Shown here: positions 1 to 64,000 of the stretch, in pieces | How positions within the stretch are numbered: position 1 is the stretch's first letter | Layout: each line of letters opens with the position of its first letter | Source: a virus | Taxonomy: Duplodnaviria; Caudoviricetes | Strand: one strand, 5' to 3' | Length of the DNA: 64,000 nt | Virus record (IMG/VR): IMGVR_UViG_3300024235_000344 | Location: 4,982 to 68,981 of that record | Position numbers and translations under genes: made by a program | The notes under the pieces: model-generated | The model's database searches: none | Told to the model about the DNA's origin: nothing | The model's input: only the letters and a program-made list of their open reading frames with translations

Positions 1-551
1 AATGACATTACATAATCGTTATCTTGATAGAAAAAATGAAATCTTTCATCAAGATAACCTATTTTTTCAAAAACTGATCGTCTGCAGCAAAATATACATC
101 CAAACATATGCAGTGATACTTCATAACCGTAATATAATTTATCATCAGTCGGTAGATACATTTTTTTATGTCTATGCCAGTTTCTATCAATAGGACTAAT
201 TGAATGTATATTTTTATTTATTTTAAATTGCTCAATTAAATTTTGTATACAATTATCATGTATTTGTAAATCATTATTTGGTCCAATTATAAATTCTGCT
301 TTACATTCTTTTAATGCAATATTGAAAAATTTATTATAATTAAATTTAATATCAGGTTTAATTATTTTAACTTTTGGCTGATTATAATCACCATCAAAAT
401 TGGTATTTGTTTCTACTACAAAAATATTGTTAATTATATCATCAGCTGTGTTAATATAAGAGTCTATACAACTTTTTGTTTTATTAAATGTTTCATCATC
501 TTTAACTAAAGATAATATAATTACATCTACTTTACCTGGAATATTTTTCAT
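1..551 (-). CDS. GT2-family glycosyltransferase (3'-truncated by window edge; not in ORF track)
   Basis: Manual translation from ATG at 551: MKNIPGKVDVIILSLVKDDETF...IIGPNNDL...SVFEKIGYLDERFHFFYQDNDYVMS, typical GT2 motifs; open to base 1. Confidence 0.75.
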   Translation of the reverse strand, partial: MKNIPGKVDVIILSLVKDDETFNKTKSCIDSYINTADDIINNIFVVETNTNFDGDYNQPKVKIIKPDIKFNYNKFFNIALKECKAEFIIGPNNDLQIHDNCIQNLIEQFKINKNIHSISPIDRNWHRHKKMYLPTDDKLYYGYEVSLHMFGCIFCCRRSVFEKIGYLDERFHFFYQDNDYVMS

Positions 552-1311
552 ATAATTCTTTCTCAACCTGTTTTATTACATCATACTGATGCAATACATA
601 TGGTATATTGTTATCAATTTTATACACCTCATCGACTTTTTCAACTATAGAGTCTCCTGAATGAGCTGCATTTAATATTTCACCGTTATTTAAAATCCTA
701 TAATTATATTCATCAAAATAAACAACTTTATTAAGCGACGCTTGATCGATATTTTGATAATTACCAACTCTAGATATGATACTACCCATATCTTTACACA
801 TTTCATCAAGTAAATAAATACAATTTTGTCTACTACCTAATACACTACCACCGTTTAATATATCTTTACTTTTTAATAGGTTAAATATATCTTGATTATA
901 ACATATATTCACCCAAGTACTATTTGTTTGACATGTACCAATTACTTTATTTTCACTAGTTACATAAGTTTTATCAGATTTAATTAACTTGAAAACATCT
1001 TTCTGAAAAAACAAATCTGTAAAATCACACATATACAAATTTTTGGATTTGGTATATTTTTTTGCATATAAATTAAAAAATATAACCTTTAATGTATATG
1101 GTGATAAATTTAAATTAACATTATGTTTTTCAGCAATCTCACAACCATCAACAATATTAACATTATTATCTTTTAAATATTTTTTTGTTTCAGATTCTAG
1201 GTTAACTCCAATAACAGTAAAAGTGCAATTTATTTTTTTTGCACTTTGAACTATAACTTTAATACCAGGTGTTAACTTATAATTTTGACCATATGTAACT
1301 ATTTCATTCAT
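532..1311 (-). CDS. Putative GT-A-fold glycosyltransferase
   Basis: DxxD-like 'CDFTDLFFQKD', 'ILNGGSVLG', 'IDQASLN', C-terminal 'VLHQYD'; lies between two GT2 genes. Confidence 0.55.
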   Translation of the reverse strand: MNEIVTYGQNYKLTPGIKVIVQSAKKINCTFTVIGVNLESETKKYLKDNNVNIVDGCEIAEKHNVNLNLSPYTLKVIFFNLYAKKYTKSKNLYMCDFTDLFFQKDVFKLIKSDKTYVTSENKVIGTCQTNSTWVNICYNQDIFNLLKSKDILNGGSVLGSRQNCIYLLDEMCKDMGSIISRVGNYQNIDQASLNKVVYFDEYNYRILNNGEILNAAHSGDSIVEKVDEVYKIDNNIPYVLHQYDVIKQVEKELYEKYSR

Positions 1312-2135
1312 TGCTGTTTTAATTTTTTTAATATTGAAGTTACTTCATCAGATGTAACGTATGGTGGTTGGTTTGGATAATGACCATGCTTTTCTTTATA
1401 AATTTCTCTACCACCGTATACATTTTTTTCCCACTGTTCTGTATCATTTGCAATTGAAGATTTGTCAATTGCTTCTGGAGCTTCAGTAAGGTAAAGATGG
1501 CTGTTATAAATATCAGCAAAATACCAAAAAGGTGGATGTAAACCTGCTTTTATAATTCGATATGTATGGTCAACATGCTCCCAAGCATTATAATAGTCTT
1601 CATCAATATAACCTACATCTTCAATAGTCTTACGAGTAAAAAACGAAAACATTGCAACAGTATGTTGAAATAAAGATATTTTAACTTCATCACCATAATC
1701 AATAATTTTACGCGGTTTTGGTTCAGAATGTTGATCTAATTCATGTCGGTTATGGAGATCAAATTCAATATTTTGTTTACGGTTAAATGGTGAACCTGGC
1801 CCGTAATTAAAGTGATGAATACCGCTTTTTTGATGTGCTTTTATATATTGTTGAAAAACGTTATTATCAAGTATAATCATATCATCTTCAATAATAAAAA
1901 GATAATCACAATCTTTATTATATAGATGTTTCAAAGCAATATTTTTACCTTTAGCTACACCAACCCTCCCGGTAGTTTTTATTTCTTCAATATCACCTAC
2001 ATCTATGTCATCAAAACCATCATTAATAATTATAATTTCATCAATTAACTTGGTGTCTATACTTTTTAAACATTTTTCTAAAAAGTCTGGTCTATCGCAT
2101 GTGATTATACCAACTCCTATTTTTTCCGTTTTCAT
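1308..2135 (-). CDS. GT2-family glycosyltransferase
   Basis: 'IGVGIITCDRPDFLEKCL', 'IIINDG', 'GVAKGKN', 'FIIEDD', 'VGYIDEDY'; start moved to ATG 2135 (MKTEK). Confidence 0.85.
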   Translation of the reverse strand: MKTEKIGVGIITCDRPDFLEKCLKSIDTKLIDEIIIINDGFDDIDVGDIEEIKTTGRVGVAKGKNIALKHLYNKDCDYLFIIEDDMIILDNNVFQQYIKAHQKSGIHHFNYGPGSPFNRKQNIEFDLHNRHELDQHSEPKPRKIIDYGDEVKISLFQHTVAMFSFFTRKTIEDVGYIDEDYYNAWEHVDHTYRIIKAGLHPPFWYFADIYNSHLYLTEAPEAIDKSSIANDTEQWEKNVYGGREIYKEKHGHYPNQPPYVTSDEVTSILKKLKQQ

Positions 2136-2163
2136 TATATATAATTTATAATAAATAATTAAT

Positions 2164-2652
2164 ATGTCAAGCATTAGTATAAAACAGTTACCACGAATTG
2201 AAGAAGTAAATACTGGGGATTTATTTTTAATTCAAACTCCTAGTTCTTCTAATACTTTAGATTTTAAAGATCTTATTATAGGTTTAGAAAACACAACTTT
2301 TGCAAACACAATTTCTACTTTTAATACTAATATAGAAATTTTAAGTGCAGATGTTGGAAGTCTATCTGCAAAAGTAGATCTTAATACTACAAGTATTGCA
2401 ACAAATGCTGCTGATATTGCTGCGAATACAGTTCAAATTGATATTAACACTGCAAATATGGCTGCAAGTGCAGCTGTAATTGATAATAACACTGTAAATA
2501 TTGCAACAAATGCTGCTGATATAGTTACACTGCAAAGTGGAATAATCGACACTTCAAAAACACCAGATAGTGTAATAGGTACATCAACACACGGTATACC
2601 TATTACAATAGCTGGTACGAGTTATTTGATAATGTTATCAGCTATATCTTAA
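2164..2652 (+). CDS. Probable virion fibre/structural protein with trimeric coiled-coil-like repeats
   Basis: N-terminal 'SIKQLPRIEEVNTGDLFLI' typical of phage fibre/baseplate modules; repeated IATNAADI heptads; TAAATA upstream. Confidence 0.5.
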   Translation: MSSISIKQLPRIEEVNTGDLFLIQTPSSSNTLDFKDLIIGLENTTFANTISTFNTNIEILSADVGSLSAKVDLNTTSIATNAADIAANTVQIDINTANMAASAAVIDNNTVNIATNAADIVTLQSGIIDTSKTPDSVIGTSTHGIPITIAGTSYLIMLSAIS

Positions 2653-3410
2653 TCTAAATTATTTAACTTATTAAATTCTTTGATCTGTTCTAACTGCTCT
2701 TTTAAAGCTTTATCATTATCATTTGATTCAGTTTGTTGTTTGAGTAATTCTTCCATTAAATCTAAATTTTCTGGATTAAACAATTCTGATTGATCACCTT
2801 CGATCACATCTCCATCAACATCCAGATATAACTTTATCATTTCTGTTCGTTCATGTCGACTACCAAATACTTCAATTAAAGCAGGTGAGTCGTCTCTTGG
2901 AAAAAATGGATTTTCTTGAGGGTGTTGCTGATATTGAGCTTGTATAGCTTTAAAGATGTGGTCAATTTCTTTAATATAATTAGGATCAGTTTCTCTAACA
3001 CCATCATCTTCAATTTTAATATTATTAAATTTTGTAATTGGTAAAAAGAAGATTATATCTAAATGTTTCATGCTTTCAGATACTAAAGGTATACATTTAG
3101 TAATAAATTCTTCATCTATATCACCGACACCTTTTTCTAGACACCATAGAGAATATACGAGATTATCAATAGGACATCTATCCATAATTACATTATCATC
3201 AGGGCTAAAAGTCTGCATTTCATCAATCATATGATTGAGGATTTTCCATTGAGTATCTTTTGTAGCGTTTTTACTATGTGGTAGTTTCTCAGCTACTAAC
3301 TTAGCTCTATATGTGGAGCTTTCGGTTTTATAATTTGACCATTCCTGTAAGAAGTCATTAATTAGGGTAGTCTTACCTTGATTACCAGTTCCGCTTATTG
3401 CAATTCTCAT
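2649..3410 (-). CDS. P-loop nucleotide kinase-like protein (AAA_28/dNMP-kinase-like)
   Basis: N-terminal Walker A 'GTGNQGKTT' and 'IMDRCPIDNLVY' kinase motif. Confidence 0.7.
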   Translation of the reverse strand: MRIAISGTGNQGKTTLINDFLQEWSNYKTESSTYRAKLVAEKLPHSKNATKDTQWKILNHMIDEMQTFSPDDNVIMDRCPIDNLVYSLWCLEKGVGDIDEEFITKCIPLVSESMKHLDIIFFLPITKFNNIKIEDDGVRETDPNYIKEIDHIFKAIQAQYQQHPQENPFFPRDDSPALIEVFGSRHERTEMIKLYLDVDGDVIEGDQSELFNPENLDLMEELLKQQTESNDNDKALKEQLEQIKEFNKLNNLD

Positions 3411-3432
3411 ATATTTATTTTAATACATAAAT

Positions 3433-3460
3433 TTGACTTTTCAAGTCTATACACTATAAT
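3433..3460 (+). promoter_or_regulatory. sigma70-like promoter TTGACT-N16-TATAAT
   Basis: Direct reading; ATG 9 nt downstream. Confidence 0.65.
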
Positions 3461-3469
3461 TGTTATATA

Positions 3470-4159
3470 ATGGTTATATTTAATGAAAAAAAACACAAGT
3501 ACGTTGATGATGAAACCGGTAAAGAGTTAATCTCAGCTACTACCTTACTCGGTAAATATAAACCTGCGTTCGATTCAATAGGCAATGCTACTCGGGTAGC
3601 AGCTAGAGAAGGTGTAACTGTTGACTTTATACTTGAGGAATGGAATACCGAGAAAAATAGAGCTTGCGATTACGGTACTCATATTCATAAAGTAATGGAA
3701 GATTTTTTAGGTGAGGATAAGCGTGAAGAAGAATATACTACATTATATGACTCATATAATAAGTGGGAGTATATATTTAAAAAGTTTCCGAAGTTAACTT
3801 GCGAAATGAGATTGCATAATATCGAGCTAAATATTGCTGGTACTGCAGATTTAATTTATGAGAATTCAGAATATTTTTATGTAGGTGATTTTAAGACTAA
3901 TAAGAACTTTAGATTCTTTAGTGAATATAACGAGTTTTTTAAAGCTCCTGTCGAGCATTTAGGTGTATGTGAGTTTAATACATACTGCTTACAGCTTTCA
4001 TTATACGCATACCTATATGAGTTAAGTAGTGGTAAGAAGTGTAGCGGGTTAGTTATCTTCTATAAAAATAAAGATGATACTTGGTACCCTATTCGCTTGA
4101 ATTATATGAAGACTGAAATTAAAGCTCTAATTGAAGATTATAATAAAACAAACGTTTAA
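3470..4159 (+). CDS. PD-(D/E)XK exonuclease (Cas4/lambda-exo-like, no evident Fe-S cluster)
   Basis: 'GTHIH', 'IAGTADLI', 'VGDFKT', 'YCLQLSLYAYL'. Confidence 0.8.
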   Translation: MVIFNEKKHKYVDDETGKELISATTLLGKYKPAFDSIGNATRVAAREGVTVDFILEEWNTEKNRACDYGTHIHKVMEDFLGEDKREEEYTTLYDSYNKWEYIFKKFPKLTCEMRLHNIELNIAGTADLIYENSEYFYVGDFKTNKNFRFFSEYNEFFKAPVEHLGVCEFNTYCLQLSLYAYLYELSSGKKCSGLVIFYKNKDDTWYPIRLNYMKTEIKALIEDYNKTNV

Positions 4160-4593
4160 ATCTCATCATCAAGCTCCTCTTCATCAGGAGTCTTTTTATG
4201 CGGCTTTAAGAAAGCTAAATCTTTCTTAGACCACTTACTTAGTGGTAATTTAAATAACTCTCTTTCTGAAACAAATCTAAAGCTTTTATGCTCCGGACTT
4301 AATTTAATATTACTAGTCTTTATATAACCTCTATATAAGACCCGAGAGCTATTAGATGATATTTGATTTATTTTTTTAATATCTATACCAGTTTCTTCAA
4401 AGAACTCTCTCTTTGCCCCATTAATTGGACTTTCACCTCGTTGTATATGACCACCAGGTAATTCAAATTGACCATTTTTCGTTTGAAGCATTAAAAATTT
4501 ATTATTAAAGGTAGAAATAATTTTTGATACCCTGTTTGTATCATTTTTTTTATTCTCAGATATAACTAAACCGGTTAAATTATTTAAAATCAC
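4156..4593 (-). CDS. NUDIX hydrolase
   Basis: Nudix box 'PGGHIQRGESPINGAKREFFEETGI'; GTG start 5 nt after TAAATA. Confidence 0.9.
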   Translation of the reverse strand: MILNNLTGLVISENKKNDTNRVSKIISTFNNKFLMLQTKNGQFELPGGHIQRGESPINGAKREFFEETGIDIKKINQISSNSSRVLYRGYIKTSNIKLSPEHKSFRFVSERELFKLPLSKWSKKDLAFLKPHKKTPDEEELDDEI

Positions 4594-4619
4594 ATAAATA
4601 TTTAATACAATAAAATGAT

Positions 4620-5102
4620 ATGTTTGGACTTATTACAATGTTACTTAGTACTCTTGGCGCAACCGGGATGGGGTCAATGCTTAAAATCGTCGCCGGTATT
4701 GTTGATCGCATCGGTGCTGCAAAAGAATCTAAAGAGAAGCGTGAGATACTCAGAGAAATGGACTTACGTAAAGCTGATGTTGAGTTTCAAAAAGCAGTTT
4801 TTGGTGAAGCTAATAACGATAACAGCGCTTTTACTCGCGGTACACGGCGTCTTATTGCTCTTATCGGGATGCTCAACTTTTTCGTCATCTCAGTTCTCTG
4901 CACCGTCTGGCCGAGTGTTGAACTCCTCACCTTCGTCCCAAGAGAAAATAAAGACTATATCTCCATCCTCTTCGGCTTCATCAAAATACCTTTGGGAACA
5001 GAAACCGTTGTGGCAATTACCACCGGTCACATTGCATTAATAGCTATTACAATGTTAGGCGCTATTATAGGATTCTACTTTACACCTGGTGGTAGAAAGT
5101 AA
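4620..5102 (+). CDS. Holin-like membrane protein
   Basis: N-terminal hydrophobic helix, charged coiled segment, two further hydrophobic segments, basic C-terminus. Confidence 0.5.
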   Translation: MFGLITMLLSTLGATGMGSMLKIVAGIVDRIGAAKESKEKREILREMDLRKADVEFQKAVFGEANNDNSAFTRGTRRLIALIGMLNFFVISVLCTVWPSVELLTFVPRENKDYISILFGFIKIPLGTETVVAITTGHIALIAITMLGAIIGFYFTPGGRK

Positions 5103-5107
5103 AAAAA

Positions 5108-5129
5108 AAACCCGTCAATTGACGGGTTT
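5108..5129. terminator. Bidirectional intrinsic terminator
   Basis: Perfect palindrome AAACCCGTCAATTGACGGGTTT between convergent genes, preceded by an A-run. Confidence 0.8.
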
Positions 5130-5153
5130 GGTTAAACAAAAAAGATGTTAAAT

Positions 5154-5339
5154 TTACTTCTTTGTAGTCTTCTTCTTCTTTAACTTTACTGCTAATTCTT
5201 TAGCTTCTTGTTCAGCTTTTGCTGCAAACTCCAAAGTATCCTTGACGATTTGCTCGGACTTTGCAGTATTATTGCGGAATGTAAGTGCACCAGTAATAAA
5301 ACCAGCAATGAAGATTGATAATGTAACTAGAATATCCAT
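5154..5339 (-). CDS. Small single-pass membrane protein
   Basis: N-terminal hydrophobic helix, lysine-rich tail. Confidence 0.6.
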   Translation of the reverse strand: MDILVTLSIFIAGFITGALTFRNNTAKSEQIVKDTLEFAAKAEQEAKELAVKLKKKKTTKK

Positions 5340-5390
5340 AAGATAATTATTTAATCTAAAATATATACATATTCAACAATAAATAATAAT

Positions 5391-5639
5391 ATGAATAAAT
5401 CAGAATTAAAAAAGCTTTCTAAGATTGAGTTAGAGAAGTTAGGTAGAATAAAAGGTGTTGAATTAGATAGAAGATTTAATAAAAAAACATTAATTGAACA
5501 GTTAACTAGTCTCTTTACAAAAGAGCCTGCAGTTACAACTCCGGTAGAATCAGCAAAACCAGTTAAAGCTGAAACACCTAAGGCTCCGAAGAAACGTAAA
5601 TCATGGAGAGAAATTTACGAATTGCAGTCAAAATCATAA
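5391..5639 (+). CDS. Small basic protein with Rho-N/HeH-like N-terminus
   Basis: 'ELKKLSKIELEKLGRIKGVELDRRFNKKTLIEQL'; TAAATA-N5-ATG. Confidence 0.5.
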   Translation: MNKSELKKLSKIELEKLGRIKGVELDRRFNKKTLIEQLTSLFTKEPAVTTPVESAKPVKAETPKAPKKRKSWREIYELQSKS

Positions 5640-5670
5640 TAATATAAATATTTTTTTATTAAATAATAAT

Positions 5671-6036
5671 ATGAGTATTAAATCTTTCAAAAATCAAGGA
5701 TCATTTACAGGAGTTTTAGACGTTGACACTTTTGGTGTTTCAACTTTTAATAATGGTCTAGACGCTAATCAACAAAAATCAGCTCTATTATTCGACGGTG
5801 ATGCAGATAAAGAAATAGATGTTGAAGTACCTGCATCTGTTGTATTTGATGGAGCAACTTACACTTTTGATATCGATGAAGGTTATGACGGTGAAGTATT
5901 TGCAGTTATTAATAAAGATAGGTTATCAGTTCAATTTACATATGATACAGCTGTTACTATTCAAACACCGACAGCTGCAAGTTATGATAGTGTAAGTCCT
6001 GAAATTCGTAGATTAGCTTCTTTAGGTTACGTTTAA
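5671..6036 (+). CDS. Hypothetical late protein
   Basis: Clean ORF, TAAATA-N5-ATG, followed by terminator. Confidence 0.65.
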   Translation: MSIKSFKNQGSFTGVLDVDTFGVSTFNNGLDANQQKSALLFDGDADKEIDVEVPASVVFDGATYTFDIDEGYDGEVFAVINKDRLSVQFTYDTAVTIQTPTAASYDSVSPEIRRLASLGYV

Positions 6037-6055
6037 ACAACAATTTATAAACATT

Positions 6056-6085
6056 AAAAAGCCGTAATATATTACGGCTTTTTTT
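6056..6085. terminator. Bidirectional intrinsic terminator
   Basis: AAAAAGCCGTAAT-AT-ATTACGGCTTTTT between convergent genes. Confidence 0.85.
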
Positions 6086-6738
6086 TACTTTTTAGATTTC
6101 GTATCCTTAGTCTTCCAATAATATTCATCAGTATCGCCAAGACGGTATTGATAGCCATTCTCAACCTGATAGTATTCTGTACTTACTTTAAAGTCAGGCA
6201 TCTTCGGTTCAGGAGGTGTAAGAGAATTATCATAGACTCTCATCCTATTATTAGGGTACAATGCATACTGACCATTCTCGAGCTCAATACAATTAAATGA
6301 TTTATGTTCTTCCGGAACTTCTGCAGTTGAATAGTCAATATTATCAGGGTCTGAGTGATAATTATCGAGCGTAAACATATACGTACCTTTTAGTACTTCA
6401 TGACTTCGGGTAAAAACTTCAAAGTCCATAGATCCAATAAATTGCTTAAATATTGCCGTAACCCCGTAATCCATGCAATTCCAAAATTGTAAGTCTTGTA
6501 ATGGTAAGTCTGGGGATGGAGTTTCAGGTGATGATACAAACGCTGAAATAGGCAGCTTATCATACAGCGCTCCATACTCTGGTAAATATGTCTCAAAGTA
6601 GAAAGCTCTACCAGGTAATGATTTTGCACTTACCCAATGACCTTCGACAAACTCACCATGACCTTCTTTACCATCATGCAAGTACTCTTTACGTATGTAT
6701 ACTTTTGTACTTGGTATATTGCAAATTAATTCACTCAT
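6085..6738 (-). CDS. Hypothetical protein (resembles conserved unknown proteins of marine phages)
   Basis: 217-aa ORF directly downstream of queE; recognised from memory only. Confidence 0.6.
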   Translation of the reverse strand: MSELICNIPSTKVYIRKEYLHDGKEGHGEFVEGHWVSAKSLPGRAFYFETYLPEYGALYDKLPISAFVSSPETPSPDLPLQDLQFWNCMDYGVTAIFKQFIGSMDFEVFTRSHEVLKGTYMFTLDNYHSDPDNIDYSTAEVPEEHKSFNCIELENGQYALYPNNRMRVYDNSLTPPEPKMPDFKVSTEYYQVENGYQYRLGDTDEYYWKTKDTKSKK

Positions 6739-6741
6739 AAT

Positions 6742-7488
6742 CTAAACCTTAAGTGCCATATTCCAGATTACTAACTGTAATCTCGGACTAAACTTAAAGG
6801 TATGTTTCTTGCACAACTCAGCTACCATTTCAGATTTAGCAGTATGTTCATCACGGCTACCGCAACAAGGCATCAACCATACTCTCTCTCTACTAACTAA
6901 ACCGTTATCGATATATTTCTCGAATAGTTCCTTTTCATCATCTTCACTATTAACGACAAACTTAAAGCATGAACCGAGTTCGTTATGATATTTTAATACT
7001 TCAGGTTTATATCTAAGCTTTTCTGCATCACCGTTATTACTCATCTTAGGAGATACAGTAAATGTTGCGTTATATACTGAAGACCAGTCAGGAAGAGGCA
7101 TTAACGAACCGTTCGTTTCAAAATCAATACGAGGAGAAAATTTAAACCTATCAATAAATGATATCAACCAGCTCATTAACCTCTTTTGCTGGAGCAATGG
7201 TTCTCCACCGGTAATCTTTAGTATAGCACCGTCCTTAAGATTCTGTACAAAACCATTGTTCTCATAGAAATTATTAAGTTCATCGTATGTATAACGATTT
7301 TTAACTGACCAAGATACAAACGAATCACAACCATGAGGTGAATCCGCGGATGCAAACCCTTTACAAGTAAGATTACACATCGATAATCTCATAAATACAG
7401 AAGGTTCCCCTATATATTTACCTTCTCCTTCAATTGTATAAAAAACATGATCATCACTCAAGCTTAGCGTCTTATTTAAATCTACCAT
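6742..7488 (-). CDS. queE: 7-carboxy-7-deazaguanine synthase (radical SAM)
   Basis: 'FYTIEGEGKYIGEPSVFMRLSMCNLTC...CDS', 'ITGGEPLLQ', 'FETNGS', 'FSPRLQ'. Confidence 0.92.
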   Translation of the reverse strand: MVDLNKTLSLSDDHVFYTIEGEGKYIGEPSVFMRLSMCNLTCKGFASADSPHGCDSFVSWSVKNRYTYDELNNFYENNGFVQNLKDGAILKITGGEPLLQQKRLMSWLISFIDRFKFSPRIDFETNGSLMPLPDWSSVYNATFTVSPKMSNNGDAEKLRYKPEVLKYHNELGSCFKFVVNSEDDEKELFEKYIDNGLVSRERVWLMPCCGSRDEHTAKSEMVAELCKKHTFKFSPRLQLVIWNMALKV

Positions 7489-7494
7489 ACACTA

Positions 7495-7510
7495 ATTATA
7501 TTATAGTTCC
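7495..7510 (-). promoter_or_regulatory. GGAAC-N5-TATAAT promoter motif (also has TTGATT-N16)
   Basis: GGAAC TATAA TATAAT, 6 nt before queE ATG. Confidence 0.6.
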
Positions 7511-7586
7511 GGTTCAAATCAAGTTGAATATTATATTTAATTAAAAATACCTGTTTACAAATACATTTTTTTCGGTGTGTAAATTT

Positions 7587-7594
7587 TATAAATA
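7587..7594 (+). promoter_or_regulatory. T4-type late promoter TATAAATA
   Basis: Exact consensus 7 nt before phoH ATG 7602. Confidence 0.65.
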
Positions 7595-7601
7595 TATGTA
7601 T

Positions 7602-8363
7602 ATGGCAACCAAAAAAACTACTCGTAAGAGTACTAAAACCGTAAAGAAACAACCCATAACACAAACAGATTTAAATTTTGAAATACCAAAAGATGGTTGG
7701 GATTTAGATTTTAAAATAAAGCAGGAGTATGATTTAACTCCGAGACAGCAGGAGTTTTTAAATACTACGCTGCAACAAACAAATAAAATGTGTATTGTTG
7801 ATGGACCTGCAGGTACAGCAAAGACTTACCTGGCTGTTCTTGCTGCTTTAAAGCTTTTAAATACAAGAAGTGTTGATAATATCATATATATTAGATCAAT
7901 CGTTGAGAGTGCTTCTAGAAGTATGGGAGCTTTACCTGGTGAATTAGAAGATAAGTTTGCACCATGGTCAATGCCTCTTATTGATAAATTGGAAGAGGTA
8001 TTAGTTGGTAATACTGGTAATAACTTGTTATCTAAAGGTTATATTAAGTGTATACCAGTTAACTTTACTAGAGGTTTAACGTTTAAAAACGCATGTGTCA
8101 TAATTGATGAAGCGCAAAACATGACTAACTCGGAATTAACTACTATATTAACACGTTTTGGTGTAGATAGTAAGTATATTGTTGTTGGTGATACCTTTCA
8201 AGCTGATATCGGCGAAAAGAGTGGGTTTAAAGGTATATATAAAGCTTTTGATGACCCAGTATGCACCGATGAAGGTATTAATACCTTTAAATTCGATGGA
8301 GATGATATAGTTCGAAGTGAAATCTTAAAGTTTATCGTCGAAAGACTCAGCACTGTTAAGTAA
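7602..8363 (+). CDS. phoH: PhoH-like ATPase
   Basis: 'GPAGTAKTYLA', 'GALPGELEDKF', 'RGLTF', 'IIDEAQNMT', 'GDTFQAD', 'DIVRS'; start set to ATG 7602. Confidence 0.93.
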   Translation: MATKKTTRKSTKTVKKQPITQTDLNFEIPKDGWDLDFKIKQEYDLTPRQQEFLNTTLQQTNKMCIVDGPAGTAKTYLAVLAALKLLNTRSVDNIIYIRSIVESASRSMGALPGELEDKFAPWSMPLIDKLEEVLVGNTGNNLLSKGYIKCIPVNFTRGLTFKNACVIIDEAQNMTNSELTTILTRFGVDSKYIVVGDTFQADIGEKSGFKGIYKAFDDPVCTDEGINTFKFDGDDIVRSEILKFIVERLSTVK

Positions 8364-8597
8364 TTCTTTCATCGCTTGCTCTAACCCGACTGGTTGTACG
8401 TTGATGACTGGTTGAGCATCTTGCTGATCAGTAGGTTTATCTGGTGTAACTGCTTGCTGCATTTGAGCAAAGACATTATTTTCTAATTCTACAGATTTAG
8501 GATCTCTTTCACGTGCCGATGGCATGCTACCAGCCATGCCATACATTCCTATTGAAGTCTTTTGAACGTTGTTAGAATATATATCTCCTAAACCCAT
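8325..8597 (-). CDS. Hypothetical protein
   Basis: 90-aa ORF starting right after the queD stop. Confidence 0.55.
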   Translation of the reverse strand: MGLGDIYSNNVQKTSIGMYGMAGSMPSARERDPKSVELENNVFAQMQQAVTPDKPTDQQDAQPVINVQPVGLEQAMKELLNSAESFDDKL

Positions 8598-8599
8598 TA

Positions 8600-9295
8600 T
8601 TACTTATTACCCCATGAAGTACCTGCAAATGGGTCACCAAAACCTGTACTTCTCTTATTATATAGACCAGGAGCGTTAGGTTGTTCTTGTACAACTGGCT
8701 TAACTTCTTCTTTAACTTCAATAATAGGTGTCTTAACCTCTGGCACTTCAGTAATATTATTTCCAATCACTGCAGTGTTTGTAGTGATTTCTGATTCCGG
8801 TTCAGTTACATTTTCTTCCTCTGTATTACTATGAACCTGTAATGTGATCTCACCGAGACTTTCTTCATATATAGCACTATTACCTTCATGCTCCCATACT
8901 TCTACTTTAATAAGACGTACGCGACTATTAGTTGTCTCATCTACATATTTACTAACTGTATCATAAACCCATTCAGCTGTTCTTTCAATACCAACACCTT
9001 TCTTAGCAATACGAAGATCAATCATACCTTTTGTAGACATTAACTCAAACATACTCAATTCAGGATCATCAGCTGCTACTACAGTTGTATGGTCAAATTG
9101 CTTCTCTAATAATTTCTTAATCTCTCTACAACCACCAAAATCAAATACCCAATTTTTATCATCTAGTTCGTCAGCTGTAAACCATAACTTACATTGTAAA
9201 CGATAACCGTGAATTAACTTACAATGACTATCTGCTCTCCATTGACGAAAAGCGGTTGATCCCATAGGAATAATTTTAGTTGATACATATCTCAT
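8600..9295 (-). CDS. queD: 6-carboxytetrahydropterin synthase with ~85-aa C-terminal extension
   Basis: 'STAFRQWRADSHCKLIHGY', 'WVFDFG', 'FDHT', 'VEVWEHEGNSA'. Confidence 0.88.
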   Translation of the reverse strand: MRYVSTKIIPMGSTAFRQWRADSHCKLIHGYRLQCKLWFTADELDDKNWVFDFGGCREIKKLLEKQFDHTTVVAADDPELSMFELMSTKGMIDLRIAKKGVGIERTAEWVYDTVSKYVDETTNSRVRLIKVEVWEHEGNSAIYEESLGEITLQVHSNTEEENVTEPESEITTNTAVIGNNITEVPEVKTPIIEVKEEVKPVVQEQPNAPGLYNKRSTGFGDPFAGTSWGNK

Positions 9296-9301
9296 ATATA
9301 T

Positions 9302-9329
9302 ATTATGAAGTATATATTGTAGTATTCAA
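9302..9329 (-). promoter_or_regulatory. sigma70-like promoter TTGAAT-N16-CATAAT
   Basis: Direct reading; 6 nt before queD ATG. Confidence 0.55.
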
Positions 9330-9408
9330 CTATTAAATTATTTTTTTAAAAAAGTGGATTAATATTTCTAATGATTTATAATACCTTTAGGTGGAAGGGA
9401 GGAGAATA

Positions 9409-10017
9409 TTACGATTGCCTTTTATAACTTTCTTTATTAACTCCTCTTTTAAGAGATACATTTCTTTTATCAAATGCATATGCAGCTCCACCATTTACCT
9501 TTATTTGAATAAAACCAGGTTTATCGATAATAGCTGATACCGTACCTACTGCTTTAGGATTCTTTTTTGTTTTAACAAATACTTCATCACCGACTTTAAA
9601 TTTAACATTTGATACCGGTGCTGGTTTAGCTGGCGGGGTTGGTTTAGATGTTGGTGTTGGTTTAGCTGTCGATCGACCACTCGTTGAAGTTACTATAGTA
9701 CTAGGTGGTTGAATACCTTTCATTTGTTGTTGTTGATCAAAACGGGCACCAACTTCAGCACTTTTAGCTTTTGCTTCTTGATTTCTAGCTTCTGCACTTC
9801 TCATTCTATGACCACGTGTACCTGGTATTGCTGCAGCTATACGACTTAAAAAGCCACCAGATGCAGCGGGTGCAGCTGGGAGGGTTGGTGCCTTTGGACC
9901 TCTGATCTCATTTAAAATTTTATTAAAAATACCTTTATTAAAAACTTCAACAACTATAGATTTTTTTGTAAGGTTAAAATGTTTTTGTGTTTTTTCAAAT
10001 AATTCTTTATCGGTCAT
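9409..10017 (-). CDS. Hypothetical late protein; Ala/Pro-rich linker, SH3/KOW-like C-terminus
   Basis: TAAATA-N5-ATG; C-terminal 'FKVGDEVFVK...GTVSAI'. Confidence 0.6.
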   Translation of the reverse strand: MTDKELFEKTQKHFNLTKKSIVVEVFNKGIFNKILNEIRGPKAPTLPAAPAASGGFLSRIAAAIPGTRGHRMRSAEARNQEAKAKSAEVGARFDQQQQMKGIQPPSTIVTSTSGRSTAKPTPTSKPTPPAKPAPVSNVKFKVGDEVFVKTKKNPKAVGTVSAIIDKPGFIQIKVNGGAAYAFDKRNVSLKRGVNKESYKRQS

Positions 10018-10044
10018 TGAAATATTTAATCAATAATGTATAAT
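10017..10044 (+). promoter_or_regulatory. sigma70-like promoter TTGAAA-N16-TATAAT
   Basis: 6 nt before folE2 ATG. Confidence 0.65.
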
Positions 10045-10050
10045 TAATGT

Positions 10051-11094
10051 ATGTCAGAAAAAAATAATAGTTACGAATGGTTAGGCGAAGATGATGAACT
10101 TACCGGAGAAAAAGACATCATCGCAAAAGAAATTATGGGGGATGAATTTAGTAAGAGTTATTTTCCACCTATTAGAGTGTATGATGATAATGTTAAAACA
10201 GATAAGCAATACATTTCATCTTTACCTGATCTTCAAAATGGTCCATCGAGTTTAATTCAAGGTGCATCTGTACCTATTCAGCAAGTTGGTATTCATAACT
10301 TTAAGTTACCTCTAACGTACAAGAAGAGAGATGGTAAGACTATTGAGTTGGAAACGAGCGTTACCGGCAGTGTTAGTCTAGAAGCTCATAAGAAAGGTAT
10401 TAATATGTCCCGTATTATGAGAAGTTTTTACGATCATAAAGATGAAACGTTTAGTATGGGTAAGATTAAAGATGTTCTAGAATCATATAAGAATAACTTA
10501 GAAGTATTTGACTCTCGTATCATGCTTAAGATTTCATATCCAATCAAGCAGAATAGTTTACGTAGTGGTTTAGAAGGATTTCAATATTATGATGTAGTAT
10601 TCGAAGGTGATCTAACTAAGGAAGGTGAATTTAAGAAGTATATTCACTTTGATTTTGTATATTCATCAGCATGTCCATGTAGTTTCGAATTGAGTGAGCA
10701 TGCTGAAAAATATCGTAACCGTGCTACTGTACCTCATAGTCAACGAAGTGTTGCGAGAGTTAGTGTAAAATTCGATGATAAGTTATGGGTTGAAGATCTT
10801 CAAGAATTATGTTTAGCTGCTCTTCAAACTGAAACGCAGGTAATGGTTAAACGTGAAGATGAGCAGGCATTTGCTGAAAAAAACGGTGCATATCTTAAGT
10901 TTGTTGAAGATGCAGTAAGGCTTTTATTTGAGAAGTTAAGTAATGAATCACGTATTAAAGACTTTAAGATTGTAGCTTCTCATAATGAGAGTCTTCATAG
11001 TCACAATGCTATATCAGTTATTGTAAAGGGTGTACCTGGTGGTTTTACTGCTGGCGTTGCAAGGGATATTTTTGAATCTACTGGTTTAAGATAA
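10051..11094 (+). CDS. folE2: GTP cyclohydrolase type IB
   Basis: 'IQQVGI', 'KGINMSR', 'SACPCS', 'HSQRS', 'FVEDAVR', 'ESLHSHNA'. Confidence 0.92.
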   Translation: MSEKNNSYEWLGEDDELTGEKDIIAKEIMGDEFSKSYFPPIRVYDDNVKTDKQYISSLPDLQNGPSSLIQGASVPIQQVGIHNFKLPLTYKKRDGKTIELETSVTGSVSLEAHKKGINMSRIMRSFYDHKDETFSMGKIKDVLESYKNNLEVFDSRIMLKISYPIKQNSLRSGLEGFQYYDVVFEGDLTKEGEFKKYIHFDFVYSSACPCSFELSEHAEKYRNRATVPHSQRSVARVSVKFDDKLWVEDLQELCLAALQTETQVMVKREDEQAFAEKNGAYLKFVEDAVRLLFEKLSNESRIKDFKIVASHNESLHSHNAISVIVKGVPGGFTAGVARDIFESTGLR

Positions 11095-11116
11095 GGTATA
11101 TTTAAATTTTAATATT

Positions 11117-11148
11117 AAAAGCTATTACGTGTTTGTAATAGCTTTTTT
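11117..11148 (+). terminator. Intrinsic terminator
   Basis: AAAAGCTATTAC-GTGTTT-GTAATAGCTTTT plus T-run after folE2. Confidence 0.85.
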
Positions 11149-11162
11149 TATATATAAAGTTA

Positions 11163-11178
11163 GGAACTATCATATAAT
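11163..11178 (+). promoter_or_regulatory. GGAAC-N5-TATAAT promoter motif
   Basis: GGAAC TATCA TATAAT, 6 nt before ATG 11185. Confidence 0.6.
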
Positions 11179-11184
11179 ATTGTT

Positions 11185-11718
11185 ATGAATATTTTTTGTA
11201 CAGATGATGATCCGATTAAAGCAGCAGAAGATTTATGTGATCAGCATGTTAGATCTAAGATGCAAATTGAGGGAGCTATTATGTTAGCTCATGCATTTCC
11301 TCAAGAAGTATTGAATCATGAATCTTGTCCTAGAACTTCGTTAGGTAAGCCTCGTAAACGCGGTAAAGGTTACTTTAATCATCAATGTAGTATATGGGCT
11401 AGAGAGACTACAGATAATTTTATGTGGTTAGTTAATCATACACTACATATGTTTAGTGAAAGGCAGTTTAGATGGCCAGATTCAAAAGACCATTTTACAT
11501 ATAGTTTTATTAAATGGTGTGGAGAAAACGTGCATAATACTATTATCGATAAAACTAAATTGACGGAATTTGCAGTAGCGATAAATCAAGAATGTAACTG
11601 TAGATTGCAAAATAAAAATTTCGATGATCTACCTGTAATTGATCAATATCGAGAGTATATCCGAAAAGATAAGCCGTTTGCTACATGGACTCAACGTAAT
11701 GAGCCAGACTGGTATTAA
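11185..11718 (+). CDS. Pyrimidine-dimer DNA glycosylase/endonuclease V family protein
   Basis: 'MNIFCTDDDPIKAAEDLCDQHV..KMQIE', 'NHQCSIWARE', 'YREY', C-terminal 'RNEPDW'. Confidence 0.8.
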   Translation: MNIFCTDDDPIKAAEDLCDQHVRSKMQIEGAIMLAHAFPQEVLNHESCPRTSLGKPRKRGKGYFNHQCSIWARETTDNFMWLVNHTLHMFSERQFRWPDSKDHFTYSFIKWCGENVHNTIIDKTKLTEFAVAINQECNCRLQNKNFDDLPVIDQYREYIRKDKPFATWTQRNEPDWY

Positions 11719-12131
11719 TCGAGATTACCCTCAGCACTTACATCAATTAATCCACCGAGTTGCTCGATAAAATCCTTACCAACGAGTATTTTATACTCAT
11801 TTTCTGTTCTATCACCTATAGAGAATTTTGTATTAGGGTGCAATTCATCACCTATTTTAATATCAAACTCTACAACAGGTCTTTGCTCTATATTACCTGA
11901 TCCGATATTAATATCGATTAATTCAACTACTGGTTTAGTAATCGTCTGACCGTTAACAGTCTCGAATGTAACATTATCTCCATTATGGTCTATATTTACA
12001 CCATGCAAGACATTGTAAGCCCCATTGCCGCTATCAATCTTAGCTTCAATGGGACCTAGGTCTTCAAATGTAATAGTTTCGATCAACCCTAATGGTTGAT
12101 TTGATTCAAAAAAATGTTTAAAGGTAATCAC
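11715..12131 (-). CDS. Retropepsin-like aspartic peptidase (RimK-associated type)
   Basis: 'AKIDSGN', 'RPVVEFDIKIG', 'FSIGDR', 'ILVGKDFI'; GTG start 5 nt after TAAATA. Confidence 0.8.
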   Translation of the reverse strand: MITFKHFFESNQPLGLIETITFEDLGPIEAKIDSGNGAYNVLHGVNIDHNGDNVTFETVNGQTITKPVVELIDINIGSGNIEQRPVVEFDIKIGDELHPNTKFSIGDRTENEYKILVGKDFIEQLGGLIDVSAEGNLD

Positions 12132-12139
12132 ATTATTAT

Positions 12140-12328
12140 TTATGCTTTACCTTCGTTCTTCTTCTCTTGAATTTGCTTACGAATTTCTTTTGTAAGTTTT
12201 GCAATTTCTAGAAGAGCTTTTCTAGCTCTTGTACCTGCAGCTCCTACCCCTTTTTCGTTAAATTTTTCAATTTCTTCTTGAAAAATATTATACTGTTCTG
12301 TTAGATCATTAATAAGTTCTGTATTCAT
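12140..12328 (-). CDS. Histone H1-like Hc1-family small DNA-binding protein
   Basis: 'KGVGAAGTRARKALLEIAKLTKEIRK'; TATAAATA upstream (12336-12343). Confidence 0.7.
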   Translation of the reverse strand: MNTELINDLTEQYNIFQEEIEKFNEKGVGAAGTRARKALLEIAKLTKEIRKQIQEKKNEGKA

Positions 12329-12338
12329 AATACTATAT

Positions 12339-13022
12339 TTATACCGTTATAATACCTTTATCAATCCATGACCTATAACAAAAATGAATACCGTAAATAT
12401 AATCTTGATTTATGTAATCAGATATACATTTTATTGATTCAAAATGCTTACAGTTAAATACAGTTACATCATGTTTATTTATTCTTAAAAAATTAGTTAT
12501 AAAATGACTACCACCTCCACAATAAATTGTTTGCTTTAAAATATCTGATTTAGTTATATCTTTTTGTATAAAATATCTTATCTGTTTACATATTTTATTA
12601 AAAAATAACGAGTTATTATTATACATGATATAATTATCAATAATAATATTATCAGTAGCACCTTTTTTCATCATTTGATTATTACTTTCAAATATACAAG
12701 CCTTCTTACCTTCTAATAACGGTTCAATATTTTTAAAAAAATGTATATCTAAATCAGAATATAAACCACCATATTCATTTAAAATAAAAAGCCTTGATGA
12801 ATCAATTTTTTGAATTGTATGTTCATAATTATCAAATATATCTAAAAAATAAGGATATTTTTCCTTTATTAAAATTCTACATTCATCTAAATTCCACAAT
12901 TTATAATTCCAATCTTTATGATTTAAAATTAAAGATTTTTGTAAATCTAAATATTTTTCAGGTAATTTATTACCTGTCCAAATTTGATGTAAATTTTTCT
13001 TTATATTTATTGTATCCATCAC
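12339..13022 (-). CDS. GT32 (OCH1-like, DxD) glycosyltransferase
   Basis: 'KKNLHQIW', 'DWNYKLWN', 'DSSRLFILNEYGGLYSDLD'. Confidence 0.88.
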   Translation of the reverse strand: MMDTINIKKNLHQIWTGNKLPEKYLDLQKSLILNHKDWNYKLWNLDECRILIKEKYPYFLDIFDNYEHTIQKIDSSRLFILNEYGGLYSDLDIHFFKNIEPLLEGKKACIFESNNQMMKKGATDNIIIDNYIMYNNNSLFFNKICKQIRYFIQKDITKSDILKQTIYCGGGSHFITNFLRINKHDVTVFNCKHFESIKCISDYINQDYIYGIHFCYRSWIDKGIITV

Positions 13023-13719
13023 CTGACCACATTATTGAATCATCTAGATGATTTTTATCTTTATATTTATCATCTAATAAATTTATTTGTATTTTATCTG
13101 TATAAAATGTATGTAGAGCGTGGTGATCTGCATCCCAATTATAAAAATTTTTTTCTTTAAAAATATAATTATATATTTTCTTAATATAATCTATATTTAT
13201 CTGATTATTCTTAAAAAGCAAAAAACCTTCATTACAAAAAATATCATCGTTGTTTGGATCTGTTACGGTTAATATATCATATTTTAAATTATCAAATAAA
13301 TGGTCAAAATTTTGTAAAAATATTGTATCAACATCCAACGATAAAACATTATAATTATTTTTTAAAAGTTCATTAATCGTTTTAAATCTCGAGTGGCATG
13401 TATAAAAACTTCGCGGGCTATATAATATTTTTTTCATATCAAAAATATTTTTTATTTTATAAACGTTATTTATTTGATTTTTTTCTTTTGTTTTGAATAG
13501 TGTTTTCTTACTACTTAAATTAGGGTTATCTATAATAAAAGATACCTCTTTATATTTTTTAATTATATCTGCCTTTTGTTTATCATCAAAATCAATTAAT
13601 CTTACAAATAATTTAGTATTCATACCTGTTTTTTGGTATGTTTGTATAAAAGTATCTAAATATTTTATATAATTATAATCAGTACTACATGTTATTGCAT
13701 TATTCAAAATAGTTTTCAT
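12970..13719 (-). CDS. Nucleotide-diphospho-sugar transferase (GT77/GT34-like)
   Basis: 'HSRFKTINELL..YNVLSLDVDTIF', 'CNEGFLLF', 'WDADH'; start set to 13719. Confidence 0.7.
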   Translation of the reverse strand: MKTILNNAITCSTDYNYIKYLDTFIQTYQKTGMNTKLFVRLIDFDDKQKADIIKKYKEVSFIIDNPNLSSKKTLFKTKEKNQINNVYKIKNIFDMKKILYSPRSFYTCHSRFKTINELLKNNYNVLSLDVDTIFLQNFDHLFDNLKYDILTVTDPNNDDIFCNEGFLLFKNNQINIDYIKKIYNYIFKEKNFYNWDADHHALHTFYTDKIQINLLDDKYKDKNHLDDSIMWSGDGYNKYKEKFTSNLDR

Positions 13720-14794
13720 ATTTACTCTTTCTTCTAACATCTAATGTAGTACAATGATGAGCACCACTAAAAATTTCGCAGTGTCTAAAAGGGGTTCCTA
13801 TTGCTTCAATATTGTACTTTTTAAGTTTATCATTGAGCTGATCAGCATATTGAGGGTGACATACAATAAGTTCTTTAGATATACTAAAGACATTCAATTC
13901 TATACGTGGTGAAGCTAATTTTATACCTTGAGTATCGATCTCACTCTTACTACGTTCTCTCATAGGTATAGTTATAATATCCCATGATTGTAATTCTTTT
14001 GGTAATTTCTCTTTAATATAATCTTTTGTTACAATTGCTAATCCAGGTTTAAGTGGGAGAAATGATGAATCAATATGAGAATCTGCTAAAGATGTTGTAA
14101 GTATTTTGTAATCATTACCTAACGTATTCTGTAACCATTGTGCTCCAAGTCTTTGATTTTCGTTTGCAACATTCATTAATATATGCTTCCCCATACGTAC
14201 GCAATTTGCTGCATCAAACATTATTTCATGACCACAATCCATATAATGAGGTTTGAGTTGTTGTTCACTATAATGCTGCCTACCATTATTTTCATCTATC
14301 CAAGATAAATCAAAACTATTATCAGTCATTAAAGGTTTTGGAGATTGTATCCACTTACTACCACTTTTAAAATATTCTAAAAAAAGATGATGTAAAAAAT
14401 CATTTTCAAAATATCTATAACGACATGTTGGAGACGATTCAATAATTGTATCACCGACGATCATCGCCATATCTCTAACATTTAATGCAGGATGATTAGT
14501 ACTATCCCATAAAGGTGTTTTAATTTGTTCTAACCGCTGAGGTTTTTTAGGTCTACGTACTTTTATATTTAAAGATTTAAGTAATTCACAGAATTTTTCT
14601 ATATCTTCAGAATGTTCTTCACAATGACGCTTGCTTATAGTTTGGTTACCAAATTCATAATGCTTTGTATTCCAAAGATTTTCATGAAAAAAAAGTTTAA
14701 ATGAATAATCTAATAACGGTAATGATGTTGGAAACCCATCACCAACGATTACTTCTTCTAATTGATCCCATTCATTATGGCTATTGACTATCAT
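13700..14794 (-). CDS. Amidinotransferase (glycine / inosamine-phosphate amidinotransferase family)
   Basis: 'VNSHNEWDQLEEVIVG', 'NVRD', 'FDAAN', 'HIDS', 'GAHHCTTLDVRR' with Asp-His-Cys triad. Confidence 0.92.
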   Translation of the reverse strand: MIVNSHNEWDQLEEVIVGDGFPTSLPLLDYSFKLFFHENLWNTKHYEFGNQTISKRHCEEHSEDIEKFCELLKSLNIKVRRPKKPQRLEQIKTPLWDSTNHPALNVRDMAMIVGDTIIESSPTCRYRYFENDFLHHLFLEYFKSGSKWIQSPKPLMTDNSFDLSWIDENNGRQHYSEQQLKPHYMDCGHEIMFDAANCVRMGKHILMNVANENQRLGAQWLQNTLGNDYKILTTSLADSHIDSSFLPLKPGLAIVTKDYIKEKLPKELQSWDIITIPMRERSKSEIDTQGIKLASPRIELNVFSISKELIVCHPQYADQLNDKLKKYNIEAIGTPFRHCEIFSGAHHCTTLDVRRKSKYENYFE

Positions 14795-15596
14795 ATTTTT
14801 TTAATTCTTCTAATTGTATTTTTAAACTATGCGTAACTGGTTTATTATATATTGAACATAATGATCTATCTAAATTACCAGTTATTTTAGTACCTTCAAT
14901 AGTATGCGCATTTTGTTTATTAATAGTAATATTTAAATCGTAAACTTTATTTATCAATTTACATATTTCATATTTACTGATAATTTTAGAGCTAAAAATA
15001 TGGCGAACACCGTTCCAAAAATTTTCATGTAATATAATTTTAAATATCTGCTTAGCTAACTCTAAAGCAGTTATACCATTCCATAGACAGTTAACATAAC
15101 CATTAATCGTTTTATTTTGATTATTAATAACCCATTTCATTAAACCTACACCATCATTGTTTAAATCGTTACCTATAAACGATGTTCTAATTATAGTACC
15201 ATTTATAACTCTCCTTTTTGTTATAGCGTATACATCAGTTGCATCACACTTATCTATCTCACTATAGTTACCTTTATCTCCTTTAAATACACAGTCGGAA
15301 CATATATGTATGAACTTTGCATCGTTACGTTTGCATATATTATTTAATATAATAGGGAATGTTGTGTTTATAATATGCGTTTCAGCAATACCTACAGTAT
15401 CGATATATGGTTTTAGAATACCAACACAATTAATTACAACATCATTTTGATTTATTATTTTATCAAAATAATTTACATCAACATTTAAAGCATCAAAGTG
15501 ATTTCTATTTAATTCTACAACCTTAAAGTATTGCTTTAGATAGCTTGATATATACCCACCAGCCATTCCTGTAGAACCTAAAACTATTATTTTCAT
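14781..15596 (-). CDS. RmlD-like NDP-sugar reductase (SDR)
   Basis: 'GSTGMAG', 'HICSDCVFKG', 'YAITK', 'IRTSFIG'. Confidence 0.85.
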   Translation of the reverse strand: MKIIVLGSTGMAGGYISSYLKQYFKVVELNRNHFDALNVDVNYFDKIINQNDVVINCVGILKPYIDTVGIAETHIINTTFPIILNNICKRNDAKFIHICSDCVFKGDKGNYSEIDKCDATDVYAITKRRVINGTIIRTSFIGNDLNNDGVGLMKWVINNQNKTINGYVNCLWNGITALELAKQIFKIILHENFWNGVRHIFSSKIISKYEICKLINKVYDLNITINKQNAHTIEGTKITGNLDRSLCSIYNKPVTHSLKIQLEELKKYDSQ

Positions 15597-16213
15597 CTAA
15601 AGCAATTTAATTTAGATAAATCTACTGCGTATTCATCACTTGTAGAGCTATCAATATTTTTACCATTAACATTATAAAAATTTTGTATACCAATTACAGC
15701 TTGTTCAGGAGACATATACATATGATAACCAATATCTTCAACACTCATTTTTAACATATCATTATAATATATTGAAGGCCTACCATCATATCGCATTCGT
15801 CTAAACCAATCAGCAGCATGCTTTTCATCAGTTAAAATCATACCACCTTTACCTGTTGATAATATTTTTTTAAAATTAAACGATATACAATAAAAAGTAT
15901 TGGATTTAAACATTTGTTCGGTAAATCTCTGAGCAGAATCTACCACTGGTATATTACCGATAGTATATGCACCAGACCAAGACTTATCTACAAACTTTAC
16001 TTTATAACCAGCATGTATAGCTTGCATAGGTACGGAAATATAAGTACGTTTGGGTATTTCAACAAATTCAACAGAATTGTTACCTAATTTACAATACTTC
16101 ATTGATAAAAACAATGCATTAGTACAGCTATCCACAGCTATAGCATACTTACTACCAGCATATTCTGCTATTATTTCTTCAAATTTATCTACATTATCCC
16201 AAACAGTATTCAT
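15593..16213 (-). CDS. Short DegT/DnrJ/EryC1/StrS-family PLP sugar aminotransferase
   Basis: 'FEEIIAEYAGSKYAIAVDSCTNAL', 'VVDSAQ', 'SFNFKKILSTGKGGMILTD'. Confidence 0.85.
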   Translation of the reverse strand: MNTVWDNVDKFEEIIAEYAGSKYAIAVDSCTNALFLSMKYCKLGNNSVEFVEIPKRTYISVPMQAIHAGYKVKFVDKSWSGAYTIGNIPVVDSAQRFTEQMFKSNTFYCISFNFKKILSTGKGGMILTDEKHAADWFRRMRYDGRPSIYYNDMLKMSVEDIGYHMYMSPEQAVIGIQNFYNVNGKNIDSSTSDEYAVDLSKLNCFR

Positions 16214-16937
16214 TATTTACAATTAAATTTCTATCTTTTCGATATTTATTATTTTTTAAATTTATATCAAATTTCACCGACCCATAATCTTCGGGTTTTG
16301 AAAATTTAGTAATATCAATATCTCCAATACCTTTATTTGTTAAAGTAAATTTATCATGATTTATACCATTACAAAGATTATTATCATAATCATTAGGTTT
16401 ATCATAGCTTATCAATTTAACTGAATATTTAATAGATACATCTTGTATGTAATTCCAAATATCAGAAGTTATTTCATTAACAATTGGCTGACAAAAATGT
16501 ACAATATCATATTTTCCTTTTTGTAATAATTCTTCGTATGACAAAAAATCGATATTTTTTTCTTTTATTGAACTTATAAATTTATATTTTTCAATAGTTT
16601 TTAATTTTAATGTATTAACTAACTTATAAATTTCATCAACTGCTTGTTTACGTGTTTCGTATATATTCAATAAATTTGTTTCATTTAACATGTGATCACA
16701 CCAAAATATTTTTTTATTATTTTTTTTATTAAAACCTATTCCCGCGTTTATTGTTTCAATTGAACTATTATTATATAAACCATATAAAGTAGTATATAAA
16801 TTAGGTAATGGTTCTATAAGTGTACCAGTCCAATTATATGCTTTTATATAATGGTAAAAGGTATCATCTGTTATACCATCTCCAGCTCCAGGGTGTAATA
16901 ATTTAAGATTATCATTTAATCTAATTATTTTTTTCAT
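16194..16937 (-). CDS. Divergent FkbM-family SAM methyltransferase
   Basis: 'HPGAGDGITDDTFY..I..YNWTGTLIEP' resembles the FkbM N-terminus. Confidence 0.55.
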   Translation of the reverse strand: MKKIIRLNDNLKLLHPGAGDGITDDTFYHYIKAYNWTGTLIEPLPNLYTTLYGLYNNSSIETINAGIGFNKKNNKKIFWCDHMLNETNLLNIYETRKQAVDEIYKLVNTLKLKTIEKYKFISSIKEKNIDFLSYEELLQKGKYDIVHFCQPIVNEITSDIWNYIQDVSIKYSVKLISYDKPNDYDNNLCNGINHDKFTLTNKGIGDIDITKFSKPEDYGSVKFDINLKNNKYRKDRNLIVNNEYCLG

Positions 16938-17554
16938 GATTTTTGATATATTAAATTAAAACCTTCAGCATATATTGTATTGCATTCCATACCTCTAAAC
17001 ATCGCATATACCATAATTCCATCTTCTGATCTCGGGTTAGGAAACTTTCTAACTTCGTTCTTATATTCATAAAAACGTTTTATTTTAAAATTTATATCAG
17101 TTAATGAAAGTTCTTCATAATAGTTACATTTAAAGTTGTTGTTAAATGACTGTGTGGTAGAAGATGGAATTTCATACATTACAATCTTATCAGGTGAATG
17201 TTCTTGATATCTTCTTAAAACAACTTCACATACTTCATAAACGGCTTTATGATCCATATTGAAATCATCTTTATTAGGTATAAAAACTATATTCGGTTTT
17301 AAATTATTATATATTTTTTCAACACTTTTTAACAATTTATTTTTTATAATATTGTACGATTCGTCTTGAAATGGTAAAATATGAACAGATGTAAAATCTT
17401 TTGTAGCTTTCTCTATTTGAATGACATCGTCATTTTTCCTTACACCGCATATTATTACATGTACTTCATTACCTGTATTGATATACTTATGAGCCGTTCC
17501 ACCTACCCCGAGTAGTTCATCATCCGCATGCGGGGCTATAATAAGATTAACCAT
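16934..17554 (-). CDS. PIG-L/LmbE-family N-acetylglucosamine deacetylase
   Basis: 'IIAPHADDELLG', 'NMDHKAV', 'YEIPSST', 'FPNPRS..G','AEGF'; start set to 17554. Confidence 0.88.
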   Translation of the reverse strand: MVNLIIAPHADDELLGVGGTAHKYINTGNEVHVIICGVRKNDDVIQIEKATKDFTSVHILPFQDESYNIIKNKLLKSVEKIYNNLKPNIVFIPNKDDFNMDHKAVYEVCEVVLRRYQEHSPDKIVMYEIPSSTTQSFNNNFKCNYYEELSLTDINFKIKRFYEYKNEVRKFPNPRSEDGIMVYAMFRGMECNTIYAEGFNLIYQKS

Positions 17555-18437
17555 GTATATAATTATATAAAACTTTGCTACCTTCAAGAAAATTAACTGT
17601 TGGTTCCCAGTTTAATAGTTTTTTAGCTTTTGAATTATCAACTATCTTACCTTTATAATCACCTAATCTTTCATCTGTGTATATAATTTTAACTTCTTTT
17701 CCATGAAGCTCTTGAACTCTTTCCGCAACATTTTTAATAGATATTGATTGAGCACCTTCTAAATTAATTATTTGATTTTTTGCTTTTTCAGATAATGCTA
17801 ATCTATTACCTCTCGCATGATCTGTAACATAAAGAAAATTTCGATATATATTACCGTTACCGGTAACAACCAAAGGTTTACCTGATATTGCATTCGATAT
17901 AAATTTTGATAAAACTGTATCAGGATGACAACCTGGACCATATGCAATGCCGTATCTTAAAATGGTAAAATCTATACCTCTTACATTTTGGTAGTTTCTA
18001 ATTATAGCTTCGCATGTGAGCTTACACGTTGTATATATGTGATCACTGTTAGAAATAGATAAGTTTGTATCTTCGTTAACTTCTGTAACATTGCATACAC
18101 TATATACCCAAACTGTAGATGAAAATATAATCCGCGGTATACCTAATTCATACATAGCATCCAACGTATTTGTTAAAGACATTATATTGGTATTAACAGC
18201 TTTCTTTATATCTATATGATTTTCTTTACTATCAGATATCGCAGCAAACATGTATACTGCATCAAACTTTTTTAAACTCAATGCTTTTTTAACCCTAATA
18301 TAATCTATTACATCGACTGTTATATCAGAATTTTCTTTAATGTCTATAACTGTTACATCATAACCATGAGATTGTAATTCTTTTTTTGTAAATGTACCTA
18401 TAAAACCTGCACCTCCAATAATAGCAATATTGCTCAT
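17547..18437 (-). CDS. NAD-dependent epimerase/dehydratase
   Basis: 'GGAGFIG', 'FSSTVWVY', 'YTTCK', 'LRYGIAYGP'. Confidence 0.9.
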   Translation of the reverse strand: MSNIAIIGGAGFIGTFTKKELQSHGYDVTVIDIKENSDITVDVIDYIRVKKALSLKKFDAVYMFAAISDSKENHIDIKKAVNTNIMSLTNTLDAMYELGIPRIIFSSTVWVYSVCNVTEVNEDTNLSISNSDHIYTTCKLTCEAIIRNYQNVRGIDFTILRYGIAYGPGCHPDTVLSKFISNAISGKPLVVTGNGNIYRNFLYVTDHARGNRLALSEKAKNQIINLEGAQSISIKNVAERVQELHGKEVKIIYTDERLGDYKGKIVDNSKAKKLLNWEPTVNFLEGSKVLYNYIHG

Positions 18438-18452
18438 ATATTATTATAGTAA

Positions 18453-18983
18453 CTAACCTTTATGATACCACGGTGATTCTAATCTTTTTAAATATTTACT
18501 GAGTATAAAATATTTTTCACATACTAATGTAGTTCTTAGATTTTTTTGATATTTTACTGAGTTTACACTATGTTCAGCACCTGCAGGTAATATTATAGAA
18601 CTATTTGTTAATGGTTTAAACTCAACATCATCAACTACAATTTCACCACCGGTCATTTCAGGGCATATATCAACATAATATACTTCTGTTTCCGGTAGAA
18701 ATATCATAAAATCAGGTTGCTCTTCTTTAATTCTTTCTACTAAATCACCATCAACATGCGGTTCAATATAACCATTTTCAAATGTATAAAATCCAATAAA
18801 ATTATACACGTTAAAATTACCTTTAATTGCAAATTTCAAAAAATCAGGTAAATCTTCTTTTTTAAATGTTACAGCAAAACATCTCTTACCGTTATAATCA
18901 TCATCAAGGTATTCATTATTATGGATCCAGTTATAGATTTCATTACGTTGTTGTTCAGGTAAATAATTCTCTTCAAGCTTCAT
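18453..18983 (-). CDS. 2OG-Fe(II) oxygenase
   Basis: 'EPHVDGD', 'GGEIVV', 'LPAGAEHSV' (HxD...H). Confidence 0.7.
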   Translation of the reverse strand: MKLEENYLPEQQRNEIYNWIHNNEYLDDDYNGKRCFAVTFKKEDLPDFLKFAIKGNFNVYNFIGFYTFENGYIEPHVDGDLVERIKEEQPDFMIFLPETEVYYVDICPEMTGGEIVVDDVEFKPLTNSSIILPAGAEHSVNSVKYQKNLRTTLVCEKYFILSKYLKRLESPWYHKG

Positions 18984-19794
18984 TATATTTTGTAAGTTCT
19001 TGTCTATACATGTTATTTATTATTTTTTCATCAGACTGTCCACTCCACATATAACTGTTAACATCATAAACAGGTCCGTTATCTTTGTATTTTTTATCTA
19101 CATAAAAGATATTAATATCAATTTCAGATAACAATTTTTGAAATTCTACTTCATCTGCTTCAATATCAAAAATATCAGCATTCACTCTTTCTTCAAGAAT
19201 ATTATAAAAATTTTTAGATATTTCTGTATTGTTTATATACATAAAGCCAGCATTCCAACCCATATATTTTTCTCCGTGTTTTGTTGTAAAACAATTAATA
19301 TCATTTTTATCAATAAACATACCTAAATCAAAATCCTTAGTATCATCTATAATAGAATTAAAGTTTTTATTTACTATGGTATCTACATCTAAATATAAAA
19401 TATATTTAAAATCATTTATTAATAATTTATTGATAGTATTAAATTTTATATTACTACAATAAACTCCTTCACACCGTTTAAAAATTGTATTACCGAATTT
19501 ACTTTTTTTTACCTTTTCTTGCAACTCACTGTAGTTTAATGTCTTTGAATCTTCGTAGTTTACAATAATTTCATCTTTAAACTCTTTATTTTCATATATT
19601 TTTAATAAATCAAAATTTATATATTCATATGGAAAATCATCGCAGTTAACTAGTCTCAATACCACGTTTAAATTATTACAATTTTTATTAATAGAATTTA
19701 AAAAAGGTTTTACATATTGAATATATTTTTGATTAGACGTACATACAACCGTTAACTTATTTTTATCTAACTCATTAATACTTTTTACGTTCAT
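18973..19794 (-). CDS. Nucleotide-diphospho-sugar transferase (GT77/GT8-like)
   Basis: 'ILYLDVDTIV', 'WNAGFMYI'; resembles 12970..13719. Confidence 0.7.
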   Translation of the reverse strand: MNVKSINELDKNKLTVVCTSNQKYIQYVKPFLNSINKNCNNLNVVLRLVNCDDFPYEYINFDLLKIYENKEFKDEIIVNYEDSKTLNYSELQEKVKKSKFGNTIFKRCEGVYCSNIKFNTINKLLINDFKYILYLDVDTIVNKNFNSIIDDTKDFDLGMFIDKNDINCFTTKHGEKYMGWNAGFMYINNTEISKNFYNILEERVNADIFDIEADEVEFQKLLSEIDINIFYVDKKYKDNGPVYDVNSYMWSGQSDEKIINNMYRQELTKYNEA

Positions 19795-19800
19795 TTGATT

Positions 19801-20724
19801 CTACCAGGATTCAGTACATTTAGCACATATACCTTTATATATATTATTTTTTTGGTTATTTACTACTTCTAACCACGGAGGACTTGAATATATTTCTTCT
19901 AACGTCTGTTTAAATAAGTTACCAACAATTCCTTTTCTTTCTAAATCATTAAATGCGCAAAAAAGAAAATCACCGTTCGGTAATACACCACCACCATCAC
20001 CTGGCCCCATAGGACATAGCCCGGTTTTTTCTCTTTCAATATATTCAAACCCTTCCAAATTATCAGCTCTGTTAGTATTATATACCTCACCAGTATTAAT
20101 ACTGATATTATTACTCTTTAACAATTTATGTATAATATAATATAACGGTGTTTTTGGGAATTCTGCATCAAAACATTTATTGCAACGTATATTTAAGTCT
20201 AATAAACTTTTAGTTTCTTTTTTTGTGAATATATCCCCGACTTTATTAAGTCTATCTAAAAATATATCATATCGATCTCTATTTGTGTTTTCAATATAAC
20301 TTTGTTTATCATAACCATATACCGAAACATTTAAATATAATTTTTTACATTTTTTGATGATATCTAGATGCTCATCCTTTAACTGTGTTAAGTTTGAAGA
20401 TATCATATAATATTTAATTTTATCATTATTTTCTAAAAATAATATTTTTTCTATAATACCTTTATCTATAAACGGTTCACCAACTGCAGGTGTAATTTGT
20501 ATATGGTTTATACCATAATCAGTAGCTCTATTGACAAGAAAAACAAAATCTTCTTGAGACATTGTTTTTGTTTTCGATAATTCATTAATATTTTTTATTG
20601 AACCTCTACAAAAAAAGCAATTTAAATTGCATAAAAAAATAGTTTGAAAATTTAATGTAGTTCCAAGGTACTCTAATTTTTTAGCTTCTTCGAAACGAGG
20701 ATCTTTATTTTTATTTAGTTGCAT
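19801..20724 (-). CDS. Radical SAM enzyme with SPASM/twitch domain
   Basis: 'CNLNCFFC', 'GEPF', C-terminal 'CPMG...PNGDFLFC...GNLFKQTLEEI...CAKC'. Confidence 0.9.
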   Translation of the reverse strand: MQLNKNKDPRFEEAKKLEYLGTTLNFQTIFLCNLNCFFCRGSIKNINELSKTKTMSQEDFVFLVNRATDYGINHIQITPAVGEPFIDKGIIEKILFLENNDKIKYYMISSNLTQLKDEHLDIIKKCKKLYLNVSVYGYDKQSYIENTNRDRYDIFLDRLNKVGDIFTKKETKSLLDLNIRCNKCFDAEFPKTPLYYIIHKLLKSNNISINTGEVYNTNRADNLEGFEYIEREKTGLCPMGPGDGGGVLPNGDFLFCAFNDLERKGIVGNLFKQTLEEIYSSPPWLEVVNNQKNNIYKGICAKCTESW

Positions 20725-20777
20725 TATTTTAAAAGAGGTTATTTAAATAATAAACCCTAATTTATCAAGTAGTTATA

Positions 20778-21623
20778 CTACAACTCTTTTATTTTATTCT
20801 TACTTTTAGTAAACGAATCTTCACCATTTGCATCTTCAATAAATCCTGGAATTGGTAATAAAATAGTGGGAAAATCTTCTAAAATTTCCCACGGTTCATT
20901 TTTATTATCTATTGAGATTATACTTGCTTTAACTGCATCTGATATCATAGTTTTTATAACTTCCATTTCAGCATCTTCATCAGGCGCTACTCCACCTTCT
21001 CTTATCTCTTTATTAATATTATCAATTGCTTGATCTTTAAAAATATTTATAACATTTTTAAAAGTATCTTTGAAATATTGAATATCATTAATTTTATCAT
21101 TTTTATATTCATCAAAGGTAATGTTAAATGCAATTGAGAATAAAGCTTCATTATATGTTAATGTTTTAGATAATAGTAATTGGTAATATATATTAAATAA
21201 TTTTATACTATATTTTGTAGTATATTTTTTAATATCTGCTTTAAGTTTATTTTTTTGTTCAAGCTGATCATCAACAAGTTTTTGAGTCTCAGTATTAACT
21301 TTGTTAATTAATTCTTCATCATCTATAAAATATAACCTAGACGGATTTTCCGCATTAGCTAGCTCACAATTATAATAAGTGTAAGATAATTCATCATCTA
21401 TACTATATTTAAACCATTTTTTATTTAATAAATCGTAAAAAATATAATATAAATCTGTACCAGAATGATTTATTTTTTTAGTAATATCGTCACCGATTAT
21501 AGATTTGTTTAATGTTACATATGTAAATACCGGTAAGCCGTTCTTAATATAAGTTACACCGATGATAAATTTACTTGCTAAACTATGCACTAGCTCGTAA
21601 TTACTGTTAAAATATTGTTCCAT
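20778..21623 (-). CDS. Hypothetical protein
   Basis: 281-aa ORF, apparently co-transcribed with 21629..22192. Confidence 0.65.
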   Translation of the reverse strand: MEQYFNSNYELVHSLASKFIIGVTYIKNGLPVFTYVTLNKSIIGDDITKKINHSGTDLYYIFYDLLNKKWFKYSIDDELSYTYYNCELANAENPSRLYFIDDEELINKVNTETQKLVDDQLEQKNKLKADIKKYTTKYSIKLFNIYYQLLLSKTLTYNEALFSIAFNITFDEYKNDKINDIQYFKDTFKNVINIFKDQAIDNINKEIREGGVAPDEDAEMEVIKTMISDAVKASIISIDNKNEPWEILEDFPTILLPIPGFIEDANGEDSFTKSKNKIKEL

Positions 21624-21628
21624 AATTA

Positions 21629-22192
21629 TTATTGTTGAATGTTGTTATATACATTGACTGCACCACCGTAACCTACTACTACAGCTCTAGATATTTGAGT
21701 TGTACCTATACTTAACCCATCGCGCGCACATACAGTATATGTACCATGAGATAAACCATCTTTACCACGGGAACGTAGTGTGCAGTTAGGGGTAGCTGTA
21801 TCTTCCACGCAGGTGACCCAGCTTGAATCACCTGGCACTTTAAACGAGTAATTCTTTTTACCTCCTGCATCCGTAACTACAGATTGACAACACAGATATA
21901 TTTCAGCTGATCCGTTATTAGCAGTACCATATGTCGTTGGTGACTCTGGATTAGTTTTTGCACACCCTGTAATTACTGAAGCTTGTTTAAATTCACTCCA
22001 TTTAACTTCAGCAGTACCAGATACATCTTTTGGCATAGACGCATTACCTACATACCAATTACGGTTAGATTTAACACCCATTATCGAATTACATTGTGTT
22101 GCTTGTCGAGTATTTGTACCTCTAACTATGTTAATACAACTTGCTCCTAAACATGTTTCTTCGTTTATTTCAATAAAATCACCTGTTGCCAT
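21629..22192 (-). CDS. Cys/Ser/Thr/Gly-rich probable virion surface or adhesin protein
   Basis: TAAATA-N5-ATG at 22192; 9 Cys; 'SGTAEVKWSEFKQAS'; Ig/SprB-like 'GLSHGTYTVCARDG'. Confidence 0.45.
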   Translation of the reverse strand: MATGDFIEINEETCLGASCINIVRGTNTRQATQCNSIMGVKSNRNWYVGNASMPKDVSGTAEVKWSEFKQASVITGCAKTNPESPTTYGTANNGSAEIYLCCQSVVTDAGGKKNYSFKVPGDSSWVTCVEDTATPNCTLRSRGKDGLSHGTYTVCARDGLSIGTTQISRAVVVGYGGAVNVYNNIQQ

Positions 22193-22250
22193 AATATTAT
22201 TTATCAATAATATATACCTTTAACAACTATAATAAAAAAACTACATTACA

Positions 22251-23141
22251 TTAATTATCTACTAAAATAATATTATATGAAGTTGAGACAGCTGTTCCTG
22301 TAGCACCATCCCACGCTCTTACCTCCAGATCTGTCTTTGCAGGGAAAGCTAACGGAACTTTATAATCTTTAATAGAATAGTTATTTAAAAACATTACATC
22401 TTTTATTCTTAAGATTTTACCGTCGTTAACTTCCGATGCTACAAAATATGCATGTACCTTCGCATTATAGTCACTACTACCGACTGACCATTGAGTTAGA
22501 TATCCCGTTTTACCAGCTGGTATAGTATAGACGCTAGTTTGGGATTGACCGAACCCCTCTTTTTTACTACCTGAACCTTTTGTACTTATAGCTATAATAG
22601 GGCTAACATTTGAATTTATATCTATAAGACCTGCATTTGTTCCATCTGAACCTGCTGTTTTAACGATAGCTCTAAAAACTCTTAAAAATTCATTTGTAGA
22701 TTCTGGTCCACCATTTCGACCATCTGTAGCGTTGCAAGATATAACTTCTGTAATAGTATTATAATTAACATCCAACCCTTGTATTTCAATAGTCCTAGCA
22801 CCTGTACCATTTAATGCATCTTCTGAGTCATCACTAATAGCAGACAATTTAGAAGCAGTTGTAAGGTAGTTATATATACCCCCCTCTTCCCAGATTGTCT
22901 GGAGATCAGCATTTACTGACAAATTAGCTCCAAACTTCTCAATGTAGCCTTGCGACTCAGTACCGCTACCGATACCGGTATTAAAAGGATCGACTTGCTG
23001 TACTAAGATTGCTGATTTATTAAAAACTCCTTGACCTTGACCTCCAGTAACTGCTGGATACCGGCTATCATTTTCAATCTCAACATATTTCATGTAGTTG
23101 AGAGTATTTTCCGGTGTATTTATAGTTGTCTTAATACTCAT
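22251..23141 (-). CDS. Probable virion structural beta-protein
   Basis: TAAATA-N5-ATG; 'GTGARTIEIQGLD..Y..ITE', 'FLRVFRA', 'YTIPAGKTGYL' recalled from phage structural proteins. Confidence 0.5.
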   Translation of the reverse strand: MSIKTTINTPENTLNYMKYVEIENDSRYPAVTGGQGQGVFNKSAILVQQVDPFNTGIGSGTESQGYIEKFGANLSVNADLQTIWEEGGIYNYLTTASKLSAISDDSEDALNGTGARTIEIQGLDVNYNTITEVISCNATDGRNGGPESTNEFLRVFRAIVKTAGSDGTNAGLIDINSNVSPIIAISTKGSGSKKEGFGQSQTSVYTIPAGKTGYLTQWSVGSSDYNAKVHAYFVASEVNDGKILRIKDVMFLNNYSIKDYKVPLAFPAKTDLEVRAWDGATGTAVSTSYNIILVDN

Positions 23142-23168
23142 ACTATTATTTAATGTATCCTCATATCT

Positions 23169-23792
23169 TTACCATTTCTTGCATGACCAGTAACCTGCAG
23201 TAGTTTTATCTTTCTTTTGATCGCATTTATGTCTAGCTCTAAAAGATTTACGAGCCTTTGGATTACTCTTACGGATCTTCATCGTTTTTTCTCCTCTACT
23301 CTTAGCAGATGTACCTCCGTGTCCGAAATTTACCTTCTTCACGTTACCAGTCTTAGGGTCCTTTACATATACCTTAAACTTCTTAACATCTCCTCTTGTA
23401 GGTTTATTAAGAGTTACTTTTCTACCTTTATATTCTGCATCCTCTTCTGGAAGACCTGAAAGTCTTTCTTCAGCTTCTTCATAGCTCCACTCTTCTTCAT
23501 CACAATCATGATAATTTATAAATCTTTGAGCTGCCTTAGCTGTGTTTGATCCTTTATCTTTAGTACCGCTCTTTAAGCTCTTAGCCTTTGAACATGTAAT
23601 TTTGCCTTTGATCTGGTTAGATAAAATACCAGGATTTACTGCCTTGTGCTTATCTTCTGCGTTTTCAGACTTCTCACATGAACCTTGTTCGCTACGCTTC
23701 TTACCTGGTACTTTTTTATACCCATCCCAGCACTTTTTTGCATCTTCTTCTAATGTTTCCATTACCGATTCATATAATCTATTAAAGTTCAT
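23169..23792 (-). CDS. Late basic protein with conserved Cys/His-containing modules of T4-like aquatic phages
   Basis: 'KKCWDGYKK', 'KVNFG', 'KSNPKARKSFRARHKC...AGYWSCKKW'; TAAATA-N5-ATG. Confidence 0.6.
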   Translation of the reverse strand: MNFNRLYESVMETLEEDAKKCWDGYKKVPGKKRSEQGSCEKSENAEDKHKAVNPGILSNQIKGKITCSKAKSLKSGTKDKGSNTAKAAQRFINYHDCDEEEWSYEEAEERLSGLPEEDAEYKGRKVTLNKPTRGDVKKFKVYVKDPKTGNVKKVNFGHGGTSAKSRGEKTMKIRKSNPKARKSFRARHKCDQKKDKTTAGYWSCKKW

Positions 23793-23809
23793 AAAATTAT
23801 TTAATCTAG

Positions 23810-23817
23810 TATAAATA
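23810..23817 (+). promoter_or_regulatory. T4-type late promoter TATAAATA
   Basis: Exact consensus 5 nt before ATG 23823; a divergent TAAATA serves 23792. Confidence 0.7.
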
Positions 23818-23822
23818 ATTAT

Positions 23823-24458
23823 ATGGCATCATTCGATAGTAATTTAATTTTTGAGAAATATAAGCAAGTAAATGAAAATCTTGGGTATGGTATTGGTAAA
23901 TCAATCAACGTTCCAGGACCTGGTGGTCAATCCACCGGGGCAAAGGTTGTATTCGCTCTAGTGAAGCCTGAACATGATCATTCAGAATGTGAAGAAGGTA
24001 AAAACGGTTGCACATGTGGAGGTTGCCCTGAATGTACAAAAAATGCTGAAGATGCTGAGAATTATGCAGAAGATGAATGCGGTCGTTCACATAGCGATGA
24101 AGAAGTTTATATTCAAGCCGGCGACGATGCTGAAGAATCAAATTGCGGTTGCGGTCAAACACCATGCATGGGTCAAGTAGAAGATGATGATGACTTTGAT
24201 GGTGAGATAGATATGGCAAGAGCTGAATTACTTAAAGCAGCTGAATATGCTACAAAATTATTCAATCATCTTGCTAATGTTGGTAGCTTAGAAGGTTGGA
24301 CAGCAAGTAAAATTACAAAAGCTTCTGATTACCTTTCATCTGTATACCATGCATTAGAATATGATGCATTAGATGCTAATGTTGAAGACGAAGAAGACGA
24401 TATTGAAATCGACGAGTTTGACGAAACTAATGTAGCTAAAAAGACAGGATTTGCTTAA
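23823..24458 (+). CDS. Acidic late protein, probable head-internal protein
   Basis: 'DSNLIFEKY' N-terminus; 'DMARAELLKAAEYATKL...WTASKITKASDYLSSVY' module. Confidence 0.6.
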   Translation: MASFDSNLIFEKYKQVNENLGYGIGKSINVPGPGGQSTGAKVVFALVKPEHDHSECEEGKNGCTCGGCPECTKNAEDAENYAEDECGRSHSDEEVYIQAGDDAEESNCGCGQTPCMGQVEDDDDFDGEIDMARAELLKAAEYATKLFNHLANVGSLEGWTASKITKASDYLSSVYHALEYDALDANVEDEEDDIEIDEFDETNVAKKTGFA

Positions 24459-26355
24459 TATTAGCTTTATCTTCTGTAGATAATACTTCAGGTGTAAAAT
24501 AGTCGATAGCTTTATCGATATCCGAAGCAATTAACTCTCTTGTCATTGTACCTGATATACCTTCTGATTGAAGAGGTATTTTTACAACACGTACTAACGG
24601 GTATTTCTCTATATTCTTCTCAAAGTATGCATACCGCTTTACATCGTCGTCTTTATCACCAGCTCCTACTATAATATTAACATCTTTATTATTATCTGCG
24701 TAATCGTATACTGATTTAACAGGTGTAACGTCAGAAATAATAACTTCAACAGGTTTATTTAAATATTTTGCATATATTTCCCATATCTGCTTTGATTGCT
24801 CAGCTGTAATACCATCTCTTTCCTTTTTACCTATAAAAATTACACCTCTATCAGCATCTTGTAAGATATAATCGAAAGAATGGTAGTGACCTTTTGTAGG
24901 TGGCTTGTAACCACCGGGATATAAAGCAATTGTTTCGGTATTTTCATCTTCAGCAATTAGTTTATTATATAAATCATTGAACTTCTCACCAAATGTATTT
25001 GTAGTAACAGGTAAACCACCTCTACCAAAATTATCGGCACGATACGGTGGATTTGAATAGACTGATTTAACTGACTCTTGTTCTGATGCAGCAGGTGTAT
25101 CAGCTGGCTTACCAGTACCGAAATTAGCAGCACTAAACTCGCCTCTATCTACTAATTTAGTAATTTGAGCACCATCAGCATCTACTCTTGATAATGCAAA
25201 CCCTTCCGGAGCTGTAGTTTGCCATTCACCAGGAGCATCTTCTAAGTATGTACCTAATAAATCATTCTGAGTAATTTCGTTGAATATTTTAATTAAGTTA
25301 TTCTTAAGATTTGCAATAATTTTAGTAATTTCAAAAGCATTCTTAATGGAAGGTCTAAGTTTCTTAAGAGCTGATAAAGTATTCTTCATCTGAGTTGTCT
25401 TTTTCTCTTTACCCTTCTCGCTCTTTAACTTCTCAATATCTTTTACAAATTTACCTGATATCCAGTTAACAAATTCTTCTGTCGATATGCTTGTATCCTC
25501 AAGAAACCTACCAGCTCTTATCTCTGAGTTAATGTATGTCTTTAATAAAGCAGTATAATCATCGAGAGAGCTAAAATCTACCTTGTCAGCTAACTTTAAA
25601 ACTTGGTTCTTCTTCTTTTGTACATCTTTTAGTAGTAATTTACTGAACGATGACTTTGCATTTTTAGGCTTATTAGCTAAAACATTAAAAACAAAAACTG
25701 TACTTGATGGTGAGAACTCTTCTGGAGCAGAAGTATATTTTTTAACCTTTAATATACCATTTTGTACCATATATTCAATATGAATAGCTACTCCAATTTT
25801 AGCTTTATTAATTTCATCACCGTATGGGCTGTTTTCTGTAACAGCATACTTAATTGTATTAGGGGTAAATGTGGTAAAGCGATTTTCATTAACAACTCCG
25901 TCAATAGTTTGAGGAGTTTCTTGAATCTTCATCTGAGGATCAAACATATAATCCATTTGATAAATACCTTTTATGTTTAATGATGGTAAATATCTGAGAG
26001 CTAATTTTAACTTGTCTGCTAAACCACCAGTACCGTGATTATCAATAATATCTTGATCAGTATAGTTAATCTTAGGGTTCTTAGCGAAAGCTGACTTACT
26101 TGCTACGAAAAACTTACCATTTGTATCTAAACCTGCTACAATAGCAGGAGCTCCGTCAAATTTAGTAGAGATCTTATAATCAGATTCATCAACAAAGTAA
26201 GCAATTGACGATTCAATCTGGTTAATTGCTTCAATTACACCCTGCTTACCTTTATTGAGAATATTCTCTTCTAAATGATCGATATGCTTTACTGCACCAT
26301 CGATTGCGTCAAAGAATTCTAATATTACGCTGTGATGTTGTTTAAATGATTTCAT
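24436..26355 (-). CDS. Fusion of a KxDG ligase-like nucleotidyltransferase domain and a HIGH-family cytidyltransferase-like domain
   Basis: 'HIDHLE', 'STKFDGAPAIVAG', 'PEGF' in N-domain; 'PGGYKPPTKGH', 'VGAGD', 'ISGTMTR' in C-domain. Confidence 0.7.
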   Translation of the reverse strand: MKSFKQHHSVILEFFDAIDGAVKHIDHLEENILNKGKQGVIEAINQIESSIAYFVDESDYKISTKFDGAPAIVAGLDTNGKFFVASKSAFAKNPKINYTDQDIIDNHGTGGLADKLKLALRYLPSLNIKGIYQMDYMFDPQMKIQETPQTIDGVVNENRFTTFTPNTIKYAVTENSPYGDEINKAKIGVAIHIEYMVQNGILKVKKYTSAPEEFSPSSTVFVFNVLANKPKNAKSSFSKLLLKDVQKKKNQVLKLADKVDFSSLDDYTALLKTYINSEIRAGRFLEDTSISTEEFVNWISGKFVKDIEKLKSEKGKEKKTTQMKNTLSALKKLRPSIKNAFEITKIIANLKNNLIKIFNEITQNDLLGTYLEDAPGEWQTTAPEGFALSRVDADGAQITKLVDRGEFSAANFGTGKPADTPAASEQESVKSVYSNPPYRADNFGRGGLPVTTNTFGEKFNDLYNKLIAEDENTETIALYPGGYKPPTKGHYHSFDYILQDADRGVIFIGKKERDGITAEQSKQIWEIYAKYLNKPVEVIISDVTPVKSVYDYADNNKDVNIIVGAGDKDDDVKRYAYFEKNIEKYPLVRVVKIPLQSEGISGTMTRELIASDIDKAIDYFTPEVLSTEDKANIKQILSF

Positions 26356-26356
26356 T

Positions 26357-27424
26357 TTATTTTAAAGTTAAATTAGCAAATGACCATCCAATACCATCTG
26401 ACCTCATAGCGAACTTAATAACTGCATCTGTATCTATTGCTTGGTGAATTTCGATAAGACTATTAACATCTCTCATATCTATAAGCTTGAACAATATTTG
26501 GTCATTACCTTGATTTATAAAACATGAAAATACATCGAATTTCTGCACTTGTTGGTATGAATATAACTGAGCTAATCCTCCAATATAAATCATACGACTA
26601 CTAGTAGTACCCGTACCAGTAATCAATCTACCTCTTTTCTTAAAAAAATTATACTCTGAAATAATATCATCTGAAAAAGTATGTACCATTTCACGAACTA
26701 GTTGTTTAATATGTTGTGTACCTGATAGATCGCATATAAAGTCTGTTACTCCATCTAATATATCGTCATCATTTTCGAAATCTTTTTGAATATGCGAGAA
26801 ATCTTTTTTAACATTCGCTTTAAAAAGTCTACCACCTTTACCTTTTAACTCAATATCTATACCCGCCACATGAAGATCACCTTTATCAGGCTTAGTACCA
26901 TTGCAAAAGTATGCTAAATATAATTCACCTTCACCAGCTCTACCAAATCGTGGCGCTTCAGGGGTAGTTGCGAAAGCAGGTTTAAAGTATGAACTTGTAA
27001 CATCGCTTTGAGGCCAATTTTTCTTAATAAAATTATCTAGATAAAATACTTGATCATTTTCAATATAATCTAATAACAGCTGCTCACTACTTTTAAAGTT
27101 ATTATCAGACATATCAAATTCACCTTCCATCATATATCTTTGCCATATATCAGCATTATTATCAATGTTACCGTTACATCTTTCTAATTTTTCTTCAATT
27201 TTAGCTCTTAGATCAGTATTATTACTCGATCCCATATTAACATACGGTTTTACAACTTTATTATAGTATTCGTTACCTACATCACCTATATGTTGTATTT
27301 GTTCATCATTTTGTTTTGAATATATAGAAACTCCTTCACCTAATACACGCTGTCTAGGTAATTTACCTACTGATTTACCAGCAGATTCTTGTAAGTATAC
27401 TTGGTCTAATGATCGCCAGCTCAT
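26357..27424 (-). CDS. Putative restriction-endonuclease-fold nuclease
   Basis: 'GEGELYL...KPDKGDLHVAGIDIELKG' (PD-x-ExK-like). Confidence 0.5.
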   Translation of the reverse strand: MSWRSLDQVYLQESAGKSVGKLPRQRVLGEGVSIYSKQNDEQIQHIGDVGNEYYNKVVKPYVNMGSSNNTDLRAKIEEKLERCNGNIDNNADIWQRYMMEGEFDMSDNNFKSSEQLLLDYIENDQVFYLDNFIKKNWPQSDVTSSYFKPAFATTPEAPRFGRAGEGELYLAYFCNGTKPDKGDLHVAGIDIELKGKGGRLFKANVKKDFSHIQKDFENDDDILDGVTDFICDLSGTQHIKQLVREMVHTFSDDIISEYNFFKKRGRLITGTGTTSSRMIYIGGLAQLYSYQQVQKFDVFSCFINQGNDQILFKLIDMRDVNSLIEIHQAIDTDAVIKFAMRSDGIGWSFANLTLK

Positions 27425-27741
27425 GTTTCGATGTCAATATCGGTTGAATACTTTTTCATAACGTTTATTAACATTGTAAGTGTGTCTTTTGCATTTACTT
27501 CATTAATATCACTAAGAGATGATATTGTATCAACATCTTCTGGGTCAATTTCAGTTACAAGAGCTTTTTTAAGCAATCTAACCAAAAGAACTTCGCTTTC
27601 AGGTGATAATGTTTCAACTTCTGCTTCTGGTTCTTCTACCGGAAGTTCTTCAGCAGGTAATTCTCCTTCAACCGGTACCTCTTCAGCAGGTACATCATCT
27701 TGTTCAGTTATAATATTATATATTTTTAAGAATTTTTTCAT
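27421..27741 (-). CDS. Acidic hypothetical late protein
   Basis: 'MKKFLKIYNIITE' N-terminus, E/P-rich linker. Confidence 0.6.
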   Translation of the reverse strand: MKKFLKIYNIITEQDDVPAEEVPVEGELPAEELPVEEPEAEVETLSPESEVLLVRLLKKALVTEIDPEDVDTISSLSDINEVNAKDTLTMLINVMKKYSTDIDIET

Positions 27742-28430
27742 GATACTCTTATACTGTTAATTTTATTAGCTATTTCGATCATTTTCTTACCATATGCTTT
27801 ATTAATTTCTTTTTGTGGGTCTGGTCCGAACATTTTACCTTTCTTTGGATCTGTTGCAAGTTTTTGAGCAAATTCAACTGCTTGTTCTTGATCTGGAGAT
27901 AAAAACTTTTCTTCATCTGAAATTTCTGCTTTAAAAAAACCATCTAATGAACGAATTTGTGGTCCACTTTCTTGATCTTCATAACTTTGATTATCTTCTG
28001 AACCTATATAACTTTTTACTCCAGGAGCTACGTATTGATCTCCTACGATTTTACCATTCCTACCATCTGTATAAAATTCAACTACATTTCTAAAAGTATT
28101 TAAAGCGTCACTGCGTGGTCTAACTCCATTTTCAACTTTAAAATCATCTGAATATTCACCATGCATATCTGGATCAATAAGACCAACAGGACCATCTAAC
28201 CCAAATTTAGCTAAAGCTTCATCTCTTAAGTCTTCATACTCTTGTAATGCTGCTAAATGAGCTTCTTTATCTTTTCTGTCTATTGCATCAAAAATTTTAT
28301 CATTTAAGCCTAACATTTCATCTCTTAAATCAGTCGCACCGGGTTGTTTGTATATATCATCGAAGGACATATATTCATTCTGAATTGATTCTGAAAGGAT
28401 TTTATTTGCTATTTGTGTGAAGTTATCCAT
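27738..28430 (-). CDS. Hypothetical late protein
   Basis: TAAATA-N5-ATG; first gene of the 28430-24436 minus-strand run. Confidence 0.65.
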   Translation of the reverse strand: MDNFTQIANKILSESIQNEYMSFDDIYKQPGATDLRDEMLGLNDKIFDAIDRKDKEAHLAALQEYEDLRDEALAKFGLDGPVGLIDPDMHGEYSDDFKVENGVRPRSDALNTFRNVVEFYTDGRNGKIVGDQYVAPGVKSYIGSEDNQSYEDQESGPQIRSLDGFFKAEISDEEKFLSPDQEQAVEFAQKLATDPKKGKMFGPDPQKEINKAYGKKMIEIANKINSIRVS

Positions 28431-28438
28431 ATTAATAT

Positions 28439-28996
28439 TTATTTAATGAGAAGTAGTTTTGTTGAAAGTCTATTAAAGTAATCATTGTTAAGAAATGTTA
28501 AATCATATTTTTTAGTCATTTTCTTAATATTACTAAATGTATATTTTGATATATCCAACTTATCACACTTTAATCTTATTGAATTGATAGTTAAAGCACT
28601 CTTACCATCGCCGATATCGATAAGATGCTTAAGATAATCTAATGATAATCTACTTACATGTAATATTATAGGTAACGCGTTGTTTAATTTTTTGATAATT
28701 TTTAATAAAACCGTTAAAATATCCTTTTCACTATAATATTTCATTAATTCACATTCATTAAGTTGATTGTAATTAAAAAATACAACAGACTTTGAATTTA
28801 TTTTTAATATTTTACTACATACATGGTAAATTATATAGTGTAAAAATATTTTATTGGTATCTTTATTAGTTATACTCTTATCTAAGAGCTCAAATTTATG
28901 TAAGTCATTAATAATATCAAATTGAATATCTTCAGTAAACATCTCATTGAAATTTATTAAATTTAAATCATATACTTTTAAATATAAATCACTCAC
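28439..28996 (-). CDS. Hypothetical protein
   Basis: GTG start 5 nt after a GGAAC-N5-TATAAT motif. Confidence 0.6.
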   Translation of the reverse strand: MSDLYLKVYDLNLINFNEMFTEDIQFDIINDLHKFELLDKSITNKDTNKIFLHYIIYHVCSKILKINSKSVVFFNYNQLNECELMKYYSEKDILTVLLKIIKKLNNALPIILHVSRLSLDYLKHLIDIGDGKSALTINSIRLKCDKLDISKYTFSNIKKMTKKYDLTFLNNDYFNRLSTKLLLIK

Positions 28997-29001
28997 ACAA
29001 T

Positions 29002-29017
29002 ATTATATCACTGTTCC
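29002..29017 (-). promoter_or_regulatory. GGAAC-N5-TATAAT promoter motif
   Basis: GGAAC AGTGA TATAAT ATTGT GTG. Confidence 0.6.
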
Positions 29018-29418
29018 AGAAAATTCTTAGGTGGTTTACCTATTCTGCAATTGATTATACCGTTATAATAGTCTTCACTCAGCAATACATCCTTATCAAA
29101 CTGCATTTTAGCTTCAAAATAACCTAATTCATATTTATTTCTGCAGAATCTTAATATTTTAAATAAAAATTGCTCTTTACCGTTACTAGCTATATCAATA
29201 TTAAGTCTGTCACTTGAACCAGTATAAGTCTTCCAGTCACTCTCTACATAATCAATACGTTTTCTCTTTTTACCTTTGAGAGGCATACGTCTAATCTTTT
29301 TAATCATCTGCTTTCTACCGATATACTTCTTACCATCTATTAAATTAGTAATTTCATATATAAACCCGAAAGCATCCTCCGGTATTGCTTCATAAACTTT
29401 CCAATGTCCTGTGTCCAC
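29008..29418 (-). CDS. Single-domain GIY-YIG endonuclease (Seg/DenA-like)
   Basis: 'FGFIYEITNLIDGKKYIGRKQ', 'YTGSS', 'YYN'; GTG start. Confidence 0.8.
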   Translation of the reverse strand: MDTGHWKVYEAIPEDAFGFIYEITNLIDGKKYIGRKQMIKKIRRMPLKGKKRKRIDYVESDWKTYTGSSDRLNIDIASNGKEQFLFKILRFCRNKYELGYFEAKMQFDKDVLLSEDYYNGIINCRIGKPPKNFLEQ

Positions 29419-29426
29419 GCTATTAC

Positions 29427-29696
29427 TTACTTCTTTTTCTTATTTTTTCTACGTGTCTTCTTTTTCTTAGTCTTAACCTTACCTCTTCTAGAGTATGTAC
29501 CTCTACCTAGAGATATTCGATAATCACCAGGTACATACCAGTCTGTATTAGTTATACCACCGTGACCTGCACCTGCAGCAGGTCCAAAAGCACCACTATC
29601 ACCACCTGCTACATTTTCATCTTCATCATGTACCTTTTTAACTGGTTTAAATAAAGTTTTAAATTTTTGTTCAAAAATGTTTATTGACTTACCCAT
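29427..29696 (-). CDS. Small late protein with highly basic C-terminus
   Basis: TATAAATA (29702-29709)-N5-ATG; 'KKKKTRRKNKKKK' tail. Confidence 0.6.
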   Translation of the reverse strand: MGKSINIFEQKFKTLFKPVKKVHDEDENVAGGDSGAFGPAAGAGHGGITNTDWYVPGDYRISLGRGTYSRRGKVKTKKKKTRRKNKKKK

Positions 29697-29717
29697 AATA
29701 GTATTTATACTTATAAT

Positions 29718-30113
29718 GTGAATAACATTGATCAATATGTAAATGAAATAGAAAAGGATCTAATTATTAATGAATTTAATATTAAAGATGTTTCAATGAA
29801 GACACCTGCAAGAAAACATTATTGGGTAGGTAGACTTATAAGACATAAGAAGAATTTATATAATTTAGAAAAAGAAAAGACAGAGATTAAAAAGAAAGTA
29901 GTAAAAGAACTATTAGAACAAAGTCCAATAAAAATAACTATACCAGTAGCTGAAAAAGCTAGTGTTAACCATGTAAATATAGTTAAAATAAACGAAAAAA
30001 TAAATAATGAAATGTTAATTATTGAGTTTTTGGAAAAAACAGAAAAGATTTTTAGTAGTGTAAGTTTTGATATATCAAATATTGTTAAAATTATGCAAAT
30101 GGAGCAGTTATGA
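29718..30113 (+). CDS. uvsY: UvsY-like recombination mediator
   Basis: 'NEFNIKDVSMKTPARKHYWVGRL'; directly upstream of uvsW as in T4-like phages. Confidence 0.65.
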   Translation: MNNIDQYVNEIEKDLIINEFNIKDVSMKTPARKHYWVGRLIRHKKNLYNLEKEKTEIKKKVVKELLEQSPIKITIPVAEKASVNHVNIVKINEKINNEMLIIEFLEKTEKIFSSVSFDISNIVKIMQMEQL

Positions 30114-31531
30114 TAGAGTTTATTTTAACTAACAGTAAGATACGTTTAAAGTGTGATAATTTTGAGACAATAAGAGAGCATTTTAGTGTAAAGGATGAAA
30201 CAGCTCGTTTTAGATTAAAAGGTCGTAGTCGTTTTGCAGCACCTTCTCGTATATATTGTATAACACCAACTGGTTTATTTGAATACGGTATGTTTTTTGA
30301 TATATTAACATACATTAAAAATGAACGACCTAATGAACAAATTATAATTGGTGATGGTATATTAGAGTTAGTAAAACCAGGGTTAGGTGAATGTAGAGTA
30401 TATGACAACTTAAAGCATGAATTGAGAGACTATCAAAAGCAAGCATTGCTTAAAGCTCTCAATAGTGGTAGAGGTGTTCTTAAGATGGGTACAGGTGCAG
30501 GTAAAACCTTAACAATCGCATCTTTACTCATGAGTGTTTTTACTGTTAATAAAAATTTTAAATGTCTAATAATAGTACCTGATCTATCTTTAGTCAGTCA
30601 GACTTCTTCAGATTTTGAAGAATATAATGTTTTATTTAAAGCAACTAGATGGACAGGTAAAATTAAACCAGATTTAACAGCAAATGTAATAATTGCTAAT
30701 TTAGGTATTTTACAAAGCCGGTTTGATGATTATGATTTTTTAAAATATGTTGATATACTCGTTATTGATGAGTGTCATAAATTAAAAAAGAGTAATAAGA
30801 TTAACAAGATGGTAGAGGTAATTAATACAAATAATAAGTTTGGTTTAACTGGTACATTACCAGATAATAAAGTAGATGAATGGAATATTTTAGGTAAACT
30901 TGGAAATGTAATTTATGATAAAGATAGTTACTCTTTAAGAGAAGAAAATTATCTAACTACTGTTAATGTCAGCTTTTTAAAAATAAAATATAAAAAGCAA
31001 CCTAAATCAGTAAAGGATCAAAACCCATATAAAACAGAATTAGACTTTTTGTATGCTAATGAATTTAGGAATAATATAATAACGAACCTTTGTACAAAAT
31101 TTAAAAATAATTCTCTAGTTCTTGTAAATCATTTAATACATGGAGATGCTTTATATGATGAGTTAATTAAACATAAAGATAAACAGGTATTTTTTGTAAA
31201 AGGTGAAATGGAAGTTGAGGTTAGAGACGAAATTAAAAAAATAATGGAGACTAATAATAATGTTGTATGTATTGCAATGAGTTCAATTTTTAGTACTGGT
31301 ATTAATATTAAAAATATACATATGATTATATTTGCTAGTGGTGGTAAGAGTTTTGTTAGAACTATTCAATCTATAGGTAGAGGTTTAAGATTGCATGATA
31401 ATAAAGATAAACTTGTTATTATAGATATTGTTGATAACTTAAAATATGGTATAAGGCATGCCGAAAAAAGACAAGAGATTTATAAACAAGAAAAAATTAA
31501 TTATAAATCTACTGAAATAGTTGAAAATTAA
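30110..31531 (+). CDS. uvsW: UvsW SF2 helicase
   Basis: 'LRDYQ', 'GTGAGKT', 'IDECH', 'GLTGT', 'STGINI', 'QSIGRGLR'. Confidence 0.92.
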   Translation: MIEFILTNSKIRLKCDNFETIREHFSVKDETARFRLKGRSRFAAPSRIYCITPTGLFEYGMFFDILTYIKNERPNEQIIIGDGILELVKPGLGECRVYDNLKHELRDYQKQALLKALNSGRGVLKMGTGAGKTLTIASLLMSVFTVNKNFKCLIIVPDLSLVSQTSSDFEEYNVLFKATRWTGKIKPDLTANVIIANLGILQSRFDDYDFLKYVDILVIDECHKLKKSNKINKMVEVINTNNKFGLTGTLPDNKVDEWNILGKLGNVIYDKDSYSLREENYLTTVNVSFLKIKYKKQPKSVKDQNPYKTELDFLYANEFRNNIITNLCTKFKNNSLVLVNHLIHGDALYDELIKHKDKQVFFVKGEMEVEVRDEIKKIMETNNNVVCIAMSSIFSTGINIKNIHMIIFASGGKSFVRTIQSIGRGLRLHDNKDKLVIIDIVDNLKYGIRHAEKRQEIYKQEKINYKSTEIVEN

Positions 31532-31548
31532 GGTAAATAAACTATAAT
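31521..31548 (+). promoter_or_regulatory. sigma70-like promoter TTGAAA-N16-TATAAT
   Basis: 5 nt before gp55 ATG. Confidence 0.65.
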
Positions 31549-31553
31549 TAAAT

Positions 31554-32030
31554 ATGGCTAATTTAAAACCAACTGGTAAACCTAAAGGTAAAAAAAGAGG
31601 ACCGAAACCTAAAATAAACGAGTATTATGTTAACCCGGAACTATTTAAACAAGAGTTAGTTGATTATTATAAATGTGAGGAATGTACACCGCTATTAGGT
31701 GACATGATACAAAAAATTGCACACGGGTTAAGTTATAAATCTAATTTTATTAACTATACATATCGAGATGAAATGGTAGGAGATGCATTAGTAAAAATGT
31801 ATACTGCAGTAACAAATAAAAAGTTTAATGTTGATTCTGAATATAATCCTTTTTCATATTTTACAACTATTGCTTTTCACGCATTTATTAATAGAATAAA
31901 AAAAGAAAAAAAGCATGCCAATACATTATCTGAATATAAAGAGAAAGTATATGAAGAAGAAATGGGTAATGCTACCGATGGTATGGTATACATTAAGCCG
32001 AATTCAGATGAATTAGAATATAGTGAATAA
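31554..32030 (+). CDS. 55: Late-transcription sigma factor gp55
   Basis: 'YYVN', 'IAHGLSYKSNFINYTYRDEMVGDA', 'NPFSYFTTIAFHAFINRIKKEKK'. Confidence 0.92.
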   Translation: MANLKPTGKPKGKKRGPKPKINEYYVNPELFKQELVDYYKCEECTPLLGDMIQKIAHGLSYKSNFINYTYRDEMVGDALVKMYTAVTNKKFNVDSEYNPFSYFTTIAFHAFINRIKKEKKHANTLSEYKEKVYEEEMGNATDGMVYIKPNSDELEYSE

Positions 32031-33085
32031 TGTATCATAAAAAAATTGCAATATTTTCAGATCTTCATTTAGGTGTACATCAAAATAGTGATTTTTGGTT
32101 AGGCATTGCTAATAAATGGGCTGATTGGTATATAGGTGAATTAAAATCTCATGGTATTACTGATATTATATTCGGTGGGGATTTCTTTCATTATAGAGAT
32201 GAGATTAGTGTAAAGACTCTTAACTTTGCTAAAGATTTTTTAGATAAGTTTGATGACTTTAATATCATTATGATTACAGGTAATCATGATGCATGGTATA
32301 AAGATACCAGCGAAATTAATAGCCTATCTATTCTCAAAGGATCCTCGAATTTAAAGATATATGATAAGATAGCTACTCGTAATTACGGAGGTCGTGCATT
32401 TACCTTTTGTCCATGGGGTACTAAGATTGACGATATACCGAAAAGCGATGTGGTAATAGGTCATTTCGAGTTAGAAAACTTTAAAATGAATGCATTTAAA
32501 ATATGCGACCATGGTGATGATCCGGATGTATTGACTGAGAAAGCTCCTCTAATATTTTCAGGTCACTTTCATACTAGAGACGAGAAGAATTTTAAAAATA
32601 AATCTAAAATTGTATATGTAGGTAATCCGTTTGAAATGGATTTTGGTGATTCAGGTCAAACAAAAGGGTTCTATATTTTAGATACGAATGATTTGAGTTA
32701 TACATTCCATACAAATAATGTTACACCAAAACATATTAAAGTATTTTTATCTAAATTAATTACCGAGAAGGATGTTATTGATTTCTTTAAAACTGTTGTA
32801 TCTAATAATATTATAAAGTTAATTATTGATAAAAATATTAATACCGAGCATTTAGACTTATTAGTAGCTAAACTTGCTAGCTATAAACCTTGTGATCTTA
32901 GAATAGATTATGATGTAAATTATAATAAAGTTAAGTTTAGTGAAGAAGGTGAATACGACCTATCAGGTATTGATATAATGGAAGCAGTTAATGAGTTTGT
33001 TAACTTACTAGATATTGAGAATAAGAGCGAAGTGGTGAAATATACTACAGAATTATATAAGAAATCTATTGATAAAATTACATGA
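32030..33085 (+). CDS. 47: Recombination endonuclease subunit gp47 (Mre11/SbcD-like)
   Basis: 'SDLHLG', 'GGDFFH', 'GNHD', 'GHFE', 'SGHFH', 'YVGNP'. Confidence 0.92.
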   Translation: MYHKKIAIFSDLHLGVHQNSDFWLGIANKWADWYIGELKSHGITDIIFGGDFFHYRDEISVKTLNFAKDFLDKFDDFNIIMITGNHDAWYKDTSEINSLSILKGSSNLKIYDKIATRNYGGRAFTFCPWGTKIDDIPKSDVVIGHFELENFKMNAFKICDHGDDPDVLTEKAPLIFSGHFHTRDEKNFKNKSKIVYVGNPFEMDFGDSGQTKGFYILDTNDLSYTFHTNNVTPKHIKVFLSKLITEKDVIDFFKTVVSNNIIKLIIDKNINTEHLDLLVAKLASYKPCDLRIDYDVNYNKVKFSEEGEYDLSGIDIMEAVNEFVNLLDIENKSEVVKYTTELYKKSIDKIT

Positions 33086-34887
33086 AATACGTAGAATTTA
33101 AAGAGTTAAAAATACAAAACTTTCTATCTGTTGGTGAGACTCCAGTATGTGTCGAGTTTAAAAAGGGTTTGCACATTGTAACCGGTATTAATCGCGATAA
33201 AGAAGACCGTCGTAATGGAGTAGGTAAATCTACTATTGCTGACGCTTTATATTTTGCTATATTTGGTAGTACATTAAGAGAAATTAATAAGAATTTTATA
33301 TCTAATAATCTTACTGAAGGTAAGACTGTAGTTGAATTGTTTTTTACTGTTAATGATCCTTATCATGGTGTTAACGATTTTCGTATAGTCAGAACATTAG
33401 GACCATCGAAGTGTAATATATATAAAAACGGTGTAGATAAGACAAGAGATACTATATCTAATACTGGTAGCTATATTGAAACGGTATTATCATCATCTCA
33501 AGAAGTCTTCCAGAATTGTGTCATAATGACGCTTAATAACCATATACCGTTTATGGCTAAAAACAAAACTGAGAAGCGTAAGTTTATTGAGAGGATTTTT
33601 AACCTTGAAGTATTCTCAAAAATGCTATCTGAATTGAGAACTGATCAATCAGAAATTAAAAGAGATTTCGATATTAATATTACACGTATGGAAGAGACTA
33701 ATACATACCTAGACTCTCAGAAGGTACAGGTAGAAAGCTTTGAAGGTAATAAAAATAAAAAGAAAGCTATATTAAGTAATTCATTGAAGCAGCATTCGCA
33801 AGATGTTATTGACGCTAAAGAGAGGTTAAGTAAAATACAAGCTCTTGATGATCAGCCATATAAGGATAAGCTCGCGACGCTTACTTCATCTATAGAGGAA
33901 AAGACTGAACAAAAAAGAAAGCTTAATGATGAAATAATATTATTAACCCATACATTAAAAACTAATGCAGGTATATTTAAACGTATCGGTACAGAAGATG
34001 ATACATGCCCGGTATGTTTGAGATCTATTGAAGATCATGATATTGAAGTCATCGAGGATGAAAAAACAAAACTTAGAAATAGTATTAATGAAGGTAAAGC
34101 TAATTTAGAGCTGTTATCAGAAGAGTCTAAACTGATTAAAAAACAGATAGTTAAATTAGAAGAAGCTACTAATATTGTTAATGCTAAAATATCTGATATA
34201 GAGAGACAGAAGTATAGTATATCTCATTTAAACGACTCAATCGAATATATTGTAAGGTGCATATCAGAGATTGAAGAAGAGCAAGCAACTATAGATACTG
34301 AGATGAATACATATGCTGGTAATGTTGCCGAGCTTGAAGAAAAAATTAATAAGATTACCGATCAAATTAGTACTATAAAAAAGAGTTTAGATCTATTAGA
34401 CGTTGTTAAGTTTGTAGTAAGTGAAGAGGGTGTTAAGAGCTTTATTGTTAAGAAGATTCTTAGAAATTTTAACTCTAAACTTACGCATTATCTCAAAGAG
34501 ATGGATAGTAATAGTATCTGTATTTTTAATGAATATTTTGAAGAAGAGATTGTTAACGAAAAAGGTAAGATATGCCAATATAATAACTTTTCAGGAGCTG
34601 AGAGAAAAGCTATCGATTTAGCATGCCTATTTTCATTCATGGATATGAGAAAAGCTCAAGGAGATGTTCATTATAATTTAAGTTTTTATGACGAATTGTT
34701 TGATAGTAGCTTAGATGAAAAAGGTGTCGATCTTGTACTCGGAATTTTAAATAATCGTGTTGAAAAAAATAATGAATGTGTATTTGTTATTAGTCATAGA
34801 AAAGAAAGCATTAAAGCTGCTACTGGTGAAATAGTGTTTTTAGAAAAGAGTAACGGTATAACAAAGCGTATAAACTTTGTTGATTAA
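33082..34887 (+). CDS. 46: Recombination ATPase subunit gp46 (Rad50/SbcC-like)
   Basis: 'NGVGKST', coiled coil with CPVC zinc hook, 'FSGAE', 'DELFDSSLD', 'ISH'. Confidence 0.93.
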   Translation: MKYVEFKELKIQNFLSVGETPVCVEFKKGLHIVTGINRDKEDRRNGVGKSTIADALYFAIFGSTLREINKNFISNNLTEGKTVVELFFTVNDPYHGVNDFRIVRTLGPSKCNIYKNGVDKTRDTISNTGSYIETVLSSSQEVFQNCVIMTLNNHIPFMAKNKTEKRKFIERIFNLEVFSKMLSELRTDQSEIKRDFDINITRMEETNTYLDSQKVQVESFEGNKNKKKAILSNSLKQHSQDVIDAKERLSKIQALDDQPYKDKLATLTSSIEEKTEQKRKLNDEIILLTHTLKTNAGIFKRIGTEDDTCPVCLRSIEDHDIEVIEDEKTKLRNSINEGKANLELLSEESKLIKKQIVKLEEATNIVNAKISDIERQKYSISHLNDSIEYIVRCISEIEEEQATIDTEMNTYAGNVAELEEKINKITDQISTIKKSLDLLDVVKFVVSEEGVKSFIVKKILRNFNSKLTHYLKEMDSNSICIFNEYFEEEIVNEKGKICQYNNFSGAERKAIDLACLFSFMDMRKAQGDVHYNLSFYDELFDSSLDEKGVDLVLGILNNRVEKNNECVFVISHRKESIKAATGEIVFLEKSNGITKRINFVD

Positions 34888-34912
34888 TCTTAAAAAATAA
34901 CTATATATCATT

Positions 34913-36130
34913 ATGATTAATCCTCAAGGTAACGTACCATTTCAATCAACACCATTTAATATAAAGCCGTTTACTTCTAATAATAATATTAAACCGCAAA
35001 TAAATCAAAAATTAGAAAAACCACCAGAAACACAATTACCTAGATTTTTAAATTATTATGCTGATTATAGTGGTTGTGGTCATTGGAGAATGATCTGGCC
35101 AGAACAGATTATGAACGCTCATAATAAAGCTGTAGTACACGGAACTACAGTCATGAATGCTGATCCCAGATATTACACCCAAACTAAGGCTGTAAGAATT
35201 CAGCGACAAGCAACTCCTCAGCAATTAGAGTTTGTTAAATTTTTAAGAAAATTGGCTGATGCAAATAACTTTAGGTTAATATATGAAATTGATGATATAT
35301 GCTTTCATGAAGATATTCCTGATTATAATAAATATAAAACAGCATTTACAGATCCAAAAATAAGACAATCTGCACAAGAGATGATGGAGATATGTGATGA
35401 AATTACAGTTACATGCCCATTTATGCGTGATTATTATGCATCAAAGACAAATAATAAAAACGTAACAGTTATACCAAATTTTATGCCTAAATTTTGGATT
35501 GGTGGTAAATCTGATATTAATCGTACGATGGAGAGCTACGAAAAAAATAAAAGAAAACCTCGTATATTATATGCAGGTTCTGGAGCTCATTTTGATGTTG
35601 AAAATCGTACTAAATTTAGAGATGACTTTGAGCATGTCAATGATGTTATTCGTCGTACGGTGGATAAATATCAATGGGTATTTTTAGGAGCGCATCCGTT
35701 ACCGATAAGAGATTTAATTCAAAACGGTAAAATAGAATTTCATCCATGGAAGCGGTTATATGAATACGGTCAAGGATTATATGATCTTAATGTTAATATG
35801 ATTGTTGCACCATTACAGGATAGTACATTTAATCGCGCAAAATCTGATTTAAAATATATTGAAGCATGCGCTTTAGGTTTACCGATTGCTTGTCAAGATC
35901 TTTGTACATATGAAAACGCACCTATTAAATTTAGAACAGGTGATGAGATGATTGATCAAATTGAAAGTACATTAAGAGATCGTAAAAGATATAAATCTTT
36001 ATGTAAGAAAGCATCTCAATATGCTGATACAAGGTGGTTGGAAGATGATATGAATATTGACTGCTATACAGAATTATATCAATACGGTGTTAATGACCCT
36101 AAAAGGTTAAACTTAAGTAGATATAATTAG
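34913..36130 (+). CDS. GT-B-fold (GT4-like) glycosyltransferase
   Basis: 'DYSGCGHWRM', 'IYEIDD', 'CDEITVT', 'VIPNF', 'APLQDSTFNRAKSDLKYIEACALGLP'. Confidence 0.8.
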   Translation: MINPQGNVPFQSTPFNIKPFTSNNNIKPQINQKLEKPPETQLPRFLNYYADYSGCGHWRMIWPEQIMNAHNKAVVHGTTVMNADPRYYTQTKAVRIQRQATPQQLEFVKFLRKLADANNFRLIYEIDDICFHEDIPDYNKYKTAFTDPKIRQSAQEMMEICDEITVTCPFMRDYYASKTNNKNVTVIPNFMPKFWIGGKSDINRTMESYEKNKRKPRILYAGSGAHFDVENRTKFRDDFEHVNDVIRRTVDKYQWVFLGAHPLPIRDLIQNGKIEFHPWKRLYEYGQGLYDLNVNMIVAPLQDSTFNRAKSDLKYIEACALGLPIACQDLCTYENAPIKFRTGDEMIDQIESTLRDRKRYKSLCKKASQYADTRWLEDDMNIDCYTELYQYGVNDPKRLNLSRYN

Positions 36131-36145
36131 GAACTGTATTATAAT
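36130..36145 (+). promoter_or_regulatory. GGAAC-N5-TATAAT promoter motif
   Basis: GGAAC TGTAT TATAAT, 6 nt before polymerase GTG. Confidence 0.6.
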
Positions 36146-36151
36146 GGTGAT

Positions 36152-38713
36152 GTGAGTTACCGAAATATATACTACGATGCAAAGGAAAGATGTGTTAATT
36201 TATTTACCTGGGATGAAGATGGTAAAAGGATTAAAGTAAAAGCTTCATACGACCCGTATCTTTATATTGAAAGTGGTAACGGTGAAGCTGAATCTATATT
36301 TGGTACTAAACTAGTTAAGAAGACTTTTAGGACGCAGTATGAACGTTACAAGTATATAAAAGATACTGGTGTTAAAAGGGTATTTGACAACTTACCAGCC
36401 ATTCAGCAATACCTTGTTGATTCGTTCTGGAAAGTAAATGAAACTCCTGAATTTAGTCAAAATCCTATTAAAGTACTTTTTGTAGATATCGAAACATATT
36501 CACCGGATGAATTTCCTAATCCTCAAGACCCTACCCATACGTGTAATGTTATTACTGCATATGATTCAATTGCAGATGAGTATATGACGTTCGGTTTAGG
36601 GGAGTATGACAATAAAGATGATGATGTAACTTATATACATTGTAAGAGTGAACATGAATTGTTTCAGAATTTTGTGGAGTATATTGAAAAGGATTACCCT
36701 GATATTATATCTGGTTGGAATTCGGAGTTCTTCGACTTACCTTACATTATTAATAGATGTGAAAGACTATTAGGTGAAGATTGGAGAAATCGTTTATCAC
36801 CATCAGGTAAAGTATATAGCAGAGCTATTAAAGGTCAATTTGGTCAAGAGCAAATTAGATGGTATATTGAAGGTGTATCATTGATCGACTATTTAGATGT
36901 TTATAAACGATTCTCACCAGGTGTTAAAGCAAGTTATAAACTAGATGCTATTGGTGCTGCTGAGTTAGGAGAAAAGAAAGTCGATTTCGGTAATATGAAT
37001 CTTGCGACTTTAGCTGATAAGGATTGGCAGACATTTGTAGAGTATAATATTCAGGACGTTAGACTACTTAAAAAGCTTGAGGAAAAACTAAAGTATACTG
37101 AGTTGATTAAAATGCTAGCGTATGTTGGCTTGACGTCCTTTGAAGCTGCACTAGGTTCGCTTTCGGTTATCAACGGTGCAACTGCAGTTACAGCAAGGTA
37201 TAGGAATCAAAAAATACCTTCGTTTATACGAAATGAGGATACAGGTAAGAATCCTGGTGCTTATGTAGGTGAACCTAGAAGTGGGTTTCAAGAAAATATC
37301 GTTTCGTTTGATGCTAATTCACTATACCCTAATGTAATGATATCTTTAAATATGTCACCTGAAACTAAAATAGGTAAGATTGAGGATAAGACTGATAATA
37401 ATGTTACTATACGTCATGTTAATGGTAAGACGTTTACATTAGATACTGAGAAGTTTATTGAGTTTGTAAAGAATGAAGAAATTGGTATTAGTAAAGCTAA
37501 TGTACTTTTTAGTCAGAAGAAGCAAGGCATCATGCCTACTATTTTAGATTTTTATTATAATAAACGCGTTGAAGTTAAAAAGGAATTAAACATATTAAAA
37601 AGAGAATATGCAAATAATAAAGATAAAGTAACCAAGACTAAGATAGATCAATTAGATTCAAAGCAGTTATGTATTAAGGTTTTTATTAATTCTATTTACG
37701 GTTATTTTGGTAATAGGCATGCCCCTTTTGGTGATGATGATATTGCATCATCTATTACATTGACAGGTCAATCTGTTATTAAGAAATCAAATGAGTTACT
37801 TAAAAATTATGTTAAAGAGCAAACTGGTATTACTGATGTTGAAAAACTAGAAAGTTGTGTTGTATATAATGATACTGATAGTTCATATATATCTATAAAG
37901 TTATTAATTGATAATATGAATATATCATTTAAACATGAAGATGGTACTCTAACAAAGCAACTATATGATGAAGTTCAGAATATTGAAGACTATCTAAATG
38001 CAGAAATTAAGATATGGGGAGCTAAAGCTTTAAACTCTAAAGACTGTAGATTTATATTCAAACGAGAAGTTATAGCTGATGTTGGTATATTTTTACAGAA
38101 GAAGCGTTATGTATTGCATATATTGGATGATGAAGGTATACCAATGGATAAATATAAGTATACCGGGGTTGAAGTAGTACGTAGTACAATGCCTGAACCT
38201 ATTAAACCGCATGTTAAAGGTATTATTGAAACTATGCTTTCAACGCAAAGTATTGTTGAAACGAATAATTTATTGAATGAAACGTATAAGATTTTTAAAA
38301 GCTTACCCGTTGAGGATATTACATTTGTATCTGGTCTAAAAAATTATGAAAACTATGCAAGGCAATGTGATGGATATAAAACTGCAAAAGGTATGCCTAT
38401 CCACGCAAAGGCTGCATATTATTATAATATGCTATTAAAGAAGTTTGATATCGAAAATGATTATGAAACTATTAGTAGTGGTGATAAAGTTCGATATTTT
38501 TATATTCAGCAACCGAACCCTTACAATATATCTTGCTTAGCTTACAAATATTATTTACCTGATGAGTTTAAGGAAGTTTTCTTTGCAGATTATGATAAGA
38601 TGTTTCAAAAGAACCTTTATGCTGTAATTGAACGATTCTATGAAAATGTTAATTGGTCTATTCAACAACCTGGCCAAGCAGTACAGACAAATTTATTCGA
38701 TCTTTTAAGTTGA
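36152..38713 (+). CDS. 43: Family B DNA polymerase gp43
   Basis: Exo 'VDIETY', 'SGWNSEFFDLPY'; pol 'SFDANSLYP', 'KVFINSIYG', 'YNDTDS', 'KKRY'. Confidence 0.96.
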   Translation: MSYRNIYYDAKERCVNLFTWDEDGKRIKVKASYDPYLYIESGNGEAESIFGTKLVKKTFRTQYERYKYIKDTGVKRVFDNLPAIQQYLVDSFWKVNETPEFSQNPIKVLFVDIETYSPDEFPNPQDPTHTCNVITAYDSIADEYMTFGLGEYDNKDDDVTYIHCKSEHELFQNFVEYIEKDYPDIISGWNSEFFDLPYIINRCERLLGEDWRNRLSPSGKVYSRAIKGQFGQEQIRWYIEGVSLIDYLDVYKRFSPGVKASYKLDAIGAAELGEKKVDFGNMNLATLADKDWQTFVEYNIQDVRLLKKLEEKLKYTELIKMLAYVGLTSFEAALGSLSVINGATAVTARYRNQKIPSFIRNEDTGKNPGAYVGEPRSGFQENIVSFDANSLYPNVMISLNMSPETKIGKIEDKTDNNVTIRHVNGKTFTLDTEKFIEFVKNEEIGISKANVLFSQKKQGIMPTILDFYYNKRVEVKKELNILKREYANNKDKVTKTKIDQLDSKQLCIKVFINSIYGYFGNRHAPFGDDDIASSITLTGQSVIKKSNELLKNYVKEQTGITDVEKLESCVVYNDTDSSYISIKLLIDNMNISFKHEDGTLTKQLYDEVQNIEDYLNAEIKIWGAKALNSKDCRFIFKREVIADVGIFLQKKRYVLHILDDEGIPMDKYKYTGVEVVRSTMPEPIKPHVKGIIETMLSTQSIVETNNLLNETYKIFKSLPVEDITFVSGLKNYENYARQCDGYKTAKGMPIHAKAAYYYNMLLKKFDIENDYETISSGDKVRYFYIQQPNPYNISCLAYKYYLPDEFKEVFFADYDKMFQKNLYAVIERFYENVNWSIQQPGQAVQTNLFDLLS

Positions 38714-38743
38714 TAAATCAATTTTATACTATAAAATAATAGT

Positions 38744-39112
38744 ATGTCAGAAATAAACTATACTACATTCATTGATAATGCTGGTCGCAGCATTTTCGGT
38801 ATTAATTCGAGTGAGACGAAGACAACTATTACAGTTGAAAATCCTGTAATGATTCATGTTGCTCAACAAGAAAACGGGCAAATGGCTGTACAGTTATTTC
38901 CGATTTTCTTTGCTGAATTCGTTCAACCTGGTGAAAATGAAAGCAGGAAAAATTACTTTACCTATACTAAGTCAAGTGTTGCATTAGGTGAAGGGTTTAA
39001 TGTAGATGCTCGTATTGCAGAACAATATGAACGTATTGTTAATCCAACATTAGTACCTGCAGGTGGTACAGAAGGGGAAGAAGCTGAAGTGATCAAGCTT
39101 TTCGATGAATAA
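38744..39112 (+). CDS. Hypothetical protein
   Basis: 122-aa ORF with its own TTGATA-N16-TAAAAT promoter. Confidence 0.65.
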   Translation: MSEINYTTFIDNAGRSIFGINSSETKTTITVENPVMIHVAQQENGQMAVQLFPIFFAEFVQPGENESRKNYFTYTKSSVALGEGFNVDARIAEQYERIVNPTLVPAGGTEGEEAEVIKLFDE

Positions 39113-39138
39113 AAGATAAACATACTTTAAAGGTATTA

Positions 39139-39176
39139 ATACCTCGTCTTTGACTTTTTTGTTAGAGACGAGGTAT
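39139..39176 (+). terminator. Stem-loop, probable terminator
   Basis: ATACCTCGTCT...AGACGAGGTAT inverted repeat in the intergenic gap. Confidence 0.6.
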
Positions 39177-39183
39177 TTCCTTC

Positions 39184-39211
39184 TTGATATACCCTAAACA
39201 TATACTATAAT
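39184..39211 (+). promoter_or_regulatory. sigma70-like promoter TTGATA-N16-TATAAT
   Basis: 7 nt before uvsX ATG. Confidence 0.65.
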
Positions 39212-39218
39212 TAGGTAT

Positions 39219-40355
39219 ATGAGTAAAGAAACAGATGAAATTCTATCCGTAATTGATAAAACAAACCCATATGCATCATTCTTAAATGATAGTGCACTTA
39301 GTAATGTAGATGGCTGGTTAGATACCGGGTCGATGGTACTTAACGGTATTGTTTCTGGTTCGTTATTTGGAGGTATTCCAAAAAATAGAATGACTCTTTT
39401 AGCAGGGCCGAGTATGACAGGTAAGTCATTTATCTTACAGAAAATTTTAGCGAATGCTCAGAAGGAAGGTTTAATTCCTGTTATCTTTGATAGTGAGAAC
39501 GCTATTGATAAAGATGGTGCTGCAGCTCTAGGGTTAGATGTTAGTAAGGTAAAATATGTACCAGTATTTAGTATTGAAGAATGTCGTAATACAATTTATG
39601 ATTTCTTAATGAAGGTTAAAGAAAAGGGGCAAGAAGGTAAATTTATTATTGCGATTGACTCTTTAGGTAATATGGAGAGTCAGTTGCAGATCGGTCGTAT
39701 GACTAAGAATAATGTAAGTGCTGATATGGGTAGTAGAGCTAAAGCAATGAAAACTCTTCTTAGAACTTGTACTCAATTATCTGGTTTAACTAAGACAACT
39801 ATTCTAGCTACGAATCATATCTACGAAGATCCAGCTGCAATGTTTCCGACACTTGTAAAAGCAATGCCTGGTGGTACTGCAGCAGTCTATCTACCGTCTG
39901 TTACTATTCAATTAGCTCGTAAGCCAGTTAAGGAAGATAAGAATACAGATGGTAAGCTAGCAGCATTACAGAAGAATTATTCTGGTGTTATTCTAAGAGC
40001 ATTAACAGTTAAAAATCGTTTCATCAAACAATACTTACAAGGTGAGATGTATCTTTCATTCGAGAGAGGGTTAAACAAATATTACGGTCTACTAGACTTA
40101 GCAGTAGGTTTAGGAGCAGTGATTCAATCAGGAGCAACTTACCAGTTACCAGATGGTACTAAGCTCGGTTATTATTCAAAGTGGAAAGATGATAGAGAAC
40201 TTTGGGATAATACTATTGTACCGGTTATTGAAGAGAAGATTAAAAGCGAATGGAAGTATGGTAATAAAATTACAGATGATGATGTAGAAGAAATTCCAGA
40301 TGAAGTTATCGAACCTCAATCAGAAGAAGTATTAATTAATGAAGATGCAAAATAA
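39219..40355 (+). CDS. uvsX: RecA-like recombinase UvsX
   Basis: 'LDTGS..LN', 'GPSMTGKS', 'FDSENA', 'IDSLG', 'ATNHIY', 'GG'. Confidence 0.92.
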   Translation: MSKETDEILSVIDKTNPYASFLNDSALSNVDGWLDTGSMVLNGIVSGSLFGGIPKNRMTLLAGPSMTGKSFILQKILANAQKEGLIPVIFDSENAIDKDGAAALGLDVSKVKYVPVFSIEECRNTIYDFLMKVKEKGQEGKFIIAIDSLGNMESQLQIGRMTKNNVSADMGSRAKAMKTLLRTCTQLSGLTKTTILATNHIYEDPAAMFPTLVKAMPGGTAAVYLPSVTIQLARKPVKEDKNTDGKLAALQKNYSGVILRALTVKNRFIKQYLQGEMYLSFERGLNKYYGLLDLAVGLGAVIQSGATYQLPDGTKLGYYSKWKDDRELWDNTIVPVIEEKIKSEWKYGNKITDDDVEEIPDEVIEPQSEEVLINEDAK

Positions 40356-41088
40356 AAAAGTTATAGTTACATTATCTGGAGGCGCTGATTCAGCAGTACT
40401 GTTGTATAAAGCTGCAGAATTGTTTAGAGAAGTTCATACGGTTACATTTGATTACGGTCAACGACATGATAGGGAGTTAGTAGCTGCTAAGAAGCAATTA
40501 TTAAACGCTAAGCATGATTTTCCAAACGTTACATTTACTAATAAATTATTAGATGTAAAGTATATTAAGGATATTGCCCCTACTTCATCTCTTACAAATG
40601 ATGATATTGATACACCTAATGTAAAAGATATTATAGGTGAGGCTCAACCGAAGAGTTATGTACCATTCCGTAATTTAATGTTTATAAGTATACTAGCATC
40701 TTATGCAGAAGCAGTAAAAGCATCAGAGATCTGGTATGGAGCTGCTGAAGCAGATAGTTTAGCTGGTTACTGGGATTCGTCAAATGAGTTTATTGATACA
40801 TTTAATAATCTTGCAGCGTTAAATCGCGAGACTGTTATTAAGCTGGTTGCACCTTTAGTAAGGATGTCTAAGAAAGATATTGTATTAGACGGCGTTTCTC
40901 TAGGGGTCAACTTCGAAGATACATATACTTGTTACTCTGGCGAATACCCTTGTGATGCTGAGTCTGCTAGCAGCAGCTTACGTTTAAAAGGCTTTATAGA
41001 TGCCAAGTTAAGAGATCCTCTTTTATATACGCAACAAGATAAATTAGATGCTGTATATGATAAGAATGGATGTAAAGCTATTTGTTAA
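40345..41088 (+). CDS. queC: 7-cyano-7-deazaguanine synthase (variant C-terminal Zn motif)
   Basis: 'LSGGADS', 'FDYGQRH', 'YVPFRNLMF', 'GYWD', 'APL..MSK', 'YTCY'; start set to 40345. Confidence 0.9.
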   Translation: MQNKKVIVTLSGGADSAVLLYKAAELFREVHTVTFDYGQRHDRELVAAKKQLLNAKHDFPNVTFTNKLLDVKYIKDIAPTSSLTNDDIDTPNVKDIIGEAQPKSYVPFRNLMFISILASYAEAVKASEIWYGAAEADSLAGYWDSSNEFIDTFNNLAALNRETVIKLVAPLVRMSKKDIVLDGVSLGVNFEDTYTCYSGEYPCDAESASSSLRLKGFIDAKLRDPLLYTQQDKLDAVYDKNGCKAIC

Positions 41089-41392
41089 TATACTCGAATA
41101 ACTCAGGGTTATGATACGCTATATGCTGTCTCATAACCTTATGAGTTTTAGGGTTACTCAAAGCTTTAACCATAAACATCTCTATCACATCACCACTCTT
41201 ACCAGGTAATAGTCTTGTAGCGTAATCTTTAAGAGCTTGTAATTGTTTTGTATTATAATCTTTTAAATCTCCAACGAGAGCTATATCATCATACTTATCG
41301 TCAGATATATCAGCATCTAAATCAAAATCTTTATATTTTTGAAAGTCCGCTGCAGCTACCATTTCTAGTAACTGATTAAATTTAGCAATCAT
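41078..41392 (-). CDS. Hypothetical late protein
   Basis: 104-aa ORF following 41411..42718. Confidence 0.6.
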   Translation of the reverse strand: MIAKFNQLLEMVAAADFQKYKDFDLDADISDDKYDDIALVGDLKDYNTKQLQALKDYATRLLPGKSGDVIEMFMVKALSNPKTHKVMRQHIAYHNPELFEYINK

Positions 41393-41410
41393 TATAATTA
41401 CAAAGCTAAA

Positions 41411-42718
41411 TTATCTACGACTTAATCCTCTAGCTAAACCACGCGCTAATCTATTATTACCGCGAGATGGTCTCCAACCTCCACGACCTTGACTGTCAAG
41501 TTTAGCAAACGGGTCATCTTCAATAGGAATTTTGTTACCACCAGGGCTTAACCTTGGATTTTGTCTTATTTGATCTAATGAAGCGTCTTGAGCTTGAGCA
41601 AGTTCTTTTGCACGTTCAGCTTGGTCTGCACCCATTTGAGTTGTTTTCTGAACTGCATCGGCATTAGCTGCTAAATCTTTAGCATCTGCCATAGCTTGCA
41701 ATTTATTAGTAACAGCACCTGTAACTCCTCCGACTGCACCACCTACTGCAGCACCAGCTAAACCTTTTGTTAGAGCTTTTTTACCAGCAGTTTTTGCAAC
41801 CTGCTTAAATCTATCCATTCCAGATAATTCACCTTTTGTATCTTTCATACCTTGGATAGTACCAGTAACAGCTCCTGTAGCTGCTCCTATACCACCACCT
41901 TTTAATGCGCCAGCTAAGATTGCTGGCGCTATAGCTGGTGCAGCTACTGCAACCATCCCTAAAATTGCTAACGCTCCCGCAGATGTTTTAATTGGATTTG
42001 CTTTCACCCAATTCCATGTCTTTTTGATAAACCCTTCACCACCTTGTTGTGGTTGAGCTGTACTTACATTACCTTTAGTAAAGCCATTGAAGTTATCTGC
42101 ATTGCTCTTACTAGTATCCCAATTAACAATTTTAGCTTTATCAGGGTTTTGACTGAAATACTGAGCTATACCACCTGCAGCTCGAGCTGCAACACGAAAT
42201 TCATCTCTATTTTTAAAACCTAGACCTTTTGCAATATCAGCTTCACCATCCTCTTCAGCATATCTTTCGATAATTAAATTTGCTTTATTTTCTGAAACTA
42301 TACCTTCATTAAAGACGATTTGCGAAAATATATGGTAATTAGTAAAATATTCACTACTTTCATTTGTCGTTCCTATACTTTGTTTAATTTTTTCTTGTTC
42401 TTGATTACCTTGAGCTAAAATTGCATCTGTTGCAGCTTTATCACCTTGAGCAGCTTGAAGTTTTTTTAATGTTTCGGGGTCATTCTTAGCTAAAAACTTC
42501 AATGCATTATCAATTACCGGTTGTAGTAATTTTTGAGTTGCAAAATCTTTAACACCTTTACCAGCTTGAACAGCTTTCTGCTTAAACTTATCAAAAATCC
42601 CTTCACTGATAAGGAATTTCTCAAATTCCTTTAAATCATTTTCTAATAGTTGCTGATATTTTGCAGGATGAATTTTAGTTTTATAATTCTCGAAAATTAA
42701 ATTTATATCAGTATTCAT
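41411..42718 (-). CDS. Late protein with glycine-zipper hydrophobic segments (candidate ejected/membrane protein)
   Basis: 'DINLIFENY' N-terminus; 'ALAILGMVAVAAPAIAPAILAGALKGGGIGAATGAVTG', 'GLAGAAVGGAVGGVTGAV'. Confidence 0.55.
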   Translation of the reverse strand: MNTDINLIFENYKTKIHPAKYQQLLENDLKEFEKFLISEGIFDKFKQKAVQAGKGVKDFATQKLLQPVIDNALKFLAKNDPETLKKLQAAQGDKAATDAILAQGNQEQEKIKQSIGTTNESSEYFTNYHIFSQIVFNEGIVSENKANLIIERYAEEDGEADIAKGLGFKNRDEFRVAARAAGGIAQYFSQNPDKAKIVNWDTSKSNADNFNGFTKGNVSTAQPQQGGEGFIKKTWNWVKANPIKTSAGALAILGMVAVAAPAIAPAILAGALKGGGIGAATGAVTGTIQGMKDTKGELSGMDRFKQVAKTAGKKALTKGLAGAAVGGAVGGVTGAVTNKLQAMADAKDLAANADAVQKTTQMGADQAERAKELAQAQDASLDQIRQNPRLSPGGNKIPIEDDPFAKLDSQGRGGWRPSRGNNRLARGLARGLSRR

Positions 42719-42731
42719 AATAATTATTTAT

Positions 42732-44030
42732 TTAAAAGCCGTGTGTATGACGTCTTTGTTGTGCATAAAGATTCTGAACTCTCTGTCTTTCTTGAACAGC
42801 AAAGTTTTGATTAATTTGTTGCTGTGATATTCTTACCTCTTCAGCTTCTTCTCTCTTTTCAACAGGAGCTTTTGACATATATTGACTAGTTGAATTCTCT
42901 TCATCCTCACCACCTTCTCTTTTTCTAAAATAGAACTTTTGAAGTGTATTATATCCCCATTCATTAGGGTTAAAGTTTTCAAAGTTTTGAACTTCTTCAA
43001 ACTCTTCAGGTGATAAAATAGATAGCTCTTCTAAAGGTGTATTTTCAATATTAGATTCTTCATTTTCTGAACTCGCAGTAAAGTCTAATCTACTAAGAGG
43101 TACTTTTAATTCGCGGCCATCTTCATCCTGAACAAAAACAAACTTATCACCGTCATGGTCAATTACCATTACTGGTCGGTTGTAGTCTAATATAGCTTCC
43201 TTACCTACAAGACTTTCTTCTTGCTCATGCTCTTCATCTTCCTTCTGAGCTTGCATGTCTCCAAGATTTGTTTCAATAACATCTATTGTATCTAGAAGGT
43301 ACTGATAGATAACACTATATTCTTCAAAATCAGCAATATAATTTAAGAATCTTTCAAATTCAGCTAAGGTATTAATCTTTGTAACTGCAGTGGCTACATT
43401 GTCAAGTGCTTCTTGATTAACATTCTCTTTTCCGAGCTGAGCAATAACACTACCCACTGCAGTCTTAAGTAATAGCTTCTCATCTGATACATCATCACCA
43501 GCATCAAAAGCAGCTTCCTTCTTCTTAATTGCATCTGTAGTAGCATCAGCAATTTCTTGAGCTGTTAATTTACTATAATCTTTCTTAATACCACCTGTTT
43601 GAGCAGCTGCAGCTGCTGTTTGTCTTACACCTTTACCTTGCCTCATTGTAGCAGCAGTGTTTAAAAATTGTGAAACTCTATCTAGACCACCTGGTACTTC
43701 TTCTCTTGAATATTCATCAAACTCTGGACCGAACTTATCTAATAACTCAGGTCTTTCCATTGCAATTTGACCAACTAACGCATTAACATCTTTTCCTGCG
43801 GGTTTGCGGGTTTCAAAACCTGCTGGAATTAAGTCTGGATATTTGTCTTGTAAGAACCTGAAGAAAAATACTCGAGCATCTCTATAAGGTACTCCAATAT
43901 TAAGCTTTTTCATCTTATTCATAACAGGTTTCAATGTTTTTGAAATGCTTTCGTTAATAAGATCTGCAGAAAAGTAGTTCTGCGTATTTTCATTAATAAG
44001 TTGCTTTGTATTCCAGGAAATAAAATTCAT
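42732..44030 (-). CDS. Hypothetical acidic late protein
   Basis: TAAATA-N5-ATG; 432 aa. Confidence 0.65.
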   Translation of the reverse strand: MNFISWNTKQLINENTQNYFSADLINESISKTLKPVMNKMKKLNIGVPYRDARVFFFRFLQDKYPDLIPAGFETRKPAGKDVNALVGQIAMERPELLDKFGPEFDEYSREEVPGGLDRVSQFLNTAATMRQGKGVRQTAAAAAQTGGIKKDYSKLTAQEIADATTDAIKKKEAAFDAGDDVSDEKLLLKTAVGSVIAQLGKENVNQEALDNVATAVTKINTLAEFERFLNYIADFEEYSVIYQYLLDTIDVIETNLGDMQAQKEDEEHEQEESLVGKEAILDYNRPVMVIDHDGDKFVFVQDEDGRELKVPLSRLDFTASSENEESNIENTPLEELSILSPEEFEEVQNFENFNPNEWGYNTLQKFYFRKREGGEDEENSTSQYMSKAPVEKREEAEEVRISQQQINQNFAVQERQRVQNLYAQQRRHTHGF

Positions 44031-44041
44031 AATAATATTTA

Positions 44042-44069
44042 TTGATTATTGCTATATTTCTACTATAAT
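44042..44069 (+). promoter_or_regulatory. sigma70-like promoter TTGATT-N16-TATAAT
   Basis: 8 nt before the GATase ATG. Confidence 0.65.
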
Positions 44070-44077
44070 ATCATTAT

Positions 44078-44755
44078 ATGTGCGGTATTTATCTAAGTTC
44101 TAATCTCTCAACGTTTGAGGTACTCGAGGAAGCTAATAAAAAGAGGGGTAATTTCTCTACTGGTATATTTCATGCGTATAGATCATCTAATTATGATATT
44201 AAAAAGTATGAAGGTGGTATTAATTGGAATGATGTTAAATTACCACAAGGAGATGTAGGTGATTTTATTTATCTCGGGCATAACCAAGCACCGACAAGTT
44301 CTGCTAGAGAATGGAAAGAAAATACATCGCATCCATTTAGATCCGGAGACTGGATAGTAGCTCACAACGGAGTTCTAACTAATTATGAGGAGCTAATTGA
44401 TGAATACTTACCGGATCATGATAACCCTGTTGATAGTAGTGTAATACCGGCTTTATTAGATGAATTTGAATATAATCTCGGACCGTGTGAAGATTCAGAT
44501 ACTGAAATACAAAATATTTTATATACAATCGAAAAATTAAAAGGTACATTTGCTATATGGATTGTGAATATCAAAACAATGAACGTTTATATAGCAAGGC
44601 AAGGTAGTACGTTGTTTTATAAGGATGATAATGTATCATCTATTAAAGGTAACGGATATAAAGAAATAAAGGAAGGTATATTATACGGTTATACCGTTGA
44701 AGGTCTAGTAGAACTAGATACATTTATACACGATTCACCATTTTTAACATTATGA
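44078..44755 (+). CDS. Class II (Ntn) glutamine amidotransferase
   Basis: N-terminal 'MCGI', 'RGNFSTG', 'LGHNQAPT', 'HPF', 'AHNGV', 'VDS', 'GTFA'. Confidence 0.85.
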   Translation: MCGIYLSSNLSTFEVLEEANKKRGNFSTGIFHAYRSSNYDIKKYEGGINWNDVKLPQGDVGDFIYLGHNQAPTSSAREWKENTSHPFRSGDWIVAHNGVLTNYEELIDEYLPDHDNPVDSSVIPALLDEFEYNLGPCEDSDTEIQNILYTIEKLKGTFAIWIVNIKTMNVYIARQGSTLFYKDDNVSSIKGNGYKEIKEGILYGYTVEGLVELDTFIHDSPFLTL

Positions 44756-45225
44756 GTTTAAATTACATAACAAATACTAAAATAACTGAACTTGATAAAC
44801 TAAACTTTATTAAGTTTGTATATGATAATACAGATTCATTTATTATGAATACATTCGGACATGTATGGTCAGGTAGAAATTGGTGGAAAAAGTTTCCTAT
44901 TGAAGTTTGTATTGACGATGCCGGTACTATTATAGGTTTACATGCATATAGTGTAAATGATAAATTTCCTAAAACTTTAAAGACATACTTTATCGTAACT
45001 AGTAAAGAAGCACGAGGTAAAGGTGTAGCTAAGACGTTAGTACGAAATGCAATTTCTAAGCATAAAGATGATATTGAATTTTACTATGTTAATTCAGATA
45101 TTAGAAGTGATGGTTGTGCTTTCTATAAAAAGTGGTTAGGTAAAAAATTTGAAATTACTTCTAACGATTTTGAATCACAAGATATCACATTTAAGGAACC
45201 TATTTATAATATTATTAATGGATGA
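44752..45225 (+). CDS. GNAT acetyltransferase
   Basis: 'IVTSKEARGKGVAKTLV' acyl-CoA motif; 'AFYKK'. Confidence 0.75.
   Translation: MSLNYITNTKITELDKLNFIKFVYDNTDSFIMNTFGHVWSGRNWWKKFPIEVCIDDAGTIIGLHAYSVNDKFPKTLKTYFIVTSKEARGKGVAKTLVRNAISKHKDDIEFYYVNSDIRSDGCAFYKKWLGKKFEITSNDFESQDITFKEPIYNIING
45195..45210 (+). promoter_or_regulatory. GGAAC-N5-TATAAT promoter motif (inside GNAT 3' end)
   Basis: GGAAC CTATT TATAAT, 7 nt before ATG 45218. Confidence 0.55.
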
Positions 45226-45556
45226 TCTAAAAACAACTGGGAAACCTCGTCAGTTTGAAACTGGTGCACAACGTGATAACGGTGATGGTAAATTGCGTAT
45301 GAGCTTAGTGCCACATAAAGCTTTAGAGTCAGTTATGATGAGATACTTACAAGGTGCTGAAGCGTATGGTGAAAATAACTGGCGTAAAGGTATGAAGCAT
45401 TCTATATTATATGATAGTACAATGAGACATTTAATGCAAGACTTTAAAGGTGATGTAAGTGAAGATCATCTCGGAGCAGTATTATGGAATGTAATGGGAA
45501 TGATTTGGAATAGAGATAATAAACCAGAACTAGATGACCGTAAAGACTATGAATAA
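45218..45556 (+). CDS. dATP/dGTP diphosphohydrolase-like protein (DUF5664 family)
   Basis: 'FETGAQRD..DGKLRMSLVP', 'GAEAYGENNWRKG', 'STMRH', 'EDHLGAVLWN'. Confidence 0.85.
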   Translation: MDDLKTTGKPRQFETGAQRDNGDGKLRMSLVPHKALESVMMRYLQGAEAYGENNWRKGMKHSILYDSTMRHLMQDFKGDVSEDHLGAVLWNVMGMIWNRDNKPELDDRKDYE

Positions 45557-46226
45557 TATAAAAATATACACAGCAACTAAAGGTAAAAAAGAAGATACAT
45601 CCATTTTTAAATCCTTAAATGTAACTTTAGCGGATTACGGTCCTATAATGCCATTTGATGTACATTATGAAGAGAAAAATACTAAAAGCTTACAAAAACT
45701 TTATAACAGTTTCCTGGTCGATGCTAGACTCAACAATATTGATATTGCTGTTTTTGTGCATGACGATGTATATGTTAATACGAGGGATTTACGAACTCGT
45801 TTACTGGATAGTGCGAGACATTACACTGTGTTTGGGCTTGCTGGTGCTACTTCTTGTAAAATCGGTAGCCCGGCTTTATGGCATCTTATGTCGAAGAGGG
45901 AAGATCAGAGAGGTTGTGTAGCTCATGGTAATGAAAAGTCTTATATGTATACTTCTTTTGGCCCTGTACCGAGTAGATGCTTAGTGATAGACGGTGTATT
46001 CATTGGTATTAATATCAAAGAGCTACCTGAAAATGTGAAGTTTGATGAATCATACCCATCTAAGTTTCATTACTATGATTTAGACTTCTCACTTGAATGT
46101 AATAGGAACAGTGTTAAAATAGGTGTTGTGGATATACCTATCATCCATCAGAGTCCTGGTTTAACTAAACCAGATAAAGAGTTTTACAGTGGTCAAGAAT
46201 ATTTTATAAACAAATGGAAGAAATAG
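45549..46226 (+). CDS. GT2-like glycosyltransferase (Glyco_tranf_2_5/StrF-like)
   Basis: 'KSLQKLYN', 'VFVHDDV', 'GLAGA', 'IDGVFIG', 'FDE', 'FHYYDLDFSLE', 'IIHQSPG'. Confidence 0.8.
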   Translation: MNNIKIYTATKGKKEDTSIFKSLNVTLADYGPIMPFDVHYEEKNTKSLQKLYNSFLVDARLNNIDIAVFVHDDVYVNTRDLRTRLLDSARHYTVFGLAGATSCKIGSPALWHLMSKREDQRGCVAHGNEKSYMYTSFGPVPSRCLVIDGVFIGINIKELPENVKFDESYPSKFHYYDLDFSLECNRNSVKIGVVDIPIIHQSPGLTKPDKEFYSGQEYFINKWKK

Positions 46227-47551
46227 AAAGATTAAATTTAGATTATTATGAGCAAGTACTCATATATAAAAGTCTTACTGATGAAAGGTATCTAGCTCAA
46301 ATTATTGATCATGTACAACCTGAATATTTTAACGATAAAAATATTAAAAAAATATTTACGTTAATTAAAACCTTTTATGTAAAGAGACAAACATTACCAT
46401 CTATAACTGAACTTAAATCATACTTAATAAATGATGATTTAAAGCATAGTTTTGCTAACGTAGTTAAGAATTTTAAGGATATTGATAGAGATTTTAATAA
46501 TGATGAACTAGTACATAATACAGAAAGATTTTTAAAAGAAAGAGCAATTTATAATACTATGTTGGCTGTAGCAGAAGATATATCTTCTGGTAAAGTTGAT
46601 ACAAGTTATATTTTAGACTCATTTGAAAAGAGTTGTAATGTTGATCTAAAGAGTGAAATAGGTCTAGACTTGTATGAAGATATTGATATACTAGTTGATG
46701 AGATTAATACCGACCAACCTACAATACCATCAAAGTGGAAATGGTTAGATGATAAGTTGGATGGTGGTTTCTTAGAAAATGGTAGAGCGATATACGTTTT
46801 TGCTGGTGAAACGAATGTTGGTAAGTCTATTTTTCTAGGTAACATTGCATGCAATATTGCAAGTCAAGGTAAAACTGTTTTACTTATATCTTTAGAGATG
46901 TCAGAAATGATGTATGCTAAAAGATTATCTTCAAGTATAACAAATATACCGATGCGAGAAATGAGAAACGATTCTAATACGTTAAAGCATCGTATACAGC
47001 AGCATAGTGTTAATAATCCGAATGATAAAATTATTATTAAAGAGTACCCGCCTAGTACTATAACATCGCAGCAAATTCAAGGATTTGTACGTGAATTACA
47101 TAATAAAGGTATTAAGCCAGATACAATTGTATTAGATTATTTAAATCTGTTAAAGAGTGATATTGGTAATAATTCATATGAAAGAATAAAATATGTTACT
47201 GAAGAGATTAGAGCTTTAAGCTATGTGTTTAATTGTCCTATAATTTCAGCTACTCAATTAAATCGATCTGGTTATGATGAGGAGAATCCTGGATTAGATA
47301 CTATATCTGAATCGATTGGAATGGCAGCAACTGCTGACTGTATTATAAGCGTATTTCAAAACGATGAAGATAAAGAACTTGGTATTGTTCGTTTGGGTAT
47401 GATGAAGAATCGTTTTGGACCTAATTACGGGGTACAAGCCATGCGAATAGATTATAATACATTAACGTTAAGTGAAGATGAAACTATTCAGGATTGCGGT
47501 GATACAGATCTAGGTGGTATATCAAATGCTTTAGGAATGTTGAGTAATTAA
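46214..47551 (+). CDS. 41: Replicative DNA helicase gp41
   Basis: 'GETNVGKS', 'ISLEMSE', 'KEYP', 'LDYLNL', 'SATQLNRSG', 'ISES', 'MKNRFG'. Confidence 0.93.
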   Translation: MEEIERLNLDYYEQVLIYKSLTDERYLAQIIDHVQPEYFNDKNIKKIFTLIKTFYVKRQTLPSITELKSYLINDDLKHSFANVVKNFKDIDRDFNNDELVHNTERFLKERAIYNTMLAVAEDISSGKVDTSYILDSFEKSCNVDLKSEIGLDLYEDIDILVDEINTDQPTIPSKWKWLDDKLDGGFLENGRAIYVFAGETNVGKSIFLGNIACNIASQGKTVLLISLEMSEMMYAKRLSSSITNIPMREMRNDSNTLKHRIQQHSVNNPNDKIIIKEYPPSTITSQQIQGFVRELHNKGIKPDTIVLDYLNLLKSDIGNNSYERIKYVTEEIRALSYVFNCPIISATQLNRSGYDEENPGLDTISESIGMAATADCIISVFQNDEDKELGIVRLGMMKNRFGPNYGVQAMRIDYNTLTLSEDETIQDCGDTDLGGISNALGMLSN

Positions 47552-47573
47552 AAGTGGGAACTAAATAAAGTAA

Positions 47574-48461
47574 ATGCCTAAAATACACGTATTTACTGAC
47601 GCTGACTTAGACGGAGCTGGCTCTTTTTTAGCTTTAAAACTAGCATATAAAAATGCTGATATATCTTATAGTGTAACCACGGAAAAGAATTTTAGAGAAA
47701 ACATATTAAATTGGCAGCTTAAAGATAGCTTTAAAAATTATGATACAGTTTTTATATGTGATTTAAATATAAAAAATGATATAGCTTTAATTGATAGAGA
47801 TAACGTAGTTGTATTTGACCATCATGCAGAACATGTAAACCATTTAGATGAATATGTAAGAGCAAAAGCTATTGTAAAAGAGTATCCATCGTGTACATTA
47901 TTAATGTATCATTCTCTGAAGTTAAAGGAAAAGATAACAGATCATCAAAAGCTTTTAATTAATTTTATTTCTGATTACGATAGCTATGTATTAAAATTTC
48001 CACAAAGTCGATCACTTAATCAAATCTTTTGGAACTATACTGGTGATCGTGTACAGAAATTTTTAATAGATTTCGAAAACGGTTTTTATGGTTTTAATCA
48101 ATACCAAAAAAATGCATTAAAAATTGTTGAAAAAAATATTGAAAACTATTTTAAAACTCAAGCATTATATAAAGGTAACTTAAAAATATCCGGTAAAGAT
48201 TATAATGTAATGGGAGGTTTCTTTTCTTTCAGTCCTAATGAAATTGCAGAAAGAGCTTTACATGAAAATAATGCCGATGTTATTTTATTAATAAATTTAA
48301 AGTCTAAAACAGTTTGTTATAGAAAATCTAAAACATGTGATTTAGATGTTGGTAAATTAGCTGAAAAGTTAGCAGGTGGTGGTGGTCATGAAGCCGCTGC
48401 TGGATCTTTGTTAAATGATACTATAATTAATATTACCAAACTACTACAACCAATATGTTAG
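47574..48461 (+). CDS. DHH/DHHA1 phosphoesterase
   Basis: 'TDADLDG', 'ICDL', 'FDHH', 'GGGGHEAAAG'. Confidence 0.88.
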   Translation: MPKIHVFTDADLDGAGSFLALKLAYKNADISYSVTTEKNFRENILNWQLKDSFKNYDTVFICDLNIKNDIALIDRDNVVVFDHHAEHVNHLDEYVRAKAIVKEYPSCTLLMYHSLKLKEKITDHQKLLINFISDYDSYVLKFPQSRSLNQIFWNYTGDRVQKFLIDFENGFYGFNQYQKNALKIVEKNIENYFKTQALYKGNLKISGKDYNVMGGFFSFSPNEIAERALHENNADVILLINLKSKTVCYRKSKTCDLDVGKLAEKLAGGGGHEAAAGSLLNDTIINITKLLQPIC

Positions 48462-48757
48462 AACCACCACCATATCATTCTATTGAAAATCAAGAGTTTT
48501 TACATTCATTTTATTCTTTCTGTACTTTCGTTGCTTTAATAAACGGTAAAAAATTAAACTACGCTACTGTTTTCCTTAAACTACTAGAAAGTGAATCTTT
48601 ATTAAATTTATTTAAATTGTATATAAATGAAGATAACAATTTTAGTGCTCTTCAAAAATTTATTCAAACAGAACCTTCAATTACAAAAAGTAAGTATATA
48701 ACAAAATTTCTTAATAAATTTGATAAAAATGCATTTCAGCAAAGATCTTTATTATAA
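48455..48757 (+). CDS. Hypothetical protein
   Basis: 100-aa ORF overlapping the DHH stop. Confidence 0.55.
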   Translation: MLEPPPYHSIENQEFLHSFYSFCTFVALINGKKLNYATVFLKLLESESLLNLFKLYINEDNNFSALQKFIQTEPSITKSKYITKFLNKFDKNAFQQRSLL

Positions 48758-48772
48758 AGTTAACATTATAGT

Positions 48773-49402
48773 ATGACAGAATTCGAAAAAATAATATACA
48801 ATACATTTTTAGAGACTAGTAAAAAGGTAAATAACAAACCGGTAAGATATAGAAAAGATTTTACTAAATTTGAAGCAAGTGAAAACTATATTTATATCAA
48901 TAAATTATCTGCATTCTTTACTAAATTTAAACATATAAATGTAAAAGATTTTTTTGAAGCTCCTTATTTTGTATATGATGAAAATTATTTCGATTTAAAA
49001 TTTTATTGCTCCCATAAAGCAATAAAGACTTATACAGCATATAATGATAATTATATTTTAAATAACCCTGATGATCCTAATACTTTACTAAAATTAAAAG
49101 AGTCTATTAGTTTTATATACGATTTCTGTAAAAGTGAAAATATTAAACCACAACAATATATTAACCATATTGAAGGTAATTATAATAGCTTCTTTAAGCA
49201 TATAAAAGAAAGAAGTATTAACTTTTACATCATATTTAGTTTCCCTGGTATTGACCAAATTTTAAATAATTATGATAATGAGATAAAGGGTATGTTCAGT
49301 TCTAACTTTTCTAAAATTAACTATTTACGAACAAAATTTTACGCTAGCGGTAAAGCAAAAAAAATAATTAATAAATTTAAAGAATACGTTGAAACTCGAT
49401 AG
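48773..49402 (+). CDS. Hypothetical protein, possibly gp59-like helicase loader
   Basis: Size and position immediately upstream of gp32; sequence match is weak. Confidence 0.4.
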   Translation: MTEFEKIIYNTFLETSKKVNNKPVRYRKDFTKFEASENYIYINKLSAFFTKFKHINVKDFFEAPYFVYDENYFDLKFYCSHKAIKTYTAYNDNYILNNPDDPNTLLKLKESISFIYDFCKSENIKPQQYINHIEGNYNSFFKHIKERSINFYIIFSFPGIDQILNNYDNEIKGMFSSNFSKINYLRTKFYASGKAKKIINKFKEYVETR

Positions 49403-49416
49403 TTGTATAGTATAAT
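49389..49416 (+). promoter_or_regulatory. sigma70-like promoter TTGAAA-N16-TATAAT
   Basis: 6 nt before gp32 ATG. Confidence 0.65.
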
Positions 49417-49422
49417 ATTGTT

Positions 49423-50307
49423 ATGAGTATAACAAGTTCAATGTTCGATAGTATTAAGTCTGCTCTAGCGACAGACAATGAAAGCAATAAAAGTGGGTAT
49501 GCTGATATCCTTAAAACTCCGGTAGGTAATACATTTACTGTAAGACTTCTACCAGATGGTAAGAATCCTCAAAATACATTTTTTCATTATTTCCAGCATG
49601 GTTGGAATAGCTTTGCAACTGGTCAGTATACCAGTGCATTGTCATTGCAGACGTTTGGTGAAAGAGACCCGATTGCTGAAGAAAGGTATAAGATTCTACG
49701 AACTGGTTCTGAAGAAGAAAAAGAAAAGGCGAAGGCAATTATGCGTTCTGAGAAATGGTTAGTTAATGTGTATGTCGTTAACGATCCGGTTAACCCAGAA
49801 AATAACGGTAAGGTAAAGATTCTTCGTTATGGTAAGCAAATTCATAATATTATTATGGATGCGATCGAAGGTGAAGATGCAGCTGATTTAGGTCCACGTA
49901 TTTTTGATCTAGGACCTAATGGTACTAATTTTAGAGTTAAAGTTGAGAAGCAAGGTGATTACCCGACTTATGTATCGTCTAAGTTTGCAATGCCATCAGC
50001 AATTGACGGTGTTAATGATAATAATATGCAAAGTATCTATGATGGTACAATTGATTTACCATCAGTATTTACTGCTAAGAGTCCAGAAGATCTTAAAGTT
50101 ATGTTAGATGATCATTTTTATTGTAATGAAGGTGGATCAACTAATACTACTAGTGATGTGAATAATGTACCTGAGAGCTATAATTCATCTACCCCAGTTG
50201 TACAGACATCAGTCCCAGAACCAGTATCAGCTCCATCTTCAGGTAATCAAACAAAGGAAAATGAAGATGAAGTTCTTAAGGAATTACTTGCTGGTATTGA
50301 TCTATAA
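49423..50307 (+). CDS. 32: Single-stranded DNA-binding protein gp32
   Basis: 'VRLLP', 'DPIAE', 'VYVVNDP.NPENNGKV..LRYGKQI', 'IFDL...G.NFR', 'YPTY..SKF'; acidic tail. Confidence 0.9.
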   Translation: MSITSSMFDSIKSALATDNESNKSGYADILKTPVGNTFTVRLLPDGKNPQNTFFHYFQHGWNSFATGQYTSALSLQTFGERDPIAEERYKILRTGSEEEKEKAKAIMRSEKWLVNVYVVNDPVNPENNGKVKILRYGKQIHNIIMDAIEGEDAADLGPRIFDLGPNGTNFRVKVEKQGDYPTYVSSKFAMPSAIDGVNDNNMQSIYDGTIDLPSVFTAKSPEDLKVMLDDHFYCNEGGSTNTTSDVNNVPESYNSSTPVVQTSVPEPVSAPSSGNQTKENEDEVLKELLAGIDL

Positions 50308-50813
50308 TGAGTGATCAACCTCCAGAATCATTTGAAAGACAATTATCGTCACAAGAAGAACGAGATGTGTTACTCAATTTTATGGGTAACACATACGGTG
50401 AAATTAAAAAACTTGATGGTAACATTGTAGGTGCGTCTTCAACTCTTCAAGCTACAAAAAGTGAAGAAGTTAAAAGACACATTGAAAAGGTATTTAATGA
50501 ACCTCATTCTCAAGTTCAGCAACCTCAAGTTCAGCAAGCACCAGTCCATCAACCTCAAGTTCAGCAAGCACCAGTCCATCAACCTCAAGTTGAACTAGTT
50601 CAGCAACCAGATATAGATCAAAATCAATTATCATTTAATTTTGACGTAAATGAGAAAGAGGAATTATTTGAATTAGTTAATAAAATGTTAACTAGGTTGG
50701 ATAAATTAAATCGTAAAGTTGATATATTAACTGATTTAGCCCATCAACCTCGTTTAGTAAAAAAAAAATCAATCAATCGAAAAAAAGCAGTTAAAGCAAC
50801 TAAGGAACTATAA
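50307..50813 (+). CDS. Hypothetical protein with Q/P/V repeats
   Basis: 168-aa ORF containing QPQVQQAPVH repeats. Confidence 0.65.
   Translation: MSDQPPESFERQLSSQEERDVLLNFMGNTYGEIKKLDGNIVGASSTLQATKSEEVKRHIEKVFNEPHSQVQQPQVQQAPVHQPQVQQAPVHQPQVELVQQPDIDQNQLSFNFDVNEKEELFELVNKMLTRLDKLNRKVDILTDLAHQPRLVKKKSINRKKAVKATKEL
50509..50591 (+). repeat. 30-bp in-frame tandem repeat (2 full copies plus partial flanks)
   Basis: CAACCTCAAGTTCAGCAAGCACCAGTCCAT at 50520 and 50550. Confidence 0.9.
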
Positions 50814-50819
50814 TATAAT
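50804..50819 (+). promoter_or_regulatory. GGAAC-N5-TATAAT promoter motif
   Basis: GGAAC TATAA TATAAT, 11 nt before gp45 ATG. Confidence 0.55.
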
Positions 50820-50830
50820 ACAGAGTATAT

Positions 50831-51574
50831 ATGATTTTATTAAAAATAAAAAATAAAAAAGACTTTATCAATAGTTTTTTAGGTTCTATATCAAACTTAA
50901 ATGATATGGGTATATTAACAGTTACTGCTGATTCATTAACGTGTATATTAGCATCAGCTGATGCAACTATTGTTTGTAAATCTACAATTAATGTAGAATG
51001 TGATATGCCGCAGGATTCAATTACTTTAAATATACCTGATATTAAACGATTAGTTAGAGTTTTAGATATATTACCAGATCAATCGATTGAATTAAAAATT
51101 GAATCTAATAATATTTCATATAATAAAGGTGGTTATAAATTTAAATACCATCTACTTGATGATGGTATTATTAAACAACCTAATCTTAATATGGAAAAGG
51201 TTGGTAAGCTTAATTTTGATACTACCTTTAAAGTTAAAGAGCAAAATCTTAGTACTTTATTTAAAGGCAGTTCATTTACTAGTGAAACTCATAAATTATA
51301 TATATTTCAAGAAGAGCAAGATAAAATTATTGGTGAGCTAGGAGATAAAAATAGACATAATACAGATAATTTTGTTTGCGAGTTATCAAATGAAACTGAA
51401 GGTAGTATGATAACCAAACCGTTACCATTAAACTTTGAATCATTTAGATTGATTAACTTTAATGGTTGTAGGGAAATGATTTTTAACGTAAATCAGGAGA
51501 TGGGAGTATTGACTTGTTCTTTTAATAAAGGGGATACATCATTGATTTATATAATTTCAGCTCTAATTAATTAA
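50831..51574 (+). CDS. 45: Sliding clamp gp45
   Basis: ~247 aa, clamp-like pattern ('LNIPDIKRLVRVL', 'FKYHL'); replication-module context. Confidence 0.7.
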   Translation: MILLKIKNKKDFINSFLGSISNLNDMGILTVTADSLTCILASADATIVCKSTINVECDMPQDSITLNIPDIKRLVRVLDILPDQSIELKIESNNISYNKGGYKFKYHLLDDGIIKQPNLNMEKVGKLNFDTTFKVKEQNLSTLFKGSSFTSETHKLYIFQEEQDKIIGELGDKNRHNTDNFVCELSNETEGSMITKPLPLNFESFRLINFNGCREMIFNVNQEMGVLTCSFNKGDTSLIYIISALIN

Positions 51575-51575
51575 T

Positions 51576-51935
51576 ATGCAACATACGAATTGGTCAGAAC
51601 ATAAAGTTAAAAATAAAATTAAAACTGCAGGTTATTTTATAAAGCGATTAAAAGATAATGGTTTTGTAGTTTTAAAAATGTTTAATGCATATAGTCAAGT
51701 TGATCCCCGTAGGTGGTCAGTTTTGATTGATCCAGGTTATCATTCAGTATACGTTACTTGTTTTACAAATAAAGATGAAAAAAACGAAGTATTATTTGAA
51801 TTTGATGATGGTGGTAATAGATTCAAAAAAGGGTTTTATTTAAAGACCGATAGCATTGAAGTAGTTGTTAATCTTTTAATTGAAAAAGGTGTAAATAACG
51901 ACCCATCAAAAAATCCATTCAGTAAGACTAAATAA
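51576..51935 (+). CDS. Hypothetical protein
   Basis: 119-aa ORF directly after gp45. Confidence 0.6.
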   Translation: MQHTNWSEHKVKNKIKTAGYFIKRLKDNGFVVLKMFNAYSQVDPRRWSVLIDPGYHSVYVTCFTNKDEKNEVLFEFDDGGNRFKKGFYLKTDSIEVVVNLLIEKGVNNDPSKNPFSKTK

Positions 51936-51939
51936 GTAT

Positions 51940-52284
51940 ATGGGAGACGAAACTCCAAAAAAGAGAGGTAGACCTAAAAAGGTAAAAATTGAGTCTGTGT
52001 CTCTCTCTGCAGTAGATACATCTAATAATGATATACAAAATGTTATTAGAGATGCTTTACGTACAATTATAATCGAGAATAGTGAAATTAAAAAGGATGA
52101 AGAAACTATCGAAGCGATGACCTCGACTTGCTCGGAGTTTATGAAGAGTTTTATTATTATGGGATATGATCTCAATGATAATGCAATTGCTCCGATATTT
52201 TACGCAAAGTCAGACATGGAAGCAGATGCTTTATCTCATTATATGCAGCAGTATTTTATGTCTTCGATGAAACAACAGCATTGA
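51940..52284 (+). CDS. Hypothetical protein with AT-hook-like motif
   Basis: 'KKRGRPKK'; TAAATA-N5-ATG. Confidence 0.6.
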   Translation: MGDETPKKRGRPKKVKIESVSLSAVDTSNNDIQNVIRDALRTIIIENSEIKKDEETIEAMTSTCSEFMKSFIIMGYDLNDNAIAPIFYAKSDMEADALSHYMQQYFMSSMKQQH

Positions 52285-52308
52285 TTTTCATATATTGTAT
52301 GTTATAAT
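52281..52308 (+). promoter_or_regulatory. sigma70-like promoter TTGATT-N16-TATAAT
   Basis: 6 nt before ATG 52315; heads the rhamnose genes. Confidence 0.65.
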
Positions 52309-52314
52309 ATATGT

Positions 52315-53187
52315 ATGAAATTATTAGTATTAGGTAAAGGCTTTATATCTGAATATCTCGTTAAATATCTTAACGGATCTGAGCATTCAGTTGATTGTTA
52401 CTCTAAAGAAGAGTTAGATTATTCAGATGATATAGTCTTATATAATAAGATTGTAGATCAAGCAGATTTTGGTGAAGCTTTCGGTAACGGTTATGATGTT
52501 ATTATTAATACTGCAGGGTTTACAGGAAGCCCTAATGTAGATGAATGCGAGTCAAGAAAAGCTGAATGTTTTGACTTAAATGTTAAGTTACCAAAAACGA
52601 TTGAAAGTGTATGTAAAGCAACAGGTGTTAAGTTTATAAATGTAAGTTCTGGTTGTATATATACCGGATATGATAAAGACTATACAGAAGAGGATGAACC
52701 GAATTTTGGTATGTATAACAGCGAGTCAAGCTTTTATAGTAAGACAAAGCATGCATGTGAGTTAACTCTAGATAATGATTTTACGAATACCATTCGTATT
52801 AGAATGCCGGTTACTAGTAAAGATGACCATAAAAATTTACTTACTAAATTAAACAAATACGATAATATTATTGACTTCAGGAATAGTAAAACTGATGTAG
52901 TTAAATTATGTCAGTTTATTGAAGTAGTAGTAGAGAATTTTAAGCCAGGTATATATAATGCAGTACATAATAAGACTCTTACAACGAGAGAGGTTACAGA
53001 GATTATGGCAGAGTACGGTTTACAGAATGATAATTGGGAGTTTATACCATATGAAGATTTAGATATTCAAGCAAATAGAAGTAATTGCGTATTAGATAAT
53101 AGTAAAGCAAAGAGGGACTTTGATTTTGATTTCGGAGATGAAGAATATTATATTCGTCTTAATTGCGCGGTATTACAACAAAAATAA
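52315..53187 (+). CDS. NDP-4-keto-6-deoxyglucose 3,5-epimerase/4-reductase (NRS/ER / UGER type, RmlD superfamily)
   Basis: 'AGFTGSPNVDECES', 'SSGCIY', 'EEDEPNF', 'SFYSKTK', 'IRIRMP', 'RSNCVLD' match the plant NRS/ER pattern. Confidence 0.75.
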   Translation: MKLLVLGKGFISEYLVKYLNGSEHSVDCYSKEELDYSDDIVLYNKIVDQADFGEAFGNGYDVIINTAGFTGSPNVDECESRKAECFDLNVKLPKTIESVCKATGVKFINVSSGCIYTGYDKDYTEEDEPNFGMYNSESSFYSKTKHACELTLDNDFTNTIRIRMPVTSKDDHKNLLTKLNKYDNIIDFRNSKTDVVKLCQFIEVVVENFKPGIYNAVHNKTLTTREVTEIMAEYGLQNDNWEFIPYEDLDIQANRSNCVLDNSKAKRDFDFDFGDEEYYIRLNCAVLQQK

Positions 53188-53188
53188 T

Positions 53189-53950
53189 ATGGCAAGAAAA
53201 GGTATAATTTTAGCTGGCGGTAATGGTACGCGTTTATTCCCATTAACTCACAGTATCTCAAAACAAGTATTACCGGTATACGATAAACCGCTACTACTGT
53301 ACCCGATACAAACGGTATTGGATGCTGGTGTAGATGAAATTATATTTATTATCAAACCCGATCAGTATTATAATTTTCAGGGGTTAATTAGTAAGCTTAA
53401 ATTACCAGTTAAATCTAGGATTATAATGCAGGTAGAACCTGATGGTTTAGCGCAAGCATTTATTTTAGCAGAAGAATATATTGAGGGTCATTCAGTTGTA
53501 TTAGCTTTAGGGGATAATATCTTTTACAGTGATACATTAAATGAGGATCTTGCAAATATCTTACCTAATGAGAATATTATATTTGGATATGAAGTTAATA
53601 ACCCGAATGCATACGGAGTTGCTGCTTTTGATGATGATGGTGTGTTAATTGATGTTGTTGAAAAACCAGTTAACGCTCCCAGTAATTACGCTATACCAGG
53701 TTTATACTTCTTTGATGATACAGTTATTGAGAAAGCAAAGAATTGTAAGAGAAGTAATCGCGGTGAATACGAAATCGTCGATGTAATTAAACAGTATATA
53801 GCAGAGAAAACTATTAGCATTTATAAATTAGATAAAGGGGCTGCGTGGTTTGATTGCGGTACTATTGACGATTTACTAGATGCTGGTAATTTTGTAAAAG
53901 CTATACAAACGAGAACAAATAATAAAATTGGGTATTCAAATAAGAAATGA
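53189..53950 (+). CDS. rmlA: Glucose-1-phosphate thymidylyltransferase
   Basis: 'KGIILAGGNGTRLFPLT..ISKQVLPVYDKP', 'QVEPDGLAQAF', 'LGDNIF', 'EKP', 'WFDCGT'; start set to 53189. Confidence 0.93.
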   Translation: MARKGIILAGGNGTRLFPLTHSISKQVLPVYDKPLLLYPIQTVLDAGVDEIIFIIKPDQYYNFQGLISKLKLPVKSRIIMQVEPDGLAQAFILAEEYIEGHSVVLALGDNIFYSDTLNEDLANILPNENIIFGYEVNNPNAYGVAAFDDDGVLIDVVEKPVNAPSNYAIPGLYFFDDTVIEKAKNCKRSNRGEYEIVDVIKQYIAEKTISIYKLDKGAAWFDCGTIDDLLDAGNFVKAIQTRTNNKIGYSNKK

Positions 53951-54897
53951 TGAAAATTGACATTAAAAATATTTTAGTAACAGGAGGTTATGGATTTATC
54001 GGAGGTAATTTTATCCGGTTTATTAAAGATAACTTCCCTCAGCATCGAATTGTATGTTTAGATAAAAATGGATACGCTTCTAATAAAAAATATGTAGAGG
54101 GGTTATGCGATAAAGAATATAAATTTGATTTAGTATGTAACAAGAAGCTAAATATGCTATTTGAGACAGAAGATAAATTTGACTATATATTCCACTTCGC
54201 AGCAGAGTCTCATGTAGATAATAGTATTAAAGATCCCTCTATTTTTATACAGTCAAACGTTGTAGGTACGCAAAATTTACTTGAATGTTTCCGTAAAGCA
54301 AAATATGGTAAAATGGTACATATTAGCACTGACGAAGTATACGGACATTTAGGGTTTAACGATCCTTCATTCTTAGAGTCGACCCCAATTAACCCTCGTT
54401 CTCCCTACGCTGCTAGTAAGGCATCAAGCGATCTCTTGTGTATGGCATATATTAATACCTTCGATTGTAATATTAGTATTACTAGATGCTGTAATAATTA
54501 TGGACCTAATCAGCATAGTGAGAAATTTATACCGACTATTATAAAATCTCTTAGTAAAAATAAGAAAGTACCAATTTACGGAGAAGGGCTTAATATACGC
54601 GAGTGGGTACATGTACATGATCATAATTTAGCTGTATGGGCAGTCGCAACGAATGGTAAACCTGAAGTATATAATATCGGTTCTGGCGTTGAATTAACTA
54701 ATATTGAATTGGTTGATAAAATCTGCAAGATAATGGATAAGGATTTAGATAAAAGCGCAGTATTTGTTGAAGATCGGTTAGGTCATGATTTCCGTTATAG
54801 TATTGACTGCAGTAAAATACAAGAAGAGTTATTATATGAGCCGCTATATACAGACTTCGATGAGCAGTTAAAAGAATTAGTTAAAGAGTATGTTTAA
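53947..54897 (+). CDS. rmlB: dTDP-glucose 4,6-dehydratase
   Basis: 'TGGYGFIG', 'HFAAESHVDNSI', 'ISTDEVYG', 'SPYAASK', 'NNYGP.Q..EK.IP', 'DRLGHD.RY'. Confidence 0.95.
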   Translation: MMKIDIKNILVTGGYGFIGGNFIRFIKDNFPQHRIVCLDKNGYASNKKYVEGLCDKEYKFDLVCNKKLNMLFETEDKFDYIFHFAAESHVDNSIKDPSIFIQSNVVGTQNLLECFRKAKYGKMVHISTDEVYGHLGFNDPSFLESTPINPRSPYAASKASSDLLCMAYINTFDCNISITRCCNNYGPNQHSEKFIPTIIKSLSKNKKVPIYGEGLNIREWVHVHDHNLAVWAVATNGKPEVYNIGSGVELTNIELVDKICKIMDKDLDKSAVFVEDRLGHDFRYSIDCSKIQEELLYEPLYTDFDEQLKELVKEYV

Positions 54898-55153
54898 ACA
54901 AAAAATAAAACAGGGTAATATATATGCGGTTCATCATGGTGATTATGCTGGTCAAATGATTGTATATATTATGCAAGATAAAAAGGAACAACGATATAAT
55001 TTTCTTGCGTTACCCGATATGAAAACATTAAAAATTAAGCAAACAGACTTTGATGAAGGTATGTCAACTGGATTGGTAAAATTCGTTGAGAAATCACCTA
55101 AACATGTTGTAAAAGTTATTGTTGCGCAGTATAAGAAAAACGAAAAACTATGA
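54890..55153 (+). CDS. Hypothetical protein
   Basis: 87-aa ORF coupled between rmlB and rnh. Confidence 0.6.
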   Translation: MFKQKIKQGNIYAVHHGDYAGQMIVYIMQDKKEQRYNFLALPDMKTLKIKQTDFDEGMSTGLVKFVEKSPKHVVKVIVAQYKKNEKL

Positions 55154-56001
55154 GTAAAATCTTGAGCATAGATGGAAATAATCTCGTGCATCGCGTATAC
55201 TATGTAGCTAATAATATGCCGCATAAGTCTGAGTATTTACATGTATATATGTTTTTAAATAGCGTTAAAAGCTATGTTGAGATGTATAGACCAGATAAAG
55301 TATACTGTGTTTGGGATGAAAAGCTTGTTTATAAACCAAATAAGCGTCTAGAATTATTACCTGAATATAAGGGTAATAGAGATAAAGAAAAAGGTAGAGA
55401 AGTACATACTAAAAACGGTTTAATTAAAGAGTTATTACAATCAATTGGTATCCCATCTATACTTCCGCTAGAATATGAAGCAGACGATGTTATTGCTATC
55501 ATAGATGATGTTATACCTCACGATAGTCATGTAGTAGTTACAGTTGATAGAGATTTATGTCAGTTAATTACTAATAAAACTGTTGTATATGATGCAATTC
55601 GTAAGTTTGAGATTAATTTAAGTAACTTTGAAGAGAAGCTAAAGTATAATAAAGAGCAGTTTGTAAGAGTTAAAGCTATAACTGGAGATAAGAGTGATAA
55701 TATACCAGGTATTAAGGGGTTTGGTAAAAAGAAGATTGAGAAGTACTTTAATAATGAAGTAGACTTTACTGACGGTGAAAGAGAGATATTTGAGAGAAAT
55801 CTTAAGTTAGTGACTCTTGTAAATAACGGGGATGAAGCAGAGTCTGTAAAAGCTCAACTAGATACCTGCTCATTTAAGACTGATTGGACGCTTTTTAAAC
55901 AGAAAGCTGAAGAATTAAACTTTAAAAATATTATTAAAAATGATAGTATCTGGTATTCAACATTCTTTCAAACTAATAGATTATTAGAACTACTAGCTTA
56001 A
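55150..56001 (+). CDS. rnh: T4 RNase H-like 5'-3' exonuclease/flap endonuclease
   Basis: 'IDGNN', 'EYKGNR', 'YEADD', 'DRDLCQL', 'GDKSDNIPG'. Confidence 0.9.
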   Translation: MSKILSIDGNNLVHRVYYVANNMPHKSEYLHVYMFLNSVKSYVEMYRPDKVYCVWDEKLVYKPNKRLELLPEYKGNRDKEKGREVHTKNGLIKELLQSIGIPSILPLEYEADDVIAIIDDVIPHDSHVVVTVDRDLCQLITNKTVVYDAIRKFEINLSNFEEKLKYNKEQFVRVKAITGDKSDNIPGIKGFGKKKIEKYFNNEVDFTDGEREIFERNLKLVTLVNNGDEAESVKAQLDTCSFKTDWTLFKQKAEELNFKNIIKNDSIWYSTFFQTNRLLELLA

Positions 56002-56009
56002 ATATTTTT

Positions 56010-56255
56010 ATGAACCAAAACGAATTCGTTAATCCGCAACAAATCAGATCCCCATATACTGGAGAAACCTCCCGTCCTACATACAATACATATGATGCAG
56101 ATGGTAAGACATACGAGCAAGCAGTTTTCTCCGACCCGGTAACTGGGCATATTATCAAGAAGGGTTTAGTATCAGTTAAAGATGCACAAACTGGTGAATT
56201 AATCGCTGATTATAATGGGATTATCAAGAGTGTTACAACTCAAAGTAGAGGTTAA
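56010..56255 (+). CDS. Hypothetical late protein
   Basis: TAAATA-N5-ATG. Confidence 0.6.
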   Translation: MNQNEFVNPQQIRSPYTGETSRPTYNTYDADGKTYEQAVFSDPVTGHIIKKGLVSVKDAQTGELIADYNGIIKSVTTQSRG

Positions 56256-56261
56256 TATTAA

Positions 56262-56289
56262 TTGATTACTGCTATTAGTATACTATAAT
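56262..56289 (+). promoter_or_regulatory. sigma70-like promoter TTGATT-N16-TATAAT
   Basis: 6 nt before primase GTG. Confidence 0.65.
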
Positions 56290-56295
56290 TAGTAT

Positions 56296-57330
56296 GTGAT
56301 AGTCGTCCCAGAACAGTATACCGTACAAGTATTATACGAGAATATCTATAAGATAACGTATAATAAATATAGTCATTCATATAATGGTTGTTGTCCTATA
56401 TGTAAAGAAGGATCTTCATGGGGTAAGAAGAAGAGGTTCTTTTATATCCCGAAAAAAGACTTAGCATATTGTCATAACTGCGGTTATAGTAAAAAGACGT
56501 TAGGATTCTTATTAGATGTTACTAGTAAGCCGCTTCATTTCTTAATAAATGAAATTAAAAACTTTGATGTGGTGATACAAATGCCTCGCGAAGAGGTTAA
56601 AGAGGAAAAGAAGGTAATAGATAAGAGCTTACCTGACGATTGCATTAATTTATCTGATACTAGTCAAGTAGAGTATTATAAAGATAATGCAGCAGTTATA
56701 GCAGCTTTAAACTTAATTAAAACGCGTAAATTAGATAAAGGTATTAATAAACCGAAAACGTTTTATATATCGCTAAAAGACCCGGTACATAAAAATAGAC
56801 TTATCTTACCATTCTATGACGATAACGGAGATATTATATTCTACCAATCTCGAGGGTTAATGAAGAAGGATTTATTTGATAGACCGAAATATCTTAGTAA
56901 AGTAGGTGCAGAGAGAAGCTTATATGGTATGCAAAATATTAATCCCGACCTAGATTACGTTTTTATCTTTGAGGGTCCGATTGATAGCTATTTTGTAGAA
57001 AATGGTTTAGCTACTTGCGGTATTACAGAGAGAAGTGATAAGATGTTTACTGTATTGCAGAAGCAGCAAATCAATAAGCTTAATTTATATGAGAAGATTT
57101 ACGTGCTAGATAATCAACGCTGTGATAAAGCTGCATTATTGAAGAGTATATCTCTAGCTGATAACAATGAAAAGGTTTTTATATGGCCGAAAGCGTTAAA
57201 AAGGTTTAAAGACTTTAACGATATATGCGTTGCTGGTAATAAAGACAAAATAAAACCTGAATTTATATTAAAAAATACTCATTCAGGTCTTAAAGCTAAA
57301 TTATTATTAACTGAAATTAAGAATAGTTAA
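56296..57330 (+). CDS. 61: DNA primase gp61
   Basis: Zn finger 'CPIC...CHNC', 'RLILPF', 'YQSR', TOPRIM 'FEGPID', 'DN', 'KDFND'. Confidence 0.92.
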   Translation: MIVVPEQYTVQVLYENIYKITYNKYSHSYNGCCPICKEGSSWGKKKRFFYIPKKDLAYCHNCGYSKKTLGFLLDVTSKPLHFLINEIKNFDVVIQMPREEVKEEKKVIDKSLPDDCINLSDTSQVEYYKDNAAVIAALNLIKTRKLDKGINKPKTFYISLKDPVHKNRLILPFYDDNGDIIFYQSRGLMKKDLFDRPKYLSKVGAERSLYGMQNINPDLDYVFIFEGPIDSYFVENGLATCGITERSDKMFTVLQKQQINKLNLYEKIYVLDNQRCDKAALLKSISLADNNEKVFIWPKALKRFKDFNDICVAGNKDKIKPEFILKNTHSGLKAKLLLTEIKNS

Positions 57331-57380
57331 TTATAGTTTACCACCCTTCATATATTACTTTATTAAAAAGGTGGTTAAAT

Positions 57381-57635
57381 TTAAACGTCTGGATATAATC
57401 TATTAAGATGTAACCCTAAATCAGTTGCATCAATTTTATAATCATCTACATCAAGACTATTTATATCTTCGATGATATCCTGGAAGTCATTTAGTATAGG
57501 TTTTAAATCATTTTCTAATTCAGGTTTATTACGGAGAAGATCTTCAAGTCTTTCAAAAATATTACCTTCCTCAATATCGTAATCAGTATTACCAAAATCT
57601 TCATTTAAAGATGCGTATAGTTTATCAAATTTCAT
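57381..57635 (-). CDS. Small acidic late protein
   Basis: 'MKFDKLYASLNE'; start set to 57635. Confidence 0.55.
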   Translation of the reverse strand: MKFDKLYASLNEDFGNTDYDIEEGNIFERLEDLLRNKPELENDLKPILNDFQDIIEDINSLDVDDYKIDATDLGLHLNRLYPDV

Positions 57636-57663
57636 ATATAAATAATAATACCCGTTTAAAGTT

Positions 57664-58071
57664 TTAAAAATCACCTTCTATAAGTGAATCATACGCTTTT
57701 ACCAATTGAGGGTCATCAGCATAAGACTCTTGCTTTAATATATCAACAGCGTCGAATACCTTTTCAATTATTTGATTAATTTTGTCTTCTAATTCTGGTA
57801 CTTCTTCTTTAAGTTGTTCCAGTAAATTTACAGCACTTTCGCCAGCATGATTTTCACCATCTTCTGCTTGAGGGTATGCGAAACCGTAATGCTCTTCAAA
57901 TGCTTCAGCCCCGAACTGCTCGTAATATGAATCTTGTTCAGCACTAATAGCATCTTTACCTCTCATTATATTTTTTTCTCTGCTTTCGTTATCTTCATAA
58001 CCTTCGTTAATAAGAGGTTTAGATACAGCGTAAGCTTCAAAGATTGAGTTTATGTCAGTTTTATTATTCAT
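57664..58071 (-). CDS. Acidic late protein
   Basis: 'DINSIFEAY' N-terminus; TAAATA upstream. Confidence 0.6.
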   Translation of the reverse strand: MNNKTDINSIFEAYAVSKPLINEGYEDNESREKNIMRGKDAISAEQDSYYEQFGAEAFEEHYGFAYPQAEDGENHAGESAVNLLEQLKEEVPELEDKINQIIEKVFDAVDILKQESYADDPQLVKAYDSLIEGDF

Positions 58072-58082
58072 ATAATTATTAT

Positions 58083-58496
58083 TTAGTTAAATCTATATTT
58101 AGGATCGTTAGCTCCTGCTAAGTAACCTTTAAGTATTTCACTTAACGATGAAACTTCCATTGCTACTCTAGCAATCTTCTTTGTTTCAGAGTTTGAAATA
58201 CTATCAAAAATCGTATCAGCTTCTGCGGAATTTAAAGATGTTTGAATACTATCTGTAGTACCGTTAAGGTAATTAGAAAATTCATCCATTCTATTAATCC
58301 ACTCACTTAACTCATCAAACATCTCTCTTTGTTGAGAATTGACAGGGCTACCATCAGCTGTTTCAGGCATGTCAATATCAAAATCCCCAGCATCTGTTTC
58401 TGGATCTAAAGTTGATTGCATTGCTTCAGGATCAGTAAGTTGCTCTTCATCTTGCTCATTGAGAAACTTAATAAATTTTTTACTATATAAACTCAT
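58083..58496 (-). CDS. Acidic late protein
   Basis: TATAAATA-N5-ATG; 'KFIKFLNEQ'. Confidence 0.65.
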   Translation of the reverse strand: MSLYSKKFIKFLNEQDEEQLTDPEAMQSTLDPETDAGDFDIDMPETADGSPVNSQQREMFDELSEWINRMDEFSNYLNGTTDSIQTSLNSAEADTIFDSISNSETKKIARVAMEVSSLSEILKGYLAGANDPKYRFN

Positions 58497-58501
58497 ATTA
58501 T

Positions 58502-58513
58502 TATTTATAAATA
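58502..58513. promoter_or_regulatory. Overlapping divergent late promoters
   Basis: TATTTATAAATA gives TATAAATA on both strands, each exactly 5 nt from an ATG (58496 and 58519). Confidence 0.75.
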
Positions 58514-58518
58514 TTTAT

Positions 58519-58890
58519 ATGCAAAACAAAGGAAAACTCAAAATGTTTGTTGATCACTTATTAAGTGAAGATCAGATACCTGATTCTAGCCGACAGGTTA
58601 ATGGTATATCTTCAGATACACCACCTCAGCAAGTAGATGTTAACAGTTTACTTAAACAACAATCATCAGACGATAAAGCTCCGAAATTAAACCAATACCC
58701 TTTAAATGCATTCAATGAAATATCATCTGACCTATTTATAAATGTTCAAAATATTATAAGCATGCTCAAATCAGCTTACAATAACCCGAGTATTAAAGAT
58801 AAAAATAGTGTACAAGAGTGTTATGAGGTAGCTAACTCTATAGAACAAAAAATAGTTGATTTATCTAAAAAAGTCGGTAAAATCAAATAA
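58519..58890 (+). CDS. Hypothetical late protein
   Basis: Start set to 58519 by TATAAATA-N5-ATG. Confidence 0.6.
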   Translation: MQNKGKLKMFVDHLLSEDQIPDSSRQVNGISSDTPPQQVDVNSLLKQQSSDDKAPKLNQYPLNAFNEISSDLFINVQNIISMLKSAYNNPSIKDKNSVQECYEVANSIEQKIVDLSKKVGKIK

Positions 58891-59264
58891 TGATAAAATT
58901 TATAGTTTCAATAGTACTAACATTATGTATTAGTACTCTCTTTAGCCTCATATTTATTGATAACTTTAAAGTCGTATTTGCAATTGCAACTATATTACAA
59001 TTTATTGGGTTTTATCTGTTCAATACTGCATATGAAAATTTGCTTAAAAAGAAAGCAATTCAATTGTCTATAGATTTTGAAAAAGAACGTGCTAGAAATG
59101 TGGTTACTGTTAACTGCCCGTGTAGTGAAAATAACCAGCAATCAATTCAAATGACATTAAATGAAGATACAATATATGAATGCTCAAAGTGTAAGAAAGA
59201 AATAAGAGCTAGCAATAATGTAAGCACATTAATGACAACAGTACCAATGTATATACAACGATGA
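58890..59264 (+). CDS. Two-TM membrane protein with C-terminal Zn-ribbon-like Cys pairs
   Basis: Two hydrophobic helices; 'CPCS' and 'CSKC'. Confidence 0.6.
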   Translation: MIKFIVSIVLTLCISTLFSLIFIDNFKVVFAIATILQFIGFYLFNTAYENLLKKKAIQLSIDFEKERARNVVTVNCPCSENNQQSIQMTLNEDTIYECSKCKKEIRASNNVSTLMTTVPMYIQR

Positions 59265-59665
59265 GTTCAATTGAAAAACTAACTAACAATATACCAAGTT
59301 CAACACTTATATCTCAAGTTGAAGTAAATAAATTCCCTTTCGATGAACTCAAATTAGCATTAAAGGATTCTTTAGAAATGGATAACTACGATGCTTTTAT
59401 ACAAGGTATGGTGAAACAAAAAAATAATAAAAAGGTTGATATATTAAAGGTTTTTCTAGAATCCTTGTATAATGATATAAATGATATTAACAGTAAACAT
59501 ACCGGTGATGATAAATCATTCTTTAATATTAATAAGAAAATTTTAATAACGAACTTGCAAAACTCTCATGAAATTTTAAAAATGTATGGTATAGGGGATG
59601 ATAAGTTAATATATTCACTGTTAGGAACACTGATACAATATATATATGAAAGAAACGAACAGTAA
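59261..59665 (+). CDS. Hypothetical protein
   Basis: Coupled ORF, 134 aa. Confidence 0.6.
   Translation: MSSIEKLTNNIPSSTLISQVEVNKFPFDELKLALKDSLEMDNYDAFIQGMVKQKNNKKVDILKVFLESLYNDINDINSKHTGDDKSFFNINKKILITNLQNSHEILKMYGIGDDKLIYSLLGTLIQYIYERNEQ
59624..59639 (+). promoter_or_regulatory. GGAAC-N5-TACAAT promoter motif
   Basis: GGAAC ACTGA TACAAT, 6 nt before ATG 59646. Confidence 0.5.
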
Positions 59666-59909
59666 TAAAGAAGAATATAGTATGGATTTTTTAGCTAGAT
59701 TTGCATGCTTATACGAAGGTGTTAATTTAGCATGCCAGCGAGCAGAACGAATTGGTTATAATTCAGAAAAAAGTAATGTTTGGATTAAACCAGGAGCATT
59801 TCAAAAGTATGTTGCAGAGCGATATGGTGATATGAAATATAATATGGAACAAGAACAACGAGGTATACAAGTAGATGAAATTTATCCCTGGGACCAAGTT
59901 TATAAATAA
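59646..59909 (+). CDS. Hypothetical protein
   Basis: 87-aa ORF behind a GGAAC motif. Confidence 0.6.
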   Translation: MKETNSNKEEYSMDFLARFACLYEGVNLACQRAERIGYNSEKSNVWIKPGAFQKYVAERYGDMKYNMEQEQRGIQVDEIYPWDQVYK

Positions 59910-60084
59910 TACTACTAGTAATACTAAGCTATTTAAACGAGGAGTTGTTTATAATTTAGCTAATATTAAACTAGTAGAGGAAAAATATGAATATACATTT
60001 ATATTACCTGATAAAACACCAAAAAAGGTAAAGTTTGAAAGTATTAAAATAGCTGATGAATTCTTACAGACTATTTTAGTTTAA
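59875..60084 (+). CDS. Hypothetical protein
   Basis: 69-aa ORF. Confidence 0.5.
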   Translation: MKFIPGTKFINNTTSNTKLFKRGVVYNLANIKLVEEKYEYTFILPDKTPKKVKFESIKIADEFLQTILV

Positions 60085-60866
60085 TAATAGTCACCATATA
60101 CGTCAGTATCATTAATAGACATATCAAAGACGTCTTCTTTACTGACACTATCCACATTATATAAGTCGTAATCTTCCTTTTTAGTTTGTGTTTGTTCATT
60201 AACACCGCCACTTAACCGACCAGCAAACGTATCTTCATAAATTTGACTATTACCTGATATACCACTAGTCAAATTATTGAAAGGTATATTTGGTTCGAAA
60301 CTATAATCTAGCCGTTTTGCTTTTATTAAGAAGACGTAATGACCAGCTAAGTTATTAATTTGAGCAATATCTTCATCAAGCTTTTCAGTTATTTCAAAAT
60401 ACTTAGCTTGTCGGTTATTAGGTCTATCATCACCGTATTCACTCAATTGAAATATATCACCAGCTTTAGGTTCAACAATATTATATTGAGTATCCCAAAC
60501 AGCACTTAAAGTGTAAAATTCATCATAAAAAGATGATATATGGATATATGCAGTTATATCATCATCACTTTCAAACCCAAATTGAGATAATGTTATTGCA
60601 TTTTCATTTAACTTCGCAGCAATAATTATTTCTCTTGGGTCTGCAAATACTTTTGTAGGTTCTTCACCATATAAATTATTTGCACTTAATGTATTGAAAG
60701 TATTAACAAAATATTTCACTTTAACACCGAATTGGTTAATTTCTTCTCTCCACCAGTTACTAAATAAAAAGCGTTCAGATTCTTGAATACTCTTATCGGT
60801 AAATCTATAGCATGCTTGATCAACTACTTGCATGCCTGGGTAGCAATCATTATAATCTGCACTCAT
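60081..60866 (-). CDS. 14: Neck/head-closure protein gp14-like
   Basis: 'FGVKVKY', 'LYGEEP..VF', 'LSQFG....DD', 'PKAGDIF', 'FEIT'. Confidence 0.65.
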   Translation of the reverse strand: MSADYNDCYPGMQVVDQACYRFTDKSIQESERFLFSNWWREEINQFGVKVKYFVNTFNTLSANNLYGEEPTKVFADPREIIIAAKLNENAITLSQFGFESDDDITAYIHISSFYDEFYTLSAVWDTQYNIVEPKAGDIFQLSEYGDDRPNNRQAKYFEITEKLDEDIAQINNLAGHYVFLIKAKRLDYSFEPNIPFNNLTSGISGNSQIYEDTFAGRLSGGVNEQTQTKKEDYDLYNVDSVSKEDVFDMSINDTDVYGDYY

Positions 60867-61204
60867 CTTTTTATAATAAAGTTTTTAGTTTTGTCATCAT
60901 AATATAGCTGTATACCAGTGCTTCCTAATTTTTTAATTTCACCTTTAATTGGTATAACATTATATTCCGTTCTGATATATTCTAAGTCTTTACGATCACA
61001 TACTCTCATACCATGGCTATCTTTCAGAGATTCAATTTTAGAATTTTTTGATGGATCAATTTTTACGTAATCAGGTATAATTTTTTCACTATTTCTACTA
61101 TAACCGTTGCTTGAAGCTTTTGGTATAGCTCTCCGATGTCGATGATTTACACCTACTTGAGGACCGTTATATTTGTTCTCAAAAAACTTTTTAAAAAGCT
61201 GCAT
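60863..61204 (-). CDS. Basic late protein
   Basis: TATAAATA (61210-61217)-N5-ATG; 'MQLFKKFFEN'. Confidence 0.6.
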   Translation of the reverse strand: MQLFKKFFENKYNGPQVGVNHRHRRAIPKASSNGYSRNSEKIIPDYVKIDPSKNSKIESLKDSHGMRVCDRKDLEYIRTEYNVIPIKGEIKKLGSTGIQLYYDDKTKNFIIKR

Positions 61205-61221
61205 ATTTATATTTATACAAA

Positions 61222-61254
61222 AAAAAGCTGCAACCAATAAAGTTGCAGCTTTTT
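61222..61254. terminator. Intrinsic terminator
   Basis: AAAAGCTGCAAC-CAATAAA-GTTGCAGCTTTT perfect stem after 61272..62102. Confidence 0.85.
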
Positions 61255-61271
61255 AAATTTACTTTTAAATC

Positions 61272-62102
61272 TTAAGCAAACAAGTCACCTGTTTTACCAG
61301 CTTTACCTGAAACTACTGCTTTCTTTGATTGAAGCTTATGACCTGCTGAATCTGGAAGATCATGACCTTCTCCATTTCCAACCTTCTTCAAGCTACCTTG
61401 TGCTTTACCACCTGAAGTTCTAACAGTACCTACTGTATTCTTACGGCTTGTAAGTGAATGGCCAGCTGAATCAGGAACTTCCTTTAATTCGGTAGCTTCG
61501 TCGACTGTTTCATCTTCATCTTCATCTTCTTCTGCTTCTTCAAAAGCATCAAAACCGCCTTCACCTTCATCTTCACCTTCATCTTCATCTTCGTCGGATA
61601 ATTGATCCATTAACATATCATGAAGCTTTTGAGCTGTTTCACGATCTAAGGTTAATGTAATTTCGTCTGTTTCTTCAACTTCAGCATCACCTTCATCTCC
61701 TGCGTCAATGCCGAGTGCTTCGAGTTCATTTTGGTCGTCCTCAGACATTACCGATTCAAATAACTTATCAAATGTAGATTTCATGTAATTATTTATAGAT
61801 TCTTTTATCTTTTTTCCAACCTTTTTATCATAATTCTCAGAAGAAAAATCTTCGCTATCATATAATTCATCCTTTTTCTTAGATTTTTTAGGGTCAATCG
61901 GGTCTTTTAGACCTTCTACATTACTAGGACCTGTTGATTTACCATTTTGTAACTTCTTATTTTTATCACTGTTTAAATCAGCTGGACCTTTACCTGGCTT
62001 AACGCCAAATTTAGCAGCTTTTTCACCAGGTACGTTTTCTGATAAAATATTAGTGGAATATGTATCCCAAATTTCTGTAAGTGTATTTGCCCGACTAGTC
62101 AT
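61272..62102 (-). CDS. Highly acidic late protein, possible prohead core/scaffold component
   Basis: TAAATA-N5-ATG; internal 'MKSTFDKLFES'; E/D-rich tract; repeated 'PDSAGH'. Confidence 0.5.
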   Translation of the reverse strand: MTSRANTLTEIWDTYSTNILSENVPGEKAAKFGVKPGKGPADLNSDKNKKLQNGKSTGPSNVEGLKDPIDPKKSKKKDELYDSEDFSSENYDKKVGKKIKESINNYMKSTFDKLFESVMSEDDQNELEALGIDAGDEGDAEVEETDEITLTLDRETAQKLHDMLMDQLSDEDEDEGEDEGEGGFDAFEEAEEDEDEDETVDEATELKEVPDSAGHSLTSRKNTVGTVRTSGGKAQGSLKKVGNGEGHDLPDSAGHKLQSKKAVVSGKAGKTGDLFA

Positions 62103-62114
62103 ATAAATATTTAT
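62102..62114. promoter_or_regulatory. Palindromic divergent late promoter ATAAATATTTAT
   Basis: Serves terL-N (+) and 61272..62102 (-) within a 15-nt gap. Confidence 0.7.
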
Positions 62115-62117
62115 TGA

Positions 62118-62768
62118 ATGGTAGCTAAAAATAAACAAAATTATATGAATAACCCTGATTTACCAAATGTCGGGGCCGAATTTGAATATACACCTAAGAT
62201 GATAAAAGAGCTTAAAAAGGCTCAAAACAACTTATTATATTTTGCTGAAAACTTTTTTCATATCATTTCACTAGATGATGGTAAGCAAAAGATAAACCTC
62301 CATTACTGCCAAAAACGAGCTTTACGTAAAATGCGTGATAATAGATTCTTTATATTATTAGCATCCAGACAAATCGGTAAGACTACAATGATGACAATTT
62401 ATGCTTTATGGATTGCTTGCTTTAATAATGATCAACGAATTTTAATTGTAGCTAATAAGGAAGGCACTGCTATTGAAATTATGAATAGAATTAGATTAGC
62501 ATATGAAGAGCTACCTAATTGGTTAAAGCCAGGGGTTAAAGAATATGGTAAGACTGCAGTAACGTTAGCAAATGGTACGAGAATAGGTATATCAACTACA
62601 ACAGGTACAGCAGCTCGTGGTCAATCAGTAAATTGTGTTGATGGTAGTACAGTTGTAACTTTAAGAGACAAAGAGACACGAGCAGTATTCGATATAAACA
62701 TGGAAGACCTTTCAGGTATGTTAGAAGGTAATGGTGAAATACCAACAGTTATCGATTTTAATGGGTAA
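62118..62768 (+). CDS. 17: Terminase large subunit gp17, N-terminal fragment fused to split intein IntN (62634-62765)
   Basis: 'YFAENFFHI', Walker A 'ASRQIGKTT', 'ANK', 'LPNWLKPG', 'RGQSVN' then intein block A 'CVDGSTVVTL'; stop after 44 intein residues. Confidence 0.93.
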   Translation: MVAKNKQNYMNNPDLPNVGAEFEYTPKMIKELKKAQNNLLYFAENFFHIISLDDGKQKINLHYCQKRALRKMRDNRFFILLASRQIGKTTMMTIYALWIACFNNDQRILIVANKEGTAIEIMNRIRLAYEELPNWLKPGVKEYGKTAVTLANGTRIGISTTTGTAARGQSVNCVDGSTVVTLRDKETRAVFDINMEDLSGMLEGNGEIPTVIDFNG

Positions 62769-62798
62769 ATGCATACTCATCGAAAATGAACCGTTAAG

Positions 62799-62806
62799 TA
62801 TAAATA
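62799..62806 (+). promoter_or_regulatory. Late promoter TATAAATA inside the fractured terL locus
   Basis: Exact consensus 5 nt before the endonuclease ATG 62812. Confidence 0.7.
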
Positions 62807-62811
62807 TTAAT

Positions 62812-63642
62812 ATGAATCGAAACGATCCTGATATTAATAGAAAGTATAACTATGTGTATAAAATTGCAAATACAGTTAATGGTATGGAGTATATTGGCGT
62901 TCATAGAACGGATAATATAGATGATGGTTATATGGGATCAGGTAAGCTGGTGAAGAGGTCTATTGCAAAGCATGGTAAAGAAAATTTTACTAAAGAAATA
63001 TTAGAATACTTCCCTACCTACCGTGAAGCTTTAATAAAGGAAAAGGAGATCGTTACATTGGAGTACGCTAATAGAGACGATACATACAATCTAAGGGAAG
63101 GTGGTTATGGTAAGTGTGAATGGTCAGATAAATGGAAAAAGGAGTTTTCTGAGTATAAGAAAGCGCAATGGGCTGATGCTGATTGGCGAAAGGAGATGGT
63201 TGAAAAAATATATACAAATGAACGTGCTGAAAAAATATCACGTTCATTAAAAGGCAAATCTAGAGAAAATCCACAAAATAGAGATCTAGAAAAAATTCGT
63301 AAAACAGCTGAAGCGCATAGAGGTATGAAGAGATCTGAGCAAGCAAAACGCAATATGTCTAATGCAGCTAAAAATGCATCGAAAGAAGTGAAGCTAAAAC
63401 GAAGTGGTAAAGGGATGGTATATATTCACAATCAAGTGACCGGAGAAGTAAAGAGGGTTGAGAAAGGCACTACTATCGAAGGGTGGTTACCTGGTAGTGG
63501 CTCTAAAAAGAGTAATAAATATAAAGGTATGAATAAAGGTACATATTTCGGTTATAATGAAGATACTCTTAAAATAAAAAGATTCCAAAAAGATGATGAA
63601 CTACCGACTGGTTGGAAGAAAGGACGACCTAGCAAAAAATAA
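62812..63642 (+). mobile_element. Free-standing GIY-YIG homing endonuclease (Seg-like) with NUMOD3-like motifs
   Basis: 'YNYVYKIANTVNGMEYIGVH', 'DDGYMGSG', 'YNLREGG', 'HRGMKRSEQAKRNMS'; sits between the intein halves. Confidence 0.88.
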
Positions 63643-63644
63643 TT

Positions 63645-64000
63645 ATGGCAGATTTATATAGACATAAAACGTTTAAAAATACTAATTTCGAAGTATTAAC
63701 TGATGAAGGGTTCAAAGACTTTAAAGGTATTATAGTAGGTGATAATAAGGATAAACTAAAATTGTCATTTAAAAGTAGCAAATTTGTTATATGTACACCT
63801 AAACACAAGATTACATTATGCTCAAACGGTACATACAAATACGCTAGCGAATTGAATGTTGGTGATATTATATACGGAGATGAGGTGGTTACTAGTATTG
63901 ATGTAATTCAAAACAATGACAAGGTGTATGAATTATTGCATGTAGCTGATAATCATAGATACTATGCAAATGGTATCTTATCTAATCAATGTTTAATTCT
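63645..64000 (+). CDS. 17: Split intein IntC (115 aa) fused to terminase C-terminal fragment (truncated by window edge; not in ORF track)
   Basis: Manual translation: MADLYRHKTFKNTNFEVLTDEGFKDFKG...CTPKHKI...LNVGD...VYELLHV...YYANGILSNQ|CLI; junction restores RGQSVN-CLIL before the expected Walker B DE. Confidence 0.9.
   Translation, partial: MADLYRHKTFKNTNFEVLTDEGFKDFKGIIVGDNKDKLKLSFKSSKFVICTPKHKITLCSNGTYKYASELNVGDIIYGDEVVTSIDVIQNNDKVYELLHVADNHRYYANGILSNQCLI

Follow-up and report, generated by a model that had tools for sequence, protein, structure and literature searches.

We found that the sequence GGAAC-N5-TATAAT, which recurs in the 64,000-nucleotide stretch of DNA analyzed here (the window), from an uncultured marine T4-like phage (Caudoviricetes), probably (roughly 70%) marks a class of sigma-70-type promoters in this phage family that is independent of a -35 element and that, judging from sequence, would produce leaderless mRNAs. 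The motif is enriched, has a fixed geometry, is conserved in related phages and interchanges with a -35 element. The pattern GGAACNNNNNTAYAAT occurs 8 times in the window, compared with 0.12 +/- 0.33 (maximum 1) in 100 dinucleotide shuffles, and the orientation of GGAAC-N5-TAYAAT sites matches that of a gene in 8/8 cases (Table 1). The word GGAAC itself is found 34 times on both strands, with a box at exactly N5 in 8 of these and at N4 or N6 in none; among spacings N0 to N20 enrichment was seen at N5 alone, and one-mismatch variants of GGAAC in the window were few, with none at gene starts. The observation of the first-pass annotation is confirmed and stronger than first stated: all seven of its sites stand and an eighth copy, at 54985, had been missed, while the coordinate 28996 given for one minus-strand site proved to be the start codon of the gene rather than the motif proper. 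Its remark that most sites lack TTGA also holds, as the queE site is the sole window copy with such an element (TTGATT, 16-bp spacer), and so does the distance of 5-11 nt to the start codon, which at the seven sites is 6, 6, 5, 6, 7, 11 and 6 nt. The extended -10 TGn is present at two window sites.

Table 1 Candidate GGAAC-type promoters and associated features, in window coordinates.
Feature	Position	Strand	Remarks
Putative GGAAC-N5-TATAAT promoter of queE	7495-7510	-	Gene 6742-7488; ATG 6 nt past box
-35 hexamer TTGATT of the composite queE promoter	7517-7522	-	16 bp from box
Terminator-like hairpin (intrinsic type) with T-run	11118-11149	+	Ends 13 nt before next GGAAC element
Putative GGAAC-N5-TATAAT promoter, pyrimidine-dimer-glycosylase-like gene	11163-11178	+	No -35, no TGn; gene 11185-11718 (177 aa); ATG 6 nt past box
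Putative GGAAC-N5-TATAAT promoter, 185-aa gene	29002-29017	-	N5 AGTGA, extended -10 TGn; gene 28439-28996; GTG 5 nt past box
gp55-type late sigma gene	31554-32030	+	phrog_234, 3e-27
Putative GGAAC-N5-TATAAT promoter, family B DNA polymerase	36130-36145	+	Gene 36152-38713; GTG 6 nt past box
Putative GGAAC-N5-TATAAT promoter, DUF5664 (dGTP-dATP diphosphohydrolase-like) gene	45195-45210	+	Within end of GNAT gene; gene 45218-45556; ATG 7 nt past box
Putative GGAAC-N5-TATAAT promoter, sliding-clamp-like gene	50804-50819	+	Gene 50831-51574 (247 aa); ATG 11 nt past box
Eighth GGAAC-N5-TATAAT copy	54985-55000	+	Inside 87-aa ORF 54890-55153; next in-frame ATG 55019, 18 nt past box
Putative GGAAC-N5-TACAAT promoter, 87-aa gene	59624-59639	+	N5 ACTGA, TGn; gene 59646-59909; ATG 6 nt past box

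The kinds of targets named earlier were borne out, with window copies heading DNA polymerase, clamp-like, queE, diphosphohydrolase-like and glycosylase-like genes. The labels queE (phrog_2076, QueE) and DNA polymerase (family B) were upheld, and DUF5664 matched PF18909 (dGTP/dATP diphosphohydrolase N-terminal domain, 7.8e-20). The names UV glycosylase (phrog_624) and gp45 have leads from ESM Atlas neighbours (Pyr_excise 0.96 and gp45-slide_C 0.95, respectively), whereas Pfam and PDB sequence searches with the two products gave no match for either, and we treat both identities as leads only. Family searches with the 185-aa product gave no match. Several sites are placed where a promoter would be expected. 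Between queE and phoH (7575-8363), which diverge from an 86-bp intergenic region, nothing but the queE copy looks like a promoter, and the stop codon of the glycosyltransferase gene upstream of the polymerase overlaps the first G of the motif. Because an intrinsic-terminator-like hairpin precedes the glycosylase-like gene, this gene must have its own promoter, and the GGAAC-type motif is the only promoter motif between the two. Clean terminators also lie directly upstream of some copies in relatives (G001 2116, L184 and L228), without overall enrichment (11/246 motif copies versus 16/544).

The earlier proposal of a separate, non-canonical promoter class is supported by comparison with promoters carrying TTGA at -35. 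TAYAAT lies 4-8 nt ahead of 80 gene starts, of which 41 have only TTGA at -35, 21 only GGAAC, 6 both and 12 neither, meaning that one or the other is present at 85% of start-proximal -10 boxes; for TAYAAT copies elsewhere (n = 1887) the frequencies are 0.4% for GGAAC and 1.6% for TTGA. The two elements exchange between orthologues: the polymerase gene of G000-G003 has GGAAC and that of G005 has TTGA, and the clamp-like gene carries GGAAC in the window, GGAAA in G001 and a TTGA -35 in G002. The -10 boxes of the GGAAC class are restricted to TATAAT (25) and TACAAT (3), while the TTGA class has TATAAT in 40/74 and tolerates TAAAAT and others; TGn accompanies 16-25% of GGAAC copies. TTGA(-35)-type promoters head the genes for gp55, where GGAAC is lacking, and for UvsX, UvsY, gp32, primase and exonuclease.

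Since the box usually lies 6 nt before ATG or GTG, the canonical start point would be the first base of the start codon, and the mRNA would therefore be leaderless. The late motif TAAATA-N5-ATG and TATAAT-N6-ATG both set +1 on the A of ATG, and SD-like 4-mers are rare upstream of genes. A preference for T at -1 is strong in the TTGA (36/41) and late (105/149) classes and weaker in the GGAAC class (12/21), with 137/344 for genes without a nearby promoter. Two copies depart from strict leaderless geometry, the one at 50804 with 11 nt to the start and the internal one at 54985 with 18 nt.

Conservation was examined in related IMG/VR phages with DNA polymerases 57-98% identical, from which 246 non-redundant motif copies were collected. 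Individual genomes hold 17 (G001), 7 (G002), 8 (G003) and 5-20 (G006-G010) copies, compared with 0 for a reversed control pattern. Every copy is oriented with a gene, and the box lies 6 nt before the start in 18/32 copies of G000-G003. Orthologous genes keep the motif while the spacer varies: in 25 distinct polymerase upstream regions from relatives with 69-98% polymerase identity, N5 and N6 drift, whereas GGAA(C) and TA(T)AAT each stay constant with a single exception. Invariance of a 5-bp word is easier to reconcile with a dedicated DNA-binding protein than with a loop of the core enzyme. Orthologues of queE in G001-G003 retain the composite GGAAC plus TTGA state, and the motif is likewise retained at orthologues of the 185-aa gene (G001, G003) and the glycosylase-like gene (G003; also at G001 site 27745, minus strand). 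The DUF5664 site has an identical N5, CTATT, in G001 and G002, and the TACAAT version at 59624 is kept in G001 (120517) and G002 (55103). The 54985 copy is kept in G001 (116307) and G002 (50652); in both, an in-frame ATG 9 nt past the box starts a frame of 52 aa. Arrays of genes of 30-150 aa are the main targets of the GGAAC class in the relatives, with many of the 246 copies at the head of such arrays, and these genes look like early or host-takeover types. Four cultured relatives from the Kyanoviridae have one copy or none (HTVC008M 1; Melnitz, C48C1 and S-SCSM1 0 each), which argues that the motif is a lineage-specific invention.

We propose that TATAAT acts as an ordinary -10 box read by the primary sigma factor of the host, with transcription beginning 7 nt past the box. 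GGAAC would then occupy -22 to -18, in agreement with the earlier placement near -20, and would serve within the would-be spacer as an upstream recognition element replacing the -35 hexamer. Because the 5-nt spacing is rigid, and a freely positioned activator would need no such rigidity, the reader of GGAAC is probably the RNA polymerase holoenzyme or a protein docked on it; an obvious candidate surface is the beta-prime zipper/sigma region 3, the contact of the known Z-element, which occupies the same position. The class would drive pre-replicative genes, in the window those headed by the GGAAC copies of Table 1, small ORFs included, and in relatives mostly small-gene arrays.

A version of the promoter reading that differs in the reader of GGAAC and in timing is a factor-dependent middle promoter, in which a phage protein made early in infection recognises GGAAC, remodels sigma region 4 or does both. 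This would amount to MotA/AsiA-like sigma appropriation shifted to -20, firing only after early proteins are made, and we consider it a real but less than even prospect; an activator is a possible reader of GGAAC, though just one of two options of about the same weight. Dedicated DNA-binding surfaces typically read an invariant word such as this one (5 bp, about 10 bits), two pre-replicative classes exist side by side with the class mostly conserved per gene, the motif is lineage-specific as MotA/AsiA are for the T4 group, and a factor could be encoded among the many small early-type ORFs. However, searches of G000-G003 (G001 being 88% complete) found no MotA or AsiA domain, second or alternative sigma factor or sigma region 4, and none of the early-type gene products tested was recognisable as a DNA-binding regulator. 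The alternative sigma factor suggested by the first-pass annotation is not supported, as the single weak PF04542 (Sigma70_r2-like) match in each of these four genomes is the gp55 late sigma. Its separate class is supported but its middle-mode timing is not, with the TTGA class driving the same kinds of genes, the two classes exchanging between orthologues and arrays in relatives that look early. Long small-gene arrays are typically early in T4-type phages, although middle-type cassettes (PmSLs) also exist there (PMC4122927).

The remaining readings are improbable to differing degrees. An operator for a phage or host repressor, a negative element placed in the spacer, is unlikely: the position would suit it, six promoters also have a full -35, and a site common to whole arrays would permit coordinated early-gene shut-off, yet TTGA is absent from 21/27 GGAAC promoters in G000-G003 and TGn from most, which without a positive role for GGAAC would leave the TTGA-less copies as -10-only promoters. 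Known repressor operators also do not look like a lone, non-palindromic 5-mer set at a fixed distance from the box, and GGAAC interchanges with TTGA at orthologues. Somewhat less likely again, the motif would act at the RNA level in read-through transcripts, as a Shine-Dalgarno-like TAAGGA at a distance, a site of RNase processing or a hairpin serving as translational operator (known from T4 gene 43), and TATAAT would be present just through AT-richness. TAA or TTA often precedes the motif, giving TAAGGA, which could pair with the 3' end of 16S rRNA; many copies are found in operons directly after a stop codon; and some polymerase leaders (57-59% clade) are palindromic around the box. But at 19 nt from the start codon the GGA is too distant to work as an SD, no variation of GGAAC in the direction of GGAGG occurs, SD sites are also lacking in other gene classes of the same genomes, and signalling at the RNA level would not account for the exact sigma-70 -10 consensus or the 6-nt distance. 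The hairpin version finds no support, with no covarying pair between spacer and downstream columns in 67 instances (best z 2.8, out of register). Because GGAAC resembles low-GC sigma-54 -24 and ECF -35 elements, with Campylobacterota sigma-54 promoters approximating GGAAC-N5-TTGC and ECF -35 boxes containing GGAAC or AAC, a sigma-54-type (-24/-12) or ECF-type promoter was considered and is contradicted by the sequence geometry, making it very improbable indeed. TATAAT replaces the -12 GC in 246/246 copies and a sigma-54 start point would land inside the coding region, while recognition by an ECF sigma requires a CGT-type -10 behind a spacer of 16-17 bp, whereas N5 alone is enriched here, and a search for an ECF-like sigma gene found none.

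The preferred reading, a -35-independent sigma-70-type class, has partial counterparts among known phage systems. The PeSL/PmSL cassettes of T4-type phages (PMC2839356, PMC4122927) similarly place near-identical cassettes at many small ORFs in one orientation, as in the cassette-per-small-ORF arrays of the relatives L159, L165, L210 and G010. PeSLs combine a stem-loop terminator with a -35/-10 promoter, whereas GGAAC cassettes mostly lack the stem-loop (present in 11/246) and have no -35, and a stop codon abuts GGAAC. Extended -10 promoters of Thermus phages P23-45 and phiYS40 (PMC3950348, PMC4124052; the phiYS40 study as cited in PMC12340547) are also -35-less, stay usable when -35 recognition is blocked and have -10 boxes that directly abut start codons, giving leaderless transcripts; the extra element described there is a TG beside the -10, while the conserved word of the GGAAC phages lies further upstream, and no gp39- or gp76-like factor was identified in the latter. 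T4 middle promoters (Hinton 2010, PMC2988021) likewise join a sigma-70 -10 to a phage-specific upstream element without a -35, head pre-replicative genes including polymerase and clamp, and occur beside a -35/-10 class and a gp55 late class. In T4, mRNAs carry leaders and SD sites, and the MotA box (TGCTT) has its centre at -30; the centre of GGAAC is at -20, and the MotA/AsiA homologue search was negative.

A further counterpart is the Z-element of the -10/Z promoters T7 A1 and A2, for which the beta-prime zipper of RNA polymerase is the reader (Yuzenkova et al. 2011, PMC3173786). Both are 5-bp elements of phage promoters that span -22 to -18, leaving five bp to the -10 box, and both can coexist with a -35 (-10/Z/-35). 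The Z-element reads AACCT or AACAT where GGAAC stands here, leaving AAC offset by 2 bp, and it is loose (single substitutions change activity <2-fold) whereas GGAAC is invariant; likeness of position suggests a possible link of GGAAC to the zipper. The Z-element substitutes for a -35 only with a strong -10 (PMC3173786), and the match with this published behaviour suggests that GGAAC likewise acts in place of the -35 and needs a strong -10.

The pattern GGAACNNNNNTAYAAT occurs eight times in the window against 0.12 copies expected (100 shuffles, maximum 1), an enrichment that agrees with the first-pass annotation, which had read a separate promoter class from seven copies; all seven are real, and an eighth at 54985 had been overlooked. 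All eight are co-directional with the gene downstream, and GGAAC as such has only 34 occurrences in the window. The box lies 6, 6, 5, 6, 7, 11 and 6 nt from the start codon in seven copies, and 18 nt from an in-frame ATG within a small ORF in the eighth. By comparing spacings of N0 to N20, we found enrichment at N5 only, so that the exact 5-nt gap noticed earlier is the sole enriched spacing both here and in relatives. Single-mismatch variants of GGAAC are few, and none stands at a gene start. The 246 non-redundant copies collected give the consensus aaaAGGAACT.t.ATATAATAA.a.TATG and a base logo with GGAAC as the conserved word at -22 to -18 (numbered thus because +1 was placed on the start codon) and no conservation at -30; group-B instances are skewed toward N6-ATG by the search pattern used. 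The overlooked copy, at 54985, falls within an 87-aa ORF (54890-55153) that has an in-frame ATG at 55019. This arrangement is kept in two close relatives (G001 and G002), with an ATG 9 nt past the box opening a 52-aa frame, and the copy is possibly an internal promoter for a short isoform or the promoter of the downstream 283-aa gene.

The record (68,981 bp, of which the window covers 64 kb; 33% complete by CheckV; GC 30.7%) is that of a T4-like phage with T4-type replication and recombination genes in the window (family B DNA polymerase, UvsW-, UvsX-, UvsY- and gp46/47-like proteins), a gp41-like helicase, a gp32-like SSB, a primase and a gp55-like late sigma, together with queC, queD and queE. 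Its DNA polymerase is only ~31% identical to that of any cultured phage, the best being Kyanoviridae (Melnitz, C48C1, cyanophages), and megablast of the window and two arrays against cultured phages gave no match. At least 80 related IMG/VR contigs were found, with polymerases 42-98% identical. Among 185,579 species genomes searched for a host, the polymerase has no relatives and the 19-base cassette yields only 7 single matches, as chance would give.

The motif is conserved in related phages: in 25 distinct sequences upstream of the polymerase gene (enzymes 69-98% identical), GGAA(C) and TA(T)AAT are retained with a single exception for each, and free variation is seen in the 5-nt spacer and in the 6 nt preceding GTG. 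Counts in further relatives are listed in the table; the reversed control pattern gave zero matches in the counted relatives, and the motif is not enriched in two others (G004 and G005). In G010 all copies lie on one strand (20/20), 15 of them within a 22-kb region of small genes. A restriction of the class to the clade whose polymerases are at least 69% identical had to be rejected, since G010 carries its copies at 57% identity; the class is therefore older and wider than that clade. In another group of relatives (L034-L043 and L068, polymerases 57-59% identical), the polymerase-upstream GGAAC comes after TGGAATTA, with which the preceding gene ends, and the gap to TATAAT is 5-10 nt with no fixed 5 nt. 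The box there is often flanked by inverted repeats (for example CTATCTTAT-TATA-ATAAGATAG in L035), which by analogy could be a polymerase-specific operator similar to the translational operator of T4 gene 43.

Copies of GGAAC-N5-TATAAT/TACAAT in relatives of this phage
Genome	Extent	Completeness	Polymerase identity	Copies
G001	185 kb	88%		17
G002				7
G003				8
G006-G009	fragments			5-19
G010	197 kb	93%	57%	20

A collection-wide scan for GGAAC-N5-TATAAT-N6-ATG returned at least 119 stretches. Several of these are arrays in which a near-identical cassette (consensus TAAGGAACTCYGATATAATAATAGTATG) precedes each gene of 30-150 aa, and the array contigs have proteins in common with the closer relatives G001-G003. 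In contigs L159, L165 and L210 and in G010 (22.7-45 kb), the arrays reach ~15-19 cassettes of one gene each, with promoter units of 28 bp that are nearly identical; by analogy with PeSL cassettes, recombination between such repeats could also shuffle genes. Among cultured phages, the nearest (HTVC008M, Melnitz, C48C1 and S-SCSM1; 674 kb total) contain 1, 0, 0 and 0 copies, respectively, and the cassette, compared by BLAST with 50,697 phage records, found partial matches only (E >= 1). A literature search on GGAAC and TATAAT in a phage context returned papers in which the motif is not described, and the class is apparently new to the literature. These observations point to a real, well-conserved class of predicted promoters in an uncultured marine T4-like family.

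In this phage and its closer relatives (G000-G003), TAYAAT precedes 80 gene starts by 4-8 nt, and at these the relation of GGAAC to the -35 hexamer was examined. TTGA at 16-18 bp accompanied 41 of them, GGAAC 21, both 6 and neither 12, compared with 1.6% for TTGA and 0.4% for GGAAC at 1887 TAYAAT copies elsewhere. The two elements are exchanged between orthologues: the polymerase gene has GGAAC in G000-G003 and TTGA in G005, and the clamp-like gene has GGAAC in G000, GGAAA in G001 and TTGA in G002; queE carries both in 4/4 genomes. All 28 GGAAC promoters have a consensus or near-consensus -10 box (TATAAT 25, TACAAT 3), and TTGA promoters tolerate weaker boxes (TATAAT in 40/74). TTGN occupies -35 in 16-19% of GGAAC copies, the -35 element being absent in >80%; in the window, 7/8 copies are without TTGA at 16-18 bp, much as had been annotated. 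The TG of an extended -10 is found in 25% of copies in G000-G003, 16% in other contigs and 2/8 in the window, where 5/8 copies have neither TTGN at -35 nor this TG. Taken together, the partition of gene starts, the swaps between orthologues, the strong -10 and the missing -35 and TG argue, on sequence evidence, that GGAAC stands in for the -35 element, a substitution we consider likely.

Clean intrinsic terminators precede some copies (window 11118-11149; G001 2116; contigs L184 and L228), and one copy is at the divergent queE/phoH junction. Genes in these positions need a promoter and no other promoter-like sequence is there, which leaves the GGAAC motif as the sole candidate. Terminators are not enriched upstream of the motif in general (hairpin plus T-run in 11/246 copies versus 16/544 controls, 4.5% versus 2.9%). 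We would place the probability that the motif is a promoter at about 0.85.

Gene starts in the window and G001 show three motif classes, each adjoining the start codon: TTGAWW, 16-17 bp, a -10 box, about 6 nt and ATG; GGAAC-N5-TATAAT-N6-ATG; and a late class with TAAATA ~5 nt upstream of ATG, in the geometry of a T4 late promoter, which heads ~70 genes in G001, many of its largest ORFs among them. For promoters of sigma-70 type and of late type alike, this layout puts the canonical start point on the first base of the start codon. T stands at -1 in 36/41 TTGA-class, 6/6 dual, 12/21 GGAAC-class and 105/149 late-class genes, and in 137/344 genes without a nearby promoter. RNA polymerase prefers a pyrimidine at -1 and a purine at +1; the excess of T at promoter-headed genes fits this preference and was counted toward leaderless mRNAs. 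SD-like 4-mers occur at 11-16% of genes without a nearby promoter versus 6-8% in shuffles and are scarce even at internal operon genes (gene calls are simple ORF calls, with some starts missed). The 6 nt between -10 box and start codon in most GGAAC copies is the spacing of the leaderless '-10 adjacent to ORF' type of Deinococcus-Thermus, which shares a box ~6-7 nt from the start without SD, and leaderless expression has precedents in Deinococcus-Thermus and Thermus phages (PMC12340547). Most promoter-headed genes of the family thus seem to be expressed as leaderless mRNAs.

Several arrangements accompany this compact layout. SD sequences are almost absent across the window and G001, and divergent gene pairs can be separated by as little as 30 bp holding two late boxes (for example window 23793-23822). 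Upstream of the DHH phosphoesterase gene (47574-48461), GGAAC touches a TAAATA late-type box at 47547-47573 (GGGAACTAAATAAAGTAAATG); this abutment is kept in G001 (108435), lies outside the N5 geometry and may be a hybrid. At G001 172796/173071 and 176552/177558 (loci L116-L118 and L127), divergent late and GGAAC promoters overlap: one strand of TATTTAGGAAC supplies TAAATA, and the opposite strand supplies the start of the GGAAC element. Pelagibacter phage HTVC008M (L274, 1-50000) has ATAAATAG late-type boxes 4-5 nt from many structural-gene ATGs, and its other genes bear distinct AAGGAG SD sites. Late promoters that abut the start codon are thus shared with this cultured pelagiphage, but it shares neither the SD-free state nor the GGAAC class.

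Other readings of the motif were weighed against a promoter that uses GGAAC. Some polymerase leaders are palindromic in appearance, which prompted a test for an RNA hairpin or translational operator, and this was rejected as column pairs between spacer and downstream sequence in 67 instances showed no covariation (best z = 2.8, out of register). A distant Shine-Dalgarno sequence (TAAGGA) is ruled out by the 19-nt distance, the invariance of GGAAC and the absence of GGAGG-type variants. Were the motif a sigma-54 (-24/-12) promoter, its predicted start point would lie within the gene, and all copies have TATAAT in place of GC at the -12 position. An ECF-sigma promoter needs a gap of 16-17 bp to a CGT-type -10; only N5 is enriched, and gp55 alone represents Sigma70_r2/r4 genes in G000-G003. 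A pure repressor operator would leave the -35-less majority of copies unexplained.

The question of what reads GGAAC is narrowed by several searches in G000-G003. The alternative sigma suggested by the first-pass annotation finds no candidate there: each genome has one weak Sigma70_r2 match, which is gp55 and has no region 4. Profiles of MotA and AsiA (PF09114, PF09158, PF09010) have no match at E<=1 in these genomes (G001 being 88% complete), a result that leaves room for remote analogues, and a search for regulators among TTGA- and GGAAC-class products returned enzymes and unknowns only. MotA and AsiA are not known from T4-like phages outside the T4 group. The rigid N5 spacing favours recognition of GGAAC by the holoenzyme or by a protein anchored to it. 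Reading by the polymerase itself and reading by a polymerase-bound phage protein each receive somewhat less than even odds. More tentatively, GGAAC might be the recognition word of a new redirection of host RNA polymerase, by a phage protein or by the core. In one version, a small phage protein with no kinship to MotA/AsiA would bind the holoenzyme and recognise DNA at -20, so that sigma appropriation would have arisen a second time, independently, in T4-like phages. In the other, the polymerase core (the beta-prime zipper) would recognise GGAAC in place of sigma region 4, making the class the first natural one of high information content to be read by the core. Either version would couple a promoter class to leaderless expression across the genome in a phage family abundant in the sea. 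These phages carry deazaguanine-pathway genes and use no other promoter word that is rich in G, so the reading of GGAAC could depend on the DNA modification state.

TTGA-class products include exonuclease, dTMP kinase, gp55, UvsX, UvsY, gp32, primase, dUTPase, phosphoribosyltransferase, QueD, epimerase and a few small unknowns. The GGAAC class comprises queE, a Pyr_excise-like protein, polymerase, a DUF5664-type diphosphohydrolase domain and a clamp-like protein; G001 adds a DUF366 protein and a KaiC/DnaB-like ATPase, and many further products are unknowns. There is therefore functional overlap between the two classes. As both PeSL and PmSL cassettes occur in T4-type phages (PMC4122927), the small-gene arrays fit early or middle timing. 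Strictly middle timing of the GGAAC class seems unlikely. Blocking of sigma region 4 by the phage, as by Thermus phage P23-45 (PMC3950348), would leave a -35-independent class active, giving 'middle' behaviour without a dedicated activator.

Promoter prediction for middle and late genes is reported as unsuccessful in a pelagimyophage study (PMC7029224). The three layouts (TTGA-N16/17-TATAAT, GGAAC-N5-TATAAT and TAAATA-N5-ATG) give a large, uncultured family of marine phages a precise promoter grammar that can be tested; it would sharpen gene-start and operon calling, and it points toward leaderless translation as the family default. The GGAAC class could further serve as a natural model for studying -35-independent recognition at the Z-element position, or as a means of isolating a new polymerase-binding factor.

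Among known systems, T4 MotA/AsiA middle promoters share the sigma-70-type -10 box (TATAAT or TACAAT) and a mostly missing -35 hexamer, but have the MotA box (TGCTT) near -30 where GGAAC is at -22 to -18, and T4 encodes MotA and AsiA, neither of which is detected in G000-G003. Extended -10 promoters are defined by TG at -15/-14, which only 16-25% of GGAAC copies have. The relatives' arrays, with 8-20 cassettes each, resemble PeSL early-promoter cassettes in that the unit is repeated ahead of every small ORF; the window has no such array, and PeSLs combine a terminator stem-loop with -35/-10, whereas here a hairpin is found in 11/246 copies and the -35 is mostly missing. The Z-element of T7 A1/A2 lies at -22 to -18, acts via the beta-prime zipper of the core enzyme, replaces the -35 given a strong -10 and can coexist with a -35 (PMC3173786). 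GGAAC occupies the same slot, 5 bp from the -10, if +1 is 7 nt past the box, and likewise goes with a strong -10 (21 GGAAC-only versus 6 dual promoters, a likeness at the sequence level only); AACCT/AACAT of the Z-element is loosely conserved, whereas GGAAC is invariant and of other sequence. The Z-element is thus the closest known mechanism for these predicted promoters, matching in position and apparent behaviour and differing in sequence and looseness, and the GGAAC class is a variant of promoters built from a -10 plus an alternative upstream element.

Follow-up and report, generated by a model that had tools for sequence, protein, structure and literature searches.

The window analysed here, 64,000 nucleotides of an uncultured T4-like phage, contains an island of eleven minus-strand open reading frames (ORFs; 12339–20724) that encodes sugar-tailoring enzymes, glycosyltransferases and an amidinotransferase. 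The island is best explained as a phage-specific, modular, glycan-building system, for which a guanidino amino-sugar is the most economical candidate product. Our tentative proposal, possible but short of probable, is that the island builds such a sugar and transfers it, most likely onto a phage protein made late in infection.

The source, a virus record of IMG/VR, comprises 68,981 b and has a CheckV completeness of 33%. The window also holds a T4-like replication module; the island is located within the replication/nucleotide part, 1.2 kb from folE2. Its ORFs fill the region, and adjacent ones either overlap by 4–53 nt or are separated by at most 15 nt, confirming the tight coupling on a single strand that the first-pass annotation had described. 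Nine of the eleven have a Pfam match, one of which (the FkbM-like methyltransferase) is below the cut-off. Together, searches of Pfam, the PDB, the ESM Atlas and predicted folds upheld every enzyme type that the annotation had assigned to these genes. None of the island proteins contains a hydrophobic stretch of transmembrane strength, and the whole enzyme set appears soluble, judging from sequence. Because of this apparent solubility, the island does not resemble an ordinary surface-polysaccharide pathway.

The amidinotransferase (13700–14794; 364 aa, pentein fold) had no match in Pfam. In phmmer searches against the PDB it matched over its full length SxtG (E = 7e-48), StrB1 (1.5e-46), HsvA (5e-42) and AGAT (2e-41). 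Residues Asp194, His240 and Cys348 align with Asp179, His227 and Cys332 of StrB1, and the triad, whose integrity had been noted from the translation alone, is invariant across 22 homologues. The protein is thus predicted to be a true, catalytically competent L-arginine-dependent amidinotransferase. Homologues with E ≤ 1e-10 form 296 clusters, many of them on contigs of 100–240 kb, and the phage enzymes form their own clade with a support of 0.97. With such an enzyme encoded in the island, the product may carry a guanidino group. The gene sits between those of an RmlD-like reductase and a glycosyltransferase and overlaps both. It must be noted, against a guanidino sugar, that the enzyme is ~30% identical, about equally, to enzymes amidinating a cyclitol phosphate, glycine, a polyamine and a toxin precursor.

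Four of the remaining enzymes form a nucleotide-sugar core. The extended SDR (17547–18437; Pfam Epimerase, 2.2e-40) had its best solved matches in UDP-glucose 4-epimerase (6e-29), UDP-glucuronate 4-epimerase and UDP-glucuronate decarboxylase, and carries SSTxxVY in place of the TDE of RmlB-type enzymes. It looks like an enzyme acting at C4 of a nucleotide sugar, closer to an epimerase or a decarboxylase than to RmlB-type dehydratases, with "epimerase" to be read as a family-level assignment. Being epimerase-like, it would not itself give a free 4-keto sugar, which counts against the guanidino-sugar reading. The PIG-L/LmbE-type de-N-acetylase (16934–17587; Pfam PIG-L, 1.3e-15) matches an LmbE-related protein, diacetylchitobiose deacetylase and BshB, and its AHADD metal motif is present. 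The DegT-type PLP enzyme (15593–16213; Pfam DegT, 1.7e-22; LegC/PseC-like in NCBIfam) is short, with 206 aa against about 370, as the C-terminal domain is missing. The PLP lysine and the aspartate are kept, and 19 homologues of 195–218 aa share Lys116, Asp92 and a DGR motif without exception, within a family of more than 1000 clusters of about 205–215 aa. In structural superposition, its model (pLDDT 89.5) fits the large domain of sugar aminotransferases, including ArnB. One of its two best solved matches is glutamine:scyllo-inositol transaminase, the type of enzyme that acts ahead of StrB1 in streptidine synthesis, which speaks for the guanidino-sugar reading; the truncated protein may, however, not be a transaminase, which speaks against it. 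The RmlD-like protein (14781–15596; Pfam RmlD_sub_bind, 1.8e-13) is a predicted NAD(P)H-dependent reductase of nucleotide-4-keto sugars, with a TIGR01214 rmlD match of 5e-13 that is far under the cut-off of that model.

Three GT-A glycosyltransferases accompany the core. Those at 18973–19794 (Nucleotid_trans/GT8-like; PF03407, 6.7e-7; PF01501, 2.9e-5) and 12970–13740 (Nucleotid_trans, GT77-like; PF03407, 4.8e-13) are paralogues that fall in one BLAST cluster; no solved relative of the former was found by sequence. The third, a GT32-type enzyme with a DXD motif (12339–13022; Gly_transf_sug, 1.5e-14), is weakly similar to the glycosyltransferase region of lymphostatin/Efa1. The small 2-oxoglutarate/Fe(II) oxygenase (18453–18983; 176 aa) matched nothing in Pfam or NCBIfam. 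Its AlphaFold model (pLDDT 95.7) gave Foldseek matches to Dictyostelium PHD, PHD2, Pseudomonas P4H, PolD and PiuC (E = 8e-6 to 1e-4, TM ~0.6), and His76, Asp78, His138 and Arg150, forming an HxD...H...R pattern, are invariant; predicted fold and conserved residues confirm its assignment to the prolyl-hydroxylase type. The radical SAM enzyme (19801–20724; 307 aa; Radical_SAM, 2.2e-12) bears a C-terminal SPASM domain (1.2e-7) and a CxxxCxxC motif visible in the alignment. Its NCBIfam matches were generic and weak (MoaA-like core, SPASM), and it may oxidise, epimerise or otherwise edit a sugar. The assignment of 16194–16937 as an FkbM-like methyltransferase is weak (Methyltransf_21, E = 4.9e-4), although 29 of its 30 nearest ESM Atlas clusters are FkbM and its structural TM to FkbM domains is 0.6–0.65. 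No homologue of it was found in 79 related viral loci, and in close relatives the PIG-L and short DegT genes, which it separates here, abut; the FkbM-like gene is an insertion particular to this phage.

A survey of amidinotransferase neighbourhoods in phages, which the first-pass annotation had proposed, found the cluster co-conserved over dozens of contigs. We defined group A as the 32 IMG/VR phage loci with an orthologous amidinotransferase at least 49% identical; as many of these contigs are cut, the partner counts are lower bounds. The most constant partner is PIG-L (at least 30 of 32), followed by GT-A transferases of the GT77/8-like BLAST cluster (at least 27). Short DegT, SDR and radical SAM genes each occur in at least 22 loci, the RmlD-like gene in at least 18, in each case beside the short DegT, and the small oxygenase and GT32 in at least 12 each. 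Two gene orders recur, namely PIG-L / short DegT / RmlD-like / amidinotransferase / GT / GT32 and short DegT / RmlD-like / SDR / PIG-L, and in almost every close relative the GT77-like gene comes straight after that of the amidinotransferase. The island is restricted to phages, with none of 80 cellular amidinotransferase loci having these partners. Additional transferases of the GT8, GT32 and GT31/Fringe-like types in relatives are consistent with a variable oligosaccharide. In a second large phage clade (group B), the amidinotransferase is accompanied by a UDP-glucose dehydrogenase and a small oxygenase-like protein, with PIG-L and DegT missing in most cases, and the sugar-amine scheme may therefore not be general.

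In the pathway that we infer, with regard to the order of steps, the sugar as acceptor of the amidino group and the target, the constant core (the SDR at C4, PIG-L, the short DegT and the RmlD-like reductase) would tailor a nucleotide sugar or an already transferred sugar. It would expose or install a primary amine, either the 2-amine of a HexNAc by deacetylation or a 4-amine on a 4-keto-6-deoxyhexose. PIG-L enzymes, as far as known, act on GlcNAc already joined to an aglycone, so that two candidate amines remain, a point against the guanidino-sugar reading. The phage itself could provide the 4-keto sugar through RmlA/RmlB-type genes that the window carries outside the island. These lie in a plus-strand block (52315–54897) of an RmlD-type reductase (RmlD_sub_bind, 1.4e-17), a nucleotidyltransferase (NTP_transferase, 4.6e-58) and a 4,6-dehydratase (GDP_Man_Dehyd/Epimerase, 4.5e-62), the last with homologues in two of three complete related genomes. 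Through a link to the island that we infer, the block could supply NDP-4-keto-6-deoxyhexose to the short DegT and the RmlD-like reductase. From L-arginine, the amidino group would then pass through Cys348 to the amine, giving the guanidino sugar and ornithine. The three soluble GT-A transferases would join sugars onto an intracellular acceptor, most likely a late-made phage protein, which the small oxygenase may hydroxylate beforehand, while the radical SAM enzyme and the FkbM-like methyltransferase would make additional edits. Streptidine synthesis, with its succession of StsC and StrB1, is a precise precedent for the chemical logic, suggested from the start, of forming an amine and then amidinating it. 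Nevertheless, we know of no natural guanidino hexose on a glycoconjugate, which also weighs against this reading.

Virion proteins had been claimed to be encoded just upstream, but for the ORFs at 20778–28430 the only matches, where there were any, were to uncharacterised PHROGs, homologues in other phages carry hypothetical annotations, and the ORF at 24436–26355 combines DUF6267 with an NMNAT-like domain. The absence of recognisable virion genes adjoining the island in this window counts against a virion glycan; indirectly in favour of a virion link, two related lineages have the island directly behind tail-fibre genes on the same strand. At the upstream edge lies a minus-strand gene for an acidic protein of 281 aa (20778–21623), for which Pfam, PHROGs, NCBIfam and the Atlas all gave no match. 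A homologue is found at this position in 13 group-A loci; few residues are invariant, and the C-terminus conserves a PPILxPxPxFIED-type motif. The protein may be a partner or an acceptor. The probable head of the transcription unit is the next minus-strand gene (21629–22207), encoding an uncharacterised protein, whose true start is likely the ATG at 22192. A minus-strand TAAATA-N5-ATG motif spans 22190–22203; the window contains 22 copies against 5.65 expected (none of 100 shuffles reached 22), with no copy between 12143 and 22189. The pattern suggests a late-promoter-like motif heading the island unit with none inside it, which is indirect support for a virion link.

Several other roles were weighed. 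The glycosyltransferases and/or the amidinotransferase might act in DNA hypermodification, on a base such as the aminomethyl 7-deazaguanine dPreQ1, which offers a primary amine, or a hydroxylated pyrimidine. Sugar-nucleotide and multi-transferase clusters for DNA glycans are known in T4-like phages (PMC13326640; bioRxiv 10.1101/2023.12.21.572611), the island lies among replication and nucleotide genes near folE2, and QueC is present in all three complete genomes with an orthologous island and in CP220. QueC is, however, absent from S-SCSM2R and from complete group-B genomes with amidinotransferase modules, and Flavobacterium phage immuto, which has a deazaguanine system, gave no amidinotransferase match. 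As no thymidylate-synthase homologue was found in the 69-kb record or in two of three complete relatives, a source of hydroxymethyl or hydroxy pyrimidine is missing there. Moreover, the arabinosyltransferases of PMC13326640 resemble GT-B whereas those of the island are GT-A, the small oxygenase is prolyl-hydroxylase-like and not TET/JBP-like, and enzymes for DNA precursors would not usually be expected behind a late-promoter-like motif. We consider a role in DNA modification unlikely. Equally improbable is a small, soluble guanidino product such as an amidinated polyamine, guanidinoacetate or a derivative of an amino acid, with the amidinotransferase lying among sugar genes only through the pooling of accessory genes in the same island. 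The characterised relatives AGAT, CyrA and HsvA do use glycine or polyamines, and databases label the homologues "glycine amidinotransferase". Furthermore, a guanidinoacetate methyltransferase is virus-enriched in an ocean virus survey (PMC11360552), and the constant neighbour in group B is the small oxygenase-like protein and not a sugar enzyme. Against such a compound stand the fixed order of RmlD-like, amidinotransferase and GT genes, with both neighbours overlapped, over many diverged contigs, the presence of PIG-L in nearly every group-A locus, and island content that varies around a stable sugar core including the amidinotransferase.

Islands of sugar epimerases, aminotransferases and transferases are common among marine T4-like phages, and the "LPS genes" of T4-like cyanophages are generally interpreted as remodelling the host envelope. 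Accordingly, the island might decorate LPS, capsule or a protein of the cell surface with a cationic sugar, for instance as a barrier to superinfection; ArnA and ArnB, enzymes of the same types, make cationic Ara4N, and the short DegT model superposes on ArnB. Yet the island holds no membrane protein, polyprenyl-phosphate transferase, flippase, polymerase or transporter, and no protein with a transmembrane-strength segment. The product would need to be handed over to host machinery, and GT-A types such as GT8, GT32 and GT77-like use soluble acceptors in many systems; envelope remodelling has, in our estimate, a low probability. The gene set also parallels aminoglycoside pathways, in which StsC or BtrS acts as DegT-type transaminase, StrB1 as amidinotransferase, BtrD or NeoL as PIG-L deacetylase and BtrN as radical SAM enzyme, together with glycosyltransferases. 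A free aminocyclitol or aminoglycoside-like metabolite would match the antibiotic synthesis proposed for S-SCSM2R (PMC12801897). No cyclitol-forming enzyme of the inositol-phosphate synthase or deoxy-scyllo-inosose synthase type was found among the scanned ORFs, however, and the island lacks a kinase, phosphatase, exporter or resistance gene. Aminoglycoside glycosyltransferases are GT-B and those here GT-A, and the gain of a lytic phage from exporting an antibiotic is hard to see; we rate this as the least probable of the roles considered.

Returning to the guanidino amino-sugar, the closest biochemical counterpart is StrB1 (L-arginine:inosamine-phosphate amidinotransferase of Streptomyces, PDB 1bwd), with full-length homology at E = 1.5e-46. 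Besides the Cys-His-Asp triad, the Asp residues around the guanidino site align with the phage enzyme, and in both systems a DegT-family PLP enzyme is clustered with the amidinotransferase, in keeping with a shared amine-then-amidination logic. The phage enzyme is nonetheless about 30% identical and in its own clade, the island has no cyclitol pathway, its partners are nucleotide-sugar enzymes and GT-A transferases, and its DegT protein is half the length. Viruses are known to glycosylate virion proteins in the cytoplasm, as in mycobacteriophage capsids and tails and in the chlorovirus and mimivirus glycans with tailored 4-amino-6-deoxy sugars. There, as would be the case here, soluble virus-encoded transferases and sugar-tailoring enzymes work inside the cell without host membrane machinery; those systems are not known to include an amidinotransferase. 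The DNA-glycan clusters of RB69 and DLP3 likewise combine several sugar-nucleotide and transferase genes in the replication region of a T4-like genome, but they need a thymidylate-synthase homologue making 5-hydroxy-dCMP and GT-B-like transferases (PMC13326640), neither of which was found among the scanned ORFs here.

The statement in the first-pass annotation that no such phage pathway had been described is nearly right, as no function has been reported; the genes themselves had already been noticed, in the Campylobacter phages CP220 and CPt10 in 2010 (PMC2853527) and, as "antibiotic synthesis genes", in Synechococcus phage S-SCSM2R in 2025 (PMC12801897). In the T4-like CP220 and CPt10, where radical SAM and "glycine amidinotransferase" genes make up an interchangeable accessory module (PMC2853527), the amidinotransferase is 32% identical and flanked by radical SAM and two nucleotide-diphospho-sugar transferases. 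CP220 has five radical SAM genes against one here and no recognisable PIG-L, DegT, SDR or RmlD-like gene, whereas the present island has the full nucleotide-sugar tailoring core. The S-SCSM2R amidinotransferase, a member of the other deep clade, is only 26% identical, no PIG-L, SDR or RmlD-like gene accompanies it, and profile comparison did not show its small oxygenase to be homologous to that of the island. Nevertheless, ORF301–310 of S-SCSM2R likewise encode a radical SAM/SPASM enzyme, several glycosyltransferases and a short DegT-like protein (195 aa, 40% identical), the amidinotransferase being immediately preceded by a small 2OG-type oxygenase and followed by another transferase.

The amidinotransferase of this uncultured T4-like phage is a fixed member of an island for sugar tailoring and transfer that is so far phage-only, with an orthologue on at least 32 IMG/VR contigs. 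The island comprised eleven ORFs on the minus strand (12339-20724), with neighbours overlapping by 4-53 nt or lying ≤ 15 nt apart. Pfam placed nine of the eleven, namely a radical SAM/SPASM protein, two Nucleotid_trans/GT8-like GT-A transferases, a GT32 transferase, and SDR, PIG-L, DegT, RmlD-like and FkbM proteins, the FkbM match falling below the curated cut-off. The first-pass annotation had described, from sequence alone, an eleven-gene sugar-tailoring cluster with a 2OG oxygenase and an amidinotransferase with an intact Asp-His-Cys triad. Pfam, homology and a fold model bore this out for the families it had named, with the caveats of a short DegT and a sub-cut-off FkbM. Megablast of the island against cultured phages returned no match. 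We conclude that the island is real, phage-specific and co-conserved, with mostly well-assigned enzymology, and that it is a phage sugar-tailoring island of a type with few radical SAM genes and many nucleotide-sugar enzymes.

The IMG/VR record is 68,981 bases long; its CheckV completeness of 33% indicates a phage of probably ~ 200 kb. The G+C content was ~ 30% for the window and dropped to 24-28% over 12-22 kb. Outside the island, we found a T4-like replication set consisting of a helicase, an SbcCD-like nuclease, a family B polymerase (only ~ 31% identical to the polymerases of cultured marine myophages), UvsX, DnaB, and a primase. Two further glycosyltransferase-like genes were located on the plus strand: one at 34913-36130 (phrog_7162, no Pfam match), flanked by the SbcC-like nuclease and DNA polymerase genes, and a Glyco_tranf_2_5 protein at 45534-46226, beside GATase and GNAT genes. 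Within 64 kb, the phage thus encodes five transferases or more. The GT32 gene is followed immediately, on its own strand, by a gene for a 62-aa histone H1-like Hc1 protein (12140-12328; Pfam PF07432, E 1.7e-18), a small protein of the DNA-compacting type whose position is kept in 11 related loci.

The amidinotransferase (13700-14794) aligned over its full length (residues 2-363) with the solved enzymes SxtG (7e-48), StrB1 (1.5e-46), HsvA (5e-42), and AGAT (2e-41); Pfam gave no PF02274 match at E < 0.01, and NCBIfam likewise gave none. The triad residues Asp194, His240 and Cys348 aligned on Asp179, His227 and Cys332 of StrB1 and were invariant across 22 homologues. In sequence it was about equally distant from enzymes with four different acceptors: a cyclitol phosphate, glycine, a polyamine, and the precursor of a toxin. 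At E ≤ 1e-10, we counted 296 homologue clusters, many of them on contigs of 100-240 kb. In the tree, the amidinotransferases of the 32 related IMG/VR loci that are at least 49% identical in this protein (group A) formed one clade (support 0.97), apart from a second phage clade.

The small oxygenase, which had no match in Pfam or NCBIfam, was modelled with a pLDDT of 95.7 as a double-stranded beta-helix. Foldseek related the model with a probability of 1.00 to prolyl hydroxylases, PolD and PiuC (TM ~ 0.55-0.62). In an alignment of 11 homologues, His76, Asp78 and His138 (the HxD...H iron triad) were invariant, as was Arg150, the basic residue predicted for the 2OG C5 carboxylate. The PIG-L protein (Pfam 1.3e-15) carries a PHADDE motif aligned with the metal-binding motif (AHxDD) of an LmbE-related protein, and the radical SAM enzyme combines Pfam Radical_SAM and SPASM domains, with the CxxxCxxC motif present as CNLNCFFC. 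The closest resemblance of the SDR is to C4 epimerases and UDP-glucuronate decarboxylases, and it is without the RmlB-type acid/base pair. When the record was searched for a UDP-glucose dehydrogenase, the only match was to the Rossmann end of the SDR. The FkbM-like gene scored 20.7 bits in Pfam against a cut-off of 22.7; FkbM was the assignment of 29 of its 30 nearest Atlas clusters and was indicated by both the Atlas feature and structure searches. No related locus had a homologue of this gene, which separates PIG-L from the short DegT, elsewhere direct neighbours, and is thus a recent insertion.

The DegT protein (15593-16213, minus strand) matched Pfam above the cut-off (1.7e-22), with the PLP lysine Lys116 and Asp92, the residue contacting the pyridine nitrogen, invariant. 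At 206 aa, compared to ~ 360-400 for two-domain sugar aminotransferases, it lacks the C-terminal domain; it aligned to perosamine synthetase residues ~ 40-106 and 178-246, and its model superposed on the large domain of sugar aminotransferases. Glutamine:scyllo-inositol transaminase was among its two best solved matches. At 90% identity, the family forms over 1000 clusters of ~ 205-215 residues, several times the number for the amidinotransferase, and nearly all members among the matches listed have 200-220 residues. Given this constant length, the protein is best filed, on its sequence, as a DegT-derived short PLP enzyme and candidate transaminase. The family poses an enzymological puzzle of its own.

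A single-protein scan of viral contigs yielded one close relative only, and an alignment-based scan of IMG/VR then gave 79 loci, in which ORFs were called, compared with the window proteins and clustered. Since many contigs end inside the island, the partner counts are lower bounds. The neighbourhood survey that the first-pass annotation had suggested showed the cluster to be co-conserved in group A, with PIG-L in 30 of the 32 loci and the GT77/8-like transferase in 27. The short DegT, the SDR and the radical SAM enzyme each occurred in 22 and the RmlD-like reductase in 18, followed by a 281-aa protein (13/32), the small oxygenase (12/32), and GT32 (12/32). One recurring order was SDR, PIG-L, short DegT, RmlD-like, amidinotransferase, GT and GT32; another keeps the block short DegT, RmlD-like, SDR and PIG-L. 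The variable content of the relatives included one to three extra radical SAM genes, a short class I/II aminotransferase, and GT8, GT32 and GT31/Fringe-like transferases. GT31 (Galactosyl_T/Fringe-like, eukaryote-type) and extra GT8 genes were observed at L025:11086-11850, L003:12614-13315 and L022:11091-11906, suggesting that the glycan differs from phage to phage. Among 80 cellular amidinotransferase loci (30-41% identical; mostly Streptomyces, cyanobacteria, and MAGs), no partner was shared except a generic SDR in five.

In the other 47 loci (group B), the amidinotransferase is ~ 25% identical and belongs to a different constant module, formed by a UDP-glucose dehydrogenase, a small oxygenase-like protein (170 aa), the amidinotransferase (305 aa), and two to three uncharacterised proteins of ~ 244, 419 and sometimes 200 aa, for which Pfam gave no match. 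The oxygenase-like gene lay directly upstream of the amidinotransferase in 41 of the 47. This module, seen in about 40 IMG/VR loci (L036-L081, e.g., L070:8288-12942), often adjoins UvdE. Homology between the two small oxygenases was not supported (profile comparison probability 0.1%), and we regard the two as analogues.

Across the island proteins, 19-residue hydropathy peaked at 1.58, with no segment of transmembrane strength, and Pfam detected no family of initiating polyprenyl-phosphate transferases, flippases, polymerases or transporters in the island. The absence of membrane components rules out a surface-polysaccharide (O-antigen or capsule) pathway and points to sugar tailoring and transfer on a soluble cytoplasmic acceptor. 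Judged by its sequence, the SDR alone gives no free 4-keto sugar. A nucleotidyltransferase, a strong 4,6-dehydratase match and a second RmlD-type reductase are encoded at 52315-54897, so an NDP-4-keto-6-deoxyhexose would be available to the short DegT and the RmlD-like reductase, which may install the amine. PIG-L enzymes are known to deacetylate GlcNAc that is already on an aglycone, and the near-constant pairing of PIG-L with the amidinotransferase suggests a second route, in which a HexNAc would be transferred, deacetylated by PIG-L, and then amidinated. In either case, the amidinotransferase would convert the sugar amine to a guanidine, using arginine. By analogy, amidination of a sugar amine is the simplest reading, and streptidine synthesis, with a DegT-family transaminase followed by StrB1, is the exact precedent. 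No cyclitol-forming enzyme (inositol-phosphate synthase or deoxy-scyllo-inosose synthase) was found among the island ORFs and the flanking ORFs scanned, and in this respect the island departs from an aminoglycoside pathway.

We tentatively propose that these phages make a natural guanidino sugar, an amino hexose carrying an amidino group from arginine. Soluble GT-A transferases would attach it to virion proteins, for example tail fibres, perhaps once the acceptor has been hydroxylated; we hold this to be possible rather than probable. Tail-fibre genes lay directly upstream of the island, on the same strand, in two related lineages (L019 with L034; L025-L027), an indirect hint at a virion link. 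The expectation of the first-pass annotation that virion proteins are encoded just upstream in the window itself was not upheld: the ORFs at 20778-28430 matched only PHROGs without assigned function, or nothing, Pfam and NCBIfam found nothing for the upstream ORFs, and their homologues in other marine myophages, cyanophages included, carry hypothetical-protein annotations. One ORF of this stretch (24436-26355, minus strand) fuses DUF6267 (E 6.5e-79) to an NMNAT-like C-terminal part that shares 41% identity with the nicotinamide mononucleotide adenylyltransferase from Flavobacterium phage immuto. The acidic 281-aa protein (20778-21623, minus strand) marks the island's upstream boundary wherever it occurs, and PPILxPxPxFIED is conserved as its C-terminal motif. 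No relatives were detected outside this phage group, and the protein Atlas gave no match; it may be an acceptor or scaffold. In protists, Skp1 undergoes hydroxyproline-linked glycosylation, and the small oxygenase, with a fold like that of prolyl hydroxylases, and the GT8/GT32/GT77-like cytoplasmic transferases recall this system, an analogy that we offer as a lead.

The motif TAAATA-N5-RTG, in which a start codon follows TAAATA after exactly 5 nt, occurred at 22 sites against 5.65 expected, and none of 100 shuffles reached 22. Sites on the minus strand include 12129-12142, 22190-22203, 23139-23152 and 23790-23803. We liken the motif to the T4 late promoter core and infer a promoter role from the resemblance. 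One copy heads the gene at 22192 and none lies within the island down to 12143, which suggests a single late transcription unit of ~ 10 kb. The 5-nt spacing would make the transcripts nearly leaderless if the motif is a late promoter. Scanning this AT-rich DNA for sigma-70 promoters and terminators was uninformative (96 sites vs. 100 expected).

T4-like phages are also known to decorate DNA with glycans, for which they encode sugar-nucleotide genes of their own along with several transferases (PMC13326640; bioRxiv 10.1101/2023.12.21.572611), and the island could instead modify phage DNA, which we regard as unlikely. In favour of this reading, QueC occurred in CP220, a Campylobacter phage with a related module, and in all three complete group-A genomes (G001-G003, the records of L016, L027 and L030), folE2 lies 1.2 kb from the island, and 7-aminomethyl-7-deazaguanine would provide a primary amine. 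A Pfam TGT search of G001-G003 found no DpdA. However, QueC was absent from the Synechococcus phage S-SCSM2R and from the complete group-B genomes, so the deazaguanine link is not general; dependence of the island on 7-deazaguanine DNA is ruled out as a general rule only, which leaves group A aside. The co-occurrence with QueC could be functional or could reflect shared ancestry only. Moreover, a thymidylate-synthase homologue (PF00303) was found neither in the incomplete 69-kb record nor in two of the three complete related genomes, the DNA-glycan transferases of T4-like phages are GT-B-like (PMC13326640), and the small oxygenase is not TET/JBP-like.

If the acceptor is a sugar, the product would be a guanidino glycan with a permanent positive charge, a sugar modification new to biology. 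Phages would also have a new means of decorating virions, phage DNA or the cell they infect. Such a glycan could affect adsorption, host range or defence evasion. Creatine synthesis and a few toxins and antibiotics are the contexts in which amidinotransferases are known. Should the protein-glycan reading be true, it would add a cationic protein glycan of a new kind and give amidinotransferases a new role beyond small-molecule metabolism.

Among 50,697 cultured phage records, homologues of the amidinotransferase were found only in CP220-type Campylobacter phages and S-SCSM2R, the latter being the sole cultured phage close to the group-B module. Our literature search found no published functional test of these modules, and the two cultured carriers open the question to bench work. 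In CP220, the amidinotransferase is accompanied by five radical SAM genes and two sugar transferases, a set described in 2010 as an interchangeable module with no role assigned (PMC2853527). S-SCSM2R combines several transferases, a 195-residue DegT-like protein, a radical SAM/SPASM protein, a small oxygenase, the amidinotransferase, and a GT2. Three genes of its module were named 'antibiotic synthesis genes' by the authors, and its virion proteome holds a different amidinotransferase and a prolyl-hydroxylase-like protein (PMC12801897).

Follow-up and report, generated by a model that had tools for sequence, protein, structure and literature searches.

An uncultured marine T4-like phage probably carries, as judged from its genes and those of its relatives, the known gene set by which a 7-deazaguanine replaces guanine in DNA, and the base of its DNA is predicted to be acetyl-preQ1, an acetyltransferase being encoded in place of the formylating enzyme of its sister phages (probability of this reading about 0.6). 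The phage is represented by a metagenomic contig, the IMG/VR record IMGVR_UViG_3300024235_000344 (69 kb, 33% complete), of which a stretch of 64,000 nucleotides, designated here as the window, was analysed. Gene identities, synteny, a mutually exclusive gene slot, and the recurrence of one GNAT family in deazaguanine clusters were observed directly. Megablast of the four-gene region described below gave no match among phages, the nearest cultured helicases (Rhizobium and Synechococcus T4-like phages) are about 31% identical, and no account of DNA with an acetylated deazaguanine emerged from searches of an incomplete literature library.

The region consists of four open reading frames on the plus strand, each scoring above Pfam's own cut-off: a class-II (Ntn) glutamine amidotransferase (Gat; 44078–44755; Pfam GATase_6/7), a GNAT acyltransferase (44752–45225; Acetyltransf_1, PF00583), a predicted DUF5664 dNTP pyrophosphohydrolase (45218–45556; PF18909, dGTP_diPhyd_N, E = 1.3e-19), and a GT-A glycosyltransferase (GT; 45534–46226; PF13712, Glyco_tranf_2_5). 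The next gene on the same strand is the DnaB-like replicative helicase, the gp41 equivalent (46214–47551; Pfam DnaB_C, E = 2e-27), and the successive overlaps from Gat through the helicase are 4, 8, 23, and 13 nt, so that the first-pass annotation was right in placing four overlapping genes directly before gp41. The likely start of the DUF5664 gene is the ATG at 45218 and not the TTG at 45149 given in the ORF list, since the corresponding position is where the homologues in the complete genomes G011 and G013 start.

Two promoter-like elements were noted in this run. A sigma-70-like sequence (TTGATT-16-TATAAT, 44042–44069, plus strand, 10 of 12 matches in a consensus scan) precedes Gat and is a lead only, as this AT-rich region shows no excess of such matches. 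The GGAAC-N5-TATAAT motif GGAACCTATTTATAAT (45195–45210, plus strand), situated 7 nt ahead of the DUF5664 ATG, had been proposed as an internal promoter; GGAAC-N5-TAYAAT is present 8 times in the window where shuffles predict 0.12, but its retention in 18 of 20 GNAT-type loci loses value as promoter evidence, because it falls within the conserved C-terminal GNAT peptide K-E-P-I-Y-N-I-I and its conservation is therefore not attributable to promoter function alone. Formyl-type relatives bear a TTGATT/TATAAT-like element at the equivalent place instead. Since promoter-like elements stand before both Gat and DUF5664, the run is probably divided into two transcription units, Gat-GNAT and DUF5664-GT-helicase.

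The assignment of this run to a 7-deazaguanine DNA-modification system is supported by the genes elsewhere in the window and in related phages. The window contains the genes for preQ0 synthesis: a FolE2-type GTP cyclohydrolase I (10051–11094, plus strand; Pfam GCHY-1, E = 2.5e-72), QueD (8600–9295, minus strand; Pfam PTPS; 41% identical to QueD of Flavobacterium phage immuto), a QueE-like radical-SAM protein (6742–7488, minus strand; weak Fer4_12 match; 25% identical to immuto QueE, E = 3e-7, and 75% identical to the copy in G001), and the preQ0 synthase QueC (40339–41088, plus strand; Pfam QueC, E = 5e-51). DpdA3 and QueF are absent from the 69-kb, 33%-complete record, and both were found, in the arrangement DpdA3-AAA_28-QueF, in the GNAT-type relatives G001 (185 kb, 88% complete), G004, and G013 (complete), where DpdA3 lies 59–83 kb from Gat, a distance reaching beyond the ends of the window's record, and the bimodular QueF adjoins DpdA3 and AAA_28. 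Every relative that is sufficiently complete has QueF. For this phage the two genes are extrapolated from relatives whose helicase is at most 71% identical, whereas a helicase 99% identical to that of the window, marking its own sub-lineage, is seen in L004. DpdA3 of the GNAT-type relatives is 51–52% identical to that of immuto, which as a query matches the relatives at E = 8e-77, and 49% identical to that of Campylobacter phage CP220. The DpdA3 family is the one connected with full replacement of G in immuto, phiST, and CP220 (PMC10516641).

The PF01702 (TGT) profile found no match in the record or in five relatives, and the notion of a DpdA-less clade was considered and rejected, since DpdA3 gives no Pfam match at all and is found with the immuto protein as query. 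A weak tblastn match of DpdA3 at 1851–1937 (E = 0.12) was traced to a GT2 glycosyltransferase. No DUF3109/DpdM was detected in the window or four relatives, no PRA-PH protein in the five genomes examined, and no homologue of the formyltransferase DpdN (PF00551) in G000, G001, G004, and G013.

The key observation concerns the slot after Gat, which at 37 distinct inner-clade loci is occupied either by GNAT (21 loci) or by an orthologue of the formyltransferase DpdN (16 loci), with both or neither in none of them; slot type tracks helicase lineage in the marine clade, so the 21/16 split reflects few evolutionary events and not 37 independent ones. The slot formyltransferase is 43% identical to immuto DpdN (E = 1e-33), and the slot formyltransferases form one clade nested within the DpdA3-adjacent DpdNs (support 97/95 and 100/99). 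Among the complete genomes, G011 and G012 encode DpdN next to DpdA3 and lack GNAT, and G013 encodes GNAT and lacks DpdN. Alignment of the window with locus L003 runs to the Gat stop at 44756, resumes from 45228, and is lacking across the slot, these two positions being the cassette breakpoints, and slot types are mixed on the Gat tree and cleanly separated on the helicase tree.

The GNAT protein scores 33.8 bits against a Pfam cut-off of 20.7, conserves the acetyl-CoA loop R88-x-x-G91-x-A93-K94 (expected R/Q-x-x-G-x-G/A), and gives an AF2 model (pLDDT 89.7) with the GNAT fold and Foldseek probability of 1.0 to many GNATs. These fold matches do not go beyond general acetyltransferases of small molecules and proteins (RimI, phosphinothricin acetyltransferase, and SpeG types), so they define neither the acceptor nor the acyl donor, and another acyl-CoA may be used. 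Both GNAT (pI 8.7) and GT (pI 8.5) are basic, and this charge was considered as a sign of DNA binding and rejected, being not discriminating, as DpdN (about 6.1) and DpdA3 (5.3) are not basic. Tblastn of GNAT found no match in cultured phages, the PDB gave only marginal matches by sequence (best E = 0.014), and NCBIfam had no match for GNAT, DUF5664, or GT.

The GNAT profile matches only 40 cluster representatives of 1.84 billion, and remote members of the family recur in deazaguanine clusters: L229 has the order DpdA3 (39% identity, E = 6e-59)-GNAT-AAA_28-QueF, with GNAT in the place of DpdN; L222, a PolIII-alpha phage, has an AAA_28::GNAT fusion directly before QueF and then QueD, PRT, dUTPase, and FolE; and L225 has the order DpdA3 (50% identity)-x-GNAT fusion. 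The best reading of these data is that GNAT would be a (d)preQ1 N-acyltransferase acting on the aminomethyl group and replacing DpdN. Acetylation of a 7-deazaguanine side chain by GNAT, as suggested from the first inspection, has thus gained support from its alternation with the DpdN formyltransferase, and GNAT is a strong candidate for this reaction, the product of which is not yet described.

The role suggested earlier for Gat, amination of a 7-deazaguanine side chain, is not favoured. Gat possesses the N-terminal MCGI (Met-Cys of Ntn amidotransferases), the AHNGVLTN oxyanion motif, and VDSSVI, and its catalytic Cys is conserved in G011, G012, and G013. Together with the window QueC, located 3 kb away with three inverted late genes between, it covers the fusion family PHROG 10428, Gat matching one half and QueC the other. 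In Vibrio phage 2.275.O and Pseudomonas phage pf16, unrelated cultured phages that encode QueF as well, a stand-alone Gat homologue comes directly after QueC. From these sequence comparisons Gat is best read as the putative glutaminase partner of QueC, and the acceptor amine is most likely the aminomethyl made by QueF (preQ1) and not an amine from Gat.

DUF5664 (70.5 bits against a cut-off of 27, profile positions 3–99 of 99) is the best conserved of the four genes, with 78–95% identity across the inner clade. The view that DUF5664-type and other dNTP pyrophosphohydrolases accompany such systems agrees with their recurrence: a DUF5664 homologue lies inside the DpdA3-DpdN-...-kinase-QueF cluster of L161/L162, the PRA-PH family proteins gp208 of immuto and gp76 of pf16 stand beside que clusters, Cellulophaga phage phiST has a MazG/dUTPase-like gene by its cluster, and CP220 has an HD-domain protein by its own. 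DUF5664 and PRA-PH proteins are both missing from the complete genome G012, so a pyrophosphohydrolase is dispensable, and DUF5664 also occurs commonly in phages whose DNA is canonical (416 phage records). One stand-alone DUF5664 was shown to convert dATP, dUTP, and dGTP to dNMP, and the conversion of dGTP or dATP to dNMP and PPi has been shown only for the proteins of Arthrobacter phage Wayne and an Acinetobacter phage (PMC12884076). Thus, DUF5664 is a recurrent accessory and is predicted to be a dNTP pyrophosphohydrolase here.

GT reaches 42 bits with PF13712 (cut-off 27), its H76-D77-D78 is invariant in 38 sequences, and its AF2 model (pLDDT 93.1) best matches the UDP-binding majastridin 2qgi (TM 0.71, E = 8.6e-12), while by sequence it has no PDB match and no tblastn match in cultured phages, and only viral PF13712 clusters were found again in the ESM Atlas. 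Its placement between uvsX and the helicase is the only suggestive link to DNA. Glycosylation of the base, as initially envisaged, is not supported, since GT is conserved beside Gat only in this wider phage group, is truncated in L095, and does not occur in any of the independent deazaguanine contexts seen (L222, L229, L226, pf16, Vibrio 2.275.O, immuto, and CP220), and GT is probably a conserved neighbour and not part of the pathway.

According to the proposed mechanism, every chemical step of which we infer, the window would be part of a DpdA3-type system that probably replaces guanine in the phage DNA by a preQ1 derivative. FolE2, QueD, QueE, and QueC would convert GTP to preQ0, with Gat feeding QueC ammonia from glutamine in an asparagine-synthetase-like division of labour; QueF would reduce preQ0 to preQ1, and DpdA3 would insert the base into DNA, the genes of both lying off the fragment and present in GNAT-type relatives. 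In the sister phages DpdN, the activity of which is predicted, would formylate the 7-aminomethyl group to fdPreQ1. Because DpdN is absent and GNAT sits in exactly its slot, GNAT of this phage may be expected to acylate the same 7-aminomethyl amine, most likely with acetyl and with acetyl-CoA as donor. The product would be 7-(acetylamino)methyl-7-deazaguanine, the nucleoside of which has a predicted [M+H]+ of about 338.146, calculated as the 324.1308 of fdPreQ1 plus CH2. Hydrolysis of dGTP and other dNTPs to dNMP by DUF5664 would support the replacement.

Another explanation is that GNAT is an unrelated "moron" at a recombination hot spot, which acetylates a protein, polyamine, antibiotic-like molecule, or an amino sugar destined for the large sugar clusters of the phage, the DNA containing plain dPreQ1. 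This would agree with the generic fold matches of GNAT and with slot borders that are recombination breakpoints, and the same two superfamilies supply sugar N-formyl and N-acetyl transferases, the slot formyltransferase weakly matching the NCBIfam dTDP-4-amino-4,6-dideoxyglucose formyltransferase. However, the slot is never empty and never double at the 37 inner-clade loci, its alternative occupant is the DpdN orthologue, and in unrelated phages that have no such sugar clusters nearby, remote GNATs either take the place of DpdN, with DpdA3 on one side and AAA_28-QueF on the other, or form a fusion with AAA_28 next to QueF, which makes the explanation improbable. Much less probable still is one tailoring operon, in which Gat aminates the base in an archaeosine-like manner, GNAT acetylates and/or GT glycosylates it, and DUF5664 clears dGTP/dATP. 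The overlap of the four genes, the intact DxD motif and UDP-binding GT-A fold of GT, and the adjacent or overlapping Gat and GT in the distant L096 and G012, which are without the two middle genes, would suit such an operon, as would the T4 map, where the beta-glucosyltransferase likewise lies between uvsX and gene 41.

The fused Gat-QueC of phage 9g also speaks for this operon, as it makes dG+ (PMC6884629), and some archaeosine-type product is therefore conceivable. Against these points, QueF supplies the amine without Gat in all sufficiently complete relatives, immuto makes fdPreQ1 with neither a Gat nor a GT homologue, an N-acylated amine presents no obvious glycosyl acceptor, GT is dispensed with or truncated as described above, and a promoter-like element splits Gat-GNAT from DUF5664-GT. 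The least probable explanation is that the que genes, together with Gat, supply queuosine for host tRNA or act in protein conjugation and not in DNA modification, the run being ordinary auxiliary metabolism; the lack of DpdA3 and QueF in the record and of any TGT found by PF01702 in the relatives would fit it, but the profile is blind to DpdA3, which the immuto query finds in the relatives, and the DpdA3 family is tied to complete G replacement. The preferred reading thus remains acylation of preQ1 by GNAT in the place of DpdN.

A further proposal, which is rather unlikely, is that DpdA3-type systems, including this one, work on nucleotides before replication and not on finished DNA. DUF5664, or the PRA-PH/MazG/HD enzymes elsewhere, would convert dGTP to dGMP, DpdA3 would exchange the guanine of the nucleotide for preQ1, the NadR-kinase-like AAA_28 kinase, which is always adjacent, would re-phosphorylate the nucleotide, and GNAT, kinase-fused in one phage, would acylate at the nucleoside/nucleotide level; finally the polymerase would incorporate the modified base, which would explain 100% replacement. 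Such a route mirrors that of the Z-genome phages, where dATP is converted to dAMP and further to dZMP via DutZ or DUF5664 plus DmtZ (PMC12884076). If true, it would contradict the literature, where deazaguanine modifications of DNA are all taken to arise after replication, and the recurring kinase and pyrophosphohydrolase neighbours raise the testable question of when the DpdA3 system acts.

Eight 7-deazaguanine derivatives are known in phage DNA, and the aminomethyl nitrogen is tailored in two of them (methyl- and formyl-preQ1), so that acetyl-preQ1 (or another acyl-preQ1), if true, would be the ninth derivative and would be made by an enzyme of an unrelated superfamily. Two chemotypes would then co-circulate and recombine within one marine phage population, a clean natural example of the outcome expected when phages and modification-dependent host nucleases are engaged in an arms race. 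As the GNAT family is a small and dedicated one that has now been delimited, the proposal is directly testable in the published E. coli DpdA/preQ1 assay, DpdA2 of Vibrio phage VH7D being functional in E. coli (PMC10516641).

The closest known system is that of immuto, the DNA of which is 100% formyl-preQ1 (fdPreQ1) with DpdN as the proposed formylase of predicted activity (PMC10516641). The same pathway genes are met in the window and its relatives taken together, the relatives' DpdA3, QueF, and kinase-like AAA_28 being 51–52%, 46%, and 34% identical to those of immuto, and the relatives share the DpdA3-(DpdN)-AAA_28-QueF order, with a DpdN orthologue of 43% identity in the sister phages. Unlike immuto, the window has GNAT in the slot and no DpdN, uses FolE2 instead of FolE, possesses Gat and GT of which immuto has no homologue, and keeps its tailoring gene in the replication module by the stand-alone Gat and DUF5664 and not beside DpdA3. 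GT shares the fold (TM 0.71) and DxD with majastridin (PDB 2qgi/2nxv) and other GT-A UDP-sugar transferases at 15–16% identity, and its GT-A fold is unlike the GT-B fold of the T4 DNA glucosyltransferases. DUF5664 of the Z phages (DUF5664-DUF550 of Acinetobacter phage SH-Ab 15497; Arthrobacter phage Wayne; PMC12884076) belongs to the same Pfam family and also to purine-replacing phages, while the base replaced there is A (by 2-aminoadenine) and here would be G. The Gat-QueC fusion of Enterobacteria phage 9g and Crenarchaeota (archaeosine, dG+) likewise combines class-II Gat and QueC; here the genes are separate, 3 kb apart, and coexist with QueF in the relatives, which points to a preQ1-type and not a G+ end product. 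The preQ1 methyltransferase DpdM (DUF3109), responsible for mdPreQ1 in Cellulophaga phage phiSM and Vibrio phages, also tailors the 7-aminomethyl nitrogen of dPreQ1, with a fold and chemistry different from those of GNAT.

The four-gene run at 44078-46226 is best described as part of a GNAT variant of the known preQ1-type deazaguanine DNA modification, with acetyl proposed in place of formyl, a reading that is well motivated by comparison with related phages. The ORF listing and Pfam matches confirmed the first-pass annotation of four overlapping genes leading into the helicase: the ORFs lie on the + strand, overlap each other by 4, 8, and 23 nt, and are joined by a 13-nt overlap to a DnaB-type helicase gene. 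All four score above Pfam's own cut-offs, being Gat (class-II glutamine amidotransferase with N-terminal Met-Cys), GNAT as the second ORF, DUF5664 (PF18909, dGTP_diPhyd_N, formerly DUF5664; start most likely ATG at 45218), and GT (PF13712, GT-A glycosyltransferase-like family). The source is a low-GC T4-like myovirus for which no cultured close relative was found, and the record is a 68,981-bp IMG/VR fragment with an estimated completeness of 33%. The window also encodes FolE2, QueD, a QueE-like radical-SAM protein, and QueC, which is separated from Gat by only three inverted late genes.

In about 60 related IMG/VR loci the gene order is UvsX-QueC-(late genes)-Gat-slot-DUF5664-GT-helicase-DHH, where the slot is the position directly after Gat. 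In loci without GNAT it is occupied by a roughly 180-aa protein that carries the formyltransferase signature N-x-H...D and matches PF00551. Among 37 distinct slot-spanning loci GNAT was found in 21 and the formyltransferase in 16, and none carried both or neither. The slot formyltransferases form one clade (support 100/99), which nests within the DpdN proteins adjoining DpdA3 in other marine phages (97/95), and DpdN of Flavobacterium phage immuto falls in the same family. In immuto DNA every G is replaced by 7-(formylamino)methyl-7-deazaguanine (fdPreQ1), and its DpdN, named by Cui et al. as the proposed (d)preQ1 formylase, adjoins QueF and DpdA3, a distant TGT homologue (PMC10516641).

The Pfam TGT model gave no DpdA match in the window's record or in five relatives; the absence of DpdA from this clade was nevertheless rejected, since this model is blind to DpdA3, which was found with the immuto DpdA3 query in the GNAT-type genomes G001 (E 8e-77; 185 kb, 88% complete) and G004 (E 1.6e-75). 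In both genomes the neighbours of DpdA3 are a kinase-like gene (AAA_28) and a QueF of bimodular type, and the G001 DpdA3 is 49% identical to DpdA3 of Campylobacter phage CP220, whose DNA shows full ADG substitution (PMC10516641). In relatives this block is 59–83 kb from Gat, beyond both ends of the window's record, and therefore its lack in the window is uninformative. In G004 the distance is 59 kb and the block shares the strand of Gat; in G001 and G013 it is 82-83 kb and the block is on the opposite strand. Either genome rearrangement or an assembly difference accounts for this.

Three complete genomes were compared: G013 has GNAT in the slot, a DpdA3-AAA_28-QueF block, and no formyltransferase in the whole genome, while G011 and G012 lack GNAT and carry DpdA3-DpdN-AAA_28-QueF. 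DUF3109 (DpdM methyltransferase) was found in none of these three. More distant DpdA3 loci (≤66% identity) are nearly all arranged as DpdA3-DpdN-AAA_28-QueF, like immuto; in the window's clade DpdN has been lost from its place beside DpdA3.

In a set of 1.84 billion proteins the GNAT family profile found only 40 matching cluster representatives (22 with E ≤1e-10); the family is small and distinct, not a generic GNAT. For GNAT, the co-occurrence with que/dpdA genes that had been proposed as a check was found in G001, G004, and G013 and beyond this clade. In L229 the order is DpdA3-GNAT-AAA_28-QueF (DpdA3 39% identical to that of G001, E 6e-59), with GNAT exactly in the position of DpdN elsewhere. 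In L222, from a phage with a PolIII-alpha polymerase that is not T4-like, GNAT is fused to AAA_28 and followed by QueF, QueD, phosphoribosyltransferase, dUTPase, and FolE; in L225 DpdA3 is 50% identical to that of G001 and the GNAT fusion comes one gene later; in L226 AAA_28 is followed by GNAT. Together with the slot alternation, these loci tie the family several times independently to the preQ1/DpdA3 module. L226, a freshwater phage contig, has two GNAT genes (4510-4983 and 6001-6711), one on either side of AAA_28 and a HAD-family gene. They lie downstream of a QueE-like gene and a family-A polymerase, and the tailoring set may be more elaborate here.

The conserved R-x-x-G-x-A-K loop and the confident predicted structure (pLDDT 89.7) indicate that GNAT is an active acyl-CoA enzyme; structure comparison revealed no acceptor. 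The proposed side-chain acetylation is well motivated by the alternation with DpdN and the DpdA3/QueF-linked family, which make GNAT a plausible non-orthologous replacement of DpdN; its acceptor would be the QueF-derived amine of preQ1, and not one supplied by Gat as had been suggested. No description of an acetylated deazaguanine in DNA was found in the literature searched.

Between the window and L003 identity is 81-94% as far as the Gat stop codon at 44756, alignment is lost over 44757-45227, and it resumes at 45228 with 74% identity. The helicase tree has an unresolved node at which one branch is the formyl-slot clade and the remaining three are GNAT-type, with empty-slot outgroups below it; in the Gat tree slot types are intermixed, with at least 3 changes forced by well-supported branches. 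Thus exchange between the slot types is recurrent, with a breakpoint where Gat meets the slot, and both types persist. Various relatives carry insertions of 0.7-1.9 kb between DUF5664 and GT, GT and helicase, or GNAT and DUF5664 (L010:9541-11406; L013:9470-10559; L012:10122-10849; G013:61966-63351), and in L092 a SegE-like GIY-YIG gene adjoins Gat. The inserts probably encode homing endonucleases, which may be what drives recombination here.

An AAA_28 protein resembling NadR ribosylnicotinamide kinase or thymidylate kinase directly adjoins DpdA3 in three distant phage lineages (L078:2233-2787 of G001; L070:14516-15040 of immuto; L220:5819-6361 of CP220). A purely post-replicative model of DpdA3 action leaves this conserved kinase unexplained. 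Action of DpdA3 systems on nucleotides before replication is a speculative alternative, raised by the constant adjacency of the kinase, its fusion to GNAT in L222, and the DutZ/DUF5664 plus DmtZ precedent. In Bacillus phages BSTP12 and BSTP10 DpdA3-like matches (25-28% identity) fall in genes whose annotated product is a NadR-like or polynucleotide kinase, and may represent a further DpdA3-kinase association or fusion, in Bacillus siphoviruses. The window has a second kinase-like gene (2649-3410, - strand, 253 aa; AAA_28 and dNK matches), distant kin of the DpdA3-adjacent kinase (25-31% identity), near a PD-(D/E)XK nuclease (3470-4159) and a NUDIX hydrolase (4156-4593, - strand).

The stand-alone DUF5664 of Arthrobacter phage Wayne acts on dATP, dUTP, and dGTP, yielding dNMP (PMC12884076). 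The association of such enzymes with non-canonical purine systems is supported: nucleotide phosphohydrolases recur beside DpdA3-type and related que clusters. L161/L162 have a DUF5664 within the cluster, immuto (gp208) and pf16 (gp76) have PRA-PH family proteins, CP220 has an HD-domain/P-loop protein, and Cellulophaga phage phiST, as published, has a MazG/dUTPase-like gene. However, the recurrence is not universal, with no DUF5664, PRA-PH, or like phosphohydrolase in complete genome G012, and the presence of DUF5664 alone says little because the family, found in 416 phage records, is common among phages whose DNA is ordinary.

The GGAAC motif noted as a promoter before DUF5664 is present as GGAACCTATTTATAAT, 7 nt 5' of its ATG, and GGAAC-N5-TAYAAT occurs in 8 copies in the window (7495, 11163, 29002, 36130, 45195, 50804, 54985, 59624), where shuffles predict 0.12. 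Most copies closely precede a start codon, and the motif is a candidate phage-specific promoter class. Its retention before DUF5664 in 18 of 20 GNAT-type relatives is no proof of a promoter, because the motif doubles there as coding sequence for the conserved GNAT C-terminal peptide KEPIYNII. A sigma-70-like element lies upstream of Gat.

The GT model is confident (pLDDT 93.1), with the UDP-binding GT-A protein majastridin as best fold match (TM 0.71), ahead of ppGalNAc and collagen galactosyl transferases; its H-D-D motif is invariant, and it stays beside Gat even in distant relatives without both middle genes (L096, G012). Glycosylation of the base by GT is unsupported: the gene is absent from all independent deazaguanine contexts examined, and no homologue was found in cultured phages. 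In GNAT-type L095 (8748-9304) only 88 aa of it remain between DUF5664 and helicase, with Gat, GNAT, and DUF5664 intact. Two more GT2-family glycosyltransferases lie at the window's left end (3-566 and 1308-2174, both - strand), besides sugar clusters, and the phage invests heavily in glycosylating something.

The PP-loop enzyme QueC is a relative of the synthetase domain found in asparagine synthetase. The catalytic Cys and HNG motif of the window's Gat are intact, and Gat and QueC each match a different half of PHROG 10428, a family of Gat-QueC fusions. Gat can be read as the glutaminase partner of QueC, because stand-alone homologues directly follow QueC in two cultured phages that also have QueF: Vibrio phage 2.275.O (QueF-transporter-QueC-Gat-FolE) and Pseudomonas phage pf16 (QueF-QueC-Gat-NTP pyrophosphohydrolase-DNA polymerase); a role as amine donor for the side chain was not adopted. 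The fused Gat-QueC of phage 9g yields dG+ (PMC6884629), and a G+-type side product may therefore form here too; in the window Gat and QueC are separate genes.
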